A stretch of 64,000 nt of DNA, taken from NCBI GenBank assembly GCA_963844585.1, contig CAWJOV010000001.1, positions 40,312 to 104,311 on the forward strand. The letters run 5' to 3'. Position numbers and translations under genes: made by a program. The notes under the pieces are model-generated. The model had not been told where the DNA came from. It saw nothing but the letters and a program-made list of their open reading frames with translations, and made no database searches. Shown here one piece after another: positions 1 through 64,000 of the stretch; within the stretch, counting starts at the first letter, position 1; every line of letters starts with the position of its first letter. Source of the DNA: an uncultured Solirubrobacterales bacterium (lineage in GTDB: Bacteria > Actinomycetota > Thermoleophilia > Solirubrobacterales > Solirubrobacteraceae).

Positions 1-135
1 GACGTGCCAGGGTTTGTCGTGCCGGGTACCTCAAGCTCGACGCACGCCACGAAGGCGATGGGGTCGATGCGGTAGAAGCCGGCGATTTGAGGCACCGTGT
101 TGGTCGCCAGCTCATGTACCGCTGGGCCTGGCGGT

Positions 136-807
136 TTAGCGCCAGTGCGGCGCCGCCGTCAGCAGCGCCGCGACCTCCTCGTCGGAGGTTGGGCTGAAGT
201 CCTCGTACCACAGTCCGATCGCCCACATGTCCATGGGCATGTGCACGCAAACCACATCGTCAACCCACCCGCGGGCCGCGCGCGCCGACGCCGCGGCTGC
301 AACCGGCACCGCCAGGGTCAAACGTGCCGCGCCGCGCAGGCGCAACGAGCGTGCGGCGGCCTGCGCGCTGTGACCGGTCGCCAGGCCGTCGTCGACGAGC
401 ACCACCGTCCGTCCGGCGACCGCCAACCGACTGCGCCTGGCGTAGCGGCTGGCCGACCGTTCGGCCAGCTCGCGCCGCGCGCGCTCCACCGCTGCGTCGA
501 GCCCGGCGGGGTCCAGCCGGAGCCGTCGCACCGATTCCTCGTCGATGACGAGAACGTGATCCTCGGCGAGTGCTCCGATCCCGTACTCAGGGTTGCCGGG
601 CGCTCCGATCTTGCGCACGAGCACAAGGTCGAGCGGGGCCTCGAGCGCGCGTGCCACCTCGGCCGCCACAGGCACTCCCCCGCGCGGGATGCCCACTACG
701 ACAGGGTTCTCGGGGCGAAGATCGCCGAGCAGCGCCGCCAGGCGGCGCCCTGCGTCGCGGCGGTCGGCCCACTGCGGACTGCTACTGGTCGAGCTCGCGC
801 CTTGCAT
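136..807 (-). CDS. phosphoribosyltransferase-family protein
   Basis: 223-aa ORF with a PRPP-binding type motif VVLVDDGLATGHS and an upstream IPRGGVPVA loop. Family-level call only. Confidence 0.65.
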   Translation of the reverse strand: MQGASSTSSSPQWADRRDAGRRLAALLGDLRPENPVVVGIPRGGVPVAAEVARALEAPLDLVLVRKIGAPGNPEYGIGALAEDHVLVIDEESVRRLRLDPAGLDAAVERARRELAERSASRYARRSRLAVAGRTVVLVDDGLATGHSAQAAARSLRLRGAARLTLAVPVAAAASARAARGWVDDVVCVHMPMDMWAIGLWYEDFSPTSDEEVAALLTAAPHWR

Positions 808-1093
808 AACATCTCACCCGGCAAAGCCGGCGCCAACCATCGTCTCCGCTTGGCGACGCCGGGATCTATCACGATACGAGGACACTCAGAATGGCCTCCA
901 GAGAACAGGGCAGCAGCCCACTGAATGTCGCGGACGACGGCCGTCCTGCGGGAAATCCCTGATATCGATCGCGGGCTTTGGCTGATGCCGGGCGGTCGAG
1001 CGGAGGGGAGACTGTGCGAGCGTGGGTGGACCCCGCACCCGAGGTCGCTCGGCGGCCGACCGCAACTTGTCCAAGCGCTGAACTGGAGATCAC

Positions 1094-1606
1094 ATGAGCG
1101 ACAGGCCCGTTTTCATCTACGCCGCAACCTATTCCGATCCAGCCGGCGCCGAAGCGGATTACGACGCCCTCGTCGAGCTGCACGCGGCGAAGCTCGTGGG
1201 CACCTACGACGTCGCCTTGGTCACCAAGGACGCCGACGGCAAGGTGCACGTCAAAAAGCATGAGAAGCCGACCCAGCATGGGGCCTGGGGAGGTATCGCC
1301 GTTGGTGCAGTGGTTGGGGTTGTGGCGGCGCCGGCGATCATCCCTGCGGCACTGGTCGGCGGTGTCATCGGCGGGCTCGGTGGACACTTCAAAAAGGGCA
1401 TCTCGCGGGGAGACGCCAAGGAGCTGGGCGACCTCATCGAAGCGGGCCAGGCGACGCTGCTGGTGATCGGCGAGTCGCGCCTGGAGGAGCAGCTCGACAA
1501 GCTGCTGACGCGCGCCGAAAAGTCGATCGAAAAGGAAGTTGACGTCGAGCGCGAGGACCTCAAGCGCGAGCTCGACCAGGCGGAGAAGGAGAACGCCGCA
1601 GTCTAG
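1094..1606 (+). CDS. small membrane protein (DUF1269-like, Gly-zipper TM)
   Basis: 170-aa ORF with GGAG upstream of the ATG. Central Gly/Ala/Val-rich hydrophobic segment GGIAVGAVVGVVAAPAIIPAALVGGVIGGLGG, followed by a charged coiled C-terminus. Confidence 0.55.
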   Translation: MSDRPVFIYAATYSDPAGAEADYDALVELHAAKLVGTYDVALVTKDADGKVHVKKHEKPTQHGAWGGIAVGAVVGVVAAPAIIPAALVGGVIGGLGGHFKKGISRGDAKELGDLIEAGQATLLVIGESRLEEQLDKLLTRAEKSIEKEVDVEREDLKRELDQAEKENAAV

Positions 1607-1689
1607 CGCTCAACTCGCTGCACCGCGGCTAGCGCGCAGCCAACAGCAGTGCCCGGGCATCCCAGTGGCGACGTGCCAACATCCAGCGC

Positions 1690-3348
1690 ATGACAGCGAC
1701 GCCGAGCGCAGGGGGTGGTGAGGACTCAGTCGTCTGGCGGGTGTTGAACGCGGCGGAGATCGCCGAGATGGCGTCGTTCGGCAGCGAGCGCGCGACGGAG
1801 GCCGGGGATCTGCTGTTCCAGGCGGGAGAGGCGTCATACGATCTGTTCGTCGTCCTCGAGGGCGGGGTGCAAGTCGTGCGCTGCGACGGCAGCGACGAGG
1901 TCGTCGTCGCCGAGTTCGGGCCGGGCGGGTTTGTCGGCGAGCTGACGCTGCTCACCGGCCAGCGGCGCTTCCTGACCGGTCGCGTCTCGCGGCCGGGCCG
2001 CGTGCTGGTGATCGAGCAGAAGGAGTTTCGCCGGCTGATGAGCCTGCGGCCGGCGCTGGGCGAAGTCATCTTCAGCGCGCTGGTGGCGCGGCGTGAGTTC
2101 CTGCGCTCCGGCCAGGGGGCTCGCGCGATCCGGATCGTCGGGTCGCGGTACTCGGCCGAGGCGATGAGCCTGCGGGCGTTCGCCGAACACTCGCGTCTTG
2201 CCCACACCTGGATCGACATCGAGGATGCCGAGGATGTGGACAGCCTGCTCGCCGGCATGGGTGTGAGTCCGCGCGATATCCCCGTGGTGGCAACTCCCAC
2301 CGGGATGCTGCGTCGCGCCACGACGGCCACCTTTGCGGAGTACCTCGGACTCACCTTCCAGCCCACTCCCGGGTTCATCTTCGACCTCGTGGTGGTGGGT
2401 AGCGGTCCGGCTGGGCTCGCAGCCGCCGTGTATGGCGCATCGGAGGGGCTGCGCACCGTCTCGCTGGACGCGGTTGCGATCGGCGGCCAGGCCGGCGCAA
2501 GCTCGCGCATCGAGAACTACGCCGGCTTCCCCAACGGCATCTCCGGTGGAGACCTCACCGCCAGGGCGGCTGTCCAGGCGTTGCGACTGGGCGCGCGGCT
2601 GAACGCGCCGTGCGAGGTGGTGAGCCTGAGGGCAGAGGGAAGCTTTCACGTAGTCATTCTCAAAGATGGCAGCGAGATCCCGACGCGCGCGGTGATCGTC
2701 GCCTCCGGAGCCCGCTACAGGCGGTTGGCGGTGGAGGATCTGGAGCGCTTCGAGGGCGCCGGCGTGTACTACGCGGCAACCGATCTGGAGGCACGCGTCT
2801 GTGGTGGGTCGTCGGTGATGGTGATTGGAGGCGGGAACTCCGCGGGGCAGGCCGCCATCTACCTGAGCCAGAGCAACTGCGGTGTCACGCTGGCGATCCG
2901 GCGCGAAGATCTAACGCAAACCATGTCGCAGTACCTGATCGAGCGAATCGAGGCCGACCCGAGCATCGACCTGCTCACCGGTGTGGAAGTCCATGGTTTG
3001 GCCGGTGGGGATCGTCTGGAGCAGGTGACGCTCGGCCATCTCTCGACCGGCGAACGTCACGCCATCCCCTGTACGGGCTTGTTCTGCTTCATCGGTGCGC
3101 GTCCCGCGACTGCATGGCTGGGGGACGGCGTGCTGCTCGACCCGGACGGATTCATCCTCACCGATCGTCAGCTCTCGGGGCCGCTGGGGGCAGACACCTC
3201 TACTCCGCTTCCATTCGAGACCTCCGCGCCAGGGGTGTTCGCCGCCGGCGATGTCCGTCGCGGCTCGATGAAGCGAGTCGCGGCCGCGGTGGGCGAGGGA
3301 TCGAGCGCCGTGCGCTCAGTCCATGAGCGCCTCGCCAGTCAGGCTTGA
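1690..3348 (+). CDS. cyclic-nucleotide-binding domain fused to thioredoxin-reductase-fold FAD oxidoreductase
   Basis: N-terminal cNMP-type barrel (FGPGGFVGELTLL). Two Rossmann motifs (VVVGSGPAGLAAA, VIGGGNSAGQAA) and FAAGDVR near the C-terminus. The position of the TrxR CATCDG motif reads AATDLE, so there is no redox disulfide. Confidence 0.8.
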   Translation: MTATPSAGGGEDSVVWRVLNAAEIAEMASFGSERATEAGDLLFQAGEASYDLFVVLEGGVQVVRCDGSDEVVVAEFGPGGFVGELTLLTGQRRFLTGRVSRPGRVLVIEQKEFRRLMSLRPALGEVIFSALVARREFLRSGQGARAIRIVGSRYSAEAMSLRAFAEHSRLAHTWIDIEDAEDVDSLLAGMGVSPRDIPVVATPTGMLRRATTATFAEYLGLTFQPTPGFIFDLVVVGSGPAGLAAAVYGASEGLRTVSLDAVAIGGQAGASSRIENYAGFPNGISGGDLTARAAVQALRLGARLNAPCEVVSLRAEGSFHVVILKDGSEIPTRAVIVASGARYRRLAVEDLERFEGAGVYYAATDLEARVCGGSSVMVIGGGNSAGQAAIYLSQSNCGVTLAIRREDLTQTMSQYLIERIEADPSIDLLTGVEVHGLAGGDRLEQVTLGHLSTGERHAIPCTGLFCFIGARPATAWLGDGVLLDPDGFILTDRQLSGPLGADTSTPLPFETSAPGVFAAGDVRRGSMKRVAAAVGEGSSAVRSVHERLASQA

Positions 3349-3797
3349 GCTGGAGTAGGCTGGCGCCGGTGCAGCCCAACCGCTCGATCCCGCAGGCAGC
3401 CGTCATCCCGGTGCTGATCTACCCGGAAGTTCGCGAGGCGGTCGAGTGGCTCGGGCGAGCCTTCGGTTTCGCGGAGCGAGTGCGCATCGGCGAGAACCAC
3501 CGCGCGCAGCTGAGCTTCGGAGACGGCGCGGTGATCGTCGGCGATGTGCGCGGCGATCGCCGGCCGCCGCGGACGGGCGAGGTTACCCACTCGGTGATGG
3601 TGCGCGTGGAGGACGCGCGCACACACTGCGAGCGGGCGCGCGAGCAGGGCGCGCGCATCGTGATGGAGCCAACCGACTTCGAGTACGGCGAGCGCCAGTA
3701 CACCGCCGAGGACTTCGCCGGTCATCAGTGGACGTTCTCGCAGACGCTCCGTGATGTTGCCCCCGAGGAGTGGGGCGGGATCTTGTTGGGCGGATAA
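3345..3797 (+). CDS. VOC/glyoxalase-family protein
   Basis: 150-aa ORF. The TTG start overlaps the upstream stop (TTGA); an alternative GTG lies at 3369. VIPVLIYPEVREAVEWLGRAFGF is typical of VOC beta-alpha-beta-beta-beta modules. Confidence 0.6.
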   Translation: MSWSRLAPVQPNRSIPQAAVIPVLIYPEVREAVEWLGRAFGFAERVRIGENHRAQLSFGDGAVIVGDVRGDRRPPRTGEVTHSVMVRVEDARTHCERAREQGARIVMEPTDFEYGERQYTAEDFAGHQWTFSQTLRDVAPEEWGGILLGG

Positions 3798-3847
3798 GAC
3801 CGATCGATCTGAGTCTGGATGCACCGATTCCGGGACTTTCCTTCCGA

Positions 3848-4390
3848 TCAAACAACCAGCCGGCCGGTATGCAGTAGTTCGTCAAGTGTGTCGGCTACGG
3901 CATCGGCGGTCTGCGCTCCGGCATCGATGACGTGAGCCTCGAGCGGACCGAGATCCGTGAACTCGCGCGAGAGACGCTCGATGATGGTCGCATCGGACAG
4001 CCGGTCTGGCGCTCGGTCTCTGACTCTCGATTGGCAGACGGATAGTGGTGCCCGCAGCACGGCGTAGGCGACGGTGTGGCCTGCCCCGCGCAACGAGTCT
4101 CGCACCTGTGGAAGGAACCACCTGGGGCTGATGATCCCGTCGATGATCGTGAAATAACCAGCCTTGGCATAGTCAGCCGCGACGCTGGCGAGGATGTTCA
4201 TGACGGTTGTGTTCTGCTCGTGCGACTCGGGCTTCCACGGCTCGATGTAGCCGGATTGGATGAAGTGGAAGAACTGGTCCGACTCGAGATGCACGGCGCG
4301 CTCTGCTTTGGCGGCGAGCAGCCGGGCCACGGTGGTCTTGCCCGAGCCCGGGGTTCCGGTGAGGATCATGATGGGATGCGCGTCAGGCAT
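3848..4390 (-). CDS. P-loop kinase/NTPase-family protein
   Basis: 180 aa with Walker A GTPGSGKTT at the N-terminus. Size and layout match small-molecule kinases. Substrate unknown. Confidence 0.6.
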   Translation of the reverse strand: MPDAHPIMILTGTPGSGKTTVARLLAAKAERAVHLESDQFFHFIQSGYIEPWKPESHEQNTTVMNILASVAADYAKAGYFTIIDGIISPRWFLPQVRDSLRGAGHTVAYAVLRAPLSVCQSRVRDRAPDRLSDATIIERLSREFTDLGPLEAHVIDAGAQTADAVADTLDELLHTGRLVV

Positions 4391-4408
4391 ATCGTCGAGC
4401 TGAGTCTC

Positions 4409-7003
4409 CTACTCGCTGGCCAGCGCGCTCAGCACGTCCAGCCGCGCGGCGCGGCGGGCGGGGGCCTGGGCGGCGAGCAGGCCGGCGAGCGCGGCGGCGA
4501 TCAGCAGCAGGATCAGCGTGCCTACCGGGATCGAGAGCACGTAGCCCGAGCCCGACAGCGCGAAGATGGTGACGAGAACTGCCCCCACGACCCCGATCAC
4601 GAGCCCGAGGATGCCGCCGATCATCGCGGTGATCAGCGACTCGTAGCGGATCATCTGGCGGATCTGGCGGCGGGAGGTGCCGATCGCGCGCATCATCCCC
4701 AGCTCGTGGGTGCGCTCGTAGATCGAGAGCACGAGCGTGTTGACGATGCCGAACAGCGACACGACCACCGACAACGCGAGCAGCACGTAGACGAGCAGCA
4801 GGAACTTGTTGACTTTGCTGTTCTGTTCGCTGGTGTACTGCGCGGCGGTCTGGGCGTGGGTCTGCGGGAAGCTGTGGCGCAGCAGCGCGTGAACGGAGCC
4901 CTCCACCGCAGCGCCGTCGGCGCCGGGGGCGTAGGTGAGGAAGTCCACCCCGTCTTCGCGCTGCCCGAACGCCGTGCGCGCCAGCGAGCGCGAGATCGTG
5001 AGGTTGGAGAGCAGGCCGATCACTTCTTCTTTCACCACGCCCGCGATCGTCAGCGTCAGCCTGTGCCTGGAGGGCGTCAGCACCGACAGGCGCTGCCCGA
5101 CGCGCAGGTGGTGGGCGCTGGCGAACTTCTTCGTGACGATCGTGCCCCCCTGCCCGAGCGCCGCGAGCGTCGCCGCCGAGCCCTGTTCCCATTCGATCTT
5201 GTACATCTTCCCGAACGATTCGGGCTCGATCGCGGTGACGCGGCTTTCTTCGTCGATCACCGGCGCGCCCGCTTGCGCGAGGTCACGCACCTTGGCCTTC
5301 GTGAAGGCGATCGCGGTGACTGCGCCCACGCCGTGAATTGTCCTGAGCGCCGGCGCCACCGTCGCGGGGACGCCCCCTTGGCCTTGAGTGTTCTGCACGA
5401 TCAGGTTGCCCGCGAAGGAGCGGTTGACCGCACGGTCGATTGTGGCGTTGGTGCCGGCGGCGAGCACCGAGATGAAGGCGACCAGTCCCAAGCCGACGGT
5501 CAACGCGAGCGCGGTCACGAGCGTGCGGCCGGGCTGGCGGATCGAGTTCTCGCGCGCGAGGCGGGCGGTGATCCCGCGCCAGCTCACCAGCCAGCCGATC
5601 GCGCCCGCTAGCGCCGGCACGACCCGGTAGTGGCGGGGCGGGCGCTCGCCGGGACGCCGCAGCCGCGCCCACAGGCGCCAGGCGCGCAGGGCGAGCACCA
5701 CCAGGACCAGTAGCGCGATGCCGCCGCCGATGACGATTCTCACCCCGATCACGATCACGAGGTACAGCGCGAAGCGGAGCACCAACGCCCGCCGGGTGGG
5801 TAGCGGCCGGGGCGGGATCTGCACGCCCTCGCGCATCGCCGCGATCGGCGGCACGCGCGTGGCGCGCAGCGCCGGGAAGAAGCCCGCGAGCACCGTGACG
5901 GCGATGCCCACGCCGAGCGAGACGATCACGGTGCGCGCCTCCAGCACCGTGCCGTTGTCGGGCAGGTCGGCGCCGAACGCCTTGAACAGCCCGTCGAGCG
6001 CCGGCGCCAGGAGGATTCCGCCGAACAGCCCGATCACCGCTCCCACGATGCCCAGCAGCAGCCCTTCCTCGACGACCGCGCGCATGATCTGCCTGCGCGA
6101 GGCGCCGAGTGTGCGCAGCAGGCCGAACTCGCGGGTGCGCTGGGCGACGGTGATCGAGAAGGTGTTGAAGATGATGAACGCCCCGACGACCAGCGCGACG
6201 TAGGCGAAGATCAGCAGGAAGGTGCGCAGGAAGCCGAGCTCTTCTTCGAGGTTGGAGGTTTGGTTGGCGGCTTCTTCGGCGCCGGTGCGCACCTTCAGCG
6301 TCGCCGGCACGGCGGCGCGGACGCGGGCGGCCAGTTCCGTGGGCGCGATGCCGGGGCTGGCGGCGACGTTGATGCTGTCGTATACGCCCGGTTCGCCCGC
6401 GACGTACTGCGCTTGGCTGGGGATCAAGAGCGCGACGGTGGTGCCACCGAAGGATTCGCTGCCGGCGAACTTGGTGATGCCCGCGATCGTGTAGCGCCGT
6501 GCGGGCAAGCGGCCGGCGATCACGATCTGCTGGCCGAGCCGCAGGTGGTTGCGCGCGGCGCTCGCCTGATCGATCGCCACCTCCCCGGCGGTGCGCGGCA
6601 GATGGCCCTGTGTCGCCGTGAAGGCCTCGAAGCGCGGAGGCTGCAGGGCGTCGATGAGCGACGGTGCACCGCCGCTGGTGAGCCGCTTGCCGCTGGTTGT
6701 GAGCAGCGCCGCGTGGCTGGAGATGGCGCCCGCGGCCGCCGCCACGCCGGGCACCGTGCGCACGCGGGCGAGCGTAGCCTGGTTGAGCACGGAGGCTTCC
6801 GAGCCGCCCAGCGTTTCCTTTTCGGTGACGACCACCGCCTTGTTGGCGTAGGCACTGGAGAAGACTTCCGCAAAAGCGTGGTTGATCGTGTCGGTGAGGA
6901 TGTAGGTGCCGGCCATCAGGGCTACGCCCAGGGCGATCGCGATCGCCGTCAGCAGCACGCGCAGCTTGCGCTGCACAAAGCCGCGCAGCACCAGCTTGAA
7001 CAT
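4409..7003 (-). CDS. ABC transporter permease, duplicated FtsX/MacB-type
   Basis: 864 aa with two FtsX-like 4-TM modules separated by large extracytoplasmic domains. Sits directly downstream of the ATPase gene. Confidence 0.85.
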   Translation of the reverse strand: MFKLVLRGFVQRKLRVLLTAIAIALGVALMAGTYILTDTINHAFAEVFSSAYANKAVVVTEKETLGGSEASVLNQATLARVRTVPGVAAAAGAISSHAALLTTSGKRLTSGGAPSLIDALQPPRFEAFTATQGHLPRTAGEVAIDQASAARNHLRLGQQIVIAGRLPARRYTIAGITKFAGSESFGGTTVALLIPSQAQYVAGEPGVYDSINVAASPGIAPTELAARVRAAVPATLKVRTGAEEAANQTSNLEEELGFLRTFLLIFAYVALVVGAFIIFNTFSITVAQRTREFGLLRTLGASRRQIMRAVVEEGLLLGIVGAVIGLFGGILLAPALDGLFKAFGADLPDNGTVLEARTVIVSLGVGIAVTVLAGFFPALRATRVPPIAAMREGVQIPPRPLPTRRALVLRFALYLVIVIGVRIVIGGGIALLVLVVLALRAWRLWARLRRPGERPPRHYRVVPALAGAIGWLVSWRGITARLARENSIRQPGRTLVTALALTVGLGLVAFISVLAAGTNATIDRAVNRSFAGNLIVQNTQGQGGVPATVAPALRTIHGVGAVTAIAFTKAKVRDLAQAGAPVIDEESRVTAIEPESFGKMYKIEWEQGSAATLAALGQGGTIVTKKFASAHHLRVGQRLSVLTPSRHRLTLTIAGVVKEEVIGLLSNLTISRSLARTAFGQREDGVDFLTYAPGADGAAVEGSVHALLRHSFPQTHAQTAAQYTSEQNSKVNKFLLLVYVLLALSVVVSLFGIVNTLVLSIYERTHELGMMRAIGTSRRQIRQMIRYESLITAMIGGILGLVIGVVGAVLVTIFALSGSGYVLSIPVGTLILLLIAAALAGLLAAQAPARRAARLDVLSALASE

Positions 7004-7094
7004 CAGCCGAGACCTCGGTGCGTCAACCTATGGTGGGTCCGGGTTATCCCCGCGCAGGGGTCCCGGACGATCGACCCGGCACCGTCCTGGAACA

Positions 7095-7856
7095 TCACCC
7101 CACGGCCTTCATCAGATCCAGCGCCTGCTCGGCGCTCGTTGCCTCGCCGTCGTGCACGATCCTGCCGTCGGCCAGCACCAGCAAACGGTCGGCGAACGAC
7201 GCCGCGTGCGCGTCGTGGGTGACCATCACGACCGTCTGGGAGAAGTCGTCAACGGCGTGACGCAGCAGTTGCAGCACGTCGCCGGAGGATTTGGAGTCGA
7301 GGTTGCCGGAGGGCTCGTCGGCGAACACGACCGCGGGGCGCGAGATCAGCGCGCGGGCCACCGCCACACGTTGCTGCTGCCCGCCGGAGAGCTCCGCGGG
7401 GCGATGGCTGAGCCGGTCGCGGATGCCAACCCTGTCGATCAGCCGATCGAACCACTCGCGGTCAACCTCGCGCCCGGCGATCGACAGCGGCAGCAGGATG
7501 TTCTCCTCGGCGCTCAGCACCGGCAGCAGGTTGAACGTCTGGAAGATGAAGCCGATGCGGTCGCGGCGCAGCTGCGTGAGCGCGCGGTCGTCCAGCCCGG
7601 TCAGCTCCACGCCGCCGACGCCCACCGTGCCCGTGGTCGGACGATCGAGCCCGGCGAGCAGGTGCATCAGCGTCGACTTGCCCGACCCCGACGGGCCCAT
7701 GATCGCCGCGAAGCGGCCCGCGGGGAAGTCCACCGTGACCCCTGCCAGCGCGTCGACTGAGGCTTCGCCCTCGCCGTAGCGGCGGCGCAGGTCGTGGGCC
7801 TGCACGATCGGCTGTGAGCCATTGTCGGACGATGTCAACGGTTGGCTGGGGGGCAT
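7095..7856 (-). CDS. ABC transporter ATP-binding protein (MacB/LolD class)
   Basis: Walker A GPSGSGKST, signature LSGGQQQRVAVARAL, Walker B VVFADEPSGNLD. Confidence 0.9.
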   Translation of the reverse strand: MPPSQPLTSSDNGSQPIVQAHDLRRRYGEGEASVDALAGVTVDFPAGRFAAIMGPSGSGKSTLMHLLAGLDRPTTGTVGVGGVELTGLDDRALTQLRRDRIGFIFQTFNLLPVLSAEENILLPLSIAGREVDREWFDRLIDRVGIRDRLSHRPAELSGGQQQRVAVARALISRPAVVFADEPSGNLDSKSSGDVLQLLRHAVDDFSQTVVMVTHDAHAASFADRLLVLADGRIVHDGEATSAEQALDLMKAVG

Positions 7857-7865
7857 CCCGCCATG

Positions 7866-9572
7866 TTATGCGCCGGCACGGAAAGCATGCGCATGTAGGG
7901 CCGATTTGGCCGGTGCAGATGCGGGGGCGAGCGTACCCCACAGGTGCTGCAGCGCGTAGGCGCGCCACGGCCGCCAGCGCTCCGCCAGGCGCGCCGCCTC
8001 GCGCGGCGTGCACCCGCCGCCGAGCGCGGGATCGGAGCGCCCGAGCGCCGCCAGCGCGTGGCGCACGCCGAGGTCGGTGGGCAGGAACGCGTCGGGGTCG
8101 GCGAGCGCGCGCATCGCGATGTACTCCACCGTCCACGGCCCCATGCCGGGGAGCGCGAGCAGACGTGCGCGCAGCTCCTGGCGGTCGCTGCCCGAGTCGA
8201 TCGCAAGCTCTCCCTCGGCGAGCAGTCCCGCCAGCGCCTGCAAGGTGTGGCGCCGGCGCGCGGGGCCGCCAGGCAGCTCCTCGGGTGCCGCAGCGGCGAT
8301 CGCGGCGGGAGACGGGAATAGGTGCGTGAGCGTGCCGTCGGGCGCGGGCAGCGGCTCCCCGAGCGTCTGCGTAAGGCGCGCGGCGGCGGTGCGCGCGGCG
8401 GGCACGGAGATCTGCTGTCCGAGCACGGCGCGCACCGCGAGCTCGGCTCCGTCCACCGCCCCGGGCAGGCGCAGCCCGGGTGCGGCGTGCACCAGCGGCG
8501 CGAGCAGCGGATCGCCGGCGAGATGCTCGGCCGGCGCGGTCGGGTCGGCGTCGAGGTCCAGCAGGCGCCGGCAGCGCTGCACGGCTGCGGTCAGGTCGCG
8601 CAGGTCGAAGAGGCGCAGGTGACACTCGATCGCCCCGTCTACGGGGGTGAGCGCGACGACGCCGTGCCCGTGGGGCAGGCACAGGGTGCGCCGGTAGCAC
8701 CCACCCACGACCTCCTCCACGCCGGGCACGGCGCGCATGCCGAGGAAGCTCAGCAGCCGTCCCCAGTCGAGTGGCTCGCGGTAGGTGAGACGTACGGTGA
8801 GCGGGATCTCCTCGGCGGCTGCGCCCGTACCGTCGCGAATCGCGGTAGGGGCGGGCTGGGAAAGGGAGGAGGAAGGGGAGGGTTGGTTGTCGTGTGGTTG
8901 GGCGGATGGGCGAGGTCCGATCGCTCGCCGAGCCCGACGTCCATTGGCGGCGGCGTCCCTGTTCCCGGTGCGACGGCGACTCGCGTGCGCTTTCTGCCGC
9001 AGCTCTGTTGGAGTGCGCCCGTACACCGCACGGATCGTGTCGTTGAACTGACGCACGCTCGCGAAGCCGGCCGCGAAGGCGACGTCGATCAGGCGCAGCG
9101 ACGTGGTCTCGATCAGGATGCGCGCCGTCTGTGCCCGCTGCGCACGGGCGAGCGCGAGTGGGCCCGCTCCGAGCTCGGCCGTCAGCTGGCGCGTGAGATG
9201 GCGTTCGCTGTAGGCCAGCCGCTGGGCGAGTCCGCTGACGCCCTCGCGGTCAACGATCCCGTCCGCGATCAGCCCCATCGCGCGCGCCGCCAGATCGCCG
9301 CGGCGATTCCACTCCGGCGAGCCGGGCACTGCGTGCGGGTGGCAGCGCAGGCAGGCGCGAAAGCCCGCGCTCTGGGCGGCGGCCGCGGTGGGGTAGAAGC
9401 GCACGTTGCGGCGCTTGGGCACGATCGCGGGGCAGCTCGGGCGGCAGTAGATCCCGGTGGAGGTGACCGCTACGAAGAAGCATCCATCGAAGCGGTGGTC
9501 GCGGCTGCCGAGCACGCGATAGCGCGCGTTGAAGTCCTCGGTGTCGGGCGTGTCGATGATGCTCATGAACAT
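7866..9572 (-). CDS. Ada-like regulator fused to AlkA DNA-3-methyladenine glycosylase II
   Basis: N-terminal Zn-Cys cluster (YCRPSCPA...CLRC), an AraC-type HTH, a low-complexity linker, then an HhH-GPD glycosylase core (LPGMGPWTVEYIAMRAL). Confidence 0.8.
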   Translation of the reverse strand: MFMSIIDTPDTEDFNARYRVLGSRDHRFDGCFFVAVTSTGIYCRPSCPAIVPKRRNVRFYPTAAAAQSAGFRACLRCHPHAVPGSPEWNRRGDLAARAMGLIADGIVDREGVSGLAQRLAYSERHLTRQLTAELGAGPLALARAQRAQTARILIETTSLRLIDVAFAAGFASVRQFNDTIRAVYGRTPTELRQKAHASRRRTGNRDAAANGRRARRAIGPRPSAQPHDNQPSPSSSLSQPAPTAIRDGTGAAAEEIPLTVRLTYREPLDWGRLLSFLGMRAVPGVEEVVGGCYRRTLCLPHGHGVVALTPVDGAIECHLRLFDLRDLTAAVQRCRRLLDLDADPTAPAEHLAGDPLLAPLVHAAPGLRLPGAVDGAELAVRAVLGQQISVPAARTAAARLTQTLGEPLPAPDGTLTHLFPSPAAIAAAAPEELPGGPARRRHTLQALAGLLAEGELAIDSGSDRQELRARLLALPGMGPWTVEYIAMRALADPDAFLPTDLGVRHALAALGRSDPALGGGCTPREAARLAERWRPWRAYALQHLWGTLAPASAPAKSALHAHAFRAGA

Positions 9573-9677
9573 CAGTATGAGGGACAGGGCTAGCGGAAAT
9601 CAGACACCGACGCTCCCCACATCTACCCCGTCCGATTTCCGCCAGCATCCGGCGCCTGCGGGTGTCAGAGTAGGGGC

Positions 9678-10163
9678 ATGAACTACACAACGATTGACAG
9701 CCCAGTCGGAGCGCTGCTGGCCAGCGCCGACGCCGCGGGGCGGATCACCGGCCTGCACTTCAACGATGGCCATCGCCTACCGGCGCGCGACTCGAGTTGG
9801 GTGCGCGACGAGGAGGCGCTCGCGCCGCTACGCAGCCAGCTGGAGGAGTACTTCGCTGGCGAGCGCCGCGAGTTCGACCTCGACCTCGCCCCCGGCGGCT
9901 CGCCGTTTCAGCTCAGCGTGTGGCGCGAGCTGCAGGCGATCCCCTACGGCGAGACCGCCTCTTATGGCGAGATCGCCGCCGCCGTCGGCCAGCCCGGCGC
10001 GGCGCGTGCGGTCGGGGGTGCCAACAACCGCAACCCGATCGCGATCGTCATCCCCTGCCATCGCGTGATCGGCGCGAACGGCACCCTCACCGGCTACGGC
10101 GGAGGGCTCCCCCGCAAGCAGCAGCTGCTCGCGCTGGAGACCGGAGCGATGGTGCTGGCCTAA
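9678..10163 (+). CDS. ogt: methylated-DNA--protein-cysteine methyltransferase
   Basis: 161 aa with active-site IPCHRVIG and the downstream GYGGG motif. Divergent from the ada-alkA gene. Confidence 0.9.
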   Translation: MNYTTIDSPVGALLASADAAGRITGLHFNDGHRLPARDSSWVRDEEALAPLRSQLEEYFAGERREFDLDLAPGGSPFQLSVWRELQAIPYGETASYGEIAAAVGQPGAARAVGGANNRNPIAIVIPCHRVIGANGTLTGYGGGLPRKQQLLALETGAMVLA

Positions 10164-10183
10164 GACGCATATATTTCGAGGCG

Positions 10184-11089
10184 ATGCCCCGTCACCTGAT
10201 CTCGATCGACCAGGTCAACGACAAGCTGGCCCGCGAGATCTTCGCGACGGCCGACGACATGGCCGCCGCGCTGCGGATCCCGACGCGGCTCTCCAGCCTC
10301 ACCGGCAGGGTGGTGGCGCTGCTGTTCTTCGAGCCCTCATCACGCACGATCCTCAGCTTCAGCGCCGCCGCGGCGCGGCTGGGGGCGGCAGTTATCTCCC
10401 ACCGCGGGGTCGAGTCCTCTTCGCTCTCGAAGGGCGAGTCGATCGAGGACACTGTGCGCGTGGTGGGCAGCTACGCCGATCTGATCGTGCTGCGCCACGA
10501 GGCGGCGGGCATCGCCCAGCGCGCATCCGAAGTCAGCCCGGTGCCGCTGATCAACGGCGGCGACGGCCCCAACGAGCACCCCACGCAGGCGCTGATCGAC
10601 ATGTACACGATCGAGCGTGAGCTGGGACGGCTGCACTCGCTGCGGGTGGGGATGGGCTTCGACCCCCGCCACTCGCGCTCGATCCACTCGCTCTGTCGCG
10701 GCCTCTCCCACTATCCGGACAACGACGTGCTGCTGGTGGGCCCCGAGGAGCTGTGGCTGGACGAGCGGGAACTGAGCGACCTGCGCGAACAGGGGTTGCG
10801 AGTGGAGCAGAGCAGCGACATGCAGCAGCTGCTGGCGCGCGAGATCGTGTACGTCAACCGCTTCCAGGTCGAGCGCATCGCCGACCAGGAGCTGGCGGCA
10901 ACCTACCGCGAGCGCTACTGCATCGCCGCCGATGACGTGCGCGGCTCGGAGATTAAGCTGCTGCTCGACCCCCTCCCACGCATTCACGAGATCGCTCACG
11001 AGGTGGACGACCTACCGGAGGCGCTCTACTTCAAGCAGGCCGCCAACGGCGTCCCGATCCGGATGGCGCTGCTGTCGATGTTGGCGTAG
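10184..11089 (+). CDS. pyrB: aspartate carbamoyltransferase catalytic chain
   Basis: Start trimmed to ATG 10184 because the listed ORF 9797.. runs through ogt. Colinear with E. coli PyrB: SSRT(I) for STRTR, LRH, HPTQ, NRFQVER, PLPR. No other pyr genes are nearby. Confidence 0.8.
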   Translation: MPRHLISIDQVNDKLAREIFATADDMAAALRIPTRLSSLTGRVVALLFFEPSSRTILSFSAAAARLGAAVISHRGVESSSLSKGESIEDTVRVVGSYADLIVLRHEAAGIAQRASEVSPVPLINGGDGPNEHPTQALIDMYTIERELGRLHSLRVGMGFDPRHSRSIHSLCRGLSHYPDNDVLLVGPEELWLDERELSDLREQGLRVEQSSDMQQLLAREIVYVNRFQVERIADQELAATYRERYCIAADDVRGSEIKLLLDPLPRIHEIAHEVDDLPEALYFKQAANGVPIRMALLSMLA

Positions 11090-11170
11090 GGGGAGGAGTC
11101 GAGAGGTTTTCTGGCGTGAACTGCATCCATCGCTGAATCCACCGCTTCAAACTAAGGCAGACTCTTTGGA

Positions 11171-12622
11171 ATGCCGACCCCACGCCTCGTGCACCATCTA
11201 CGCCGGCTGATCGCCGTCATTGCAGCGCTTGCACCCCTGCTCGGCCTCGCGCAGCCGGCCTCGGGGCTGCCGCTGAAGCTGTTCCCCTTGCCCTACCCGG
11301 AAAACTGCGCGCGTCCGCCATTCGTATTCGGACCGGAGGACAGTCTCTGGTTTGCGCTCGAGGACTGCGAAGAACACCTCGACGTCGAAAGCTACTGGTC
11401 GGCGATCGGGCGGCTGCCGCTCGATGACCCGAGACCTCAGATCGTTCGGCGGCTCGATCAGGATCCGGTCGATCTGACGTTCGGCCCGGAAGGCAACCTG
11501 TGGCTCACGGAGAGAACCTTCGCCGACTCGCCCGCAGGCGAAGTGCCCCATGTCGGCCGGCTGACCGTCTCCGGCCAGCTCACGCAGTTCCCGACGCCCG
11601 TACACCCTGGGCTCCCATACACGCTGCACGAGCAGCCCGGGCAGATCCTTCCTGGCCCGGAAAACGACCTCTGGTTCATCGCGGAAGGGGTGGGAGCGAA
11701 CGTGCTGGGGCGCATCACGCCCTCGGGGGTGTCGAGTCTGTTTCCGGCGCAGCAGATCATGAACGGAAGGCACGAACTGGAAGCCAAAGGGGATGAAGTG
11801 CCGCGAGCGCTCGCAACGGCCGCCAACGGGAACCTCTGGATGGGAGAGGAGTTTGAATCGGGCGCGATTGGCCTCGTCCAACCCGGCGGCGCGATCAAGC
11901 AGTTCCGCGTCGGCGAACGCGGTGAAGGCATCCTGACCTCGGCTGACGACCCAATGATCGGAACTCCCGATGGGGGCATGTGGTTCCTGGAAAAGCAGTA
12001 CTTTACGCAGATAGGGCCGGAAGGGGCGGTGCTCAGCCGTGTTGCGCCGGGAAACGGGGGCATAAGCTTTACCGGCTCAGTCGCCGTAACCGGCGACGAC
12101 GTGCTCTGGGTGGCCAAGCAGGAAGAAGGCGAAGTCCTCGAGCGCGTTACGAGCACCGGCGAGCGTGGGGAACTGGCATTCTGCAGCTCAAACGAAACCC
12201 CCGAGCAGATGATCATCGGCCCCGAAGGCGATCTCTGGTTCACCCCGCAGACCGGAAAAGGTTTCGGCCGGCTCGCGCTTCCACAGCTCACGCGTGAACT
12301 TGAACGCGAACGCATTCAGGCGCGAATATGTGGCGCGCAAGCTAACGCTCGGACACTACTGGCAAAGCTTGCGTTCTCGAGCCTGAACGTGGCGAACTCC
12401 AGCGCCTACCAGATGACGGTCACGCTCGCCGGCCATCCACGCCGAGTCCTAGGCGTCAGACGCTTTGTCACGAGAGCGGCCGGCGGAGCGCTCTTGTTGA
12501 AGGTGCCGCTACGTCTACCGGTACGTGCGCTTCTGCGTCGGCGTGGACGGCTACGGTTGCGGCTGACGCTACGCTCAGGCGCTCACGTGGCGGCGAGCAG
12601 GCTCGTCGTCCTGCGCGGCTGA
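11171..12622 (+). CDS. secreted beta-propeller protein (Vgb-lyase-like repeats)
   Basis: Signal peptide MPTPRLVHHLRRLIAVIAALAPLLGLAQPASG. Recurring GP(E/D)GNLW(F/L)TE-type blades: GPEGNLWLTE, GPENDLWF, ANGNLWM, PDGGMWF, GPEGDLWFT. Confidence 0.6.
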   Translation: MPTPRLVHHLRRLIAVIAALAPLLGLAQPASGLPLKLFPLPYPENCARPPFVFGPEDSLWFALEDCEEHLDVESYWSAIGRLPLDDPRPQIVRRLDQDPVDLTFGPEGNLWLTERTFADSPAGEVPHVGRLTVSGQLTQFPTPVHPGLPYTLHEQPGQILPGPENDLWFIAEGVGANVLGRITPSGVSSLFPAQQIMNGRHELEAKGDEVPRALATAANGNLWMGEEFESGAIGLVQPGGAIKQFRVGERGEGILTSADDPMIGTPDGGMWFLEKQYFTQIGPEGAVLSRVAPGNGGISFTGSVAVTGDDVLWVAKQEEGEVLERVTSTGERGELAFCSSNETPEQMIIGPEGDLWFTPQTGKGFGRLALPQLTRELERERIQARICGAQANARTLLAKLAFSSLNVANSSAYQMTVTLAGHPRRVLGVRRFVTRAAGGALLLKVPLRLPVRALLRRRGRLRLRLTLRSGAHVAASRLVVLRG

Positions 12623-12854
12623 TTGCCCACCAAATCCGTGCAAGCGATGGCGGAGCGAATCCGCCGCGTCGCCGCTCGCTGTCCCCCGACAACCCGTTGG
12701 AGCTGGTGTTCCATGCCAGAACACGGTTCCGACATGCTGCGTGATAGTCTCGCGCTCGTGGCCGGCGTGCGGCTGTCAGATGCCGCACCTCGCCCAACAT
12801 ATGGGCCAGTGGGAGAGGGTCCACGCGAGCATAAGCGACGATCGGAGGAGCGGG

Positions 12855-15800
12855 ATGCGACGGCGTCTTGGTGCGGCTTTACGGGCGAGCGTGGGAATGG
12901 TTGGCGTGCGTTCGGCTTGCGGAGCCTTCGTCATTGCGTTTGGCGGCGCTCTGGCACTGCTCGCTGGTGGGGCGCTCGCCAGCGGCACCGTGCCGTCGAA
13001 TACGGCGCTGCCCACGGTCAGCGGGAAAGCGGTTGACGGCCAGCTTCTTGAAACGACGAATGGCACGTGGTCTGGTACGGAACCGATCACCTACGCGTAT
13101 CAGTGGCAGATGTGCAACCGGCAGGGCAAGGAATGCGAAAACCTGCCGTCGGCGACCGAATCGCGTTATCGGGTGGCCTCGGCGGACGTCGAAGAGAAGG
13201 TGCGTGCGGTGGTGACGGCCACGAACTCGGCCGGCTCGGCGTCGGCGGCCTCGGCTGTGACGGCGGAAGTCGCAACGGGCCCTCCCGTCGCGCTGGAACT
13301 GCCGACGATCTCCGGCGGTGCGTGGGAAGGCGAAACGCTTGCGGCCGGCGCCGAAGGCTGGGCGGGCAGCAGCGTGGAACCGTCCTACCAGTGGCGGCGC
13401 TGTAACTCCTCGGGGGCCGAATGCTCGGATATCACTGGTGCCACGGCATCGCAATACACGCTCGAAAGCGGGGATGTCGGGCACACGTTGCGGGTACGGG
13501 TCGGGGCTAGTGGCTCAGCGGGTTCGCTAGTGGCGCTGTCGGCGCCCACGCTCGCCGTCGGGGCGAGCTCGTCGCTCAAGAACAGTTGGGCGCCGTCGGT
13601 TTCGGGAACCGCGAAGACCGGCCAGACGCTGACCGCGAACCCCGGGAGCTGGGTGGGGCTCGCGGCGCTCTCCTACACGTACCAGTGGCAGCGCTGCAAC
13701 CGTGAAGGCGGAGAATGCGCGAGCATCGCCGGCGCGACATCCTCGACCTATGTCCTGGCCTCGGCCGATGCCGGCAAGTCCAACCGGGTGCTCGTCACGT
13801 CCGCCGAAGCGGGAGCGAACGCCACGACGGCCGCGTCTGCCGGAGAGCCGATCGCCGGCGAAAAAGGCCCGGTGCCGGAAGCCGCACCCGAAGTCTCCGG
13901 CACGGGGCTGCCGGAATACACGCTCACGGCGACGACCGGCAAATGGGCCGGAAGCGGGATCACCTATGCCTACAAGTGGCAGACGTGCAACGAAGCGGGC
14001 GAAGCTTGCGCCGCGATCTCGGGCGCCACCGGCAAGACTTACAAACTGCCCACGACGGCGGGCGGCGGCACCGTCCGCGTGCTCGTGACCGCGACCGCTT
14101 CGGGCAGCTCGACCGAAGCGCTGAGCGCCCCGATCACGGTCAGCGCCAAAGCGCTCGCCGACGTGTCGCTGCCGATGCTCTCCGGCGCGACGCAGGTGGC
14201 GCACACCCTCACGGCCACGTCCGGGCTGTGGACCGACGCGGTCGGCATCACCTACACCTATCAGTGGGAACGCTGCAACTCCGGGGGCGAAAGCTGCGCC
14301 AGTATCGCCGGCGCGACCGAATCGACCTACACGCTGGTGTCAGCCGACAGCGAACAGACCGACCGCGTGAAGGTCACGGCGAGCGGCAGCTCGGGCAACG
14401 CGAGCGCCACCTCGGCCGCCAGCGGTGTCATCGCCGCCGGCTCCGGCTCCCCCGAAGACAGCCTCGCCCCATCGCTCGAAGGTTACGCGACCTCGGGCAG
14501 CACCCTGACCGCGCAGGACGGGCTGTGGTTCGGCGAAGAACCACTGACCTACGGCTACCAGTGGGAAAAGTGCAACACCTCCGGCGAAAGCTGCACGGCG
14601 ATCAGCGGCGCGACCAGTCAGACCTACGTTCTCGGCAGCGGTGAAGTCGGCGCGACCGTCCGCGTGACCGTCACCGCGAAAAACAGCTCGGGCGAAACGA
14701 GCGCCGCCTCACCCGCGAGCGAAACGATCGAAGCGGCCGCGTCGCCGTCGGTGGACGAACGCCCCGCGATCGCCGGCACCGCCAAGGAAGGCAACGAACT
14801 GTTCGCCGAAAACGGGAGCTGGAGCGGATCGCAGCCGCTGCGCTACTTCTACCGCTGGGAGCGCTGCAACAGCGCCGGCGAAAAATGCGCGCCGATCAGC
14901 GGCGCGACCAAACCCGGCTACAAAGAGGTCAGCGCCGACGTCGGCTCGACCCTGCGCGTGAGCGTGACCGTCACCAACTCGCTCGGCGGCGCCAGCTCGC
15001 TCTCGCCGCAGACTAGCGTCGTGGCCGGCAAAGAAGCGAGTGCCAAAGAAGCGATGGAAGTCGCCGAAAAAACCGATCCGTCGGTGATCGCCGCGCCCTC
15101 GAGCGCGACGCTCGAAGAACAGACCGTCAAACCGAACGCCGAAGACGCCGGAGAAGGACTCGCCGCCACCGGCACCCTGACGAGCTCATGGCTGTCGAAG
15201 GAAACCAGCGGCGAATTCGCCGTCAACACCCCGATCGGCGAAATCAGCCTCAAACCGATCGGCACGACCGCGAGCTCCACGGTCACGCCGCTGATCGTCA
15301 ACGGCGCCGCGGCGGTCTATGCTGGCACGCAGACCGCGACCGACACGATCGTGCGACCCGAGCCGCTCGGGGCGGACGCCATGCTGCAGCTGCGCTCATC
15401 CGGAGCCCCGACGTCGTTCAGCTGGCAGGTCGCGCTCGGCGCCGGCCAGAAGCTCCAGCTGCTGCCGAACGGCAGCGTCGCCGTGACCGAATCCGGCGCC
15501 GGCTCGGGCCTGGAAGGAGAAGTCGAAGAAACCGAAGAAAAACCGAGCAACGAAACGCCGGCCGAAACCAAAGGCGAAGAAGGCTACGGCTCCGAAGCCG
15601 CCGCCGAAGCCTTCCAGAAAGCAAACCCGGAAGAAAGCAAAATCGGCAAACTCCCGAGCTCCTCGACCAGCACCACTGGCGAAACCAAACCCAAATCCGG
15701 CGAACTCCAGCCCCAGGAAACCAAAGCCCAGTACGAAGCCGCCACCACCGCCACGGCGTACGCGGAATCGCACACCGAAAACACCACGCTGATGACGCTT

Positions 15801-18593
15801 CCCGTCCCGAGCGTGGTGGACGCCGAAGACCACACCCTGCCCGCCTCCCTCAGCGTCGAAGGCAACACCATCAAGCTCAGCATCACCCCCGGATCGGTGA
15901 AATACCCGATCACAGCGGAGGTCTCCGCCGACGCGCCCACCAACGCCGCAAGTGCCAAACGCACACCGGCCCCCACATACGGGCTCTCCACTGAGACACC
16001 CAAGCCCTTCGAGGAATCCGAAGAAGAAGTCGAAGGCAAATGGCAAGAAGCCAAACACCTCGACAAGAATCTAATAGAAGGCAAAGCCGTGCAGGTCAAA
16101 TATGCGCGCGTAGTTATCCCCTACGACGACACCGAACATGAATTTAAAGCTGTCAAAAACTGGCTGGCGAAGGTCGACGAAACAAAACTGCCCGGTGGCG
16201 CGCACCTGGTGCCCATCATCACCTTCGGCAAGTGCACGCTCGCCATCGAAAATGAAAAAGGTCATCCAAAGACATGCCTGAAAGAAGAAAAAGCGGCCAA
16301 CTTCGCAGAACGTTACTACCACCACGTCATCCAGATCATGCGAGCGCTGATCAAAGGGAACGCCACAGAACGTATCCCGCCGGTTCGCATCTGGGGCGCC
16401 TGGAACGAGCCCGAACTCAGCAGCCTTTCAGCCGGCCAGGCGGCGAATGTCTGGGGCGCCGCCGCCAAGGCGCTGCACAAGGCGGGGTGCCGCGTGTACT
16501 GCAAGGTGATCGCCGGCGAATTCGCCGGGTATAAGAAGCTGAGTGGCCGGCCGGGCGAGCTTGGCTATGTGAAAACCTACGAGAACGCGTTCATCAAAAA
16601 CACGCTGGCCAGGAAATGGGACGCCGGCAAGCCGGAAATCTGGGGCATGCACGACTACAAAGATCCCAAGGAAACAGCCGAAACGGCCGTCGCTGCGGGT
16701 GGTAAACTCGTGCGGAAAAGCGGCATGGGAAGCGGAGAAGCGCAGGCGTTCGTGCAGGGAACCCACCTGTCGAGGCTCGGCCGCCACCAGGACTGGATCA
16801 GCGAGGCCGGCGTGCAGCTGTGGGTCCATAACGGCCCGACCTCGCTGGGCGGCAAGACGAGAAGCGAAGAAGCAGCCCACAGTGAACGGCAGCGCATCGC
16901 CGCCGAAGACTTCCTCGAACTCGGCAACCAGTCCACCGGCCACATTGAAGTCAGCAACTACTACCAGTACAAGGCCCCCACCACACTCGAAAAGCAGGAC
17001 GAAAAACTTGAAAACCTACAACTCGGCCACGAACCAGGACCGGAATTTGACAGCGGGCTGCTGTTCGACGAAGGCAAGGCGCCGGAAAACCAGCGTCCGG
17101 CCTACTGTGTGATCGCCCTGGCCGACAAAGGCGCGTGCCCGCCGGCCGCGACGACGCAGACGGCGGTCGCCGCGAGCATCAAATCGAGTGGCGCCACGGT
17201 GTCGCTTGCGGTGAACCCATCCGGTGCCTTGACGAAATACAAGGTCGAGTACGGGACCAGCACGAGCTACGGCCACGCCACCACGGCGGCAACCACCGCG
17301 AACGCGGTCGGCGAACAGAGCGAGACCGCAGAACTCGGCGGCCTCGAAGCGTGCACGACCTACCACTTCCAAGCCGAGGCCGAAAACGCCGCGAACGAAA
17401 GCAAGCCGGCGCTCGGGGGAGACAGGACGTTCAAGACGAATTGCGCGGCGTCGAGTGTGAGCGTCGGTTACTCCAGCACCTGCGCATCGCTCACCACTGG
17501 TGGCGTGGAGTGCTGGGGCCAGGTCGGGACGTCCAACTGGGCGCCGCCGACCGAAGCCGGTGGAGAAGTCGCCGGTATCTCGCAGGCGAAAATGGTCAGC
17601 GATGACGCCGATCGAACCGTCTGCGCGCTGCTCAAAAGCGGAAGCGTGAACTGCGTCGGTGACAGCGGAAATGGTCAGCTGGGCGACGGTAGCTCGGAAG
17701 AAAGCTCGACACCCGTGGCTGTCAAAGGCATCGCAAACGCGACTATGATATCGAGCGGCCAAGAGAGCTCGTGCGTTGTCCTGGAAGGCGGGAGCATCGA
17801 CTGCTGGGGCTCGAATAGATCTAGAGTGCTCGGGCAAGCATATCCAGGCACAGAAAAAGCTCCGGAAGAATGCGGATTTTCGGCATGTAGTCTGCTTCCG
17901 ATCTCGGTGTCGGGAATCACAAACGGCATCGGTGTGGGCGACGCCCCCTTCGCCGGGCAGGCTTGCGCGGTGCTCGCTTCAGGACAGATCGAATGCTGGG
18001 GAGAAAACAAAGAAGGGCAAGTCGGCAACGGCGAACGTGGCTCAAGCAAACTGGTCGAAACACCTCACCCTGTCAGCAAAATCACAAACGCCGTCAGCGT
18101 AAGCACCGGAGACGGTGAGTCCTGCGCGGTGTTGGCGACCGGTGGCGTGGATTGTTGGGGCCGCAACCACTACGAAGCTGCCGAAGAAGGGGGAGCACTT
18201 GGAAACGGAGAAGAACACGGCCCCGAAAAATGCCAGACCAGCCCAGCCATCTACTGCAGTGATGTGCCGGTTGCGGTGGTCGGCATCACGAATGCGACCG
18301 AAGTGTCGGCTGGTGGGGGATTTGCTTGTGCGCGACTATCGACGGGCCATGTGGAGTGTTGGGGCCGAGGAGGAACACTGGGCGACAGCTCTGGGACCGC
18401 GAGCGACGAACCTGTCGAAGTGAGTGGCCTGACAAACGCGAGCAGTATCTCGGCCGGCGTCAACACCGCCTGTGCCGTGCTAAGCGAAGGTGCTATGGAG
18501 TGCTGGGGCAGTAACTCGTTCGGCCAAGCCAACAGGCACTACGGAGAACCGCGCAACGTGGTCACGCCAGTCAAGGTAGCGGGATTCGAATAG
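12855..18593 (+). CDS. giant secreted multidomain protein (Cys-pair repeats, GH-A-like barrel, FN3, RCC1 propeller)
   Basis: Start placed at ATG 12855 (GGAGGAG 5 nt upstream, signal/TM segment follows). Seven repeats of about 95 aa carry Y-x-Y-(Q/K/R)-W-x-x-C-N. An E/T/S/K-rich linker follows. Then WGAWNEPE and ISEAG motifs (nt 16401 and 16797), an FN3-like module, and seven CxxLxxGxxxCWG RCC1-type blades. Confidence 0.8.
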   Translation: MRRRLGAALRASVGMVGVRSACGAFVIAFGGALALLAGGALASGTVPSNTALPTVSGKAVDGQLLETTNGTWSGTEPITYAYQWQMCNRQGKECENLPSATESRYRVASADVEEKVRAVVTATNSAGSASAASAVTAEVATGPPVALELPTISGGAWEGETLAAGAEGWAGSSVEPSYQWRRCNSSGAECSDITGATASQYTLESGDVGHTLRVRVGASGSAGSLVALSAPTLAVGASSSLKNSWAPSVSGTAKTGQTLTANPGSWVGLAALSYTYQWQRCNREGGECASIAGATSSTYVLASADAGKSNRVLVTSAEAGANATTAASAGEPIAGEKGPVPEAAPEVSGTGLPEYTLTATTGKWAGSGITYAYKWQTCNEAGEACAAISGATGKTYKLPTTAGGGTVRVLVTATASGSSTEALSAPITVSAKALADVSLPMLSGATQVAHTLTATSGLWTDAVGITYTYQWERCNSGGESCASIAGATESTYTLVSADSEQTDRVKVTASGSSGNASATSAASGVIAAGSGSPEDSLAPSLEGYATSGSTLTAQDGLWFGEEPLTYGYQWEKCNTSGESCTAISGATSQTYVLGSGEVGATVRVTVTAKNSSGETSAASPASETIEAAASPSVDERPAIAGTAKEGNELFAENGSWSGSQPLRYFYRWERCNSAGEKCAPISGATKPGYKEVSADVGSTLRVSVTVTNSLGGASSLSPQTSVVAGKEASAKEAMEVAEKTDPSVIAAPSSATLEEQTVKPNAEDAGEGLAATGTLTSSWLSKETSGEFAVNTPIGEISLKPIGTTASSTVTPLIVNGAAAVYAGTQTATDTIVRPEPLGADAMLQLRSSGAPTSFSWQVALGAGQKLQLLPNGSVAVTESGAGSGLEGEVEETEEKPSNETPAETKGEEGYGSEAAAEAFQKANPEESKIGKLPSSSTSTTGETKPKSGELQPQETKAQYEAATTATAYAESHTENTTLMTLPVPSVVDAEDHTLPASLSVEGNTIKLSITPGSVKYPITAEVSADAPTNAASAKRTPAPTYGLSTETPKPFEESEEEVEGKWQEAKHLDKNLIEGKAVQVKYARVVIPYDDTEHEFKAVKNWLAKVDETKLPGGAHLVPIITFGKCTLAIENEKGHPKTCLKEEKAANFAERYYHHVIQIMRALIKGNATERIPPVRIWGAWNEPELSSLSAGQAANVWGAAAKALHKAGCRVYCKVIAGEFAGYKKLSGRPGELGYVKTYENAFIKNTLARKWDAGKPEIWGMHDYKDPKETAETAVAAGGKLVRKSGMGSGEAQAFVQGTHLSRLGRHQDWISEAGVQLWVHNGPTSLGGKTRSEEAAHSERQRIAAEDFLELGNQSTGHIEVSNYYQYKAPTTLEKQDEKLENLQLGHEPGPEFDSGLLFDEGKAPENQRPAYCVIALADKGACPPAATTQTAVAASIKSSGATVSLAVNPSGALTKYKVEYGTSTSYGHATTAATTANAVGEQSETAELGGLEACTTYHFQAEAENAANESKPALGGDRTFKTNCAASSVSVGYSSTCASLTTGGVECWGQVGTSNWAPPTEAGGEVAGISQAKMVSDDADRTVCALLKSGSVNCVGDSGNGQLGDGSSEESSTPVAVKGIANATMISSGQESSCVVLEGGSIDCWGSNRSRVLGQAYPGTEKAPEECGFSACSLLPISVSGITNGIGVGDAPFAGQACAVLASGQIECWGENKEGQVGNGERGSSKLVETPHPVSKITNAVSVSTGDGESCAVLATGGVDCWGRNHYEAAEEGGALGNGEEHGPEKCQTSPAIYCSDVPVAVVGITNATEVSAGGGFACARLSTGHVECWGRGGTLGDSSGTASDEPVEVSGLTNASSISAGVNTACAVLSEGAMECWGSNSFGQANRHYGEPRNVVTPVKVAGFE

Positions 18594-18596
18594 GAG

Positions 18597-20309
18597 TCAA
18601 CCCCGTCGCGCAGGCATGTGTCGCGGACGGCGGGGGACGACAATCAGGAGGGCACCCGCGAGCGCGAGCACGGTAAGCACGGAGAGACCCACAACCAGCT
18701 CGTGGCCGCTGTGGCCTGTGATGCGCCGCGCGGTATGTGTCAACGAGGCGACGGACGGCGGTAGGGCTGACGCCGGCCCGGCCGCGCGCAGCGCGTACTC
18801 GATGCGTCCGGTGCCGCTTGCGCCTGCAAGCGAGACCCAAGCGGCCAGTGCCCGGCCGCTCGCCGGATCGACCGCGACCGCCGGCGGCCCGTTGGGTCCG
18901 GGTGCGGCGACGAGCTCGGGGGCGGTGAAGGCGACTTCTCCCTGTCCGGCGTAGTGGCCGCGCGCCGCACGGATAGTCCACCGCCGAGACCGGGGAGCGC
19001 CGTTCGCCGAGCTCGGGGCTGTACGCCACACGGCGAACGCTTCCGCGTCGGGCCCCGCAGCGATGTCCGTCAGCACCGCGTCGCTCGCGGCGGTCGCGCC
19101 GGCGGCGCCTGTCGGCCTCCTGGGCGCAACTGGCCGGCCGGCACTCGTTTGTTCACCGGCGCCAGCTGACCGGCCGGCGCCCGTCTGCCCGCCGGTCCCC
19201 CCGGGGTCGGAGATCACGACCGGCGCCCATGCGCCCCGATGCAGCGACACCGGCGAAGCGCGCACGACGTAGCGACCGGCATCGACGCCGGTCCACGCGA
19301 TCATCACCGCCTCGCTGGAGAGTCGGAGCAGGCCCAGCGAGCCGGCAGGGGGGACGAAGCCGCCGAGGTCGCGGAAGCGTTCGAGCACCCGTGGCGCGCC
19401 GAAGGCGAGCCCGCCGCCGGAGATGCTCAGCTCGATCGTCGTGGTGCGCGTGCCGGCTGACGCCGACTGGTTGCGCCAGGCGACGATCGCGTGACCGTCG
19501 TCGCTGACGAGCGCCCGCAGTTCCGGGTCCGGCGACCCGGCTGTGAAGCTCCCCAGCCGCCGCGTTGACCCGAGCGCACCCGCGGCGGCGAGCTGGCGCG
19601 CATATACGGCACCGCCGCTGGCCCACACGAGCAGGACTTCGGCGCGGTAGTCCATCGTCGCGGCTACCGCTTCGATCGGGCTGGCGCCGACCGGCACCAG
19701 CCGCGCCCGCGCCAGCGACTTGCTGTAGTGGCGTTGCACGCGTACCGCGATCTCCCATCCCGTCGCTGTGCGCGCCGGGGAGGCGAACGCCACGTCCCCG
19801 AGGTAGGCGCTGGATGCCGCCACTGGCGCCGCCGGCCCGCCCAGCGGCAGCGCCGCGCCGAACGCGCCCGCGATCTTGCCCTCTGCCAGTACGCCGGTGT
19901 CGGCGCCGGTGCTTTGTGCGGGGCCGAGGGCGACGACTTGCCCCAGAGCGGTGCCCGCGGCGGCCGCGATGTCCGCGAGTCCCCCGCCCTCGGGGGCAAG
20001 CGCGCGGCCTGCGCCGGGGAGGTCGTCGGTTGCGAGCGTCGCCCCAAACGCTTCCCCCGTCGTGACATCCGAGGAACCCGTGGTGCACCCACGTGGCGCG
20101 GTCCACAACAACGCACCCGGCCCACTGCGCACGGCGGGGCTGGCGCTCGGGAACACGACCGACGGCGCCGGCGCGGCGGCGAGCGTCGCCGAGCAGCCGG
20201 CGGTTCGCGCCGGCGCAGACCATGGTGCGGCGGCGGTGGCGGGCACCACACACAGTGGCATGAGTAGTAGTGCGGCGATCGAAGCCGCGCGAACATCGCG
20301 AGATTGCAT
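18597..20309 (-). CDS. hypothetical exported protein with C-terminal TM anchor
   Basis: Start placed at Met22 of the listed ORF (signal-like MQSRDVRAASIAALLLMPLCVVPATAAAP). C-terminal hydrophobic anchor VGLSVLTVLALAGALLIVVPRRPR. No recognisable catalytic motif. Confidence 0.45.
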   Translation of the reverse strand: MQSRDVRAASIAALLLMPLCVVPATAAAPWSAPARTAGCSATLAAAPAPSVVFPSASPAVRSGPGALLWTAPRGCTTGSSDVTTGEAFGATLATDDLPGAGRALAPEGGGLADIAAAAGTALGQVVALGPAQSTGADTGVLAEGKIAGAFGAALPLGGPAAPVAASSAYLGDVAFASPARTATGWEIAVRVQRHYSKSLARARLVPVGASPIEAVAATMDYRAEVLLVWASGGAVYARQLAAAGALGSTRRLGSFTAGSPDPELRALVSDDGHAIVAWRNQSASAGTRTTTIELSISGGGLAFGAPRVLERFRDLGGFVPPAGSLGLLRLSSEAVMIAWTGVDAGRYVVRASPVSLHRGAWAPVVISDPGGTGGQTGAGRSAGAGEQTSAGRPVAPRRPTGAAGATAASDAVLTDIAAGPDAEAFAVWRTAPSSANGAPRSRRWTIRAARGHYAGQGEVAFTAPELVAAPGPNGPPAVAVDPASGRALAAWVSLAGASGTGRIEYALRAAGPASALPPSVASLTHTARRITGHSGHELVVGLSVLTVLALAGALLIVVPRRPRHMPARRG

Positions 20310-20427
20310 CTGCAAAAACCGAACCGGAATCCGATCATCGTAGGGGCTCGCCGTCGGCGTGTACGAGAACATGGAGCGCCCCCCGGGATCCTCGCGGGCT
20401 GTCGTTGCCGGAGCGGCTCGCGGTCCC

Positions 20428-21252
20428 TCAAGCCCCGCCCGCGGCCCGCGTGGCTTCTCGGGCGCGGCGGTACTCGTTGACCACGATCTCGGTCAGCTCC
20501 TCCACGGAGGTCTCCGCCGTCGGCTTGTCGAGCGCGATCGCGCCGTCCTGGATCAAGCTCACGCGGTCGCATGCTTCGAACACATGCACGTAGTTGTGGA
20601 GGATCATGATCACCGAGACCTTGCCGTCCGCCTTCAGGCGCGCGACCAGGTCGAGGATCTGCGCGCCCTCTTTGGCGCCCATCGCCGCAAGCGGCTCGTC
20701 CAGGAGGATGATGTCCGCGTCGGAGTTGACCGTGCGCGCGACCGCGATCGCCTGGCGCTGGCCACCGGAGAGACGCGCCACGGAGACGTCGATGCGCGGG
20801 ATGTTGATGCCGATCTCATCCAGCGCGGCGCGGGCTTCGCGCTTCATCTCGCGGTTGGCCAGGAACGGGATCGGACGGTGCACCTTCTCGCGGCGCAGCG
20901 CCAGGTTGTGGTAGACCGACAGTTCGTCGATCAACGCGAGGTCCTGGTAGACGGTGTCGATGCCTTTTGCGCGCGCGTCGTCAACGCTTTTGGGCCGATA
21001 GGGCTCTCCGTGCAGGAACATCTGCCCCGTATCCTGCTTCTGAAAGCCGCAGAGGATCTTGATCAGCGTCAACTTGCCGGCGCCGTTGTCTCCGAGCAGC
21101 CCCAGCACCTCACCCTTGCGCAGGTGCAGGTTGACGTCGCGCAGGGCCGTCACCGGCCCGAAGCGCTTGGCGATGTGCTCGACGCGCAGCACGTCGTCTG
21201 GAGCCGACACCGGCCCGACGATCGTCTCCACCGGTATGGGCTGATCAGCCAC
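20428..21252 (-). CDS. sugar ABC transporter ATP-binding protein (single-cassette)
   Basis: Walker A GDNGAGKLT, signature LSGGQRQAIAVAR, Walker B IILLDEPLAAM. Overlaps the permease gene by 8 nt. Confidence 0.9.
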   Translation of the reverse strand: MADQPIPVETIVGPVSAPDDVLRVEHIAKRFGPVTALRDVNLHLRKGEVLGLLGDNGAGKLTLIKILCGFQKQDTGQMFLHGEPYRPKSVDDARAKGIDTVYQDLALIDELSVYHNLALRREKVHRPIPFLANREMKREARAALDEIGINIPRIDVSVARLSGGQRQAIAVARTVNSDADIILLDEPLAAMGAKEGAQILDLVARLKADGKVSVIMILHNYVHVFEACDRVSLIQDGAIALDKPTAETSVEELTEIVVNEYRRAREATRAAGGA

Positions 21253-22411
21253 TTCGGGAACCCCTGCGCACGCGCTGCACGTACACGTTGACGGTCATCG
21301 CCAGGATGATCGCCAGGCCCAGGTAGAAGAGCTGGTAGTCGGCGTTGACGCCCTTGAGGATCAGCCCGTTGTTGAGGACCCCCAGGAACAGGGCGCCGAT
21401 CAGCGCGCCCACGACAGTCCCCGACCCGCCGGCGAGCAGCGTGCCGCCGATCACCGCCGCCGAGATCCCCTTGAACAGGATTTCGTTGGCCCCGGCGACG
21501 TCCGGCTGCAGCGACGAGGCCCGCACGGCCTCGAGGATCCCCGCGAAGCCGCCGGCGGCGGCGCAGAGGATGAAGTTGCGGATGATCACCAGGCGCACCC
21601 GCACGCCGGCCTCGGAGGCGGCCAGCTTGTTCGAGCCGACGGCCACCGTGTACAGGCCCCAGCGGGTGAACGTCAGCACGATCTGCCCAACGATCACGAT
21701 CGCGAGCGCCCAGAACAGCTCCGAGTAGGTGCCCTCGCCGAGGACTTTCGCGAACGTGGAGACGTGGTTGACCGTTTCGGTGAGCACGATGTGCGCTCCG
21801 TTGATCACGTGGTGGACGCTGACGGTGGTGCTCGTCACCTTTGCGCCCGGCAGTTCGACTGGCACGCCGTGGGAGACGATCAGCGTCAGCCCCTCGATCG
21901 TGAACAGCATCCCGAGCGTGGTGACGAACGAGCTGATGCCGACGATCGCCGTGAAGAAGCCGTTGACCAGGCCGATCGCCATGCAGCCGGCCAGCGCGAT
22001 CAGCACGCTCGGCACATACGGAATCCCGGCCACCGCCAGCTTGTAGTAGAGCAGCGGCGCGAACAGGTAGGTCGCCCCGATCGACAGGTCGATCTCGCCG
22101 AGGATCATCACGAACACCTCGCCCGCGCCGAGGATCGCGAACGGGGCGAAGAACGGCAGCAGCGTCTTGAAGCTGGAGCTGGTGAGGAAGGTGCTGGTCG
22201 TCAGCGCGAAGTAGATCGCCGTCAGCAGCGTGACGACGATGATGCTGCCCTCGCGCAGGGAGATCATGCGCTCCAGCAGCGCCTGTTTGGAGGGCAGGGA
22301 GACCCGGCGCGTGGGCTCCCCGCCCGGGTGCGTCGCGGGCGGGCGCGGCTCGCCGGGAGGGTCCGGCGCCGAAGCCGGTGCCGAACCCCCATCATGTGAG
22401 CCGCTGTCCAC
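21245..22411 (-). CDS. sugar ABC transporter permease (ribose/fructose class)
   Basis: Multi-TM protein with a Pro-rich N-terminal extension. Lies between the binding-protein and ATPase genes. Confidence 0.85.
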   Translation of the reverse strand: MDSGSHDGGSAPASAPDPPGEPRPPATHPGGEPTRRVSLPSKQALLERMISLREGSIIVVTLLTAIYFALTTSTFLTSSSFKTLLPFFAPFAILGAGEVFVMILGEIDLSIGATYLFAPLLYYKLAVAGIPYVPSVLIALAGCMAIGLVNGFFTAIVGISSFVTTLGMLFTIEGLTLIVSHGVPVELPGAKVTSTTVSVHHVINGAHIVLTETVNHVSTFAKVLGEGTYSELFWALAIVIVGQIVLTFTRWGLYTVAVGSNKLAASEAGVRVRLVIIRNFILCAAAGGFAGILEAVRASSLQPDVAGANEILFKGISAAVIGGTLLAGGSGTVVGALIGALFLGVLNNGLILKGVNADYQLFYLGLAIILAMTVNVYVQRVRRGSRSG

Positions 22412-22425
22412 GGCCGTTTACTCCC

Positions 22426-23583
22426 CTAAGCTGCGGTACCCGCTGGGATCGGGACCACCTTCGGTTCCGAGGAGGTGCCCTCGAAGCGGCTCTTGGAGTT
22501 GACGTAGGGAGTGACGGTTTCTTTGTCGATGAATTTCAGGCCCGTGTCAACTTCCGCCGGACCCGTCAGGGACCCGGAGACCTGCCACAGGAACAGTTGC
22601 AGGGCCGGCAGGAACCCCTGCAGGTAGGGCTGCTGATCGATCGTGAATTCGATGAAGCCTTCGTGGAGCAGTTTCTGGGTTTTTTCGGTCAAATCGAAGC
22701 CGCCGGCGTGGACGCCTTTGGAGGTGAGCCCGAGCTTCTGCATCACGCCGGCGAGTTCCGCGGTGTCGCCGCCGTCAACGGCGTACATCCCCTTCGTGGT
22801 GGGATGGCTGGTCCAGTAGGCTTCGATCGCCGATTTCTCGCCCGATTCCAGGGAGCCGGTCACGATCGTGGCCACTTTGATCGGCGCGCCCGAGTCCTTG
22901 ATCGCTTTTTCAGCTCCTTCGAGGCGCGGCTGCAGGTTGGCCGAGCCCGCATTGGCGGTGAAGATGACAACGTCGCCTTCTTTGACCGCGGCGACGATCC
23001 GCTTGCCCATCAGTTCGCCCGCCAGTTTCAGGTCCTGGCCGATGTAGGCCAGGCGCTTGTTGGGGGGCGAAGGGGCGTCGGCGTTGTAGGCGACGACCGG
23101 GATGCCCGCCTTCAGCGCGTTTTCGATCGGCACGTTGAACGCCGTCTTGCTGATCAGCGACACCGCGATCCCCTTGGCCCCAGATGAGACGGCGGTGTTG
23201 ATGGCGTTGACCATCTGGTTGATGTTTTCGCTTTCAGAACCCGTCCACTCGTAGCTTGAGCCCAGCAGTTTGCACGCGTCGGCGATCCCGTACTGGGTGG
23301 GCGTGAAGAACGAGTTGGTGGTTACGTGGTTGACGAACACGAATTTGTATTCGGGGTGCGAACCGAAGATCGAGGCGGAGTTGCCGCCAGAAGAGCTGGC
23401 GCTCGAGCCGCACGCCTCCAGCAGCGCGCTCACCGAGCCCACCGCCGCGCCGGTCAGCGCGGTGCGGCGCAGAAACGAGCGCCGGTCGAATCCCGGGGCC
23501 AGCCCGGTGGAATCGGATCCCACCCGCCCCTCGGAGTGCTCCAGGCGCTCAACCGTGTCGAGCACCAGATCGCTGTCGGACAT
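22426..23583 (-). CDS. sugar ABC transporter substrate-binding protein (Tat signal)
   Basis: Start set at the second ATG after GAAGGAGGAGG. Twin-arginine signal DRRSFLRRTALTGAAVG and a periplasmic-binding-protein fold pattern. Confidence 0.8.
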   Translation of the reverse strand: MSDSDLVLDTVERLEHSEGRVGSDSTGLAPGFDRRSFLRRTALTGAAVGSVSALLEACGSSASSSGGNSASIFGSHPEYKFVFVNHVTTNSFFTPTQYGIADACKLLGSSYEWTGSESENINQMVNAINTAVSSGAKGIAVSLISKTAFNVPIENALKAGIPVVAYNADAPSPPNKRLAYIGQDLKLAGELMGKRIVAAVKEGDVVIFTANAGSANLQPRLEGAEKAIKDSGAPIKVATIVTGSLESGEKSAIEAYWTSHPTTKGMYAVDGGDTAELAGVMQKLGLTSKGVHAGGFDLTEKTQKLLHEGFIEFTIDQQPYLQGFLPALQLFLWQVSGSLTGPAEVDTGLKFIDKETVTPYVNSKSRFEGTSSEPKVVPIPAGTAA

Positions 23584-23977
23584 CCTCATCCTCCTCCTTC
23601 GCTGAAACGGGGCATCAAACGGAAATGGAGAGCATCCACTTCTATGTTTCCCTTGTCGGGCATTTGCTACTCGCGAATTTTTTTCAATCCGCCGACTGCG
23701 GGCCCCTGCCCGGAGCAGGCGGATCCTCGCCATTGGAGCTACGGGTTTACAAGGATGATTTGATCGCGCACGGGGGTGAGCGCGCATCGCCCGTCGAGGA
23801 TTGTCCCGATGGTCTAACCGTGGGCGCCGGGAGGCATCGTCGGCCGGCGGCGCCGGAGGGGGCGACGGCTAGCGCGCGGGCGCCGGGCGCCGGAGGGAGC
23901 ATCTGCGCTATCGCTCGGGCCCGGGAGCCGGGGGAGCGACTGCCATAGTCGGTGTGCCGCCGGTATGCTCCCTCGCG

Positions 23978-24856
23978 ATGCCCGACGCGGTGAGAACACC
24001 CGACGAGCGCTTGGAGGGCCTGCCGGACTTCCCCTTCGAGGCGCACTACCGTGAAGTGGACGGGCTGCGCCTCGCGCATCTCGACGAGGGCGAGGGCAGG
24101 CCGGTGATCTTCATGCACGGCGAGCCCACGTGGTCGTTTCTGTGGCGCAAGGTGATCCCGCCGGTGAGGGACGCCGGCTTTCGCTGCATCGCCCCCGACT
24201 ACGCCGGGTTTGGGCGCTCCGACAAGCCCACCGACATCGGCTGGTATTCCTACGACCGCCACGTGGAGCTGGCGGCGAAGCTGCTCGAGGAACTCGACGT
24301 GCGCGGGGCGACGATGGTGGTGCACGACTGGGGTGGGCCGATCGGGCTGCGCATCGCGGTGGAGCACGCCGAGCGGATCGACCGCCTGGTGATCACCGAC
24401 AGCGGCATCTTCACCGGCAACCAGACGATGACTGATGCGTGGTTGGCGTTCCGCGACTTCACCGCGCGCACCGAGGATCTGCCGGTGGGGATGCTGGTGA
24501 GGGGCGCCTGCAAGAACGACCCCGGCGAGGAGGTGATCGCCGCCTACGAGGCGCCCTACCCGAACGCCGCCTCGAAGGCCGGCGCGCGCGCCTTCCCCGC
24601 GCTGATCCCGTTCGCGCCGGACGCCCCGGGCGCCAAGGAGGGGCGCGACACGCTGCACGCGCTGCGCGAGGACACCCGCCCGACGCTGATCTTGTGGGGC
24701 GACTCCGACCCGGTGCTGCCGATGGGGGTGGCGGAGAAATTCGCGGGTGCGATCGGCGAGCCGCCCCCACGCGCGATCGAGGACGCGGGCCACTTCTTGC
24801 AGGAGGACAAAGGCCCGGAGATCGGCGCGATCATCGCCGAGTGGCTTACGAGTTGA
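23978..24856 (+). CDS. haloalkane dehalogenase (DhlA/DhmA-like alpha/beta hydrolase)
   Basis: Colinear with DhlA by eye: RTPDERLEGLPDFPF, HGEPTWSFLWRK, nucleophile elbow VHDWGG, C-terminal DAGHFLQED. Confidence 0.8.
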   Translation: MPDAVRTPDERLEGLPDFPFEAHYREVDGLRLAHLDEGEGRPVIFMHGEPTWSFLWRKVIPPVRDAGFRCIAPDYAGFGRSDKPTDIGWYSYDRHVELAAKLLEELDVRGATMVVHDWGGPIGLRIAVEHAERIDRLVITDSGIFTGNQTMTDAWLAFRDFTARTEDLPVGMLVRGACKNDPGEEVIAAYEAPYPNAASKAGARAFPALIPFAPDAPGAKEGRDTLHALREDTRPTLILWGDSDPVLPMGVAEKFAGAIGEPPPRAIEDAGHFLQEDKGPEIGAIIAEWLTS

Positions 24857-24887
24857 GACCTACTGAGGCGGCGCCCGCGGGGCGTTC

Positions 24888-25787
24888 TCAGCCCGAGGTT
24901 TGCTCGCCGATCTGGGCCTGCTCCGGCGCGGCCGCCAGCGCCGGCTCGGACCGCGCGGCGCGCAGCTCGTAGTCGCGACGCGCATCGACATCGGCGTCGG
25001 CGACCACGCGATCGACTCCCATCAGGTGGCCCACGCCCTCGGCGACCGAGCGCGGCAGCAGCGTGCCGAGCCGGTAGCTGCGCTTGGTCGATTTGGGCAC
25101 CCACACTTCGACCGTGCCGTGCTGGAGCGCCTCGACGATCGCGTCGGCGACTTCGGAGGGCTCGACGTTGGAGAAGCCGCGGGCGTGCCCCAACCCGCCG
25201 CCCAGCTCGGTGTTGACGATGTAGGGCATCACGTAGCTCAGATCGATGTGCGCTCCCATCAGGCGCAGCTCGCCGCGGACCGACTCGGTGAGGCCGACGA
25301 CGGCGTGCTTGGTGGCCGAGTAGGTGGCGATGCCGGCGGTGCCGAACTTGCCTGCCTGCGAAGCGATGTTGACGATGTGCCCGCGATCGCGCGGGATCAT
25401 CCGGGCGAGCCCCAGCTTCATCCCCAGAATTACCCCGTGCAGGTTGATGTCAACGGTGCGCCGCGCGGAGAGGTCGTCCTCGTCGAGGAACCGCCCGACG
25501 GGCATGATCCCCGCGTTGTTGACCAAGACGTCGAGCGGTCCCAGCTGCTCTTCGGCGGCGTCGAGGAAGTGGGCGAAGGAGTCGCGGTCGGTGACGTCCA
25601 GCGGCAGCGCGACCGTGCGCGGCCCGAGCTCCGCGGCTGTTTGCTCGGCGGTGGCGAGGTCGACATCGCCGATCGCCACTCGCATCCCGGCCGCGAGGAA
25701 TGCCTGCGCGGTCGCGCGGCCGATGCCGCGCGCGGCGCCTGTGATCGCGGCGCTCCGACCGGCGATGAGGCGGGGAGGCTTGGCCAT
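24888..25787 (-). CDS. SDR-family oxidoreductase
   Basis: TGAARGIG cofactor motif, NNAGI, and catalytic YSATKHAV. Confidence 0.8.
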   Translation of the reverse strand: MAKPPRLIAGRSAAITGAARGIGRATAQAFLAAGMRVAIGDVDLATAEQTAAELGPRTVALPLDVTDRDSFAHFLDAAEEQLGPLDVLVNNAGIMPVGRFLDEDDLSARRTVDINLHGVILGMKLGLARMIPRDRGHIVNIASQAGKFGTAGIATYSATKHAVVGLTESVRGELRLMGAHIDLSYVMPYIVNTELGGGLGHARGFSNVEPSEVADAIVEALQHGTVEVWVPKSTKRSYRLGTLLPRSVAEGVGHLMGVDRVVADADVDARRDYELRAARSEPALAAAPEQAQIGEQTSG

Positions 25788-25968
25788 CGCTGCAATGTAT
25801 CAGCGCACCTTTCGCGCGGCAGGCGGGTTTGAACTAGCGGACGACCCACCGGGAACTTGGGAGTGAAACACCCGGTGGGGCGCCAGAGGAGAGGGGCACG
25901 CACTGCTCGGGCGATCCACGGCGTCGCCCGAGCGTGTGCAGCGGACCGGTGCTCGATAACCTGAGGGG

Positions 25969-26895
25969 ATGGCGCACTTCATGTACGAGGGGCAGCGGAT
26001 CGCTTACACCGAATACCCCCCGGGGGTGGCCGCCGTCACGCCGATCAGAAGCGCCACGCGAAAACGCGCTACTCGTGCCGCCAAGCGGCCTGCGGCGCAC
26101 GAACGCACGCTGATCCTCGTGCACGGGTTGCTGCTGGCGCAGACGATGCACGTGCCGCTCGCGCGCGCGCTCGCAGCGCGCGGCAACCGTGTGGTGACGA
26201 TCGATCTGCTGGGCCACGGCGAATCGGACCGCCCGCGGGATATGTGGCGTTACTCGATGCGCTTCTTCGCCGACCAGGTGGTGGCGCTGATGGATCACTT
26301 GGAGGTCGAGCGCGCGGTGGTGATGGGCACCTCGCTGGGGGCCAACACGGCGCTGGGGATCGCCCTGGAAGAGCCGCAGCGCCTGCAGGGGATGGTGATC
26401 GAGATGCCGGTGCTCGACAACGCGCTGCTGTCGAGCGCGCTCGCCTTCACGCCGGTCCTGGTGGCACTGACGTTCGGGGAGCCGGTGATGAAGTTGGTGG
26501 CGCGCGGCGCGCGAGCGGTCCCGCGGCGGCTGCTGCCCCACTACGGCAACGTGCTGCTCGACACCGTCCGCCAGGAACCGGGACCGGGTGCGGCGGTACT
26601 GCAGGGCCTCTTCTTCGGCCGCGTGGCGCCGCATCGCAACGAGCGGCGCAAGTTCCAGACGCCGGCGCTGGTGATCGGCCACCGGCGAGACCCCGTGCAC
26701 CCTTTCTCCGACGCGGGAATGCTGGCCGAGGAGCTGCCCAACGCCCGCCTGCTGGAGGCCGACTCGCTGGTGGAGTTGCGCCTCAGCCCGGAGCGGCTGA
26801 CGGGAGAGATCGCGGGCTTCCTCGACGAGGTGTGGGAGGGCAAGGCTCAGGCCAAGTCCACGGCTGGCCGATCACGAGGCAAGACCTCGGCGTAG
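25969..26895 (+). CDS. alpha/beta-hydrolase-fold protein
   Basis: LILVHGLL oxyanion region, nucleophile elbow MGTSLGA, C-terminal His region. Confidence 0.7.
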   Translation: MAHFMYEGQRIAYTEYPPGVAAVTPIRSATRKRATRAAKRPAAHERTLILVHGLLLAQTMHVPLARALAARGNRVVTIDLLGHGESDRPRDMWRYSMRFFADQVVALMDHLEVERAVVMGTSLGANTALGIALEEPQRLQGMVIEMPVLDNALLSSALAFTPVLVALTFGEPVMKLVARGARAVPRRLLPHYGNVLLDTVRQEPGPGAAVLQGLFFGRVAPHRNERRKFQTPALVIGHRRDPVHPFSDAGMLAEELPNARLLEADSLVELRLSPERLTGEIAGFLDEVWEGKAQAKSTAGRSRGKTSA

Positions 26896-26897
26896 CC

Positions 26898-27923
26898 TCA
26901 GGGGGAGGACGGGTAGAGCGCCACTTCGCTGAGCGCCACATGGCCGGGCGTCGTGGGGGTGCCCTGCGCGGAGGCGGGCGCCTTGACCAGCCATACGAGC
27001 ACCCAGCGGAAGGAGCGGCGTTCGGTGCGAAGCTTCTTCAGGTGGGTGACTTTCTTCTTCAGCTTGTGTGAGCCGCTGAGCAGCACCCAACCCGGTTCGG
27101 TGATGGTGGTGGGCGCCTTGGCCCCGTTGGCTCCATAGACCTGAACGGTCATCCCGGGAGTCGGGGTGCGCAGTTCGAGGCTGCCGAGCGTGGTGGGTTC
27201 GCGCAGATCGATCAGCAGGCCCTCCGCCATGTTGGGGAAGGAGTGCGGCTGGACCTGGGCCGTCCACGCGGTGGAGGGTTCCCCGTCGATCGCCAGCGCG
27301 GGATCGCCGAAGCTCGATTCGGGATAGCTGTAGGGGTTGTAGGTGGTGGCAGCGTTGGTGTCCAGCAGGATCGGGCTGGGCGGTTCGCTCGATTTCGATT
27401 CGGTCGTCGAGGTGCCCGTTTCGGTGGTGGTGGCTTTCGACGGCGTCGTCGTGGAGCCACTACCGGAGCCACTCGATCCTGACGGGTTCGATTCGTCGCT
27501 CGCTTTGGGGGTGGGTGTGGGCGCCGTGACCTTCGGCGGTTTGGTGGTGGAGGAGGGTGGGAACAGCAGGTTGCCCTTGGAGGAGCTGTGAGGGGTACCC
27601 GCGCCGCCGGTGCCGCTGGGTGTGGTGGGCGTCGTCGCCGCGGGCGCGGGAGTGGTAGGCAGGGGTGTGGTGGGTGTGGTGGCGGGCACGAGCGCCACCG
27701 TGTGGGAGCTCGGTGCGTTGTGTTCTTTGACGGCGGCCGCCACCGCCACCGCGGCGCCGAATGCGAGGATCGCGGCGGTGAGCGCCAGCACCTTCAGCGG
27801 GCCCAGGTTGGGTCGCTCGCCGAGGCTGCCAGGCTCGCAGGCACCGCAGTTGAGGCACCACTGCTGGTCGTCTTGAAGAGGAGTGCCGCAGTGCGGACAC
27901 TCGTGCTCTTGTGAAGGACTCAC
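26898..27923 (-). CDS. zinc-ribbon / single-TM / Pro-Thr-rich protein with discoidin-like C-terminal domain
   Basis: N-terminal CPHCG...CLNCG ribbon, one TM, a long P/T/S linker, and a C-terminal DPALAIDGEPSTAWTAQ pattern typical of F5/8 type C carbohydrate-binding domains. Confidence 0.55.
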   Translation of the reverse strand: MSPSQEHECPHCGTPLQDDQQWCLNCGACEPGSLGERPNLGPLKVLALTAAILAFGAAVAVAAAVKEHNAPSSHTVALVPATTPTTPLPTTPAPAATTPTTPSGTGGAGTPHSSSKGNLLFPPSSTTKPPKVTAPTPTPKASDESNPSGSSGSGSGSTTTPSKATTTETGTSTTESKSSEPPSPILLDTNAATTYNPYSYPESSFGDPALAIDGEPSTAWTAQVQPHSFPNMAEGLLIDLREPTTLGSLELRTPTPGMTVQVYGANGAKAPTTITEPGWVLLSGSHKLKKKVTHLKKLRTERRSFRWVLVWLVKAPASAQGTPTTPGHVALSEVALYPSSP

Positions 27924-27935
27924 TGCGAACCGATT

Positions 27936-28979
27936 CTATCCGCGCCCCCTGGAACGCGGCGCCGGTGGGCCCCCGGGGACGATCTCCCGGCCGCTGGGCC
28001 GCAGGTCCTCGTCCAGCTCGAGCTGCCAGTAGTAGCGGGTGAACGTGCGCCCCTCCCGGAACTCGCCGACGTGCGGCGGGATCGTCTCGCCGGCGGCCAT
28101 GCGCACGATCAGCTCGGGGTAGGTGCGTCCGGGCAGCGCGGCGTAGGCGGGGGCGGGGAAGGCGCCGCCGAAGCGAGTGTTGATGTCGGTGATCCCCAGC
28201 CCCACCTCGGGATCGCGGAAGACCTGGATCGTGGCGGGCCCCCGCACCGCGAGCGTCTCCATCGCGCACCGCCCCAGCTCGATCAGCTCGGGGTCGCGGA
28301 TCGCCGCGCCCTTGATCGACTCGCCGCCGCGGGACTCGAGCATCGTGCGCGGGATCGCGTTCAAGCAGCGTCCCTCCAGATCGCCGAGGCAGTCGATCGA
28401 AAGCTCTGGTCCCCCCATCGCGCGCTGCACCATCACCGGCTCGCCCTCATACCCAGGGCGCCCACCGGCGACGTAGCGCACGAAGAAGTCCTTCTCCGCG
28501 CGGTCGCGCGCCAGATGGATCGAGCGTGCCCCCGAGCCGCGGCGTGGCTTGACCATCACCGGGTAGGAGTTGGGCTCCTCCTCGGGGAGCACCGTCGGTG
28601 GCGATGGCAGCCCCAGCCGCGAGAGCAGCAGGTGGGCCTCGTACTTGTCGTAGGTCGCACGCGCCACCTCGGGTGAGGGCACGAGCGCGGGCAGGGTGGG
28701 CGGGATCCGATTCTCTCGCGCCAGCGCCAGCACCTCGATGTCGAGGTCGGTGAGCGGGATCACGGCGCCGACATCGTGACGCTCGCACAGCTCCTGGAGA
28801 AAGGGCACGTAGCCGGGGTCGGCGATCGGCGGCGGCGCGGCGCGCACCTGCGCTGCGTACTGCGCGGGCGCCAGCGGGTTGGGATCGACCGCGATCGTCG
28901 TGGTCAGCTGCGCGAAGCAGGCGACGATGTCATAGCGCTTGCCGACCCCGGTCAGCAGGATCGCCGGCGACTCAGCCAT
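27936..28979 (-). CDS. ATP-grasp domain protein
   Basis: Start at ATG 28979, which overlaps the upstream stop (ATGGCTGA). DKYEAHLLLSRLGLP...YPVMVKPRRGSGARSI...GPELSIDCL is an ATP-grasp core pattern. Confidence 0.7.
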   Translation of the reverse strand: MAESPAILLTGVGKRYDIVACFAQLTTTIAVDPNPLAPAQYAAQVRAAPPPIADPGYVPFLQELCERHDVGAVIPLTDLDIEVLALARENRIPPTLPALVPSPEVARATYDKYEAHLLLSRLGLPSPPTVLPEEEPNSYPVMVKPRRGSGARSIHLARDRAEKDFFVRYVAGGRPGYEGEPVMVQRAMGGPELSIDCLGDLEGRCLNAIPRTMLESRGGESIKGAAIRDPELIELGRCAMETLAVRGPATIQVFRDPEVGLGITDINTRFGGAFPAPAYAALPGRTYPELIVRMAAGETIPPHVGEFREGRTFTRYYWQLELDEDLRPSGREIVPGGPPAPRSRGRG

Positions 28980-29631
28980 CCAGGCCCCCCTTGCCGGTCG
29001 CGATGTCCGCCTCTGGTTGGCTCTGTCGCTCCGCCATCCCCAAATCCCCCTCCCACCCACCGGTGTTGCCCTTGTACAGGCCTTCGCCGCCGAGCACCAT
29101 CGCCGGGGTGCGCCACAGGATGCGCAGATCGAGCGCCAGCGAGCGGTGCTCGATGTAGTAGAGGTCGAGCTCGATCCGCTCGCTCCAAGGCAGCGAGGCG
29201 CGGCCGTTGACCTGCGCCCAGCCGGTGATCCCCGGTCGGATCGCCAGGCGCCCACGCTGGCGGGGGGTGTAGCGCTCGACCTGCACCGGCACGGTAGGGC
29301 GGGGGCCGATCAGCGACATCTCGCCGCGTAGGACGTTCAGCAGGTTGGGCAGCTCATCGAGCGAGGTGCGCCGCAGGAAGGCCCCCACGCGCGTGATGCG
29401 CGAGTCGTTCGCGTCCACCGCCAGCCCGGCGCCGACGTGCTCGGCACCGTCAACCATCGTGCGCAGCTTCAGCACGTCGAACGGCCGCCCGTCGCGCCCG
29501 ATGCGCCGCTGGCGGTAGAGCGCGGGGCCACGCGACTCCAGGCGGATCGCGGCCATCGCCGCCGCAACCACCGGCGCGCTCAGCACGAGCAGGGTAGCCG
29601 CCACCGCGATGTCCACCGCGCGGCGGATCAC
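28972..29631 (-). CDS. polyprenyl-phosphate sugar phosphotransferase (bacterial sugar transferase family)
   Basis: N-terminal TM followed by PALYRQRRIGRDGRPFDVLKLRTM...DELPNLLNVLRGEMSLIGPRP, the WbaP/EpsL C-terminal domain signature. Confidence 0.85.
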   Translation of the reverse strand: MIRRAVDIAVAATLLVLSAPVVAAAMAAIRLESRGPALYRQRRIGRDGRPFDVLKLRTMVDGAEHVGAGLAVDANDSRITRVGAFLRRTSLDELPNLLNVLRGEMSLIGPRPTVPVQVERYTPRQRGRLAIRPGITGWAQVNGRASLPWSERIELDLYYIEHRSLALDLRILWRTPAMVLGGEGLYKGNTGGWEGDLGMAERQSQPEADIATGKGGLDG

Positions 29632-29721
29632 GGGTCCCCCGCGATGTCTACGGCGCGGCGGATCACTTGGTCGCCCCCCGCGATGTCTACGGCGCGGCGG
29701 ATCACTTGGTCGCCCCCCGCG
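29609..29721 (-). repeat. triplicated gene-junction repeat (35+39+39 bp) with a 25-codon bridging ORF
   Basis: Plus-strand copies at 29609-29643, 29644-29682 and 29683-29721. On the minus strand each copy carries GTGATCCGCCGCGC(C/G)GT(A/G)GACATCGCG, which is the 5' end of the sugar transferase. Confidence 0.9.
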
Positions 29722-30958
29722 ATGGGAGTCCGGCCGGGCGCGTGCCCTCCGCCGCTTCCCACGTGGCGGCGGTGCCGTGGCGCAGCCAATCCCACAGGCC
29801 GACCGCGAGCATCGCTGTGGTGAGCACGTAGTAGCGAGCGACCAGCAGCACGCGAATGTGCAGCACCCCGCCGATCCCGGCGGCGAACAGCAGGAGCAGT
29901 TGCACGGCGAGCGTGGCGACGTACAGCGAGTGCGGAGCGGCGTTGCGCGCCGCCAGCGCGATGTTGGCGGCCAGCGCCAGCGCGTGCAGGAACGGGGTCA
30001 GATAGCGCAATAGGCGGTGGGAGATGATCATCAGTGCATACCCCGGGGGATAGCCGCGCAGGGAGAGCATCCCGCCGCGCAGCACGATTGGCCAGGTGTG
30101 GCTCATCATGCGCCGCTTGCGCGCCAGCTCGCCCTCCAGCGAGGGCACCATCCGCTCGGTGGCGAGCGCCTGGGGCACGTACACCGCGCGCCAGCCGCGC
30201 TTCACCATATTGAAGGGGAACGACAGGTCGTGGCCCATGATCGGATCGACCACGATGTAGGCGTCGCGACGAGTCGCATAGATCGCGCCGTTGCCTGCGG
30301 TGATCGAGGAGAGCCGCGACTCCATCTCGCGCACCGCCATCTCATAGCGCCAGTACACACCCTCCTGGTTGGTCGCCCCGGCGCCCTTCGCGCGTACGAA
30401 GCGCACCTGCCCGCAGGCGTAGCCGACGTGGGGGTCGGCGAACGCATCGACGAGGACGCGCGCGGCGTCCGGCTCCCACAGCGCGTTGGCGTCGGAGAAG
30501 GCCACGATCTCCCCCCGCGCGCGTTCGACGGCCGCGTCCTGGGCGCGGATCTTGCCACCTCGTGTCAGCTCCAGCACGATGTCGGCGCCCGCCTCTCGCG
30601 CGTGCTCTGCGGTCGCGTCGGTGCAGCCGTCGCAGGTGACGATCACCTCGAGCAACTCGCGCGGGTAGTCCAGCGCCAGCGCGTTGGCGACCTTCGCGGC
30701 GATCATCGACTCCTCGTCGTGTGCTGCGACGATCAGCGACAGCGACGGCAGCGGCGGGGCGAATGGAGGGGGCGGGTGCTCATCCCCGCGGGGCGAAGCG
30801 GCTGCGCGAGCGGGATTCGGCGGGGGGGCGAACAGGCGAGTCAGGACGGCCAACGCCGCGGCGTAGCCGAGCTGTGCCCACACGATCAGCGTGGCGCACA
30901 CCCAGAAGAGGACCTCCAAGATCGTGTTCACCATCCCAAACCTTGCCTCTCGCCCCAT
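29702..30958 (-). CDS. membrane-embedded family-2 glycosyltransferase (processive synthase-like)
   Basis: N-terminal TM, GT-A core (LIVAAHDEE...VTCDGCTD...FSDAN) and several C-terminal TM helices, an architecture like the NodC/PgaC/IcaA class. Confidence 0.85.
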   Translation of the reverse strand: MGREARFGMVNTILEVLFWVCATLIVWAQLGYAAALAVLTRLFAPPPNPARAAASPRGDEHPPPPFAPPLPSLSLIVAAHDEESMIAAKVANALALDYPRELLEVIVTCDGCTDATAEHAREAGADIVLELTRGGKIRAQDAAVERARGEIVAFSDANALWEPDAARVLVDAFADPHVGYACGQVRFVRAKGAGATNQEGVYWRYEMAVREMESRLSSITAGNGAIYATRRDAYIVVDPIMGHDLSFPFNMVKRGWRAVYVPQALATERMVPSLEGELARKRRMMSHTWPIVLRGGMLSLRGYPPGYALMIISHRLLRYLTPFLHALALAANIALAARNAAPHSLYVATLAVQLLLLFAAGIGGVLHIRVLLVARYYVLTTAMLAVGLWDWLRHGTAATWEAAEGTRPAGLPSRGATK

Positions 30959-31070
30959 CCCTCGCTACGCTTGTTGGCGGCTAATACGCTGAGCGGGTTG
31001 TTCAGCCTCTTTCGGGGAAGTCCCTGGTGGCCGCCGGGATCGTCTTCACTGCGACCACCAGGGCGCCCCG

Positions 31071-31145
31071 CTATCGCGCCAGTCGGTCGATGACCAACAT
31101 GGCAACCAGTAGAGCGATGGCCAATACGATCAGTGGGTTGTCCAT
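31071..31145 (-). CDS. 24-aa single-TM peptide (not in ORF track)
   Basis: ATG 6-7 nt after AAGGAGG. Encodes MDNPLIVLAIALLVAMLVIDRLAR then TAG. Lies between the GT4 and GT2 genes on the same strand. Confidence 0.4.
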   Translation of the reverse strand: MDNPLIVLAIALLVAMLVIDRLAR

Positions 31146-31242
31146 ATAGCCCCTCCTTTCTCCGGGACGCACGATCCCGGAACGGCCCGGAGGGAAGGGC
31201 CGGCGACACACAGCGATCAACCATTCGAGCCACTCTACGGCG

Positions 31243-32565
31243 CTACGGTGACGGTACTCTCGGCTGCCGTGCGAACAGCGAGCGGTACAGCTCTAGCGTG
31301 CGCTGGGCGATCGCGTCCCATGAGTACGGACCAGCCGCGGCGGCCCGCGCGCGCTCGGCCATCGCGGAGCGGGCGGCGGGATCGGCCAGCAGCTCCCGCA
31401 GTGCCTCCCCCAGCGCCGTGGAGTCACCGGCCGGGACAGTGCGAGCTGCGCCAGTCGTGGCGATCTCGGGGAAGCCGCCGACGTCGCTCAACAGCAGCGG
31501 CTTGCCGAACGCGAGCGCGGTGAACAGCACACCCGACTGGTCGGCCTCGAGGTAGGGCAGCACCACGAGGTCGGCGCGCGTGAAGTACGCAGGCAACTCT
31601 GCGTCGGGGATGAAGCGGGGCACGAAACGGACGTTCGGCGGTGCGTCTGCCATCAGCCTCGTGACATCCATACGTGGCATGCCCACAATCCACAGCTCTG
31701 CGCCCTTCCCGATCTCTCGCCACGCTCGCAGCAGCACGTCGAGCCCCTTGTAAGGGCGCAGCAGGCCGAAGAACAGCACCACCGGGACGTCCGTGGCGGA
31801 GGGCGGCCCATCCATCTCGCTCACGCGCGCCTCTGCTTGCCCGCCCATCCGCGGGGCGGTGCCCGGAGCGGCGAGGTGAGCAAGGGCCCCATGCGGGATC
31901 ACGTGCACACGGGCGGGATCCACGCCCAGCTCCAGCAGTCGCCCGCGCCCGTGCTCGGAGTGCACGACCACCGCGTCGAAGCGCTCGTACAACCGCCGCT
32001 GGGCGGCCAGCTGCCCCGGCCGCGGCTCGCGTGGCAGCACGTCGTGGGCGGTGAGCACGAGCTTGGGGCGCGTGCTGGCCGAAACGGGGATGCTCGCCAA
32101 AGGCGAGTGTCTCCCGGCTTCGCTCGAAACGGGGATGCTGGCCGATTCGGGGATGCGAGCAAAGCGAGTGTCTCCCGAATCGGTCGAGGGCGAGTGTCCT
32201 GCAGCTTCGCTCACGGCGGGCCGCCGTCGCGGCAGCAGGTGGATGTCGAGCGGCTGCACCGTCAGCCATTGGAAGTGCACCACGTCGGCCGCGCGCGCGG
32301 CGCGGCGGTAGCGCAGCATGTCGGGCACGTGCTCCAGCAGCTTCAGCGCCTGGCTGGGGCGCGAGCGCTTGCCCGACGTAGCTCGGCGATGGGCGAGCCG
32401 GTAGAAGAGCTCGCGCCGCTCGTACCCTTCGGGCGCGGGCACTGCCCCATAGGCAAAGTGGCTCGTGAACAGCTCCACCTCGGCACCGGCCCTCGCCAGC
32501 GCGTGACACAGCGCGTGGTCGTAGGGCGGCGTGTAGGCCGAGGGGTCGACGACATGGACGCGCAC
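31243..32565 (-). CDS. family-4 (GT-B) glycosyltransferase with repeat insertion
   Basis: Start set at GTG 32565 (VRVHVVDPSAYTPPY). C-terminal GT1/GT4 pattern FVPRFIPDAELPAYFTRADLVVLPY..ADQSGVLFTALAFGKPLLLSD. An insert of about 45 aa is encoded by imperfect repeats at 32078-32212. Confidence 0.75.
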   Translation of the reverse strand: MRVHVVDPSAYTPPYDHALCHALARAGAEVELFTSHFAYGAVPAPEGYERRELFYRLAHRRATSGKRSRPSQALKLLEHVPDMLRYRRAARAADVVHFQWLTVQPLDIHLLPRRRPAVSEAAGHSPSTDSGDTRFARIPESASIPVSSEAGRHSPLASIPVSASTRPKLVLTAHDVLPREPRPGQLAAQRRLYERFDAVVVHSEHGRGRLLELGVDPARVHVIPHGALAHLAAPGTAPRMGGQAEARVSEMDGPPSATDVPVVLFFGLLRPYKGLDVLLRAWREIGKGAELWIVGMPRMDVTRLMADAPPNVRFVPRFIPDAELPAYFTRADLVVLPYLEADQSGVLFTALAFGKPLLLSDVGGFPEIATTGAARTVPAGDSTALGEALRELLADPAARSAMAERARAAAAGPYSWDAIAQRTLELYRSLFARQPRVPSP

Positions 32566-32584
32566 CGGCAGAGACAATAGGCGG

Positions 32585-33772
32585 GTGGGCGACGAGATCG
32601 AGCTGAGCTTCTGCGTGGTCAACACCTCCCAGCGGGAGCTCCTGGTGCATGGGTTGGATGCGATCGCCCACGAGCGGGCTGTGCTGCCGTTTGCCACCGA
32701 GGTGCTGGTGCTCGACAACGGTTCGCGCGACGGCTCCGCGGAGGCGGCCCATGGACACCCGGCGGTGGACGAGGTGATCGCGCTCGGCGAACGGCGCGGC
32801 AAGGCGCTGAACGACTCGGAGCTGATGCGACGCGCCCGGGGGGGCTATGCGCTGCTGCTGAATGAGGACTCCGAGTTGCTCCCCGGGGCGACGCTCGCAC
32901 TGTGGCAGGCGTTGCGGGCACGCCGGGATGCAGCCTGTGCGGGGGCGCAGCTGCTGCGACCAGGCGACGACTCGGCGCGGAGCACGCCAACGGCTGCCGA
33001 CCCTGCTGCCCCGGTTGAGCCTCCTGGGGCCGCCGCCGACCCAGCCACTCCGGCCGCCGACCCAGCCACTCCGGCCGCCGACCCAGCCACTCCGGCCACC
33101 GACCCAGCCACTCCGGCCACCGACCCAGCCATTCCGGCCGCCGACCCAGCCATTCCGGCCGCCGACCCAGCCATTCCGGCCACGAGCCTTCTCGCCCAGC
33201 CATGTGCGTGGCGCTTTCCGACGGTCGCGACGGCGCTCGCCGGTGCGGTGTTTGCCCATCGGTTGTACACCGTTCAGAGCAAGGGTGCGCAGACTCGCGA
33301 GGTGGACTGGTGCCAGTCCTCGGCGTTGCTCGTGCGGCGTGCGGCGGCGGCGCAGGTCGGGTATATGGACCCAGACTTCTTCGTCTACTCCGACGAGGTC
33401 GACTTCGCTCGGCGCCTGCGCGACGTCGGCTGGCGCAGCCTGTATGTCCCGAGCGCGCGGGCGATACATCACGAGCAGCTCGCGACGGGCGGGGTGCCGG
33501 AGCGGCGGATCGTCGAAATGGCGCGCAACCGCGATCTCTACATGCGCAAGCACCACTCGCCTGCTGCCGCGCTCGCGGTGCGCTGGCTGACCGCTTGGTC
33601 GTACGCCGTGCGCGCGCTCGCCGCGCTCGTGTTGCCGGGTCACTCGTCCCGCCGCTACTGGCGCCACGTCACCGCGACGCTGCGCCCGGATCGCGGCGAG
33701 GGCTTGCGCGAGGCCGCCGCCGATTACAACCGCGCGGACGCGGCCGGCCGGTCCCCGGCATCTCCACGTTGA
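32585..33772 (+). CDS. family-2 glycosyltransferase with ADPATPA x7 insertion
   Basis: GT-A motifs VLVLDNGSRDGS, LLLNEDSEL and FVYSDEVDF. Interrupted by a 21-bp x7 in-frame repeat. Confidence 0.75.
   Translation: MGDEIELSFCVVNTSQRELLVHGLDAIAHERAVLPFATEVLVLDNGSRDGSAEAAHGHPAVDEVIALGERRGKALNDSELMRRARGGYALLLNEDSELLPGATLALWQALRARRDAACAGAQLLRPGDDSARSTPTAADPAAPVEPPGAAADPATPAADPATPAADPATPATDPATPATDPAIPAADPAIPAADPAIPATSLLAQPCAWRFPTVATALAGAVFAHRLYTVQSKGAQTREVDWCQSSALLVRRAAAAQVGYMDPDFFVYSDEVDFARRLRDVGWRSLYVPSARAIHHEQLATGGVPERRIVEMARNRDLYMRKHHSPAAALAVRWLTAWSYAVRALAALVLPGHSSRRYWRHVTATLRPDRGEGLREAAADYNRADAAGRSPASPR
33035..33181 (+). repeat. 21-bp x7 in-frame tandem repeat (ADPATPA)
   Basis: Seven codon-aligned units of gccgacccagcc(a/t)(c/t)tccggcc, with point variants grouped in blocks. 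Confidence 0.95.
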
Positions 33773-34666
33773 GTGGCCTGCCTTGCGATCCTGAGGCACC
33801 GCTTAGGTGGCGGTGGCATAGTTGACGTCGCTGTGAGCTCCCCACCACAGACATTGGCGGCCGCCTCGAACGGCCATGAGGCATCCGCCGCGCCGGCGGA
33901 GCAGTCATCCGCGGCGACCGCCGAGAAGGGGGCGGCGAAGGTGATCGTGGTGATGCCGGCGCTCAACGCCGCGCGCACGCTGGCGGCCACCGTGTCGGGC
34001 ATTCCCCGCGAGTGGGTCGACGAGATCATCCTGGTCGACGACGGCTCGCGGGACGGCACCGTCGAGCTGGCGCGCACGCTGCCGCTGCGGGTCATCCCCC
34101 ATCCCCACAACGTGGGGTATGGCGGCAACCAGAAGACCTGCTACCTGCAGGCGCTGCAGGACGAGGCCGACGTGGTGGTGATGCTGCACCCCGACGGCCA
34201 GTACGAGCCGACGCTGATCCCGGAGCTCGTCAAGCCGATCCTCGCGGGCGAGGCCGACCTGGTGCTGGGGTCGCGGCTGATGGAGAAGGGCGGCGCGCTG
34301 GAGGGCGGCATGCCGATGTACAAGTACATCGCCAATCGCGCGCTCACGACGGTCGAGAACCGTGCACTGGGAACCTCGCTCTCGGAGCTGCACACCGGCT
34401 ACCGCGCCTACTCGCGCGAGCTGTTGATGGGGATCCCGTTCCTGCGCAACTCGCTGGACTTCTCGTTTGACTCGGAGTTGTTGATGCAGGTGGTGCACTT
34501 CGGCTTTCGCATCGCCGAGGTGCCGGTGCGCACGATCTACTCGCAGGAGGCCTCCTCGGTGGGGGCGCGGGCCTCGACCGTGTATGGGCTGAAGACGCTC
34601 AGAGCTTTGCTGCGCCTGGAACTGCACCGGCGCGGCCTGGTGCGCAGCCGGAAGTTCACCGCGTAG
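33773..34666 (+). CDS. family-2 glycosyltransferase (polyprenyl-phosphate sugar synthase-like)
   Basis: VVMPALNAA..., ILVDDGSRDGT, HPDGQY, and a C-terminal region like the DPM1/GtrB class. The GTG start abuts the upstream stop. Confidence 0.75.
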   Translation: MACLAILRHRLGGGGIVDVAVSSPPQTLAAASNGHEASAAPAEQSSAATAEKGAAKVIVVMPALNAARTLAATVSGIPREWVDEIILVDDGSRDGTVELARTLPLRVIPHPHNVGYGGNQKTCYLQALQDEADVVVMLHPDGQYEPTLIPELVKPILAGEADLVLGSRLMEKGGALEGGMPMYKYIANRALTTVENRALGTSLSELHTGYRAYSRELLMGIPFLRNSLDFSFDSELLMQVVHFGFRIAEVPVRTIYSQEASSVGARASTVYGLKTLRALLRLELHRRGLVRSRKFTA

Positions 34667-34709
34667 CGGGCGTGCGGGGCTCGGGCAGGCGATCGGGGCC
34701 GGTGGCGCA

Positions 34710-36323
34710 GTGGCTGGAGTAAGGGGCGTGGAGAGCCGCCGTCTCGCGCCCGCCGTGCCGCTCGCCCCTGCGGACGCCGTGGTGGTGGCGCCGGCGCCGC
34801 GATTGCGACGTCCGCACCTCGACCGCTTCGACATCCTCCTGCTGGCGGTGCTGGTTGGGCTCTCGCTGTGGACGCTCGGGCTCGACCTGTGGCAGGTGGT
34901 GGTGAACGGCCGCATCTGGACTGGCACCGAAGCGGTGTACCAGGAGGACGGGATGCAGTCGCTGATGTGGATCGAGGGCATCCTCAAACACGGGGCCAGC
35001 CCCGACCTGTACGTGCTGGGGCATACGGCCGCCGACTTCTTCCAGCCGCTGCTGGCGATCTCCGCCGGGGTCGCGGCGCTCGGGGTCGCGCCCTATGTGG
35101 CGCTGCTGCTGTGGAAGCCGGTGGCGATCGTCGCGATCTTCCTCGCGGTTCGCGCCTACGTCCACCGCACCGTGCACGGTCTCTGGCCGCGCCGCGCGGC
35201 GTTCACGCTCGCGCTGTTCTTCGGTTGGGGGGCGGTGATCGGGGACTCGTGGATCGTGTTCTGGTCGTGGGGCTACCCGTTCGCCCTGATCGCCCTGGCG
35301 TGCGCGATCGGCGCGCTGCTGGCCTACGCGCGCGACCGTGCGGCCGGACGTGTCGGTCTGTTGGCGCCGCTGCTGGGAATGCTGGCGAGCTGGCTGCATC
35401 CGTGGCAGGGGGAGACGCTGATCGTGATCCTGATCGGGTCGGAGCTCGTGCTCCTGGCACGCCGCGAGCGGGTCGCCGTGACGGCGCTGGCGCTGACCGT
35501 GGCGCTCACCGCGTTGCCGCTTGTGTACTTCGCGGCGCTCGTGCACTTCGACGCCGTCTGGCAGCGGGAGCGGGAAGCGGCGCTCAGCACCTATCCGGTT
35601 TGGCTGGTGGTGAAGGCATTCGTGCTGCTGGTGCTTCCCGCGGCGCTTGCCTATCGGACGCGAGCGACGAGCTTCATCGCGCTGACCGCACGCGTGTGGC
35701 CATTTGCGATCGTCGTGATCTTCGCTGTATCGGAGTGGCAGGGCAGCGGGTCTACCCATGCCCTGCTAGGTGCCACGGTTCCCCTGGGGGTGCTGGCGGT
35801 GGAGGGCGTCCGCACGCTGCCGGGGAGCGAGGTCTCCAAGCGCCTGCCCCGCCCCGCGGTGTCGCTGCCGGCGCTCGCGGTGGTCGCGATCGCTGCGTTG
35901 ACGATCCCCGGCACGATCTACATGCTCAAATATGGGCAGAAGTCCGTCAAACCGCGGCGGGGCAACGCCAACTTCATCTCCCACGGCGAGAGCGAGGCGC
36001 TCTCCTACCTCGCGCACGACCCCCAGACCGGAGGAGTCCTCACGCGTTTCTATCTCGGCATGGTTGTGCCGGCGCAAACCGGCCGACAGACGTACACCGG
36101 TAACTGCTACTGGTCGGAGCCAAATTGCCGCTACCGGAGCGTCACCGCCGAAGAATTGCTCGCCGGCGAGCTCTCCCCGCAGAAGGCGCGCGCCTTCGTG
36201 CAAAGTACCGGTGCTCGGTTTGTGCTCGGCGACTGCCGAGCGACCAACCTTACGGCAACGCTTCAGCCGATCACCAGCGCGGTGCATCGCTTCTCGTGCG
36301 CCACCGTGTACGTGGTCCGTTGA
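34710..36323 (+). CDS. polytopic membrane protein (candidate GT-C glycosyltransferase or polymerase)
   Basis: 537 aa with at least 10 hydrophobic helices and a soluble C-terminal domain of about 130 aa. Last gene of the plus-strand glycosyl operon. No diagnostic motif recognised. Confidence 0.6.
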   Translation: MAGVRGVESRRLAPAVPLAPADAVVVAPAPRLRRPHLDRFDILLLAVLVGLSLWTLGLDLWQVVVNGRIWTGTEAVYQEDGMQSLMWIEGILKHGASPDLYVLGHTAADFFQPLLAISAGVAALGVAPYVALLLWKPVAIVAIFLAVRAYVHRTVHGLWPRRAAFTLALFFGWGAVIGDSWIVFWSWGYPFALIALACAIGALLAYARDRAAGRVGLLAPLLGMLASWLHPWQGETLIVILIGSELVLLARRERVAVTALALTVALTALPLVYFAALVHFDAVWQREREAALSTYPVWLVVKAFVLLVLPAALAYRTRATSFIALTARVWPFAIVVIFAVSEWQGSGSTHALLGATVPLGVLAVEGVRTLPGSEVSKRLPRPAVSLPALAVVAIAALTIPGTIYMLKYGQKSVKPRRGNANFISHGESEALSYLAHDPQTGGVLTRFYLGMVVPAQTGRQTYTGNCYWSEPNCRYRSVTAEELLAGELSPQKARAFVQSTGARFVLGDCRATNLTATLQPITSAVHRFSCATVYVVR

Positions 36324-36466
36324 ACGCTGCCGCAAACTACGGTGTGGGCTCGCCAGCGATGCTCTAACCTCTTGAGGTAGCCATACTGCCGCCGGATTTT
36401 TGTGGGCCCTCTCTTTCCTCCGCGCAGCCTGAATTTGGCCGAGGGCTCGATTGGAGATCGGACGGT

Positions 36467-36826
36467 ATGGCGGAAGGCGCTCCTCCCGCTGGAGACGGGC
36501 TGTATCAGGAGATCACAGACACTCTCGTGGGAATCCAGACGAGGTACCTCGGTCACGGTCCGGGGAGCGCCACGACGTTTCAGGACGACAATGTCGTGGT
36601 GACGGTGATGCACGACGTGCTCTCGAAGGCTGAGAAGATCCTCGCGCACAACGGCAACAGCACGGATGTGCGCAGTGCGCGCGAGCTCTATCGACGGGAG
36701 ATGGAGGGAGACTTCCGCGCGGCGGTTCAGCGGCTCACGGGTCGTAGCGTGGTGGCCTTCCTCGGTACCAGCCAACTCGAGCAGGACGTGGCGGCTGAGA
36801 TCTTCATTCTCGACGGCGCGGCCTGA
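36467..36826 (+). CDS. DUF2294 (MpsC-like) protein
   Basis: 119 aa with a pattern shared with the next gene: TxxLVGIxTxYLGxGPxxAxTF...VVVTxMHDVLxxAEK...FxAAVxRLTxR. Confidence 0.6.
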   Translation: MAEGAPPAGDGLYQEITDTLVGIQTRYLGHGPGSATTFQDDNVVVTVMHDVLSKAEKILAHNGNSTDVRSARELYRREMEGDFRAAVQRLTGRSVVAFLGTSQLEQDVAAEIFILDGAA

Positions 36827-36909
36827 ACCGCGCACGCTGCGACTCGCGCGCAAGTCGATCCAGCTCTCTCTTGCTCGCGGCCCTGCGAGGGAGTAGCGTA
36901 GTTTCCGCC

Positions 36910-37269
36910 ATGGCCGAGTCCGAGAATTTGCGGGGCGGTGAGCTGAATGCCGCGGTCACCAGTGCCCTGGTGGGGATCCACACCGAGTACCTTGGGCGAG
37001 GGCCGAAGACGGCCTCCACGTTCCATTACGGCAATGTGCTGGTGACGCTGATGCACGATGTCCTCACGCACGCGGAGAAGTCGCTCACCCGCAGCGACCA
37101 CTCCGACGCCGTCGCCAACATCCGCCACCTCTTCCAGGAGACGATGGAGAGAGACTTCTGCGCCGCCGTCGAGCGGCTCACGGACCGCCGCGTGCGCGCC
37201 TTCATCAGCGGCAACCACATCGACCCCGATATCGCCGCGGAGATGTTCATCCTCGACCGCCCGCTATGA
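36910..37269 (+). CDS. DUF2294 (MpsC-like) protein, tandem paralog
   Basis: Start at ATG 36910. Colinear with 36467..36826 over its whole length. Confidence 0.6.
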   Translation: MAESENLRGGELNAAVTSALVGIHTEYLGRGPKTASTFHYGNVLVTLMHDVLTHAEKSLTRSDHSDAVANIRHLFQETMERDFCAAVERLTDRRVRAFISGNHIDPDIAAEMFILDRPL

Positions 37270-37370
37270 GCGCATGCCCCAGCTCCGGGGTGAGCTCCAC
37301 GGCCACTGTTGGTAAGCCCCACGATCCCTGGCGGTGAGTCTCGCACCGGGTGTAGCAATCTTGGGGGGCG

Positions 37371-37482
37371 CCGGTGAGCCCTATGCGGTAAGCACCCCTC
37401 TTGGTGGACCGGTAAGCCCTATGCGGTAAGCGCCCTCTTGGTGGACCGGTGAGCCTTACGCGGTAAGCACCGTCTTGGTGCC
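37371..37482 (-). repeat. about 37-bp x3 tandem repeat spanning the ADH stop codon
   Basis: Copies at 37371-37408, 37409-37445 and 37446-37482. The third copy holds the last 8 codons plus the TAA of the ADH gene. The others carry the equivalent TAG. Confidence 0.9.
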
Positions 37483-38505
37483 ACCGCAGAGGCAGTGCTC
37501 GCGTAGCGCGCGGGGGGCATCGTCGAGTGGGGCGACGTTGGTGGTGACGAGCTCCGGGCGCAGACGGCCGTCGGCTATCAGCTCCAGCACACGGGGCATC
37601 AAGGGGCGTGTGTGGGGGATGCCGACGTGCAGCGTGGCGCGGCGGACGTACATCCGCAGCATCGGCAGGCGAGCACCGCGGTGCAGCCCGCCGGAGCTCG
37701 TGCAGATGCCGTCGGGAGCGGTGTGGGCGAGGGCGGTGGCGATTGGGTCGGCGCTGATGTGCACCACCAGCGGCGCGGGGGCGTGCCAGCGCAGCGCGCG
37801 GGGTCGCAGCGCGTTCAGGCCCAGCCGCTCGGCGTGCGCGCGGACGTGGGGGCGAGAGTCCACGAGGGTGACGTTGCGGGCACCCAGCGCCCGTGCGATC
37901 AGGCCGGTGTAGAGCGGGGTGCTGGCGGTGAATGTCGCCCGTCGTGAGAGGCAGGCGAGGATCAGCACCTCGGCGTCGGGGTCGGCATCTAGCAGCGCGG
38001 GGAGGTGGGGGCCGATGTGGCGGTAGGCGTCGCAGAGGTTGTCGGAGACGCTCGCGGCGGCGGCAGGGTCGACGCCCGGAGGCAGAGGCACCAGCATCGC
38101 CTCTGCGTAGGGGACGGCCAGCTGATCGGAGAAGGCACCGCCGAAGTGCCCGGTGGCGAGGCCCATGCCGTAGGCGGAGAGCGGCGGCACCGTCAGGCAG
38201 CTGCCGGGGTGCCCGCGGCGGCAGGCGACGCAGGCACCGCAGCTGATCTGGAAGGGGACGACCACGCGGTCGCCCGGCCGCACGGTGGCCACGCGCTCGC
38301 CGACCGAGAGCACCTCGGCGACGCATTCATGGCCGAGGTGCAGGGGCAGCGCCAGCTGGGTGACGCCGAGCACGAGCGGGCAGTCGATGTCGCAGGTGGC
38401 GGCCGCGATCGGGTGCACGACCGCCCCGTCAGGGCCTGGCGCAGGCGGGGCTGGCGCCTCGCGCCAGCGCAGCTGCGCACCGGGTGCGGCGGTGAGGACC
38501 CGCAT
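37456..38505 (-). CDS. zinc-dependent alcohol dehydrogenase / MDR-family oxidoreductase
   Basis: GHECVAEV, structural-zinc Cys cluster CGACVACRRGHPGSC, and a Rossmann region. Start set at MRVLTA; alternatives are ATG 38517 or TTG 38724. Confidence 0.7.
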   Translation of the reverse strand: MRVLTAAPGAQLRWREAPAPPAPGPDGAVVHPIAAATCDIDCPLVLGVTQLALPLHLGHECVAEVLSVGERVATVRPGDRVVVPFQISCGACVACRRGHPGSCLTVPPLSAYGMGLATGHFGGAFSDQLAVPYAEAMLVPLPPGVDPAAAASVSDNLCDAYRHIGPHLPALLDADPDAEVLILACLSRRATFTASTPLYTGLIARALGARNVTLVDSRPHVRAHAERLGLNALRPRALRWHAPAPLVVHISADPIATALAHTAPDGICTSSGGLHRGARLPMLRMYVRRATLHVGIPHTRPLMPRVLELIADGRLRPELVTTNVAPLDDAPRALREHCLCGGTKTVLTA

Positions 38506-38720
38506 CCGTGGGCGCATGGGACGCCGGCGCTGGACGACGCCGTCGCCGGCGGTGGCGGCCAATCGCCGCAGGCGCTGGGAGCGGTTGCGTTCGAGCAGCA
38601 GCGGCATCGCGGCGGCGGCATTGGGGGAGAGGAAGCTGGCGTAGTGGCGCAGCCACCCTCGCGGGCGCCGCGCGCGGGCAAAGGGGAAGGGGAACTGGAC
38701 TTGCGGAATCGAGCGTATGC

Positions 38721-39581
38721 TCAAACCTTACGGTACTCAGGCACCCACGACCCATCGTCCTGAGCCACGAAGTCCTGGAAGAGATTGGGCGCCTCGGCCA
38801 GCATCATGCGGGCCACTTTGTCGAACACCAGGCGCAGCTCCTCCTCGGCGCCCTCTGCCGTGCGCATCTCGATCACGTGGCGCAGCGTGCGGACGTTGGC
38901 GGTCCACACGATGTCGGTGGAGAGGCCGATCGGCGCAAGCCGGCGCAGGGCCGAAGTCACCTCCTTCTTGACGTGAAAGGGCACCCCCTCCTCATCGATC
39001 CCAAGCGTGGCGGCGGCGCTGAGTTGAAACTCCTCAAGCTGCTCCACGATCGAGAGCACCTGGTCGCGCACCGGCTCGAGCGCCGGTGGCACGCGAAAGC
39101 CGATGTCGGTGAGGCGCACGTAGCGCAGGCTCTCCTGGCTGAAGGCCGAGCCGGCGCGATGCCTGACAAGCTCGTGAGTAAAAACACGCGAACAGTTCCG
39201 TATGGCGAAGGAATAATTGGAGTGCTCCAACACGCTCCCGTGGCCGGAGCGCAGGATGTTGGCGAAGTAGGCCTGCCGGTCGGTGCGTATCCTTGAGACA
39301 TTCGGATTCAGGCCCGGCTCCCAGCTGCGATAGCAGGCGCGTCCGCCGAACTCGACCAGCAGCTCGCCGGCGTTGACGGCACCAGGTGCGCTCGCGTCGG
39401 AGCCCCGGGCATCTCCCGCGTGGGTCGTGCCGGTGTCGGCGCTCGTGGCGCCGTCCGCCGCCTCGCCGAGGCGGAGATCAAGCCACGACTCGCCGCCGAC
39501 ATCGGCGAGGTACCCCCGCAATCCGTCGAGGTCGATCGAGGGACGGGCGATCAAGAACACGCTGGGGGTGGTTTCGTGCAT
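38721..39581 (-). CDS. thyX: FAD-dependent thymidylate synthase
   Basis: ThyX signature HELVRHRAGSAFSQESLRYV (RHR..S....S.RY). N-terminal region carries a low-complexity insert. Confidence 0.85.
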   Translation of the reverse strand: MHETTPSVFLIARPSIDLDGLRGYLADVGGESWLDLRLGEAADGATSADTGTTHAGDARGSDASAPGAVNAGELLVEFGGRACYRSWEPGLNPNVSRIRTDRQAYFANILRSGHGSVLEHSNYSFAIRNCSRVFTHELVRHRAGSAFSQESLRYVRLTDIGFRVPPALEPVRDQVLSIVEQLEEFQLSAAATLGIDEEGVPFHVKKEVTSALRRLAPIGLSTDIVWTANVRTLRHVIEMRTAEGAEEELRLVFDKVARMMLAEAPNLFQDFVAQDDGSWVPEYRKV

Positions 39582-39592
39582 TGGGGCGAGCG

Positions 39593-40336
39593 ATGGTAGG
39601 CCCTCCTCCGGACGCTCCCGTGCGGCTGAGCGCCAACGAGCTGCACGTGTGGAAGCTCTCGCTCGACGTGCCCACCGAGACGGTGGAAGAGGCGAGGAGG
39701 CTGCTCACGCGGCAGGAGCTGACACGGTTCGAAGGGATCCTCGTGCCCGCCGCTCGCGTCCGCCGGATGGCCGCGCGCCTGGCCATACGTGTGCTGCTGG
39801 CGTCTTATCTGGGGATGGACCCGCGCGAGGTGGAGATTGCGTACGGCTCCAATGGGCGCCCCGAGCTGGTGGGGGGGCACGGGCTGAGCTTCAACCTCTC
39901 GCACACTGCGGATCTGGCCGTCTTCGCGGTCGGGCGTCGGCGCACGGTCGGCGTGGATATCGAGACGCTCGCGCGACGTCCGCCATCGCCAGGGCTGATC
40001 GCAAGGACTCTCAACCCCGGGGAGTCGGCGCGCGTCATGCGGGTGGGCGGGCAGCGGCGCACCGAGGCGTTCTTGCGGTATTGGACGATCAAGGAGGCCT
40101 ATGCGAAGGCGCTGGGCGCTGGCCTCGCGTTCGACTTCCGCGACATCGCCGTCGAGGGCAACTCCGCGCGGCCACGTCTCGAGCTTGCCGATGATGTCGC
40201 GGAGCGGTGGCGGGTACGGCGCCTGCGGCCATGGCCGGGCATCGTCGGTGCCGTGGTCGCCGATGGGGAGCCGTGGCGGTTGCGCGTGCGGGAGTTGACG
40301 ATGGGGAGCCGTGATGGTTGCGCGTGCGGGAGCTGA
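39593..40336 (+). CDS. Sfp-type 4'-phosphopantetheinyl transferase
   Basis: Start at ATG 39593. Motifs GRPELVGG..FNLSHT, GVDIE, and WTIKEAYAKALG. Confidence 0.8.
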   Translation: MVGPPPDAPVRLSANELHVWKLSLDVPTETVEEARRLLTRQELTRFEGILVPAARVRRMAARLAIRVLLASYLGMDPREVEIAYGSNGRPELVGGHGLSFNLSHTADLAVFAVGRRRTVGVDIETLARRPPSPGLIARTLNPGESARVMRVGGQRRTEAFLRYWTIKEAYAKALGAGLAFDFRDIAVEGNSARPRLELADDVAERWRVRRLRPWPGIVGAVVADGEPWRLRVRELTMGSRDGCACGS

Positions 40337-40416
40337 CGACGGGGAGCCGTAGCGGTTACGTGCGTGGAAGTTGACGACGGGGGAGCCGTCGCGGTTACCG
40401 TGTGGAAGTTGACGAC
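40265..40416 (+). repeat. 38-bp x4 (plus one degenerate) tandem repeat spanning the PPTase stop codon
   Basis: Copies at 40265, 40303, 40341 and 40379, with a degenerate fifth copy running to about 40456. The stop TGA at 40334 lies in copy 2. Confidence 0.9.
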
Positions 40417-40505
40417 AGGAGCCCTCGTGGTGCGCGCGCGGGCGCTGAGGCTCAGGGTAAGGCCGGCCTCCAAGCCCTAGGCACTCGCCTCGATGCCGGG
40501 AGCAA

Positions 40506-40994
40506 TCAGGCCGAGGCGCCTCGCGTGTGCTCGGCCCGCTGCTTGAGCCGGCGCAAGAGGTAGCTCATCGTAAGGGCGTGCCCCCGAGAGGTGATCACGA
40601 GCAAGCGGTAGGCCCGACCGCGCACTCCGGGGAACGCACCCCGCGTCTCGGCGCGTACCAGCGATCGGCCCGGCGCGACTTCTTCGACCCGGAAGAGGAT
40701 CGCGTAACGCGAGTAGCGGTGCGATCCCTCCAGCACGATGAGCTCCCCCGGCGCCATGTCGGTGACGCTCCACCCGGGCAGCGTGGAGCTGACCCGCAGG
40801 GGGTTGGCGCCCCCCCGCTTGGTTTGCGCACAACGGAGCACATACGCGAAGCTCCTGCTGATCCGCCCGGAGAAGGCCCGATCCACGACTTCGCGCAATA
40901 CCAGCCACGCGCGGTTGGCGCGCACGGAGACGATGACTCGATGCTCGTCGATCCGGGGCAAGGCCTCTGGGGAAGTGTCGGCTATCGCATTCAT
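40506..40994 (-). CDS. hypothetical protein (possibly SRPBCC/START-like)
   Basis: 162 aa from ATG 40994. Assigned only by size and alternating beta-pattern; no motif seen. Confidence 0.4.
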   Translation of the reverse strand: MNAIADTSPEALPRIDEHRVIVSVRANRAWLVLREVVDRAFSGRISRSFAYVLRCAQTKRGGANPLRVSSTLPGWSVTDMAPGELIVLEGSHRYSRYAILFRVEEVAPGRSLVRAETRGAFPGVRGRAYRLLVITSRGHALTMSYLLRRLKQRAEHTRGASA

Positions 40995-41061
40995 CCCGAA
41001 GTCCTGAGAGTTGCACGATCGTAGCACCCACCAAATTCGCCACCTACTAAGCTGCTCCACG

Positions 41062-42936
41062 ATGTCCACCACAACTGCCCAACCAGCCGACCCCGAGCTC
41101 GAGCAGGCCGCCTGGGACCTCGAGCCGCTGGTGGGCGGCGACGGCGAGGCAGGGGTGCAGAGCAGGCTCGACGAGGCTCTCACCCGCGCGCAGGCGTTTG
41201 CCGAGAGCTACGCGGGCAAGCTCGGCGAGCTCGACGGCGCTGGCCTGCGGGAGGCGATGCGGGAGTTGGCGGCGATCTACGAGCTGGTGGGCCGCGCTGG
41301 CACATACGCCGGACTGCGCTTCTCTACCGACACCGCCGACCCGGCGAACGGTGCGCTGCTGCAGATGGTGCAGGAGCGCGAGACGGCGCTCGAGACGACG
41401 CTGCTGTTCTTCGAGCTGGAGTGGGCGGCGCTGCCACAGGAGCGCGCCGAGGGGCTGCTGGCGGATCCGGGTCTGGACTTCTGTCGCCACCACCTGCGCA
41501 ACGTGCGCCGCTACCGCGAGCACCTGCTGACGGAGCCCGAGGAGAAGATCCTCTCCGAGAAGTCGCTCACCGGCGCGACCGCGTGGGCGCGGCTATTCGA
41601 GGAGCTGACCTCGGTGATCGAGGTGCAGCTACCGAGCGCGCCCCGGCAGCCGACGACGAACGCCGACGGTGCGGAGCGGGAGGCCGAGACCGGCGGCGGC
41701 AACACCGAGCGCGTCGCTCTCGACGTGGCGCTCAGCCGCCTGGCGCTGCCCGACCGCGAGGTGAGGCGCACGGCCGCCGAGGCGGTGACCGCCGCGCTGG
41801 CGCCCGGGCTGCGCACGCGCGGGTATGTGCTCAACACGCTGCTGGCGGACAAGTCGGTCGACGACCGTCTGCGCCGCTACCCCAACTGGCTGGCGGCGCG
41901 CAACCTCGCCAACGAGGCGAGCGACGAGTCGGTGCAGGCGCTGATCGAGGCGGTGCGTGGCCGCTACGAGCTGGCGCGCCGCTGGTACCGGCTGAAGGCG
42001 GGGCTGCTGGGGATCGACCGCCTTGCCGACTACGACCGCATGGCGGCGGTGACACAGGACGAGGTGAGCTTCACCTACGCGCAGGCGCGCGAGCTGGTGC
42101 TGGACTGCTACGGCTCCTTCTCCCCCGAGCTGGGGGCGCTCGCGGGGCGTTTCTTCGCCGAGCGTTGGATCGACGCGCCCGTGCGCCCGTCGAAGCGCGG
42201 GGGCGCGTTCTGCGCCTCGGCGGTGCCATCGGCGCACCCGTACGTGCTGCTCAACTACACCGCGCGCCGGCGTGACGTGCTGACGCTCGCACACGAGTTG
42301 GGTCACGGTGTGCACTTCGCGCTGGCGGCGGGGCAGGGCGTCTTTCACCAGGGCACGCCGCTGACGCTGGCGGAGACCGCGTCGGTGTTTGGCGAGACGG
42401 TCGTGTTCGGGCGCCTGCTGGCGCAGGACACCACGCCGCAATCCCGCCTGGCGTTGCTGGCCGAGCACCTGGAGGACATCATCGCCACGGTGTTCCGCCA
42501 GGTGGCGATGAACCGCTTCGAGGAGTTGGCCCACACCGGTCGCCGCGAGCAGGGAGAGCTCTCGGTCGAGCGCATCGGCGAGCTGTGGGCGCAGAGCCAG
42601 GCGGAGCTGCTGGGGGACTCGGTGGAGATCACCGAGGGGTATCGCAGCTGGTGGTCGTACATCCCTCACTTCATCAACACCCCCGGCTATGTGTACGCGT
42701 ACGCGTACGGGCAGCTGCTGGCGCTGGCGGTGTACGAGCGCTACGAGCAACAGGGGCCGGAGTTCGTGCCGCGTTACCTGGAGCTGCTCGCGGCGGGCGG
42801 TTCGCGCAGCCCCGAGGAGCTGGGCAAGATCGTCGGCGTGGACCTCACTGACCCGGGCTTCTGGGACGCGGGCCTCGACCTCGTGGAGCGCCAGTTGGAG
42901 TTGGCCGAAGCAGCGGCGCGCGCGGCTCAGGGCTGA
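41062..42936 (+). CDS. M3B oligoendopeptidase F family
   Basis: Zinc motif HELGHGVH with the downstream Glu region. Length and layout are typical of PepF. Confidence 0.85.
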   Translation: MSTTTAQPADPELEQAAWDLEPLVGGDGEAGVQSRLDEALTRAQAFAESYAGKLGELDGAGLREAMRELAAIYELVGRAGTYAGLRFSTDTADPANGALLQMVQERETALETTLLFFELEWAALPQERAEGLLADPGLDFCRHHLRNVRRYREHLLTEPEEKILSEKSLTGATAWARLFEELTSVIEVQLPSAPRQPTTNADGAEREAETGGGNTERVALDVALSRLALPDREVRRTAAEAVTAALAPGLRTRGYVLNTLLADKSVDDRLRRYPNWLAARNLANEASDESVQALIEAVRGRYELARRWYRLKAGLLGIDRLADYDRMAAVTQDEVSFTYAQARELVLDCYGSFSPELGALAGRFFAERWIDAPVRPSKRGGAFCASAVPSAHPYVLLNYTARRRDVLTLAHELGHGVHFALAAGQGVFHQGTPLTLAETASVFGETVVFGRLLAQDTTPQSRLALLAEHLEDIIATVFRQVAMNRFEELAHTGRREQGELSVERIGELWAQSQAELLGDSVEITEGYRSWWSYIPHFINTPGYVYAYAYGQLLALAVYERYEQQGPEFVPRYLELLAAGGSRSPEELGKIVGVDLTDPGFWDAGLDLVERQLELAEAAARAAQG

Positions 42937-43037
42937 CCGCTGGCCTCGCGTGGCTCAGGGCTGACTGGCTGCCCTCGCGTGGCTCCGGGCTGACCGCGGG
43001 CCTCGCGCGGCTCAGGGCTGACTGGCTGCCCTTGCGC
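42924..43037 (+). repeat. 28/29-bp x4 tandem repeat starting on the pepF stop codon
   Basis: Copies at 42924, 42952, 42981 and 43009 alternate between two variants (a 57-bp higher-order unit x2). Each copy carries GGGCTGAC. Confidence 0.9.
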
Positions 43038-43111
43038 GCTGACAGCTGGCCATATGGTCACCTGGGACGACCCGAACCTAAGCCCGCGGGGAGTCCCGTC
43101 GATACGGTGGT

Positions 43112-44206
43112 GTGATCGCCCGCGCGCTGCTCGCCCTCACCGTGACGCTGACGATGGCAGTCGGCACCGCAATCACGGCGTCGCCCGCCGCGGCGCAGCC
43201 GCTGAACTACATGGCGCTGGCCGAACAGGGGGAGCGCCAGAGCGAGGCATGGCGCTCAGGGGGCTGGTACTGCGAGTACCTGCACTGCACCGGCGAATAC
43301 CCGCTGCTGACGATCTGGGGCGACGTACGCATGTTCGAATCGGTAGATGCGCTCGAGCTCGCTGCGCCCTCTCCGGCGCACCGCGCGCAGGTGGACCGCT
43401 TCGGCCACGCCTCCGAGCGCTATTGGAACGCCTACCTGAACGGGTATGCCCCCTATCCGGGCGACCGCTACCGCGGCGCGGAGGCGTGGTTCGACGACAA
43501 CGGCTGGTTGGGCGTGGCGTTCGTGGATGCCTACAAAGCCACCGGCGAGTCCCGCTACCTGCGCGACGCGCAGCGCGCCTTCGACTTCGCCGCCACGCAG
43601 GGCTGGGACGCGGCGGGGGGCGGCGGCATGTGGTGGAACACCGATCACCCCTACCTGGCCGGCGAGGCGCTGGCCTCCAACAGCCTGCTGGGGATGCTGC
43701 TGTATGGGGTGGACCACAGCTCCTACCAGCTGGGGGAGGTGCGCAAATTCATCGATTGGGGCAACGCGCACGACGTCGGCTTCCACGGCCTCTACCTGAG
43801 CGGCGGCCCGGGCAGCACCGTGATCGACTACGTCGAGGGACCGCTGATCTACGCCCAGTACCTGCTCTGCCAGGCGACAAGCGACCAGGACTACTGCACC
43901 CACTCCGCGGCGCAGGCGCGCTCGATGACCGAGATCTACGGCGTCAAGTACAACTTCGCGCCGCTGTACGACTCGATCTTCATGGAGTGGATGATGGCTT
44001 ACGGCAAGGCGGTGGGCGACAACCACTGGCTGGAAGTGGCGCAGATCAACGCCGCCGCCGCTACCCACCACGCCACGATCGGGGACGGCTTGTGGCTGGG
44101 TAGCTGGTGGGGCGGTCCGATCAGGGATTCGCAGACGCTGCCCGGGATGTTCCGCACGATGGCGGGTACAACCAGCCTGTTCGCCTGGCTGGCGTACTAC
44201 TCCTGA
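43112..44206 (+). CDS. secreted GH76-like glycoside hydrolase
   Basis: Signal peptide. WFDDNGWLGVAFVDAY resembles the GH76 catalytic DD motif context, in an alpha/alpha-barrel-like Trp-rich sequence. Confidence 0.6.
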   Translation: MIARALLALTVTLTMAVGTAITASPAAAQPLNYMALAEQGERQSEAWRSGGWYCEYLHCTGEYPLLTIWGDVRMFESVDALELAAPSPAHRAQVDRFGHASERYWNAYLNGYAPYPGDRYRGAEAWFDDNGWLGVAFVDAYKATGESRYLRDAQRAFDFAATQGWDAAGGGGMWWNTDHPYLAGEALASNSLLGMLLYGVDHSSYQLGEVRKFIDWGNAHDVGFHGLYLSGGPGSTVIDYVEGPLIYAQYLLCQATSDQDYCTHSAAQARSMTEIYGVKYNFAPLYDSIFMEWMMAYGKAVGDNHWLEVAQINAAAATHHATIGDGLWLGSWWGGPIRDSQTLPGMFRTMAGTTSLFAWLAYYS

Positions 44207-44280
44207 TCGCCTCCGTTTAGTCGCGCCTCGCAGCGGGTAGGAGAATCCCGTCGGACAGTTCGACGGGCCGAAGGAGAACG

Positions 44281-47792
<3,512 letters not shown>

Positions 47793-47796
<4 letters not shown>

Positions 47797-49397
47797 CATC
47801 GGCGCAGGCCGGCGCCGGCACCCGACAGCGGTCGGTGCTGGGGCAGGCCCTGCCGCAGCCGACTGAGCCGGCGCCCGCGGCGACGAGCATCCTGCTGGTG
47901 GACGACGACGAGGGTGGCCTGCGCGCGCTGCGTGCCGTGCTGGAGCCGCTGGGGCAGCGGACGGTGAGCGCCGGCAGCGGCGAGGAGGCGTTGCGACGGC
48001 TGCTGCGCGAAGAGTTTGCGGTGATCTTGCTCGATGTGCGGATGCCGGGCTTGGACGGACTGCAGACCGCCTCCTACATCAACGCGCGAGCTCGCACACG
48101 CCACATCCCGATCATCTTCCTCACCGCCCACGCCGAGGATGTCGAGCAGGTCTTCAGGGCTTACGCCGCCGGGGCGGTGGACTACGTGGTCAAGCCATTC
48201 GATCCAGATGTGCTGCGCAGCAAGGTGGCGGTGTTCGTCGAGTTGCAGCGCGAGCGCGGCGAGCGCGTGCGCGAGGCACGTGCACGGGCCGAAGCCGAGG
48301 CGATCGCAAGCACGCTGCAGCGCCACCTGCTGCCCGACCGGCTGCCCGAGGTGCCGGCGCTGACGATGGCCGCGCGCTACCGCCCTAGCGAGCGTCTCGC
48401 CCAGGTCGGCGGGGATTGGTATGACGCGATCGAGCTGCCGGGCGGCGGCATCGGCCTGGTGATCGGCGACGTCGTCGGGCACGGCGTGCACGCGGCCACG
48501 TTGATGGGGGAGCTGCGCGCCGCGCTGCGCGCGTATGCGGTGAGCCAACCACGCTCGCCGGCCGCCGTCGTGGGGGCGCTGAACGCGTTCGTCGCCAGCA
48601 CTCACAGCGCGCGCATGGTGGCGACCCTGCTGTACATGGTGGTGGACGAGGATGGCGCCCACGTGCGCTTTGCCAGCGCCGGCCACCTGCCGCCCCTGCT
48701 GATGGGCGCCGATGGGGAGACGCGCTTCCTGGAGTACCGCCACGACCCCCCGCTGGGTGCCGAGGAACAGACCGTCTTCGGCGAGTGGGAGGGCGAGCTG
48801 GAGCCGGGCAGCACGGTGATGCTGTACACCGACGGGCTGGTGGAGCGCCGCGGCGAGACGATCGACGCAGGGCTGGAGCGCCTGCGCAAGGTGTTCGGCG
48901 CCGAGCCGACCGCCGACCTGGAGCGGCTCTGCTCGCGCGTGCTCGAGCGCGCGCTCGAGCACGGGGATGCGCAGGACGACATCGCGCTGTTGGCGGTGAG
49001 GCCGGCGGCGGTGGAGGCGCAGGGAGCGCTCGAGCTCGATCTACCGGCGGAGCCGGGGTCGGTGCCGGTGGCGAGGCATCGCATCGAGCGCTGGCTGGCC
49101 GCGACGGGCACCGGGCGCGATGATGTCTTTGCGATCAAGCTGGCGGTGAGCGAGGTGTGCGCCAACGCGGTGGAGCACGCCTACGGCCACGAGTCTGGCC
49201 ATACCTTCCGCGTGCACGCCGAGCGTGCCGCGGAGGAGGTGGTGATCGAGGTCTCGGACTCCGGCCGCTGGCGCCGGCCGCGCGGATCCCGGCGCGGGTG
49301 GGGGTTGGGGATGATCGAGCAGTTGATGGATGCGGTGGACGTCGAGCGAGCGTCCTCCGGCACGACCGTGCGCATGAGCAAGGCGCCCGCGGGATGA
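47793..49397 (+). CDS. response-regulator receiver fused to PP2C (SpoIIE) phosphatase and RsbW-like HATPase
   Basis: ATG 47793 overlaps the kinase stop (ATGA). REC (LLVDDDEGG...LLDVRMPGLDG), PP2C (GGDWYDAIELPGGGIGLVIGDVVGHG), and a C-terminal ATPase (SEVCANAVEHAY...GWGLGMI). Confidence 0.85.
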
Positions 49398-49466
49398 GCA
49401 GCCCTGAGCAAGGCGCCCGCGGGATGAGCAGCCCTGAGCAAGGCGCCCGCCGACGATGAGCAGCCC
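49375..49466 (+). repeat. 30-bp x3 gene-junction repeat with a 21-codon bridging ORF
   Basis: Units start at 49375, 49405 and 49435 (tgagcaaggcgcccgcgggatgagcagccc). ATGA overlaps at 49394-49397 and 49456-49459. Confidence 0.9.
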
Positions 49467-49881
49467 TGGGCAACCAGCTTCGGGAGAGCCCGTCGGGGCC
49501 CTCGCGCTAGCGGTGATCGAGCGCTCCGAGCGGGATGGCGTGCGGATCGTGGTGGTTGCCGGCGAGCTGGATGTGTCGAATGTCGGTGGCCTCGAGGATG
49601 CCGCGCGTGGCCTATCCAACGAGGCGCTGGGGGTGGTGGTGGATCTGCGCGGCGCCACATACATCGACAGCGCCACGATCGGCATCCTCTTCAAGCTCCA
49701 TCGCCGGTTGAGAGGGCGCGGGCAGGTGCTACGCGTGATTTGTGTTCCGGGCTCGAATACATGGCGTGTGCTCGAGCTGACTGGGTTCGATCGCCGGCTG
49801 CGAGCCGAGCAGGATCGTGAGGCGGCGATCGATGCGATCCGTGCGGCCGTGCCGCTCGGAGACGAGGGCGCGACCTCCTGA
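49456..49881 (+). CDS. STAS-domain anti-sigma-factor antagonist
   Basis: 141 aa. VVAGELDVSNV...VVVDLRGATYIDSATIGILF is a SpoIIAA/RsbV-like pattern including the phosphorylatable Ser context DSA. Confidence 0.8.
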   Translation: MSSPGQPASGEPVGALALAVIERSERDGVRIVVVAGELDVSNVGGLEDAARGLSNEALGVVVDLRGATYIDSATIGILFKLHRRLRGRGQVLRVICVPGSNTWRVLELTGFDRRLRAEQDREAAIDAIRAAVPLGDEGATS

Positions 49882-50154
49882 TCGAGCAACAGGACGTCCG
49901 TTGAGGGTTGGACCCATCGCCAGAAGATCTGCTGGCTTGGATGCGGAAGCTATTGTGGCGGTGGGCCTTGGTGTTTGTCCACCTCAGGCGCCGTCAAAGC
50001 AGCAATTTCCACGCGTCGTTTGCCCGCGCCCATCAATAATTGGATTTCGACTGCCCATACAGTACCATGTAAGCGCCATGGGGGGTCCACTCTGATTTCT
50101 GATGGTCATTACGTTCTTTCGACTTCTCGACCCTGATGGCTACAGCGGCAGCCG

Positions 50155-51405
50155 ATGAGTCCGGATGCACGCGATCGGGAGCGCGCACGCAATCGGGGGC
50201 GCTCGCTCGATGAGATTCGCGTGGGGGTCGCCGGGCGGCTGCGGGCGCGTCGCACGGAGATCGTGGAAGCGATCTTCGACTGTGTGCGCGAGCTCGTGCC
50301 CGACCCCGCCGGAAGCGAGGATCCCGAGCTCCTCGTCGGCCTGCGTGGCGCGGTGGCAGGCGCGATCGACTATGGCCTGACCTGCGTCGAGCGAGGGGAG
50401 GAGTGGTCGGAGGCGATCCCGCAGGCGACGGTGAGCCAGGCGCTCCGGGCCGCCAACGCCGGCGTCAGCCTCACGACCGTGCTGCGCCGCTACGTCGTCG
50501 GGCACCAGCGGCTGTCGGCGTTCGTGCTGGAGGAGATCGAGCATGGCAACCCCTCGAATGAGCAGCGAGCTGCGCTACTGTCGCAGACCTCGACCGCGCT
50601 GTCGACGCTGCTCGGCCGGTTGCAGACGTCGATGACCGAGACATACATGCACGAGATCGCACGCAAGACGCGCTCGCGTGAGCAGCGCCGTGGCGAACTG
50701 GTGCAGCGTCTGCTGGCCGGCGACTGGGTGGACTCCGGTGAGCTGGGCTACGAGCTGCGCACCGAGCACATCGCGATTCTCGCCGCGGGCACCGGCGCGG
50801 CGGAGGCGGTGCGCGCCGTGGCGGGGGAGCTGGATCGCCAGCTGCTGAAAGTGCCGCGTGTGGATGGAACGGTGTGGGCATGGTTGGGCGGGGGCCGCGG
50901 GCTGGCGCTCGCACGGGTCGAGTTGGTGTTGAGCAAGGAGGCGTATGCCGATGTCAGAGTGGCGATGGGCGCACGGGCGCGGGGGGTGGTGGGCTTTCGT
51001 CTCACCCACCAGCAGGCGCAGGCGGCATTACGGATCGCTCACACCACGCAGCGGCGCATCACCCGCTTCGAGGACGTGGCACTGGAGTCGCTGGTGCTCC
51101 AGAACGGGGCGATGGCGGGTTCGCTATTGGAGCTGTATCTCTCGCCGCTCGACCACAACGGCGACGGCGCGGAGCTGCGTCAGACGCTGCGGGCCTACTT
51201 CGCCGCCGGTCGTCAGGCATCGGCCGCCGCCTCCGCGCTCGGCGTCGAGCGCCGCACGGTGACCTACCGCCTGCACAAGATCGAGGAGCTGCTCAAATGC
51301 AGGCTGCACACGCGTCTGGCGGAGCTCGAAGTTGCCCTGCGCTTGGAGGAGCTGCTCGGAACTGAAGGTGAATTTGTTTCTCACCCACCGGCGCGCCCGC
51401 GATGA
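50155..51405 (+). CDS. PucR/CdaR-family transcriptional regulator
   Basis: C-terminal HTH LRQTLRAYFAAGRQASAAASALGVERRTVTYRLHKIEELL is typical of the PucR C-terminal domain. Confidence 0.75.
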   Translation: MSPDARDRERARNRGRSLDEIRVGVAGRLRARRTEIVEAIFDCVRELVPDPAGSEDPELLVGLRGAVAGAIDYGLTCVERGEEWSEAIPQATVSQALRAANAGVSLTTVLRRYVVGHQRLSAFVLEEIEHGNPSNEQRAALLSQTSTALSTLLGRLQTSMTETYMHEIARKTRSREQRRGELVQRLLAGDWVDSGELGYELRTEHIAILAAGTGAAEAVRAVAGELDRQLLKVPRVDGTVWAWLGGGRGLALARVELVLSKEAYADVRVAMGARARGVVGFRLTHQQAQAALRIAHTTQRRITRFEDVALESLVLQNGAMAGSLLELYLSPLDHNGDGAELRQTLRAYFAAGRQASAAASALGVERRTVTYRLHKIEELLKCRLHTRLAELEVALRLEELLGTEGEFVSHPPARPR

Positions 51406-51757
51406 GCCACACCGGAAACGCCGCGCTGCTCCTTACGCCACATTGACGTAGGGCGTACCTCCCGCAGCTGATACAAATATCTCGATCATGGTCCATAGTA
51501 GGATCACAACTTTGTTTCTGATCAACGGTATGTTGCGTAAATTTCCGACATTCAATCCACGTGAGCGCTCGCGGGTGGGCTTCGCGCCGAGGTGTGAATT
51601 CGCCGATCGAAATGGGAAGCGTGGAGGATCTACCGGCGCCGGTAGATTTGCGGGTGGCCGGCGCTACCGAGGTTGCTTGGTTGCAATGGTGAAAGGTGGC
51701 GGCCTGCCTCGACGCGGATACGCTCATCGTGTGCCGACGATGAGGTTAAAAATCTAG

Positions 51758-52294
51758 ATGCGACGGGTGGGGATAGACGGTAAGCAGGAGTCCCCCGCGA
51801 ACGGTGAGCGACAGGTCGCCATGAATCCGGTAGCGTGGGTCGTGCAAGGCGAGCTGGATCTGGCCGATTGGGTCGCATACGGGCGGCGGATTGGAGTTTC
51901 GGGGCGGAGCTCCGGATGGTGGATCGGCGATTGGCTGAGGTATGGGAATGCGCGGTTTGGCGAACGCTATTCGCGCGCGTCGAAAACCACTGGGTATGAC
52001 CCGCAGACGCTGATGAACATGGTGTATGTCGCGTCGCGCTACGGTGTGGAGCGGCGTAGGGAGCACTTGTCGTGGTCGCATCACGCCGAGCTGGCGGCGC
52101 TCGACCAGGAGGAGCAGGAGCGCTGGTTGACGGTGGCCGAACAGGAGCGGTGGTCGCTGGGCGACCTGCGCGTGGCGTGTCGCAATAGCCGCGGCAAACG
52201 GGGCGCCGAGAAAGTGGAGGACAAGCGGGGAGACAGCCACGGCACGGTCCCGAAGGGGTACGCCTGCCCGCGGTGCGGCTACGTCTCGACTTAA
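51758..52294 (+). CDS. LmbU-family transcriptional regulator (tentative)
   Basis: WWIGDWLRYG...YDPQTLMNMVYVASRY...RREHLSWSHHAELAAL..EEQERWL..AEQERWSLGDLR matches my recollection of the LmbU-family consensus. C-terminal CPRCGY half-ribbon. Confidence 0.55.
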   Translation: MRRVGIDGKQESPANGERQVAMNPVAWVVQGELDLADWVAYGRRIGVSGRSSGWWIGDWLRYGNARFGERYSRASKTTGYDPQTLMNMVYVASRYGVERRREHLSWSHHAELAALDQEEQERWLTVAEQERWSLGDLRVACRNSRGKRGAEKVEDKRGDSHGTVPKGYACPRCGYVST

Positions 52295-52300
52295 CTCTTA

Positions 52301-52414
52301 CGCACCCCCGCCGACTCGCACTTCCGCCGACTCGCACCCCCGCGGACTTGCACCTCCGCCGACTCGCACCCCCGCCGACTCGCACCCCCGCCGACTCGTA
52401 CCCCTGCGCGACTT
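52301..52414. repeat. 16-bp x7 tandem array (cgcacccccgccgact)
   Basis: Units at 52301, 52317, 52333, 52350, 52365, 52381 and 52397, the last degenerate. Starts 7 nt after the regulator stop and ends 53 nt before the ER operon ATG. Confidence 0.9.
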
Positions 52415-52428
52415 GGGCCAGGCGGGAC

Positions 52429-52457
52429 TTGAGCCAGGCGGGCGAGGCGAGTAGCTT
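52429..52457 (+). promoter_or_regulatory. candidate sigma70-type promoter giving a near-leaderless ER operon transcript
   Basis: TTGAGC, 17 nt, TAGCTT. The -10 element ends 9 nt before ATG 52467, and there is no SD sequence. Confidence 0.3.
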
Positions 52458-52466
52458 GCACACACG

Positions 52467-53267
52467 ATGCGTCAGTCGCAGCTGCTGGCAGGCAAGCGGA
52501 TTCTCATCACCGGGGTGTTGACCACGAAGGGGATCGGGTACGCGATTGCCCGCGAAGCCCAGGAGGCGGGAGCCGAGATCGTGCTGAGCAGCTTCGGCAG
52601 GATGCGCGCGATCACGGTGCGGGCGGCCCGCCAGTTGCCACGTCCCGCGGACGTGCTGGAGCTGGATGTCACGAGCGAGCAGGACCTGGCTCGGGTGGCG
52701 GAGGAGCTGCGGCAAGGGTGGGGGTCGCTGGATGGGGCAGTGCACGCGGTCGCGTATGCGCCCCCCGAGGCGATGCGGGGCGAGCTGCTCTCCACCCCGG
52801 GCGAGGCGGCGTGCCGCGCCTTCGGCACGAGCGTGGTGTCGCTGGCACGGTTGGCGGCGGCGCTGCGGGAGTTGATGTGCGGCGAGGAGGAGCAGAGGGC
52901 CAGTCTGGTGGGGCTGAGCTTCGAGTCCTCGACGGCGTGGCCGTCGTATGACTGGATGGGGGTGAGCAAGGCGGCGCTGGAGTCGGTGGCGCGCTATCTA
53001 GCACGGGATCTGGGAGGCGACGGGGTGAGGGTCAACACCGTGTCGGCGGGCCCGATCCTGACATTGGCGGCGAGCGAGATACCGGCGTTCGAGGAGATCG
53101 CCGACACCTATGCGGAACGTGCCCCGCTGGGCTGGGATCGCTTCGACGCGGGGCCGATCGCGGGGGCCGTGTGCTTTCTGCTCTCCGACTGGTCGCGGGG
53201 AATGACCGGTCAGACGCTGCACGTGGACGGCGGCTGTCGCGCGGTGGGGATGGCACCGGTGCGATGA
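52467..53267 (+). CDS. InhA-type NADH-dependent enoyl-ACP reductase, copy 1
   Basis: Colinear with M. tuberculosis InhA by eye: LLAGKRILITGV, LELDV, catalytic WPSYDWMGVSKAALESV (Tyr/Lys), LLSDW. Confidence 0.85.
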   Translation: MRQSQLLAGKRILITGVLTTKGIGYAIAREAQEAGAEIVLSSFGRMRAITVRAARQLPRPADVLELDVTSEQDLARVAEELRQGWGSLDGAVHAVAYAPPEAMRGELLSTPGEAACRAFGTSVVSLARLAAALRELMCGEEEQRASLVGLSFESSTAWPSYDWMGVSKAALESVARYLARDLGGDGVRVNTVSAGPILTLAASEIPAFEEIADTYAERAPLGWDRFDAGPIAGAVCFLLSDWSRGMTGQTLHVDGGCRAVGMAPVR

Positions 53268-54106
53268 GCCTGCTGGCGGGCAAGCGACTGCTGATCACCG
53301 GCGTGGCGACCAAGCACAGCATCGCCCACGCGATCGCCTGCGAGGCGCAGGCGGCCGGCGCGGAGGTGATCCTGACGAGCTTCGGGCGCGTACGCTCGAT
53401 GACCGAGCGCTCGGTAAGGACACTTCCTCGGCCGGCGCGTGTGCTGGAGCTTGACGTGGGCGTGCCGGAGCACTTCGACGCCCTGCGCGAACTGATCCTC
53501 GGCGACTACGGGGCGCTCGACGGGGCCGTCCACGCGATCGCGTGGGCCCCGGAAGAGGCGTTCGGCGGGCGCTTCCTGGAGGCCTCGCGCGAGAGCGCGA
53601 TGGAGGCACTCGGCACGAGCGCCTTCTCCTTCAAGGCGCTGGCCCAGGCGCTTGCCCCGGCCTTCGCCGCGAACGGTCGCGGCAGTCTGGTGGGGTTGGA
53701 CTTCGACGCCACGGTGGCGTGGCCGCTGTATGACTGGATGGGGGTGTGCAAGGCGGCGCTGGAGTCGATCTCGCGCTACCTCGCCCGCTATCTCGGCGAA
53801 CAGGCCACGCGTGTGAACCTGATCGCGGCGGGGCCGATCGTGACGCCGACGGCCAACGGGATTCCAGGTTTCTCTGAATTGATCGAGCTGTGGGGGTATC
53901 AGGCGCCGCTCGGGTGGAACAGCCGCGACCCGCGACCGATCGCGCGCGCCGCGTGCTTTCTGCTGAGCGACTGGGCGGAAGGGATCACCGGAGAGATCCT
54001 CCACGTCAACGGGGGCTTCCACGCGATGGCGGCACCATTTCCCGAGCGCATGAAGTGGGGATCCCAAGCCGAAGCACCAACTCCACCTGCCTACCTCGCA
54101 AAGTGA
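53264..54106 (+). CDS. InhA-type enoyl-ACP reductase, copy 2
   Basis: ATG overlaps the copy-1 stop (ATGA). LLAGKRLLITGV, WPLYDWMGVCKAALESI, LLSDW. About 20 extra C-terminal residues. Confidence 0.85.
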   Translation: MSLLAGKRLLITGVATKHSIAHAIACEAQAAGAEVILTSFGRVRSMTERSVRTLPRPARVLELDVGVPEHFDALRELILGDYGALDGAVHAIAWAPEEAFGGRFLEASRESAMEALGTSAFSFKALAQALAPAFAANGRGSLVGLDFDATVAWPLYDWMGVCKAALESISRYLARYLGEQATRVNLIAAGPIVTPTANGIPGFSELIELWGYQAPLGWNSRDPRPIARAACFLLSDWAEGITGEILHVNGGFHAMAAPFPERMKWGSQAEAPTPPAYLAK

Positions 54107-54344
54107 AGGTGGGCGTTCGCATCAAGCACATCAACGCCAAGCCATACCTGTCGCGCGGGTGGTGCGATGTCTCTCAAAACAGACCTAAACCCTTCACAAA
54201 ATGAAGTGGTAGGGCCAAAAAAGTAATACACAACAACCCCACCCCCACGCTCACTTCCATGGCCCGACGATCTCGTCCGCCCGTGACCGTTGCGGTGTGC
54301 GGTGCGAGCGTGAAAGCCAACCGAATCGCTGCTATGCGCCGCCG

Positions 54345-54524
54345 CCACGTAATGCGCTGCCACGTCACGCGCCCCCACGTAATGCGCCCCCACGTAATGC
54401 GCCGCCACGTAATGCGCTGCCACGTCACGCGCCCCCACGTAATGCGCTGCCACGTAATGCGCTGCCACGTAATGCGCCGCCACGTCACGCGCCCCCACGT
54501 CATGCGCCGCACCGTCGGGCGCCG
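54345..54524. repeat. 15-bp x12 tandem array (ccacgtaatgcgc-nn)
   Basis: Exact 15-bp phase from 54345. Variants are taatgcgctg, tcacgcgccc and taatgcgccg. Ends 5 nt before the acyltransferase stop codon, and there are no spacers. Confidence 0.95.
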
Positions 54525-54529
54525 GCGGG

Positions 54530-55513
54530 TCAGGCGCCAGCAAGCGTACGCTCGACGAGCTCTGTGAGGATGCCGTGAGTGCCCATCTCGCGGTAGGACT
54601 CCACCCCCGCCGCATGCAGCGCGATCACACTCTCGCGCCAGCGCACGCATGAGGTCAGGGCGAGCGCGAGCTCGGAGCTGAAATCGGTGAAAGGCGCGGC
54701 GGTGACATTGGCGATCACGGTCATCCGCGGCACCCTGAACCGCGCCATCTCGAGCGCGTGCCTGAAGGGCGCGACCGCGGCGGCCATCGCGCTGGAGTGA
54801 AGCGCGGCGGGCACGCGCAGAAGCACCGTCTTCAGCCGGCCCTCCGAGCGAGCCTGCGTGCGCGCGGCCCGCAGACGCTCGAGCGGGCCGGAGAGGACGA
54901 GCTGCGCGGGCTCGTTGTCGGCGGCGAGCGTCAGCCGATGGCACTCCCCGAGCTGCAGCGCGAGCGGGCGCGGTCCCATCACGGCGAGCAGCCCGCCGGG
55001 CGCGCCGGAGTCGGCGGCGCGCTGCATCGCCGCCCCTCGCGCGAGCACGATCCGCATGCCTTCGCGCGCGCTCAGGCAGCCGGCCGTCGTCAGGGCGGTG
55101 AGCTCGCCGAGCGAGTGGCCGACGGCGAAGTCCGCGAGCGGCTCTCCCGCCGCGCGCCAGTGCGCGAGCGTGCCGCAGAACACCGCCGGCTGCAGGTAGG
55201 CCGTCCCCTCCTCCGCCCGCTCGAACGGGTCTCCCCCGAGCTCATCGGCGGCCTGCTGCAGCAACTCCGGGCAGAGCTCGCGGGCGAGCTGGTGCATCGC
55301 GCGATCCTGGCTGCCCTGGCCGGGGAACAGAAGCGCGCTGCGGGAGCCAGGCCGATCGCTTGCGAGATTGGGGTGGGGAGGGGGGAGCGTCCGCGCGCGG
55401 GAGCGCATCGACCAGCCTGCTGGGCGCGGGGCCTCCTGCCCCGCGTCCACCCCGGTTGACAAATGGGCGTATGTGTTGGTGGTGCGATGGGCGTGGTCGG
55501 TGGTGCGCGACAT
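54530..55513 (-). CDS. stand-alone acyltransferase (FabD / trans-AT type)
   Basis: Start at the ATG 8 nt after AAGGAGG. FPGQGSQ, active-site GHSLGE, NEPAQLVLSG, and AALHS in place of the HAFH/YASH specificity motif. Confidence 0.8.
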   Translation of the reverse strand: MSRTTDHAHRTTNTYAHLSTGVDAGQEAPRPAGWSMRSRARTLPPPHPNLASDRPGSRSALLFPGQGSQDRAMHQLARELCPELLQQAADELGGDPFERAEEGTAYLQPAVFCGTLAHWRAAGEPLADFAVGHSLGELTALTTAGCLSAREGMRIVLARGAAMQRAADSGAPGGLLAVMGPRPLALQLGECHRLTLAADNEPAQLVLSGPLERLRAARTQARSEGRLKTVLLRVPAALHSSAMAAAVAPFRHALEMARFRVPRMTVIANVTAAPFTDFSSELALALTSCVRWRESVIALHAAGVESYREMGTHGILTELVERTLAGA

Positions 55514-55591
55514 AGTCGTTTCCTCCTTGCTGGCCATCGGGCGGCACACACGCTGGCAGCGACGCGAACTGCTGTCGAAGCACGGACGGGC

Positions 55592-55785
55592 GCGCGGACG
55601 ACGTGGTGATCGCCCGCATCGAAGCCAGGTGATGGTGCGCGGATGACGTGGTGATCGCCGGTATCGAAGCCAGGTGATGGGGTGCGGATGACGTGGTGAT
55701 CGTCCGTATCGAAGCCAGGGTGTTAGGGCGCGCGGATGGTGTGGCGATTGCCCGCATCGAAGCCAGGGGTGCTGGGGCGCGTGGA
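55592..55785. repeat. about 45-bp x4 tandem array in a divergent promoter region
   Basis: The anchor atcgaagccagg occurs at 55618, 55663, 55708 and 55756. The anchor acgtggtgat occurs at 55601, 55646 and 55691. Confidence 0.9.
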
Positions 55786-55833
55786 GTTTGGGTGTGCGCG
55801 GTCGCGCCGGGTACGCTCGGCGACCGATCGTGA

Positions 55834-57528
55834 ATGATCGTGCGATTCATGGATATGACACTCGAGCTTGCTCCCCCATCCCCCCTCCCACTCGCGGAGC
55901 CCGTCGCTTCGCCCTCGCTTTCTCCCCCGCGTGTGCGGATGGAATGCCTGCTGGACCCGGGCTCGCTGCAGCTGCTGAGGACGCGCGTGCGCTCGCAGCG
56001 GCTGGGCCTGGACGCGTACGACGGCGATGGCGTGCTCACGGGGATCGGCACGGTGGAGGGACGGCCGGTGGCCTGCTACGCGCAAGATGCCCGCGTGGCC
56101 GCCGGCTCGCTCGGCGTGAGCCAGGCCGACGCGATCGTGCGGCTGTTGGGGATGGCGCGCGAGGCGCGCATGCCGGTCGTCTCGTTCCTGGCATCGTCGG
56201 GTGCGCGGATCCAGGAGGCCGTGGCGGCGCTCGCCGGGTATGCCCGCGTGTTCAACGAGATCGTCGCGCTCTCGCGGGTGGTGCCGCAGATCTCGATCGT
56301 CACCGGGGTGTGCGCCGGCGGCGGCGCCTACGCGCCGGCGTTGACCGACTTCGTGATCATGACCCAGTCGGCCGCGATGTTCCTCACGGGTCCTCGCATA
56401 GTGCGCGACGCGTGCGGGGAGGACGTCACGGTGGCCGAGCTCGGCGGCGCGCGGGTGCACCGCGCCAACGGCGTCTGTCAGCTGGTGGCAGCCGACGACG
56501 ACGATGCCGCCGCGCAGGCACGGTGGCTGCTCTCCCACCTCACGCCAGGCCGCGTCGAGCGTGCCGCGCGTGCCGGGGGCTCCGCCGAGGATTTCGCGCG
56601 ACTTGCCGATGCGGCCGAGCGTCCAGCGCGCATCGATCCCGCGGGGCGTCCCACGCGTGTCGATCCTTCGGAGCATCCCACGTGCGTCGATCCTGCCGAG
56701 CGTCACGCACACAAAGCCCCGATCGCGGGTCGAGGAGTGGCACGCGACCCCGGCTCCGTACTGCCGTCGCGCCCGAGCGCGGTGTACGACGTGCGCGAGG
56801 TAATCCGCGCGCTGGCCGACCGCGAGGACTTCCTGGAGACCGACGCCAGCTGGGCGCGCAACATCGTGACCGGCTTCGCCCGCATCGGCGGCCACGCGAT
56901 CGCGGTGGTGGCCAACCAGCCGCGGTTCATGGGCGGAGTGATCGACACCCACGCCTCCGAGAAGGCGGCGCGCTTCGTGGATCTGTGCGCGGCTTTTGGG
57001 CTGCCGCTGGTGGTGTTGGTCAACACCCCGGGCTTCATGCCGGGCACGCGCCAGGAGGGGGAGGGGATCATCCGCCACGGCGCGGGCATCGTGAGGGCTT
57101 TCGCCGCCGCGCGCGTGCCCCGCTTCACCGTGATCCTGCGCAAGGCGTACGGCGGCGCGTACATCGCGATGAACTCGATTCACCTCGGCGCCTCGCTGGT
57201 GTATGCGTGGCCGGACGCGGAGATCGGCGTGATGGACGCCCGTAGTGCCGTCAGCTTGATCCACCGAGCGACGCTTGCGCAGGCGAGCGATCCCGAAGAG
57301 CTGTTGCGCACGCTCGCGAGCGACTACCGGCGCGAGCATTGCGCTGCACTGGTGGCGGCGCACGGCGGCTTCGTCGACGAGGTGATCGCGCCGGCTCAGA
57401 CGCGCGCCTGTTTGTGCTCGGCGCTGGCGACGTTTGGGTCTGGTGGGGGGCGCGCGCCGGTGCGGGCATGGGCTCCCCACCACTCGGTGGGGTTGGACGC
57501 CGAGCGGGACACGGCGGAGGTGTATTGA
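55834..57528 (+). CDS. acyl-CoA carboxylase carboxyltransferase (beta) subunit, PccB/AccD-like
   Basis: LLDPGS, GIGTVEGRPVACYAQD, SGARIQE, TGVCAGGGAY in the N-domain. C-domain ANQPRFMGGVID...RKAYGGAYIAM. A 27-bp x4 insert (56614-56721) lies in the interdomain linker. The start is uncertain (55834-55939). Confidence 0.8.
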   Translation: MIVRFMDMTLELAPPSPLPLAEPVASPSLSPPRVRMECLLDPGSLQLLRTRVRSQRLGLDAYDGDGVLTGIGTVEGRPVACYAQDARVAAGSLGVSQADAIVRLLGMAREARMPVVSFLASSGARIQEAVAALAGYARVFNEIVALSRVVPQISIVTGVCAGGGAYAPALTDFVIMTQSAAMFLTGPRIVRDACGEDVTVAELGGARVHRANGVCQLVAADDDDAAAQARWLLSHLTPGRVERAARAGGSAEDFARLADAAERPARIDPAGRPTRVDPSEHPTCVDPAERHAHKAPIAGRGVARDPGSVLPSRPSAVYDVREVIRALADREDFLETDASWARNIVTGFARIGGHAIAVVANQPRFMGGVIDTHASEKAARFVDLCAAFGLPLVVLVNTPGFMPGTRQEGEGIIRHGAGIVRAFAAARVPRFTVILRKAYGGAYIAMNSIHLGASLVYAWPDAEIGVMDARSAVSLIHRATLAQASDPEELLRTLASDYRREHCAALVAAHGGFVDEVIAPAQTRACLCSALATFGSGGGRAPVRAWAPHHSVGLDAERDTAEVY

Positions 57529-57595
57529 TGCGCGTTGCGCCCAACGATCTCTTGGCCGGGTCGGACGCCGTCGGCGACACGGTGGGGCGCTGCTG

Positions 57596-58738
57596 ATGGA
57601 CTTCGAGTGGACGCACGAGCAGCGCGAGCTGCACGCCGGCGCCGTGGAGGCGGGCGAGCGGATCGCCGCCGCCCAGGCGCGCGCGGATGGGCAAAACGCG
57701 TTCAGCGCACAGGCGTGGAGCGCCGCGAGCGCGTTCGGCCTGGCGGGGCTGGACGTGCCGCGCGAGTACGGCGGCCTCGGCCTGGACCGTCTGACGACCG
57801 CGCGCGTGCTGGAGGGCTTCGGCGAAGGCTGCCCGCAGCTCGGCCTGGTGTTCTCGGCCGCCGCCCACCTGTTTGCCTGCTGCGGGCCGATCGCCAGCGC
57901 GGGTAGCCGCGAGCTGCGCGAGTCGCTGCTGCCGCGCCTCGCCAGCGGGGCGCTGATCGGCGCCAACGCGATCACCGAGTCGGAGGCGGGGTCGGACATC
58001 CTCGCGTTGCGCACGCTGGCAACCCGCGACGGCGACGGGTATCGCATCACAGGCGAGAAGACGCTCGTCACCAATGGGCCGGTGGCCGACGTCACGATCG
58101 TCTACGCCCGTACGCAGCCCGAGGGCGGGTATCTCTCGCTGAGCGCGTTCGCGGTTGAGCGCGACACGCCCGGCTTCCTTGCGGGCGAGCCGTTCGCGAA
58201 GATCGGGCTGCAGGGCTCGCCGACTGGCAGCGTGTATCTGCAGGAGAGCCCGGTGCCGCGCGAGAACCTGATCGGGGCGGAGGGCCAGGGCGCGCTGATC
58301 TTCAAGGCGGCGATGCAGGCCGAGCGCGCCTGCCTGTTTGCCGCCTACATCGGCGCGATGGCGCGCCAGCTGCGGGAGGTGGTGAGCTTCGCCTCCGAGC
58401 GCCGTCAGTTCGGTCGGGCGATCGGCAAGAACCAGGCGATCTCGCACCGCATCGTGGACATGAAGCTGCGCTTGGAGGCGGCACGGCTGCTGGTGTACCG
58501 GGCGTGCTGGCTGCTCGACCGGGGGCGCGACGCGATGGTGGCGGTGTCGCTCGCCAAGATCGCCGCCAGCGAGGCGGCGGTGCAGTCGGGGCTGGACACG
58601 ATCCACATCCATGGCGGCCTCGGGGTGATTTCGGAGACGGGGGTCGCGGGGCTGCTGCGGGATGCCCTGCCCGCGACCCTCGTCTCGGGCACATCGGAGA
58701 TCCAGCGCGACATCGTCGCGGCGAGGCTGGGGCTGTGA
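57596..58738 (+). CDS. acyl-CoA/acyl-ACP dehydrogenase family flavoprotein
   Basis: Start at ATG 57596 (MDFEWTHEQ). GANAITESEAGSD, a C-terminal GGLG...SGTSEIQRDIVA. The usual YEG Glu is Ser here, and a Glu sits in MQAERA. Confidence 0.85.
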   Translation: MDFEWTHEQRELHAGAVEAGERIAAAQARADGQNAFSAQAWSAASAFGLAGLDVPREYGGLGLDRLTTARVLEGFGEGCPQLGLVFSAAAHLFACCGPIASAGSRELRESLLPRLASGALIGANAITESEAGSDILALRTLATRDGDGYRITGEKTLVTNGPVADVTIVYARTQPEGGYLSLSAFAVERDTPGFLAGEPFAKIGLQGSPTGSVYLQESPVPRENLIGAEGQGALIFKAAMQAERACLFAAYIGAMARQLREVVSFASERRQFGRAIGKNQAISHRIVDMKLRLEAARLLVYRACWLLDRGRDAMVAVSLAKIAASEAAVQSGLDTIHIHGGLGVISETGVAGLLRDALPATLVSGTSEIQRDIVAARLGL

Positions 58739-58827
58739 GCACGCTCGAACCAAGCACCACGTTCCTAGGCGCTTCGGAGATCCTGTACGACATCGTCGCG
58801 GCGAGGCTGGGGTTGTGAGCACGCTCG
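58694..58827 (+). repeat. 80-bp period gene-junction duplication with a 27-codon bridging ORF
   Basis: A 54-nt block, tcggagatcc..gacatcgtcgcggcgaggctgggg(c/t)tgtgagcacgctcg, occurs at 58694 and again at 58774. GTGA overlaps at 58735-58738 and 58815-58818. Confidence 0.9.
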
Positions 58828-60638
58828 CGCCCAGCCCCCCGCGGATGCGCTCGCTCGCGGACGTGTTCGCGAGCGGGCTGGCGCGCAGCCCCGACGGCCC
58901 CGCCGTGCGCGAGCCCGGTCGCGAGGTGAGCTACCGCGAGCTCGACGCGTTGATCGAGCGACTGGTGGCGTCGCTCGTCGAGCTCGGCGTGGGCCGCGGG
59001 GAGCGCGTGGCGGTGTGGCTGCCCAAGTCGGTCGAGGCGATCGCCGCAATGCAGGCCGCCGTGCGCGTGGGCGCGGCGTACGTCCCGATCGATCCGCTCA
59101 GCCCACCTGAGCGCGTGCGGCGGGTGCTCGGCGACTGCCAGGCGTCGGCGTGCGTGGCGAGCGCCGAGGGTATCGAGCAGGCGCTGGCGGGCGAGCTCCC
59201 CGGTCTTTCGCTGGTGACGCCCGCGGCGGGCAGCGACGGGTGGGAGGTGCGGCGCGGCGTCGATCCGCGCGAAACGCCTCTCGAGAGGTGGCCTGTCGGG
59301 AAAGGAGCCGGTGGCGCGGCGGCGGCGCGGCGGGGTATCGATGGGGGCGGTGTCGATCGGCGGGGTGTCGATGGACGGGGTGTCGATGGGGGCGGTGTCG
59401 ATCGGCGGGGTGTCGATGGACGGGGTGTCGATGGGGGCGGTGTCGATCGGCGGGGTGTCGATGGACGGGGTGTCGATGGGGGCGGTGTCGGTCGGCGGGG
59501 CATTGATAGGGACGGCGTCGGTCGGCGGCGCGTACGCGAGGCGGCTCCCGTGGGCACGCTCGCCGACACGGACTCCCCGGGCGAGGACGAGCTCGCCTAC
59601 ATCCTCTACACCTCGGGCTCGACCGGCACGCCAAAGGGGGTGTGCATCTCGCACCGTAACGCGCTCGCGTTCGTCGAATGGGCGTACGCCGAGCTTGCGC
59701 CGACTGACGAGGACCGGTTCGCCAACCACGCGCCGCTGCACTTCGACCTGTCGGTGCTCGACCTCTACGTGGCGTTCCTAGCGGGCGCCTGCGTGTGCCT
59801 GATCCCGGAGACGATCTCGTTCATCCCCGCGCGGCTGGTGGAGCTGGTGCGCGCTGAGCGCATCACGATCTGGTACTCGGTGCCCTCCGCGCTGATGTTG
59901 ATGGAGCGTGCCGGGCTGCTCGAGGATCCCCCGCAGGCGCTGCGTGCCGTGCTGTTCGCCGGCGAGCCCTTCCCGATCGAGCCGTTGCGCCATCTGCGCG
60001 GCGCGCTGCCGCGGGCGCGGCTTTTGAACCTGTACGGCCCCACCGAGACCAACGTCTGCACCTGGTATGAGGTGGGCGAGATCGACGAGGACGCCGAGCG
60101 GCCGGTGCCGATCGGCAAGGCGTGTTCGGGCGACAAGGTGTGGATCGAAGATCGCGACGGCTTTCCGGTGCCGGTCGGCGGGCGTGGCGAGCTGGTGGTG
60201 GAGGGGCCGACGGTGATGCTCGGCTACTGGGGCGCGCGTCGGCAGCGCGGGCCGTATCGAACCGGCGACATCGCCGAGCGCATCTCGCCCGAGGAGTACC
60301 GCTACGTGGGCCGCCGCGACGCGATGGTGAAGGTGCGGGGGCACCGCGTGGAGCTGGGCGAAGTCGAGGCGGCGCTGGTCGCCCACGAGGAGATCCGCGA
60401 GGCCGCGGTGGTGGTGCTCGGCACGGGTCTCGACAGCCGTCTCGTGGCCGCCGTGGTGGCCCGCGCCGATACTGCCCTGGGGCTGCTGGAGATCAAGCGC
60501 TGGTGCGCGGAGCGCCTGCCGCGCTACATGATCGTGCACGAGCTGCGCGTGCTCGCCGAGTTGCCCCGCAGCCGCAACGGCAAGCTCGACCGCCGCGCGC
60601 TTGCCGCGCAGCTGTCGGCGGGGGAGCCGGCCCTGTGA
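58815..60638 (+). CDS. stand-alone adenylation enzyme (DltA / NRPS A-domain type)
   Basis: Start at GTG 58815. Core motifs LAYILYTSGSTGTPKGV, FDLSV, NLYGPTET, YRTGD, GRRDAMVKVRGHRVELGEVE, NGKLDR. Confidence 0.85.
   Translation: MSTLAPSPPRMRSLADVFASGLARSPDGPAVREPGREVSYRELDALIERLVASLVELGVGRGERVAVWLPKSVEAIAAMQAAVRVGAAYVPIDPLSPPERVRRVLGDCQASACVASAEGIEQALAGELPGLSLVTPAAGSDGWEVRRGVDPRETPLERWPVGKGAGGAAAARRGIDGGGVDRRGVDGRGVDGGGVDRRGVDGRGVDGGGVDRRGVDGRGVDGGGVGRRGIDRDGVGRRRVREAAPVGTLADTDSPGEDELAYILYTSGSTGTPKGVCISHRNALAFVEWAYAELAPTDEDRFANHAPLHFDLSVLDLYVAFLAGACVCLIPETISFIPARLVELVRAERITIWYSVPSALMLMERAGLLEDPPQALRAVLFAGEPFPIEPLRHLRGALPRARLLNLYGPTETNVCTWYEVGEIDEDAERPVPIGKACSGDKVWIEDRDGFPVPVGGRGELVVEGPTVMLGYWGARRQRGPYRTGDIAERISPEEYRYVGRRDAMVKVRGHRVELGEVEAALVAHEEIREAAVVVLGTGLDSRLVAAVVARADTALGLLEIKRWCAERLPRYMIVHELRVLAELPRSRNGKLDRRALAAQLSAGEPAL
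59334..59528 (+). repeat. 15-bp x13 in-frame repeat (GVDxx) inside the adenylation gene
   Basis: Codon-aligned units GIDGG, GVDRR, GVDGR and so on, with a 45-bp higher-order period x3. Lies immediately N-terminal to the A3 motif. Confidence 0.95.
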
Positions 60639-60901
60639 GCTCGGTCGAGCTTGTCTCCTATATCGAACCGCTGCGTGCGTTCATCGAGCGCGACCATCTC
60701 GACGGCCGCGTGACACTCACCGACGACGCGCCGCTGTTGGAGTGGGGGGTGATCGATTCGCTCGCGCTCGCCGATCTGATGGCGTTCATCGAAGAGCGCT
60801 TCGCCGTGAGCGTGCCACTGGAGGCGGTGACCCCGGCGAACTTCCGCACCCTGCAGACGATCGCGGCGATGCTCCAGGAGCTGGTGGCGGGTGAGCGCTG
60901 A
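60635..60901 (+). CDS. carrier protein (DltC/PCP-like)
   Basis: GTG overlaps the adenylase stop (GTGA). 88 aa with the phosphopantetheine site LLEWGVIDSLALADLMAFIEERF. Confidence 0.75.
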   Translation: MSSVELVSYIEPLRAFIERDHLDGRVTLTDDAPLLEWGVIDSLALADLMAFIEERFAVSVPLEAVTPANFRTLQTIAAMLQELVAGER

Positions 60902-60902
60902 G

Positions 60903-61118
60903 ATGGCGATTGCGAATAAGCACGAGGTGGCCGCGGCGGGTGTGCACGAGATGGCGACCGCGGGTGGGCACGGCAAGGGCGCCCACTGTGAGCGCCAGAT
61001 GGCTGCCCAGGGAAAGCGCGAGATGGCGACCGCGGGTGGGCACGGCAAGGGCGCCCACTGTGAGCGCCAGATGGCTGCCCAGGGAAAGCGCGAGATGACA
61101 ACCGCCGGTGAGGGCTGA
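60903..61118 (+). repeat. 72-bp repeats forming a 71-aa (75-aa from the alternative GTG at 60891) bridging ORF between carrier protein and KS
   Basis: gagatg-anchored units start at 60948, 61020 and 61092. The junction string GGTGAG(C/G)GCTGAGATG is present at both 60889 and 61106. Confidence 0.85.
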
Positions 61119-61119
61119 G

Positions 61120-63198
61120 ATGTCCGCCGCACGACCGCCGCTGGCGATCGTCGGCGTGGGCGCGCGCCTGCCCGGCAGCAGCGGTCCCGGTGCGTTCTGG
61201 GAGACGCTGCTGGGAGAGCGCGAGGAGATCGTCGACACCCCCGCCTACCGTGCCCGCACGCGCGCCAGCGAGGAGCGGCCGCCGACGCGCCGCGGCGTGC
61301 GGCGACGAGGCTCGGTCGGCGACGTGGAAGGGTTCGATTGGCGCGCTTTCCGCATGTCGCCGCGGGAGAGCAAGTACGTGGACCCCCAGCAGCGGCTGCT
61401 GCTGGAGACCGCCTGGGAGGCGCTCGAAGACGCCGGGATCCCGTTTGAGCGCATCGCCGGCACGCACACGGCGGTGTTCATGGGAATCATGTGGCCGGAC
61501 TACGCGAAGCTGCTCGCCGAGAACCCCGCGCAGCTCGCCGCCTATGCCACCTCTGGCGTGGGGTTTGCGCTGGCCGCCAACCGCATCTCTCACACTTTCG
61601 ACCTGCGTGGGCCAAGCGTCTCGCTCGACGTTCAGTGCGCCTCTTCGTTGGTAGCAGTATGCCTGGCGGCGTCGGCGATCTGGAGCGGCGACGCCGAGCT
61701 GGCGCTGGCAGGGGGCGTCAACCTGATTTTGGCGGCGGACTCCGACGTGATGATGGGCCGCGCGGGCATCCTCTCGCCGACCGGCCGCTGCATGACCTTC
61801 GACGCCGGGGCCGACGGCTTCGTGCGGGGCGAGGGCGCCGGTGTGATCGTCCTCAAGCCGCTTGCGGACGCGCTCGCCGACGGCGACCGCGTGCTCGCGA
61901 CGATCCGCGGCGCGGCGTGCAACCACGATGGGCGCCGCGCGGCGCTGACCGCTCCCTCGCACGACAGCCAGGTAGAGCTGGTGCGACGCGCCTGTGCGAG
62001 CGCCGGGGTGCAGCCGCGCGAGCTGGACTACGTGGAGCTGCACGGCACCGGCACGCAGAAGGGCGACCCGATCGAGGCGCGCGCGCTGGGTGAGGCGGTC
62101 GCCGGGCGCCACCAAGGCGATCCCTGCCTGGTGGGGTCGGTGAAGACCAACATCGGCCACTGCGAGTCGGCGGCGGGGGTCGCCTCGGTGATCAAGGTGG
62201 CGCTGGCGCTCCACCACGGAGTGATTCCGGCGACGATCAACCACACCGAGTTGCACCCCGAGATCGAGGCGGGCGCGCTGGGAGTCGAGCTGGTGACGGC
62301 TGCGCGCCCCTGGCCGGCGCGTACCCGTCCGTGGCTGGCGGGGATCAACGGCCTTTCGCTGGGCGGTGGCAACGCGCACGTGGTGCTCGAGCAGGCGCCC
62401 GCGGTGGTGGCGAGCGCCGATGCCGAGGGCTACGCCCTGCCTGGACCGCCGGTGTTGGTGTTGTCGGCGCGCACCGACTCTTCGTTGCGTGAGCTGGCGC
62501 TCGCCTATGCGCGACATCTCGAAGGGCTCGGCGATGACCATGCGGCGCTGCACGCGACGTGCGCGGCGGCGGCATTGCGACGGACTCACCACGAGCGCCG
62601 CGTGGCGGCCTTTGCCCAGAGCTCCGCGGAACTCGCCACGGCGCTGCGCCGGTTCGCTCGCGTTGCCGCCGGCACGGCCGTGTCACTGCCACCCCCCCGT
62701 ACCTCGCCCCGGGTTGGGCTGCGGCTCTCCGCGGATTTCGACGCTCACGCGCTGGAGACGCTGCGCGGGCGCTTGGCCGCGTGGGATGTGGCGGAGGTCT
62801 GCACCCTGGTGGGCGCCGACGATCTTCTTGGCGGTGAGGTGTCGTCGGCCATCGCGGCGTCGCCTGCCGCCACGGCGTCGCCTGCCGCCACGGCGTCGCC
62901 TGCCACCACGGCGCCGCCGGTCGCCGCGGAGCCGCCCTGCTCCGGCGAGCCACCGCGCCCGAGTGCCCCAAACCGGGAGCAGATGCTGGAGCTCGGGCCG
63001 TTGACGAGTCCGCAGGAGCTGCTCGCGTTTCTCTACCGCGGCGGCTGTACGGTGCAATGGTCGGCGATCTACGGTGCCCATTGCCCGGCGGTTGCGCTGC
63101 CAACGTACCGCTGGGAGCGCGAGCGGCTGTGGATCGACCCACTGCCGGAGAGCGCGATGGCGGACGGAGTTAGAGGCGATCTTGCGCACGCCGGTTGA
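61120..63198 (+). CDS. stand-alone type I PKS-style ketosynthase with C-terminal linker, no AT
   Basis: IAIVGVGARLPG, DPQQRLLLE, active-site DVQCASSL, HGTGT, NIGHCESAAG, then a tail of about 250 aa containing ASPAAT x3 (62857-62910). Alternative GTG start at 61108. Confidence 0.85.
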   Translation: MSAARPPLAIVGVGARLPGSSGPGAFWETLLGEREEIVDTPAYRARTRASEERPPTRRGVRRRGSVGDVEGFDWRAFRMSPRESKYVDPQQRLLLETAWEALEDAGIPFERIAGTHTAVFMGIMWPDYAKLLAENPAQLAAYATSGVGFALAANRISHTFDLRGPSVSLDVQCASSLVAVCLAASAIWSGDAELALAGGVNLILAADSDVMMGRAGILSPTGRCMTFDAGADGFVRGEGAGVIVLKPLADALADGDRVLATIRGAACNHDGRRAALTAPSHDSQVELVRRACASAGVQPRELDYVELHGTGTQKGDPIEARALGEAVAGRHQGDPCLVGSVKTNIGHCESAAGVASVIKVALALHHGVIPATINHTELHPEIEAGALGVELVTAARPWPARTRPWLAGINGLSLGGGNAHVVLEQAPAVVASADAEGYALPGPPVLVLSARTDSSLRELALAYARHLEGLGDDHAALHATCAAAALRRTHHERRVAAFAQSSAELATALRRFARVAAGTAVSLPPPRTSPRVGLRLSADFDAHALETLRGRLAAWDVAEVCTLVGADDLLGGEVSSAIAASPAATASPAATASPATTAPPVAAEPPCSGEPPRPSAPNREQMLELGPLTSPQELLAFLYRGGCTVQWSAIYGAHCPAVALPTYRWERERLWIDPLPESAMADGVRGDLAHAG

Positions 63199-63205
63199 GA
63201 GCCCG

Positions 63206-63952
63206 ATGCAGTCCGGCTGTGCGCTGGTGAGCGGCGCTTCGCGCGGCATTGGCGCGGCCTGCGCCCAACAGCTGGCGCGGAGCGGTTGGGCCGTGGGGGT
63301 GAACTTCCGCGCGAACGAGGCGCAGGCGCTGGAGACGGTCGATGCGATCGAGCGTGCCGGGGGACGAGCACTGGCGCTGGCGGGCGACGTCTGCGAGCAG
63401 GGGGATGTCGAGAGCATGTTTGCGCGCCTGGAGGAGGTGTATGGGCCGGTGTTGGTGCTCGTTAACAACGCGGGAATCACGCACGATGCGCTTGCGATGC
63501 AGTTGCGCGACGAGGAGTGGCGGAGTGTGATCGAGACGAACCTCGGCGGGGCTTTCCGGATGACGCGCCGCGCACTGCGCGCGATGATGCGCGCGCGCTT
63601 CGGGCGGATCGTCAACGTCGCCTCGCTGAGCGCGCTCCGGGCGGTTCCCGGACAGTCCAACTACGCAGCCTCGAAGGCGGGGCTGATCGCCCTCACGATG
63701 ACGATCGCGATCGAGGTGGCACGCCGCGGCGTGACCGTCAACGCGGTTGCACCGGGCCTGATCGAGACGGACATGACGCGCGAGCTACTCGACGGCGACG
63801 TGCACGAGCGGGTACCGGCGATGCGCATCGGCGATGCCTGCGAGGTTGCCTCATGCGTCGACTTCCTCGTCTCCCCACAAGCGGGGTACATCACGGGTGC
63901 GGTGATACCAATCGATGGAGGCCTCAGTGCGGCGGCGTCCTCACCTCCTTGA
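63206..63952 (+). CDS. 3-oxoacyl-ACP reductase (FabG-type SDR)
   Basis: Start at ATG 63206. SGASRGIGAA, NNAGI, and catalytic S...YAASKAG. Confidence 0.85.
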   Translation: MQSGCALVSGASRGIGAACAQQLARSGWAVGVNFRANEAQALETVDAIERAGGRALALAGDVCEQGDVESMFARLEEVYGPVLVLVNNAGITHDALAMQLRDEEWRSVIETNLGGAFRMTRRALRAMMRARFGRIVNVASLSALRAVPGQSNYAASKAGLIALTMTIAIEVARRGVTVNAVAPGLIETDMTRELLDGDVHERVPAMRIGDACEVASCVDFLVSPQAGYITGAVIPIDGGLSAAASSPP

Positions 63953-64000
63953 TTCACGGCCGCCGCCCTTCTCTGGGTCACGCCCATCGTCCCGCTCTGG

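Follow-up and report, generated by a model that had tools for sequence, protein, structure and literature searches.

The window, i.e. the whole 64-kb stretch of DNA analysed here, derives from a soil actinobacterium of a Solirubrobacteraceae lineage in which short tandem repeats are unusually numerous. Its nearest named relatives are Solirubrobacteraceae and Solirubrobacterales MAGs, not Mycobacterium. The main features are listed in Table 1. Arrays are not confined to overlapped junctions and gene ends; some occupy regions between divergent promoters or at convergent 3' ends. Arrays detected with TRF in the window and its relatives are head-to-tail, with unit lengths within 10–100 nt.

Table 1. 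Tandem arrays, bridging ORFs and selected genes of the window (window positions)
Feature	Position	Strand	Repeat or product	Context
23849 array	23849–23943		37 nt, 2.6 copies	Divergent intergenic region, not a gene end
Bac_transf (sugar transferase) gene	28972–29631	-		Pfam and codon-position GC
J1 array	29604–29724	-	39 nt, 3.2 copies (TRF)	GT2 stop / Bac_transf start junction, in triplicate
J1 bridging ORF	29705–29628	-	25 aa	GTGA 29705 to GTGA 29631
GT2 gene	29702–30958	-		Pfam and codon-position GC
37371 array	37371–37480	-	37 nt, 2.9 copies	Copies last 24 nt, stop and 10 nt downstream of ADH gene
40261 array	40261–40423	+	38 nt, 4.3 copies	Inside 3' end of PPTase coding sequence
42919 array	42919–43038	+	28 nt, 4.2 copies	Copies last 15 nt, TGA and 10 nt downstream of M3 peptidase gene
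J2 array	49375–49473	+	30 nt, 3.2 copies (TRF); last unit 32 nt	RsbU-like (RR-SpoIIE-HATPase) / STAS junction
J2 bridging ORF	49394–49459	+	21 aa	ATGA 49394 to ATGA 49456
52301 array	52301–52413	+	16 nt, 7 copies	Begins 7 nt past stop of DUF1016_N-like gene, upstream of SDR1
54340 array	54340–54510		15 nt, 11.4 copies	Between convergent genes, ends 20 nt from acyltransferase stop
55589 array	55589–55767		45 nt, 3.9 copies	Divergent region, acyltransferase / carboxyltransferase genes
J3 duplication	58693–58826	+	80 nt, 1.7 copies	Acyl-CoA dehydrogenase / AMP-ligase GTGA junction
J3 bridging ORF	58735–58818	+	27 aa	GTGA 58735 to GTGA 58815
59329 array	59329–59500	+	15 nt, 11.5 copies	In-frame, inside AMP-ligase gene
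J4	60899–61122	+	Internal 24/72-nt repeats	ACP / ketosynthase TGAGATG junction, two copies 217 nt apart
J4 array	60947–61110	+	72 nt, 2.3 copies (TRF); subunits 24 nt	Within J4
J4 bridging ORF	60903–61118	+	71 aa	TGAGATG 60899 to TGAGATG 61116

A sequence-only reading of the window had proposed that four co-directional junctions are tandemly duplicated. All four duplications are real: J1, J2 and J4 are detected by TRF, and J3, missed by TRF at its copy number of 1.7, is evident on reading the sequence. Translation also verified that the bridging ORF of each opens on the upstream overlap and closes on the downstream overlap, and as read from the sequence every junction copy retains either the canonical overlap of 4 nt or a gap of 1 nt. 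At J1 the GTGA copies lie at 29705, 29666 and 29631, giving units of 39 and 35 nt; the repeating 39-nt unit is in-frame, one unit is off by 4 nt, and this difference closes the frame. The duplication here stands, whereas its former placement on the plus strand at 29609 does not, since GT2 and Bac_transf are both encoded on the minus strand and the plus-strand ORF is therefore spurious. The 30-nt unit of J2 is likewise in-frame, with one unit off by 2 nt, and again that indel closes the frame. The STAS start at 49456 is backed by an exact protein match, and the AMP-ligase start at 58815 is supported by P0001. The J3 duplication is made up of a 54-nt repeat and a diverged 26-nt spacer.

Comparison with related genomes bears on the claim that the units derive from local gene ends. 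A single junction is found at the J1 site of the sister genome L084 (one GTGA), at J3 in L083, L001 and L172 (one GTGA each) and at J4 in L082 and L001 (one TGAGATG each). Because relatives keep single junctions at these sites, J1, J3 and J4 are derived local copies and not a shared element; for J2 no clean single-copy relative was found among the compared relatives. The J3 duplication is also present in L082, where its frame is closed too, and the J4 version in L083 measures 121 nt and carries a 39-aa ORF. At the J2 junction the sister genome L082 has a different array of in-frame 24-nt units, and the Logan short-read contig L081, identical in sequence to the window, ends inside the J2 array. 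At the SDR1/SDR2 junction, which is single in the window, L082 furthermore shows ATGA four times at intervals of 35 nt. The L082/L084 assembly holds several frameshifted genes, and its reading frames must therefore be treated with caution; the 35-nt spacing is nonetheless consistent over three units. At J1–J4, and in further cases in L082, L083 and L086, translation across all junction copies thus shows an intercistronic array whose small ORF overlaps the stop on one side and the start on the other.

Three arrays, all of them detected by TRF, had also been described as copies of the stop-codon region at 3' ends. This is correct for the 37371 array of the minus-strand ADH gene, whose stop lies at 37458–37456 and whose older, decayed copies reach back to about 37285, and for the M3 peptidase array, then placed at 42924. 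It is not correct for the array placed at 40265, an internal, frameshifting 38-nt duplication with its breakpoint 12 nt upstream of the native PPTase stop, by which the native tail RLG* gives way to 12 aa terminated by a TGA that used to be out of frame (40334–40336). The PPTase array is absent from L084, where the native end is kept, and has 3.1–3.5 copies in L085, depending on the threshold. The M3 peptidase array has 26-nt units in 3.0 copies in L084 and 29-nt units in 3.8 copies in L085, and is absent from L086 and L169. L085 is 98% identical to the window at the nucleotide level, yet both arrays differ in copy number between them.

Copy numbers differ among related genomes elsewhere as well, e.g. 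in the AMP-ligase array, with 11.5 copies in the window and 5.8 in L082; in the same loop L172 has a 36-nt array. A 41-nt array is present in 4.0 copies in L086, 6.0 in L087 and 2.5 in L088, with ThyX identical in all three samples. The 55589 array is common to the window and L082 (44 nt, 4.1 copies there). The position of the 52301 array is occupied in L172 by an unrelated array of ten 24-nt copies, and that of the 54340 array by different arrays in L082 and L083 (36 and 30 nt). The 23849 array is a product of the same process as the others. Short tandem duplications of 15–80 nt appear to form at an unusually high rate in the window's Solirubrobacteraceae lineage: array density is about 2–3.7 per 10 kb, compared with about 0.1–0.2 across 160 unrelated loci. 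Related loci hold 52 arrays in 169 kb and unrelated loci 13 in 912 kb, while a second set of 80 unrelated loci averages 0.11 per 10 kb.

The periods of these arrays point to a filter by selection, with multiples of three inside genes and any period at gene edges and between genes. All five gene-internal arrays of the window (33032, 44777, 56627, 59329 and 62855) have a period divisible by three, as do all 23 gene-internal arrays among the 52 counted in the lineage. Edge and noncoding arrays are distributed 14:7:8 across the three mod-3 classes. At junctions, six of six independent duplications (four in the window, two in relatives) have a total length that closes the frame, for which chance gives (1/3)^6 = 0.0014, and a Fisher test with the mod-3 classes of non-junction arrays as reference yields 0.001; the sample is small, and four of the six events were the reason the window was flagged. 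Preservation of frame and overlap, as had been proposed, is thus above chance (p about 0.001). A scan of all co-directional pairs revealed no additional junction duplications, closed or open. The closure of the bridging frames suggests, and would fit, selection for termination-reinitiation coupling.

We therefore favour, with a probability of roughly 65%, an explanation in which tandem duplication is undirected and occurs at a high rate, and purifying selection decides which duplications survive, keeping closed frames at junctions. The most likely source of the duplications would be replication slippage between short direct repeats. In L084 the 7-nt direct repeat ATCGCGG occurs at the J1 site with a spacing of exactly 39 nt, equal to the J1 unit, which reads as a clear slippage signature for this junction. 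Slippage is the probable mechanism in general, although microhomology is clear only at J1; no microhomology of at least 5 nt was found at the J3 breakpoints, and at SDR1/SDR2 the spacing of CACCGG is 42 nt against a unit of 35 nt. The duplications would not be aimed at junctions, and the observed set would be what purifying selection tolerates. Inside a gene, a duplication should persist only if it adds a multiple of three nucleotides or disturbs no more than the last few codons. Across a stop codon or between genes all genes would remain intact, and any length would be viable. A duplication across an overlapped junction (xTGA or TGAnATG) would also leave both genes intact, and would place a new start beside the upstream stop. 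It should persist only when the total insert ends the bridging ORF exactly on a stop overlapping the true downstream start. In this closed configuration the ribosome would terminate on the upstream gene, re-initiate on the mini-ORF and, after translating it and terminating there, initiate once more on the real gene. Coupling would thereby be relayed, instead of being lost or yielding a product that is out of frame or extended at its N terminus, and coupling is probably the selected property.

The sequence-only reading had instead postulated junction-targeted slippage or repair that seeds arrays at overlapped junctions, with selection for coupling on top. Under a uniform-duplication null, calculated on the array-collapsed window, the junction share of non-internal events is 7% (9% in 23.6–64 kb, 13% in 41–64 kb), and four of the ten non-internal arrays in the window are at junctions (p = 0.004–0.035, lower if only one third of lengths is viable). 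The enrichment that had been anticipated is accordingly present in the window but not among relatives that the earlier reading had not picked, where 2 of 13 independent non-internal arrays are at junctions, which is not significant, and L172 has none of five. Independent arrays at the same junctions, or in the last codons upstream, are also in favour of targeting (window and L086 for J1, L082 and L083 for SDR1/SDR2, window and L082 for J2), although such recurrence is also expected if the sites are simply tolerant. Gene interiors, divergent promoter regions and convergent 3' ends hold arrays no less often, i.e. arrays occur wherever they are tolerated, and the units have no junction-specific motif in common. 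Junction targeting is not established, because relatives give only 2/13, and we consider it unlikely. The model of uniform duplication followed by filtering predicts 3–13% junction arrays in the window, where 4/10 are seen; since this is more than predicted, the model may lack a mutational or selective bias.

The arrays might also be ordinary minisatellites in which frame closure is coincidental and without translational consequence. Bridging ORFs are short, stop-free runs of 21–71 codons are likely at 70% G+C, and the absence of stops is unsurprising because these ORFs are made of native coding sequence; in the J3 ORF, 5 of 8 differences between the window and L082 fall at third positions, a weak bias (p = 0.09). 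This neutral explanation is nevertheless quite improbable in our opinion, given that all six events fall in the one closing length class of three, a preference that non-junction arrays do not have, and that two arrays of in-frame units, J1 and J2, each contain the very indel needed for closure. Very doubtful is the opposite notion of adaptive tuning, by which variable mini-ORF chains are kept as contingency loci that adjust or switch the ratio at which neighbouring genes are translated, or because the mini-proteins are functional. It could account for copy numbers that vary among close relatives, for a J4 ORF kept open in two lineages at 71 and 39 aa, and for the upstream gene's G-rich pre-start sequence and start codon in each unit. 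Array gain and loss, however, shows no relation to gene function, the J4 ORF matches no Pfam family and differs greatly in sequence between lineages, and junction arrays are indistinguishable from many noncoding arrays nearby. Insertion at junctions of a dispersed mobile family resembling MIRUs, REPs or MITEs has in its favour a surface likeness to MIRUs, which lie between cistrons and whose ORFs overlap the stop and start on either side (PMC12548453, PMC3184786). When the consensus sequences of 15 units were aligned locally in pairs, in both orientations, no family was recovered, in agreement with the earlier claim that the units share no consensus; with doubled units the best pair, J1 and the 55589 array, reaches a score of only 24. 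Across ten arrays the fold z-scores lie between -2.7 and +1.5 and are mostly close to 0; the folds are not unusually stable, unlike the palindromic or terminal-inverted-repeat hairpins of REP, BIME or MITE elements, and no Rfam family was found at its gathering score. Moreover, the units are copies of flanking gene ends that are single-copy in relatives. An assembly artefact is contradicted by homologous arrays in independent JGI, ENA and Logan assemblies, both short- and long-read; mobile insertion and artefact are together highly improbable.

If the frame-closing rule holds genome-wide, it would provide, without experiment, natural and replicated evidence that overlapped junctions are under selection for termination-reinitiation coupling, and that this selection is strong enough to sort insertions by their length modulo three. 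It would also imply that local duplication and selection can produce the defining trait of MIRUs, an ORF that overlaps the genes on either side, a route that bears on the origin of MIRUs and on why they are tolerated. A bolder extension, which we also regard as unlikely, is that junctions are true duplication hotspots, variable mini-ORF chains are heritable, reversible rheostats of operon stoichiometry, and an architecture like that of MIRUs is a general evolutionary outcome, from which MIRUs themselves possibly arose, rather than belonging to a single mobile element. A minisatellite-rich lineage whose sister lineages are repeat-poor is well suited to a search for the change in repair or replication that controls the rate of tandem duplication. 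Such genomes are furthermore mishandled by short-read assemblies and gene callers, as contigs break in arrays and arrays are called as genes. A limited search of the searchable literature gave no description of junction-derived, frame-closing arrays.

MIRUs consist of units of 40–100 nt, often in tandem and in variable number, between co-transcribed genes (Supply et al. 1997, summarised in PMC12548453, PMC3184786). Their small ORF overlaps the upstream stop and the downstream start with a spacing of -4, and is thought to keep translational coupling; they form one sequence family at about 40–50 loci and are regarded as mobile insertions (PMC12548453, PMC3184786). The junction arrays of the window are similarly intercistronic and carry a small ORF that overlaps the gene on either side. 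Unlike MIRUs, each has its own unit, copied from local gene ends, without a dispersed family; the units are not foreign, the ancestral single junction being seen in relatives for J1, J3 and J4, and the host belongs to the Solirubrobacteraceae and not to Mycobacterium. With bacterial minisatellites or VNTRs (PMC6749651) they share local head-to-tail units of 10–100 nt, copy-number differences between strains and in-gene periods divisible by three. The density is far higher, as seven arrays of at least four copies in the window correspond to about 110 per Mb if the window is representative, whereas the bacterial satellite survey, in the part available, gives few species above 4 per Mb, and top bacterial values of 21.9–23.0 in an unlabelled column of its table excerpt (PMC6749651). 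Frame closing at overlapped junctions is likewise outside the description of VNTRs. Each step of the proposed relay would use the mechanism of termination-reinitiation pairs (ATGA, GTGA, TGATG; PMC6728339, PMC10666635, PMC12548453). In the known coupled cases a single junction connects two functional genes, whereas the window has one to three non-functional mini-ORFs as putative relay steps. Taken together, the arrays of the window appear to represent minisatellite behaviour with MIRU-like coupling.

All the tandem arrays named in a reading of the sequence alone exist, as judged by TRF and direct reading of the sequence. At four of them, J1-J4, an overlapping stop/start junction between neighbouring genes has been duplicated, and a small bridging ORF leads from the upstream stop at the first copy to the downstream start at the last (see table). 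The array at J1 is as described earlier, with its strand corrected to minus; its bridging ORF runs from the first GTG to a TGA overlapping the last GTG. The STAS start at J2 is backed by an exact protein match and the AMP-ligase start at J3 was confirmed by P0001. The RsbU-like protein and Bac_transf had no exact match when looked up, probably through a different choice of starts by the gene caller. Translation verifies frame closure at all four junctions.

The G+C content of the window is 68-72%. Its gene map rests on the G+C of codon positions together with a self-trained codon model, was checked against Pfam, and holds approximately 49 genes (92% coding). The nearest named relatives are Solirubrobacteraceae / Solirubrobacterales MAGs, and closer ones were drawn from a protein collection: L085 (98% nucleotide identity), L082 and L084 (92-95%), which are both parts of a single 1.2 Mb contig, L083 (91-93%), L086, L087 and L088 (91% in the M3 gene) and L172, a genome further removed that shares the window's cluster. 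L169, L170/171, L090 and L001 are repeat-poor outgroups, and L001 was the best match (74% aa) in an AMP-ligase scan of genome contigs. The metagenome contig scan gave only two relatives (75-76%), both repeat-poor; its remaining loci were used as background. The PKS-like cluster, kept in the window (52467-64000) and in L082 (4000-21758), further includes a MaoC dehydratase, a methyltransferase, a second ACP, an AfsA-family protein and an amine oxidase, and its ACAD/AMP-ligase/ACP/KS core order recurs across many phyla among 160 retrieved loci. The gene for a 1895-aa protein lies in a region of lower G+C (0.66) with a strong A-over-T skew (0.2), and two MpsC-family genes are present in the window and L086 and absent from the sister L084 (12120-12161).

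Features of the window and of related loci (ACAD, acyl-CoA dehydrogenase; KS, ketosynthase; KR, ketoreductase)
Feature	Locus, strand	Coordinates	Repeat or content	Closure distance (nt)
Glycosyltransferase cluster	window	27.9-36 kb		
HAMP histidine kinase, RR-SpoIIE-HATPase protein, STAS protein	window	44-50 kb		
PKS-like cluster	window	52 kb onward	two SDRs, acyltransferase, carboxyltransferase, ACAD, AMP-ligase, ACP, KS, KR	
J1, GT2/Bac_transf	window, minus	GT2 29702-30958, stop TGA 29704-29702; GTGA 29705, 29666, 29631; Bac_transf start GTG 29631	units 39 and 35 nt; 25-aa ORF	74
J2, RsbU-like/STAS	window	stop TGA 49395-49397 within ATGA; ORF from ATG 49394 to TGA 49457-49459 within STAS-start ATGA	21-aa ORF	62
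J3, ACAD/AMP-ligase	window	GTGA 58735, 58815	80-nt duplication; 27-aa ORF	80
J4, ACP/KS	window	TGAGATG 60899, 61116	71-aa ORF of 24/72-nt repeats	217
J4 site	L083			121
SDR1/SDR2	L082		four ATGA	35 per unit
GT2/Bac_transf	L086	ATGA 18870, GTGA 19004	45-aa open ORF	134
ADH gene, 3' end	window, minus	37371	copies gene end and stop	
PPTase gene	window	40261	38-nt duplication inside gene; breakpoint 12 nt before native stop	
M3 peptidase gene, 3' end	window	42919	copies gene end and stop	
AMP-ligase loop array	window	59329-59500	15 nt x11.5	
AMP-ligase loop array	L082	10434-10520	15 nt x5.8	
AMP-ligase loop array	L172	10458-10653	36 nt x4.6	
Acyltransferase/carboxyltransferase divergent region	window	55589-55767	45 nt x3.9	
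Acyltransferase/carboxyltransferase divergent region	L082	7069-7247	44 nt x4.1	
A+T-rich stretch	window	54107-54340		
Miscalled array	L172	3215-3457	81-aa 'gene' consisting solely of 24-nt x10 array	
Miscalled array	L083	1026-1244	72-aa ORF within 30-nt array	
Miscalled array	L082	4938-6071	SDR lengthened ~97 aa via 36-nt array	
1895-aa protein gene	window	12906-18593	RCC1, Ig-like (AIR9/SCAB), fn3 domains	
Two MpsC-family genes	window	36467-37269		

To judge by comparison with the relatives, the junction arrays are local in origin and have no shared element. A single GTGA is found at the J3 site in L001 and L083 and at the J1 site in L084, and a single TGAGATG at the J4 site in L001 and L082. 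The SDR1/SDR2 junction holds one ATGA in the window (53264) versus four in L082, spaced 35 nt apart and forming three successive 12-codon ORFs, and the GT2/Bac_transf duplication of L086 is older and independent. J2 is without a clean single-copy relative; at this site the upstream gene of L082 has a different array, of 24 nt and in-frame, in its last codons. In line with the sequence-only reading, which saw no consensus shared between units, no common motif was seen among the unit consensus sequences, and tRNA and Rfam scans across the window gave no matches. The stability of the arrays in RNA folding was not unusual. An assembly artefact, against which that reading had asked for a check, is excluded, since a Logan short-read contig that ends inside the J2 array is identical in sequence and JGI short-read contigs carry homologous arrays. 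The 1.2 Mb contig from ENA has split GT2 and Bac_transf genes (L084 17466-19880), a carboxyltransferase-ACAD fusion (L082 7312-9924) and, close to where SDR1 ends, an insertion of 1 nt compared with the window (L082 4790-4800). These are likely long-read indel errors, and frames in this assembly (L082/L084) therefore call for caution.

The bridging ORF closes when the distance from first to last copy is 2 mod 3 for ATGA or GTGA overlaps and 1 mod 3 for TGAnATG. All six independent events are closed ((1/3)^6 = 0.0014; Fisher test against the mod-3 classes of non-junction arrays, 0.001), where the 80-nt duplication at J3 in the window and L082 was scored as one event, and J4 in the window and L083 as one event plus in-frame 24-nt expansions. 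The proposal that frame and overlap are preserved above chance is thus borne out. The repeat units of J1 (39 nt) and J2 (30 nt) are in-frame and alone would give the downstream protein an N-terminal extension; one unit off by 4 nt (J1) or 2 nt (J2) closes the frame. On comparison, L082 points to the 32-nt unit of J2 as ancestral. In L082, J2 and AMP-ligase/ACP each have an in-frame array that ends just before the junction, and L083 has one at SDR1/SDR2. When every co-directional gene pair with a gap of 15-450 nt was scanned, no extra diverged and no open junction duplication came to light; overlapping windows account for the high scores seen at gaps <65 nt. Of the 8 differences separating the J3 ORFs of the window and L082, 5 fall on third codon positions (p = 0.09), only a hint of third-position bias.

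Minisatellites are in excess throughout the lineage, and the junction arrays make up a small share of them. For arrays with a TRF score ≥90 and a period ≥10, the density per 10 kb is 2.3 in the window (3.75 within 24-64 kb) and 3.7, 2.3, 2.9, 2.8 and 2.0 in L082, L083, L084, L085 and L086. The mean of 80 unrelated bacterial loci is 0.11, and a second unrelated set of 80 loci gave 13 arrays in 912 kb. Taken with L172, which is repeat-rich as well, window positions 23800-64000 and L082-L086 have a minisatellite density ~20-30x that of unrelated bacterial loci. With arrays defined by a minimum of 4 copies and units of 10-200 nt (PMC6749651), 7 lie in the 64-kb window, an estimate from one window only that far exceeds the figures in the accessible part of the table of that survey. 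Array turnover is fast: three samples whose ThyX is identical carry x4.0, x6.0 and x2.5 copies of one 41-nt array, the arrays of the M3 and PPTase genes are not alike in the window and L085, and the same gene boundary is often occupied by arrays of unrelated units in different lineages. The repeat-rich state is patchy, since the ThyX relatives L169, L170 and L171 (84-86% aa) are repeat-poor. Relatives at 84-88% identity are repeat-poor, yet the more distant L172 is rich, and the first 23 kb of the window have no array scoring >50. This patchiness suggests a lineage-specific, possibly region-specific, change in duplication rate.

Independent in-frame arrays occupy one and the same surface loop on the AMP-ligase in the window, L082 and L172, and the array-bearing enzymes are 574-607 aa long versus 505-525 aa in most homologues. 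The array in the acyltransferase/carboxyltransferase divergent region, kept in L082, could represent candidate repeated operator sites for a cluster regulator. SDR2 and the acyltransferase gene converge on an interval that contains, immediately ahead of the 15-nt array, an unusually A+T-rich stretch without an Rfam match. Gene callers also make genes or gene extensions out of arrays.

Three arrays had been read as copies of the stop-codon region at gene 3' ends. This holds for the ADH and M3 peptidase genes; the third is an intragenic frameshifting duplication in the PPTase gene, which exposes a TGA formerly out of frame. Relatives show that the native PPTase end is ...RVRELRLG*, and they rule out a native tail running to TAG 40478. 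A 38-nt x4 array in L172 (620-771) repeats both the GH76 stop and a G+C-rich hairpin (GCCCC...GGGGC) resembling a terminator stem, and some 3'-end arrays may multiply terminators.

Whether duplication is aimed at junctions, as the sequence-only reading proposed, was weighed against a null model in which the window's noncoding arrays were collapsed to one copy and the observed duplication lengths placed uniformly. Non-internal events then fall 55% intergenic, 19% stop-spanning, 20% start-spanning and 7% junction-spanning (junction share 9% for 23.6-64 kb and 13% for 41-64 kb), and the window has 4 junction, 2 stop, 0 start and 4 intergenic events besides the internal one at 40261. The window excess stands (4/10 junction events; P for at least that many, 0.004-0.035, lower if just 1/3 of length classes are viable), but it was for the junction pattern that the window had been flagged, and only 2/13 independent non-internal arrays of the relatives, and none in L172, are junction cases. 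Junction targeting is therefore unproven. Start-only arrays are nearly absent relative to stop-spanning ones, and this is as compatible with selection as with a mutational bias. Among 52 arrays in 169 kb of repeat-rich loci, two of them doubly counted through the 1.4 kb L082/L084 overlap, the period is divisible by 3 in 23/23 strictly intragenic arrays, and gene-edge and intergenic arrays (n=29) divide 14:7:8 over the three mod-3 classes. A tandem duplication harms a gene only where the duplicated segment falls strictly inside it; duplications across a stop, start or junction keep all genes intact, so that no special mechanism is needed for survival at gene ends.

A direct repeat spaced by the unit length is the classical signature of slipped-strand mispairing. 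The single-copy relative at J1 has such a 7-nt repeat, ATCGCGG, spaced 39 nt as in the window unit. At SDR1/SDR2 the repeat CACCGG is spaced 42 nt versus a 35-nt unit, and no direct repeats of at least 5 nt were seen at J3; slippage as the probable mechanism is hence supported by J1 but not general. The best account combines a high lineage-wide rate of tandem duplication with a selection filter, which includes selection for closed translational hand-over at overlapped genes; the earlier interpretation is supported in part. A ribosome ending the upstream gene would re-initiate on the mini-ORF, stop at the next overlap and re-initiate on the true downstream gene; our inference of this relay draws on the layout of the sequence and on earlier studies of overlapping gene pairs (PMC6728339, PMC10666635, PMC12548453).

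Our literature search, limited in reach, returned no direct precedent for junction-derived, frame-closing or stop-spanning arrays. The arrays fall within the definition of minisatellites/VNTRs. Their nearest analogue is the MIRU, in which an internal ORF and the gene downstream are coupled at a -4 spacing, thought to lessen the impact of the insertion (PMC12548453, PMC3184786). They resemble MIRUs in their intercistronic position and in the overlap, but differ in having neither the shared consensus nor the foreign mobile origin that define a MIRU.

Follow-up and report, generated by a model that had tools for sequence, protein, structure and literature searches.

A conserved orphan cluster of uncultured Solirubrobacterales joins a predicted proline-to-pyrrole cassette to dissociated trans-AT- and FAS-type enzymes

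Pyrrole starter units derived from L-proline are made by well-known cassettes, of which PltF/PltL/PltE, PigI/PigG/PigA, RedM/RedO/RedW and those of the Bmp, clorobiocin and indanomycin pathways are the closest known starter systems to the locus described here. They have in common with it a stand-alone L-proline adenylase, a free carrier protein and an ACAD-family dehydrogenase encoded contiguously, and, as with PigJ and RedX, the carrier is followed by a discrete KS. We examined a 64,000-nucleotide stretch of DNA from an uncultured Solirubrobacterales bacterium (hereafter, the window), in which the corresponding cluster differs from these cassettes: a halogenase, a modular type I PKS and bipyrrole machinery are all absent. 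Its downstream partners are a carboxyltransferase, CMAS, AfsA and FAS-II-type enzymes alongside a dissociated trans-AT-style KS, and its adenylase carries a tandem-repeat insert of ~95 aa. Further described systems resemble other parts of the locus. With trans-AT PKSs it shares a KS that has a flanking subdomain and no cis-AT and is served by a free-standing malonyl AT, but the multimodular megasynthase architecture of those systems is absent from the window cluster. Mycobacterial-type FAS-II has the same InhA-like FabI, FabG, MaoC/HadAB-like dehydratases, FabF, ACP, FabD-like and AccD-like components, whereas the cluster has no FabH, FAS-I or Pks13 system, would rely for priming on a pyrrolyl carrier together with a type I KS, and forms an accessory, patchily distributed locus; its pairing of a CMAS methyltransferase with an amine-oxidase-like FAD enzyme parallels the BfaA/BfaB methyl-branching pair. 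Finally, the AfsA/ScbA/MmfL phosphorylated-butenolide synthases and the AfsA-like release domain of the gladiostatin/gladiofungin trans-AT PKS are similar to the two-hotdog AfsA homologue of the cluster, and gladiostatin also shares the context of a PKS/FAS able to deliver a 3-ketoacyl-ACP (PMC7756379). By comparison, the AfsA homologue of this cluster is free-standing, lies beside an amino-acid-derived heteroaromatic starter, and belongs to a host from the Thermoleophilia, in contrast to Streptomyces or Burkholderia for the known systems.

Positions 50.2–64.0 kb of the window make up the left ~60% of a conserved orphan biosynthetic cluster of ~23 kb in uncultured Solirubrobacterales. Pfam, NCBIfam and PDB searches recovered, in their expected places, all of the genes named in an initial annotation made from the sequence, and its description of a dissociated cluster running off the window end was borne out by near-identical contigs that continue past position 64000. 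All catalytic domains are found on separate small proteins, both in the window and in contigs L001–L006, L010 and L013, with no multimodular megasynthase among them. Six MAG loci from Solirubrobacterales share the whole gene order (60–97% protein identity), and a search for KS orthologues recovered only six species-representative genomes, all from Solirubrobacterales. No orthologue was found by database search in any cultured organism and no paper matching the cluster was found in the literature search, in agreement with the earlier failure to match the gene set to a characterised pathway. More distant contigs, with KS proteins 53–65% identical, keep the carboxyltransferase, ACAD, adenylase, carrier, KS and KR together with FabI and ACP; FabF was seen in two of them (L009 and L012), while L013 ends before the FabF position. 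The release enzyme is swapped in these distant contigs, with SPT/BioF-like and CqsA-like alpha-oxoamine synthases in L012 and a hydrolase–AfsA fusion in L013, and because there is no AfsA within ±10 kb in L009, AfsA falls outside the invariant core. Upstream of the cluster, the Sfp-type phosphopantetheinyl transferase noted in the initial annotation is present (39386–40336, + strand; Pfam ACPS and AASDHPPT_N); though not contiguous, since unrelated genes for peptidases and signalling proteins fill the ~10 kb between it and the cluster, it may act as a helper in trans.

A PucR-type transcriptional regulator with a GGDEF-like domain and a PucR HTH (50155–51405, + strand; Pfam HTH_30 and GGDEF_2) opens the cluster and is likewise found at the left edge in the syntenic loci L001, L002, L004 and L005. 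It is followed by an LmbU-family transcriptional regulator (51758–52294, + strand; NCBIfam LmbU_fam_TF, 133.3 bits versus a cut-off of 125), which is conserved in L001–L005 and has an identical gene call in the Logan contig L008. Together with an HxlR regulator encoded past the window end, these two are predicted to control expression of the cluster. TRF confirms the concentration of repeats remarked on earlier: ~10 arrays fall within 50155–64000 (13.8 kb), and ~10 are spread over the other 50.2 kb (binomial P = 0.005); three arrays lie in frame inside the carboxyltransferase, adenylase and KS genes, and the others at gene junctions. Since a short-read Logan contig is 100% identical to the window over 50605–54369 and contains the arrays of that stretch, we regard the arrays there as real.

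The putative starter cassette consists of three contiguous genes, directly followed by the KS gene. The first (57596–58738, + strand) encodes an FAD-dependent homologue of the prolyl-carrier-protein dehydrogenases of PigA/RedW/Bmp3/PltE type, as judged from NCBIfam and PDB searches; the ACAD family had been recognised correctly, whereas this more exact assignment had been missed. Its best NCBIfam matches are PigA (441 bits) and RedW (423 bits), followed by the next family at 236 bits, with both scores under the respective equivalog cut-offs of 500 and 650. The top PDB matches are Bmp3 (6cxt_B), PigA (5zw0) and AnaB (4irn), and AnaB, a 2-electron enzyme, scores nearly as high as PigA; the sequence could fit either a 4-electron oxidation to pyrrole or an AnaB-type 2-electron oxidation to pyrroline. 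The second gene (58815–60638, + strand) encodes a stand-alone adenylation enzyme that had been labelled DltA-like; it is indeed an adenylase, but PltF-like and with predicted specificity for L-proline, having PltF as best PDB match (6o6e, E = 2.4e-149) and a Stachelhaus code (DLLYLALVCK) that aligns with 10/10 positions identical to PltF. Its repeat-bearing insert is in frame and lies upstream of motif A3, and the start is uncertain, either 58815 (GTG) or 58845 (ATG), with the longest ORF running from 58662. The third gene (60635–60901, + strand), for which the call is identical in L010, encodes an 88-aa prolyl/pyrrolyl carrier protein with a GVIDSL motif, for which a PDB search gave Bmp1-CP (6cxt_A), PigG and PltL as best matches. 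By homology, the three products probably correspond to the canonical cassette for conversion of L-proline to a pyrrole-2-carboxyl-S-carrier, in which the adenylase would load L-proline on the carrier and the ACAD-type flavoenzyme would then produce the pyrrole-2-carboxyl thioester.

For chain elongation, the window encodes a KS, an AT, a KR and two FabI copies. The stand-alone type I, trans-AT-style ketosynthase (61120–63198, + strand; Pfam ketoacyl-synt, Ketoacyl-synt_C, KAsynt_C_assoc and CurL-like_PKS_C) carries a KS–AT linker/flanking subdomain but no AT (no Acyl_transf_1), and its Cys-His-His triad is intact, with the motifs DVQCASS, HGTGT and NIGH in the sequence. Its gene lies directly after the carrier gene in L001–L005, L009, L010, L011 and L013; in L012, a short Pfam-less ORF occupies the carrier position ahead of the KS. 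On the opposite strand, a free-standing, trans-AT-type malonyl-CoA:ACP transacylase (54530–55549, − strand; Pfam Acyl_transf_1) has DisD, PksE, PksC and then FabD as best PDB matches and an intact active site (FPGQGSQ, GHSLGE, the active-site Arg and AALHS); translation probably begins further downstream than 55549, for instance at 55408. The FabG-type 3-oxoacyl-ACP reductase, or KR (63206–63952, + strand; NCBIfam FabG subfamily PRK12826.1-2, 236.9 bits versus a cut-off of 222), has the catalytic Ser and Tyr-x3-Lys, and its gene follows the KS gene in every relative examined. Both FabI/InhA-type enoyl-ACP reductases exceed the cut-off of 299 bits for NCBIfam FabI PRK07889, copy 1 (52467–53267, + strand) with 313.7 bits and copy 2 (53264–54106, + strand; gene call taken from L008) with 327.8 bits. 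The InhA-type Phe/Tyr/Lys catalytic residues of copy 1 have counterparts in copy 2; the two copies are 53% identical to each other, the start of copy 2 overlaps the stop codon of copy 1, and copy 1 is 80% identical in L002–4.

The window ends within the KR–MaoC intergenic spacer, on the first unit of a 24-bp tandem array (63977–64000, unstranded), and the cluster goes on. Metagenome contigs L010 and L011 are 97–98.7% identical to 58.9–64.0 kb of the window and extend 7.9 kb further; L010, which matches the window at 98% identity as far as position 64000 (its own position 4533), carries the spacer array as CTCTGGGTCACGCCCATCGTCCCG x6.8 and then MaoC. The order past the window end in L010 is MaoC, CMAS, ACP, AfsA, Amino_oxidase, MaoC, HxlR, SnoaL, FabF and SDR, so the AfsA, ACP, dehydratases, CMAS and FabF are assigned via near-identical or syntenic contigs, outside the window sequence. 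The initial annotation had listed a dehydratase, thioesterase, transporter and biotin carboxylase as absent, and none was found in 50–64 kb by Pfam, NCBIfam and PDB searches; the picture changes for two of them just past the window end, where MaoC dehydratases are encoded and the predicted release enzyme is AfsA instead of a thioesterase. This AfsA homologue, with two A-factor hotdog domains, comes directly after the ACP; in L010 it scores 203.7 bits versus the NCBIfam ScbA/BarX equivalog cut-off of 200, whereas that of L001, with two Pfam AfsA stretches, reaches 195.2 bits. AfsA-type enzymes release 3-keto thioesters via condensation with dihydroxyacetone phosphate (DHAP) (PMC7756379), and release in this cluster is probably by such an A-factor-type butenolide synthase. 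Unlike known AfsA systems, no TetR-type (ArpA/ScbR) receptor was found among the scanned window ORFs or in the flanking regions scanned in L001, L010 and L013, which have no regulators other than PucR, LmbU and HxlR, and no recognisable BprA-type reductase or phosphatase was identified among the scanned ORFs near the cluster.

Overall, we favour, with moderate confidence, a reading in which proline is converted to a pyrrole starter, extended in FAS fashion by the cluster's own enzymes, and released by AfsA as a butenolide/gamma-butyrolactone-type product. The KS would condense the pyrrolyl starter with malonyl-ACP, for which the carboxyltransferase would supply malonyl-CoA together with a housekeeping biotin-carboxylase/BCCP alpha subunit; the chain would be reduced by KR, DH and FabI, and FabF would elongate it over some number of rounds. 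CMAS-type methyltransferases with an FAD oxidoreductase generate mid-chain methyl branches (PMC5660069), and the CMAS/FAD pair may place one on an olefin here. AfsA would then capture the final 3-ketoacyl-ACP with DHAP, giving a pyrrole-terminated product. Because the KR always comes after the KS, the first 3-keto intermediate is likely reduced, and the substrate of AfsA and the chain length are therefore guesses. The earlier proposal of an amino-acid-primed, FAS-II-like pathway was thus essentially right, although it had not recognised the proline-to-pyrrole identity of the primer.

Many of the same enzymes would suit an envelope-lipid pathway of meromycolate-like logic, in which AfsA couples a C3 (DHAP) head group to a long methyl-branched acyl chain capped by the pyrrole, the product being a structural lipid and not a diffusible signal or antibiotic. 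The FAS-II-type set is full, one MaoC/HadAB-like dehydratase matches the fused HadA/HadB model, the FabIs are InhA-related, the FabF is KasA-like and the ACP matches AcpM weakly; in addition, the CMAS and amine-oxidase pair occurs as in 10-methyl-stearate synthesis, and a "mycolate reductase"-like SDR is present. The related L012 also encodes both a serine-palmitoyltransferase-like enzyme and an MMPL transporter. Against this, neither an MMPL nor a lipid transferase is seen in window-type clusters, and the patchy distribution across just the six species representatives, the pathway-type regulators LmbU and PucR, and an AfsA above the gamma-butyrolactone-synthase equivalog cut-off make a structural lipid unlikely. 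Chain length is not readable from the sequence for either reading.

The carboxyltransferase bears on a second alternative. This acyl-CoA carboxylase beta subunit of PccB/AccB type (55834–57528, + strand; Pfam Carboxyl_trans, 443 bits) has an in-frame repeat insert in its inter-domain linker and matches PccB, the 12S transcarboxylase subunit, AccD5, AccD6 and MccB in the PDB. Its gene is immediately upstream of the ACAD gene in L001–L005, L012 and L013; in L009 it is also part of the cluster but lies further upstream. The stambomycin cluster likewise has a lone beta subunit (MccB/SamR0483) whose shared alpha subunit is encoded elsewhere, and YCC beta subunits that make alkylmalonyl-CoA are a known precedent; the medium-chain signature of MccB, Gly161 plus Ala423, enlarges the acyl pocket (PMC5187497). 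In the window protein, Phe is kept at the MccB-G161 position (GYARVF) and Ile stands at the PccB-D422 (D422/A423) position (GGAYIAMNS), and from these two pocket residues, on which the role assignment rests, we infer a short-chain acetyl/propionyl-CoA type of pocket. The initial annotation had suggested an unusual carboxylated extender, which would now mean that the carboxyltransferase, ACAD, adenylase, carrier, KS, KR and ER build a unit such as a (pyrrol-2-ylmethyl)malonyl thioester for another synthase, in a pathway that would parallel, independently of a CCR, the chlorizidine, stambomycin (MccB) or FK506 TcsA-D routes. All relatives examined do have the carboxyltransferase alongside the pyrrole cassette, directly before the ACAD in most, and the L012 subcluster adjoins a large type I PKS; however, the medium-chain signature is missing, there is no CCR and no acyl-CoA ligase/CCR pair, a modular PKS that could use such a unit is absent from window-type clusters, and, from the AfsA mechanism, an alpha-substituted 3-ketoacyl could not enter the butenolide condensation. 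These points weaken the proposal to the extent that we consider it improbable.

A third suggestion takes the product to be a FAS inhibitor, with the additional FabI, carboxyltransferase and FabF copies as self-resistance genes of BatG/AdmT type; it gained no positive support and is very improbable. The FAS targets are duplicated inside a biosynthetic cluster (two FabI, carboxyltransferase and FabF), and conservation across relatives is highest for FabI1 and FabF (80–82% identity versus ~64% for the KS), but no resistance-type sequence feature was identified, and FabI and FabF accompany the pyrrole cassette together with KR, dehydratases, ACP and AT in all relatives examined, forming a complete elongation set that lacks only FabH and not isolated target copies; with no FabH and a priming KS beside the pyrrolyl carrier, a biosynthetic role is indicated for the FAS genes. 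That the locus is the organism's primary FAS-II/acetyl-CoA carboxylase locus beside a small pyrrole cassette by chance is exceedingly improbable: despite both FabI copies exceeding the FabI equivalog cut-off and a relative's FabF exceeding a FabF subfamily cut-off, the locus has no FabH, biotin carboxylase or BCCP, genes of the pyrrole cassette, CMAS and AfsA lie in among its FAS genes in orders that differ in distant relatives, orthologues were found in only six species-level genomes and in no cultured organism, and the locus, as seen in the window and the contigs compared with it, does not have the makeup of a housekeeping fabH, fabD, acpP and fabF set present throughout the lineage.

The cluster of this predicted pyrrole-primed pathway is an uncharacterised but conserved one of uncultured soil Solirubrobacterales, and it is a new combination of known parts.

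Gene calling by third-position GC, combined with Pfam, NCBIfam and PDB sequence searches, confirmed every gene that the initial annotation had named between window positions 50155 and 64000, in a window of about 70% G+C. In order, these encode a PucR-type regulator (50155-51405), an LmbU-family regulator (51758-52294; above its cut-off of 125 at 133 bits), two FabI/InhA-type enoyl reductases in tandem (52467-53267 and 53264-54106, both above the NCBIfam FabI cut-off and with the catalytic Phe/Tyr/Lys present), a free acyltransferase on the minus strand (54530-55549), a PccB-like carboxyltransferase (55834-57528), an ACAD (57596-58738), an adenylase (approximately 58815-60638), an 88-aa carrier protein (60635-60901), a stand-alone type I KS with a KS-AT linker, no AT and an intact Cys-His-His triad (61120-63198), and a FabG-type KR (63206-63952). 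The Sfp-type PPTase was likewise found (39386-40336), about 10 kb from the cluster and separated from it by unrelated genes for an M3 peptidase, a GH76-like protein, a hybrid histidine kinase, an RR-SpoIIE-HATPase protein and a STAS protein. The last three belong to a signalling block (44281-49881) directly upstream of the PucR regulator, which looks like a partner-switching module: its 1171-aa hybrid histidine kinase has four HAMP domains, GAF and receiver domains and an in-gene repeat (276 bp x2.9, 44777-45582), and its response regulator protein carries a HATPase_c_2 domain. Rfam and tRNA scans of the whole window returned no match. Elsewhere in the window, a plus-strand ORF of 1950 aa (12741-18593) contains Ig-like (AIR9/SCAB-Ig) and RCC1/WD40-RLD repeats in the stretch of lowest G+C (0.61), with an unusually strong AT skew of 0.29-0.35, and another plus-strand ORF (11171-12622), unrelated to the cluster, has two virginiamycin B lyase (Vgb) family matches and may encode a streptogramin-type resistance enzyme or a beta-propeller protein.

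Overlooked in the initial annotation was that, judged by homology, the ACAD, adenylase and carrier together are the canonical proline-to-pyrrole cassette. The closest solved structure to the adenylase is PltF, the pyoluteorin L-proline-[prolyl-carrier-protein] ligase (E = 2.4e-149), with DltA scoring far lower. Read directly from the alignment, the Stachelhaus code DLLYLALVCK is the same in both proteins at 10 of 10 positions, placed where we take them to fall on GrsA numbering. For the ACAD, the top NCBIfam families were PigA (441 bits) and RedW (L-prolyl-PCP dehydrogenase; 423 bits), both below their equivalog cut-offs of 500 and 650, and the next ACAD family scored 236; its closest structures were 6cxt_B, PigA and AnaB, and those of the carrier were 6cxt_A, the partner chain of 6cxt_B, followed by PigG and PltL. 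Because the scores are below cut-off and sequence cannot separate a four-electron from a two-electron oxidation, we hold a pyrrole to be no more than very likely as the product of the ACAD step, the other outcome being a two-electron, AnaB-like oxidation.

As stated in the initial annotation, the 14-kb stretch contains no dehydratase, thioesterase, transporter or biotin carboxylase and is cut by the window end. The JGI soil contigs L010 and L011 match window 58.9-64.0 kb at 97-98.7% identity and extend through that end (L010 position 4533 equals window 64000). Beyond it, L010 encodes a 164-aa MaoC dehydratase, a CMAS-family methyltransferase, an ACP, a 339-aa AfsA homologue (203.7 bits against a cut-off of 200 for the NCBIfam ScbA/BarX gamma-butyrolactone-synthase equivalog), an amine-oxidase-like FAD protein, a second, HadAB-like MaoC, an HxlR regulator on the minus strand, a SnoaL-like protein, FabF, and an SDR whose best match is "mycolate reductase". 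This gene set is also present in five syntenic loci, L001-L004 and L006. A dehydratase, absent from the 14 kb, is thus found a short way past the window end, and by family assignment the release enzyme is AfsA, not a thioesterase. A KS scan of species-representative genomes found six syntenic loci in all, every one in an uncultured Solirubrobacterales MAG, with L001 showing 92-94% DNA identity to window 50.4-64.0 kb. A protein search recovered about 38 orthologues of the stand-alone KS (52-95% identical), all metagenome- or MAG-derived and none from a cultured organism; matches below 52% identity were ordinary PKS fragments.

The acyltransferase is nearest to the free-standing trans-ATs DisD, PksE and PksC, with FabD next, and with FPGQGSQ, GHSLGE, the active-site Arg and AALHS (AAFHS in DisD), its natural reading is a malonyl-specific trans-AT. 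The carboxyltransferase is an acyl-CoA carboxylase beta subunit. Medium-chain MccB depends on Gly161, a position at which a Phe is conserved in other beta subunits, and also on an Ala at the position of PccB Asp421/422 (Ray et al., PMC5187497). The window enzyme has Phe at the first site (GYARVF) and Ile at the second (GGAYIAMNS), the Ile being shared in alignments with the Thermotoga enzyme and an acetyl-CoA carboxylase beta chain; as the bulky-substrate signature is absent, acetyl- or propionyl-CoA is its most likely substrate. Its occurrence as a lone subunit is explained by the common alpha subunit (BC-BCCP), encoded elsewhere, that actinomycete beta subunits use (PMC5187497). These pocket residues bear on an earlier suggestion that the genes build an unusual carboxylated extender unit, which is possible given the tight linkage of the carboxyltransferase to the pyrrole cassette but is disfavoured: the pocket itself speaks against it, no CCR is present, and window-type clusters have no modular PKS that would consume the unit. 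Because the pocket is of the short-chain type, a "mycolic" step like that of Pks13/AccD4, joining the pyrrolyl unit to a long, carboxylated acyl chain, was also rejected as the main model.

Comparison with sister clusters separated a conserved core from exchangeable parts. In L002-L005, a crotonase (ECH, weakly FabM/PaaG-like; 2488-3363 in L002) separates the FabI genes, and neither the window nor L001 has an ECH; the 164-aa MaoC itself is present in L001 (12837-13331) and L010, the nearest relatives of the window, and in L006, and is missing from L002-L004. By appearance, one dehydratase or isomerase type has been exchanged for a non-orthologous one. More distant contigs retain the carboxyltransferase (CT), ACAD, adenylase (A), carrier (PCP), KS and KR, and also have FabI and an ACP; FabF was seen in L009 and L012. 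Contig L009 (KS 53% identical) reads CMAS-ACP-CT-ACP-FabF-FabI-ECH-ACAD-A-PCP-KS-KR-MaoC-SnoaL-amine oxidase-like over positions 1-21899, with no AfsA within 10 kb on either side and two large proteins (861 and 713 aa) matching no family. Contig L013 (KS 65%) carries FabI-ECH-FabI, an MFS transporter, the acyltransferase, the core, MaoC, SnoaL, CMAS and ACP, and an AfsA fused to a haloalkane-dehalogenase-like hydrolase (15666-17657). The L012 cluster (ENA contig_2765, 3730-21818; KS 62%) begins FabF-FabI-CT-ACAD-A-PCP-KS-KR-ACP. Next come two alpha-oxoamine synthases, the first serine-palmitoyltransferase/BioF-like and the second CqsA-like, with genes for a dipeptidase and an MMPL protein between them, and after these a PPTase, a thioesterase and a large type I PKS. 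The off-loading enzyme, AfsA or alpha-oxoamine synthase, always comes after the ACP, and both types use acyl or 3-ketoacyl thioesters. Two FabI genes occur in AfsA-bearing clusters and one in clusters without AfsA; the lone copy of L009 is orthologous to FabI1 and that of L012 to FabI2, so the second FabI cannot be assigned a role tied to AfsA. CMAS and the amine-oxidase-like protein are found together in L001-L004, L006, L009 and L010, and neither is in L012 (L013 ends before the relevant position); this shared presence and absence fits a functional pair analogous to BfaB/BfaA, the pair of 10-methyl-stearate synthesis (PMC5660069).

Taken together, the gene set suggests the following pathway. 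As shown by homology, L-Pro is activated, loaded and oxidized on the carrier to a pyrrolyl (or pyrrolinyl) thioester. The KS, whose gene directly follows the carrier gene in relatives, would join this starter to malonyl-ACP loaded by the trans-AT, with malonyl-CoA supplied by the carboxyltransferase and a housekeeping alpha subunit; with no FabH present, the type I KS and the pyrrolyl carrier would have to start the chain. Reduction by KR, MaoC/ECH and FabI and elongation by FabF would follow, and an olefin in the ACP-bound chain may be methylated and reduced by CMAS and the FAD enzyme. AfsA would pass the last 3-ketoacyl group to DHAP, giving a phosphorylated butenolide, a transfer demonstrated for AfsA, MmfL and the gladiostatin PBS domain (PMC7756379). 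Subsequent reduction, by the SDR or one FabI, and dephosphorylation are guesses, and neither the length of the chain nor the structure of the product can be predicted. The amino-acid-primed, FAS-II-like route proposed in the initial annotation was essentially right, with the proline/pyrrole identity going unrecognized. Judged from the locus and its distribution, a reading as the primary FAS-II locus does not agree with the absence of FabH, BC and BCCP or with the patchy distribution, and the FAS genes are interspersed with pyrrole, CMAS and AfsA genes. Self-resistance of a FAS-inhibitor producer lacks positive support, the FAS-type genes forming a complete biosynthetic set.

Tandem repeats were enriched in the cluster, where TRF found about 10 arrays in 13.8 kb versus about 10 in the remaining 50.2 kb (P = 0.005). 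With units of 15-72 bp, they occupy nearly every gene junction: the LmbU/FabI1 spacer (52301-52442), the FabI2/acyltransferase convergent spacer (54340-54510), the acyltransferase/carboxyltransferase divergent promoter (55589-55767; 45-bp x3.9 direct repeats), the carrier/KS spacer (60920-61110; the array at 60905-61104 parts these genes, which abut in L010) and the window end (63977-64000); others lie in frame within the carboxyltransferase (56627-56701), the adenylase (59329-59500) and the KS tail (62855-62929). Nearly all gaps relative to L001 fall on arrays. Homologous junctions in L001-L004 also carry arrays, which differ from those of the window in unit or copy number. The divergent-promoter array is kept in L001 (5059-5237; 44 bp x4.1, similar sequence), and the same spot holds unrelated 18-bp x3 arrays in L002 (5265-5318) and L004 (5063-5113); these may be putative iterated operator sites for a cluster regulator. 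Within the adenylase, a loop just upstream of motif A3 (59264-59589, residues ~181-306) is an in-frame expansion hot spot in several lineages, with 15-bp units in the window and L001 (8424-8510) and 18-bp units in L002 (8584-8620), L003 (8456-8651) and L004 (8368-8564); relative to PltF, the window protein has an insert of about 95 aa. Long-read assembly artefacts were ruled out for window 50605-54369 by a 100% identical 3.8-kb Logan short-read contig, and copy-number differences to L010/L011 could partly come from collapsed short-read assemblies. The arrays are a lineage-wide polymorphic feature, enriched in the cluster and not unique to it.

Full-text literature searches found no description of a cluster in which a pyrrole cassette is joined by AfsA, by CMAS or by FAS genes like these, and those for a Solirubrobacterales BGC with pyrrole and pyrrolyl/trans-AT/ER/carboxyltransferase returned no paper describing such a cluster. 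AfsA homologues are widespread, at times within PKS clusters (PMC8209734). All component families are known; what is new is how they are combined and the lineage that hosts them. Tentatively, and with the balance of probability against it, we propose that a conserved and portable CT-ACAD-A-carrier-KS-KR subcluster (with FabF, FabI and ACP) in uncultured soil Thermoleophilia may make a proline-derived pyrrolyl-acyl thioester that autoinducer-synthase-type enzymes (AfsA for the lineage of the window, alpha-oxoamine synthases of CqsA/SPT-like type for a sister lineage) convert to a new family of pyrrole-bearing butenolide, gamma-butyrolactone or amino-ketone signals outside the classical actinomycetes. 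Metagenomes contain many orphan clusters like this one, and the value here lies in discovery chemistry, not in a new principle; being small (about 23 kb), the cluster is suited to synthesis and heterologous expression. We know of almost no natural products from Solirubrobacterales. If the prediction is true, a pyrrole-terminated acyl butenolide or gamma-butyrolactone would be a new chemotype, and within this lineage the cluster would tie a heteroaromatic starter derived from an amino acid to a dissociated trans-AT/FAS-II hybrid and to release of the AfsA type. One core reused with varying off-loading enzymes would usefully illustrate how subclusters evolve.
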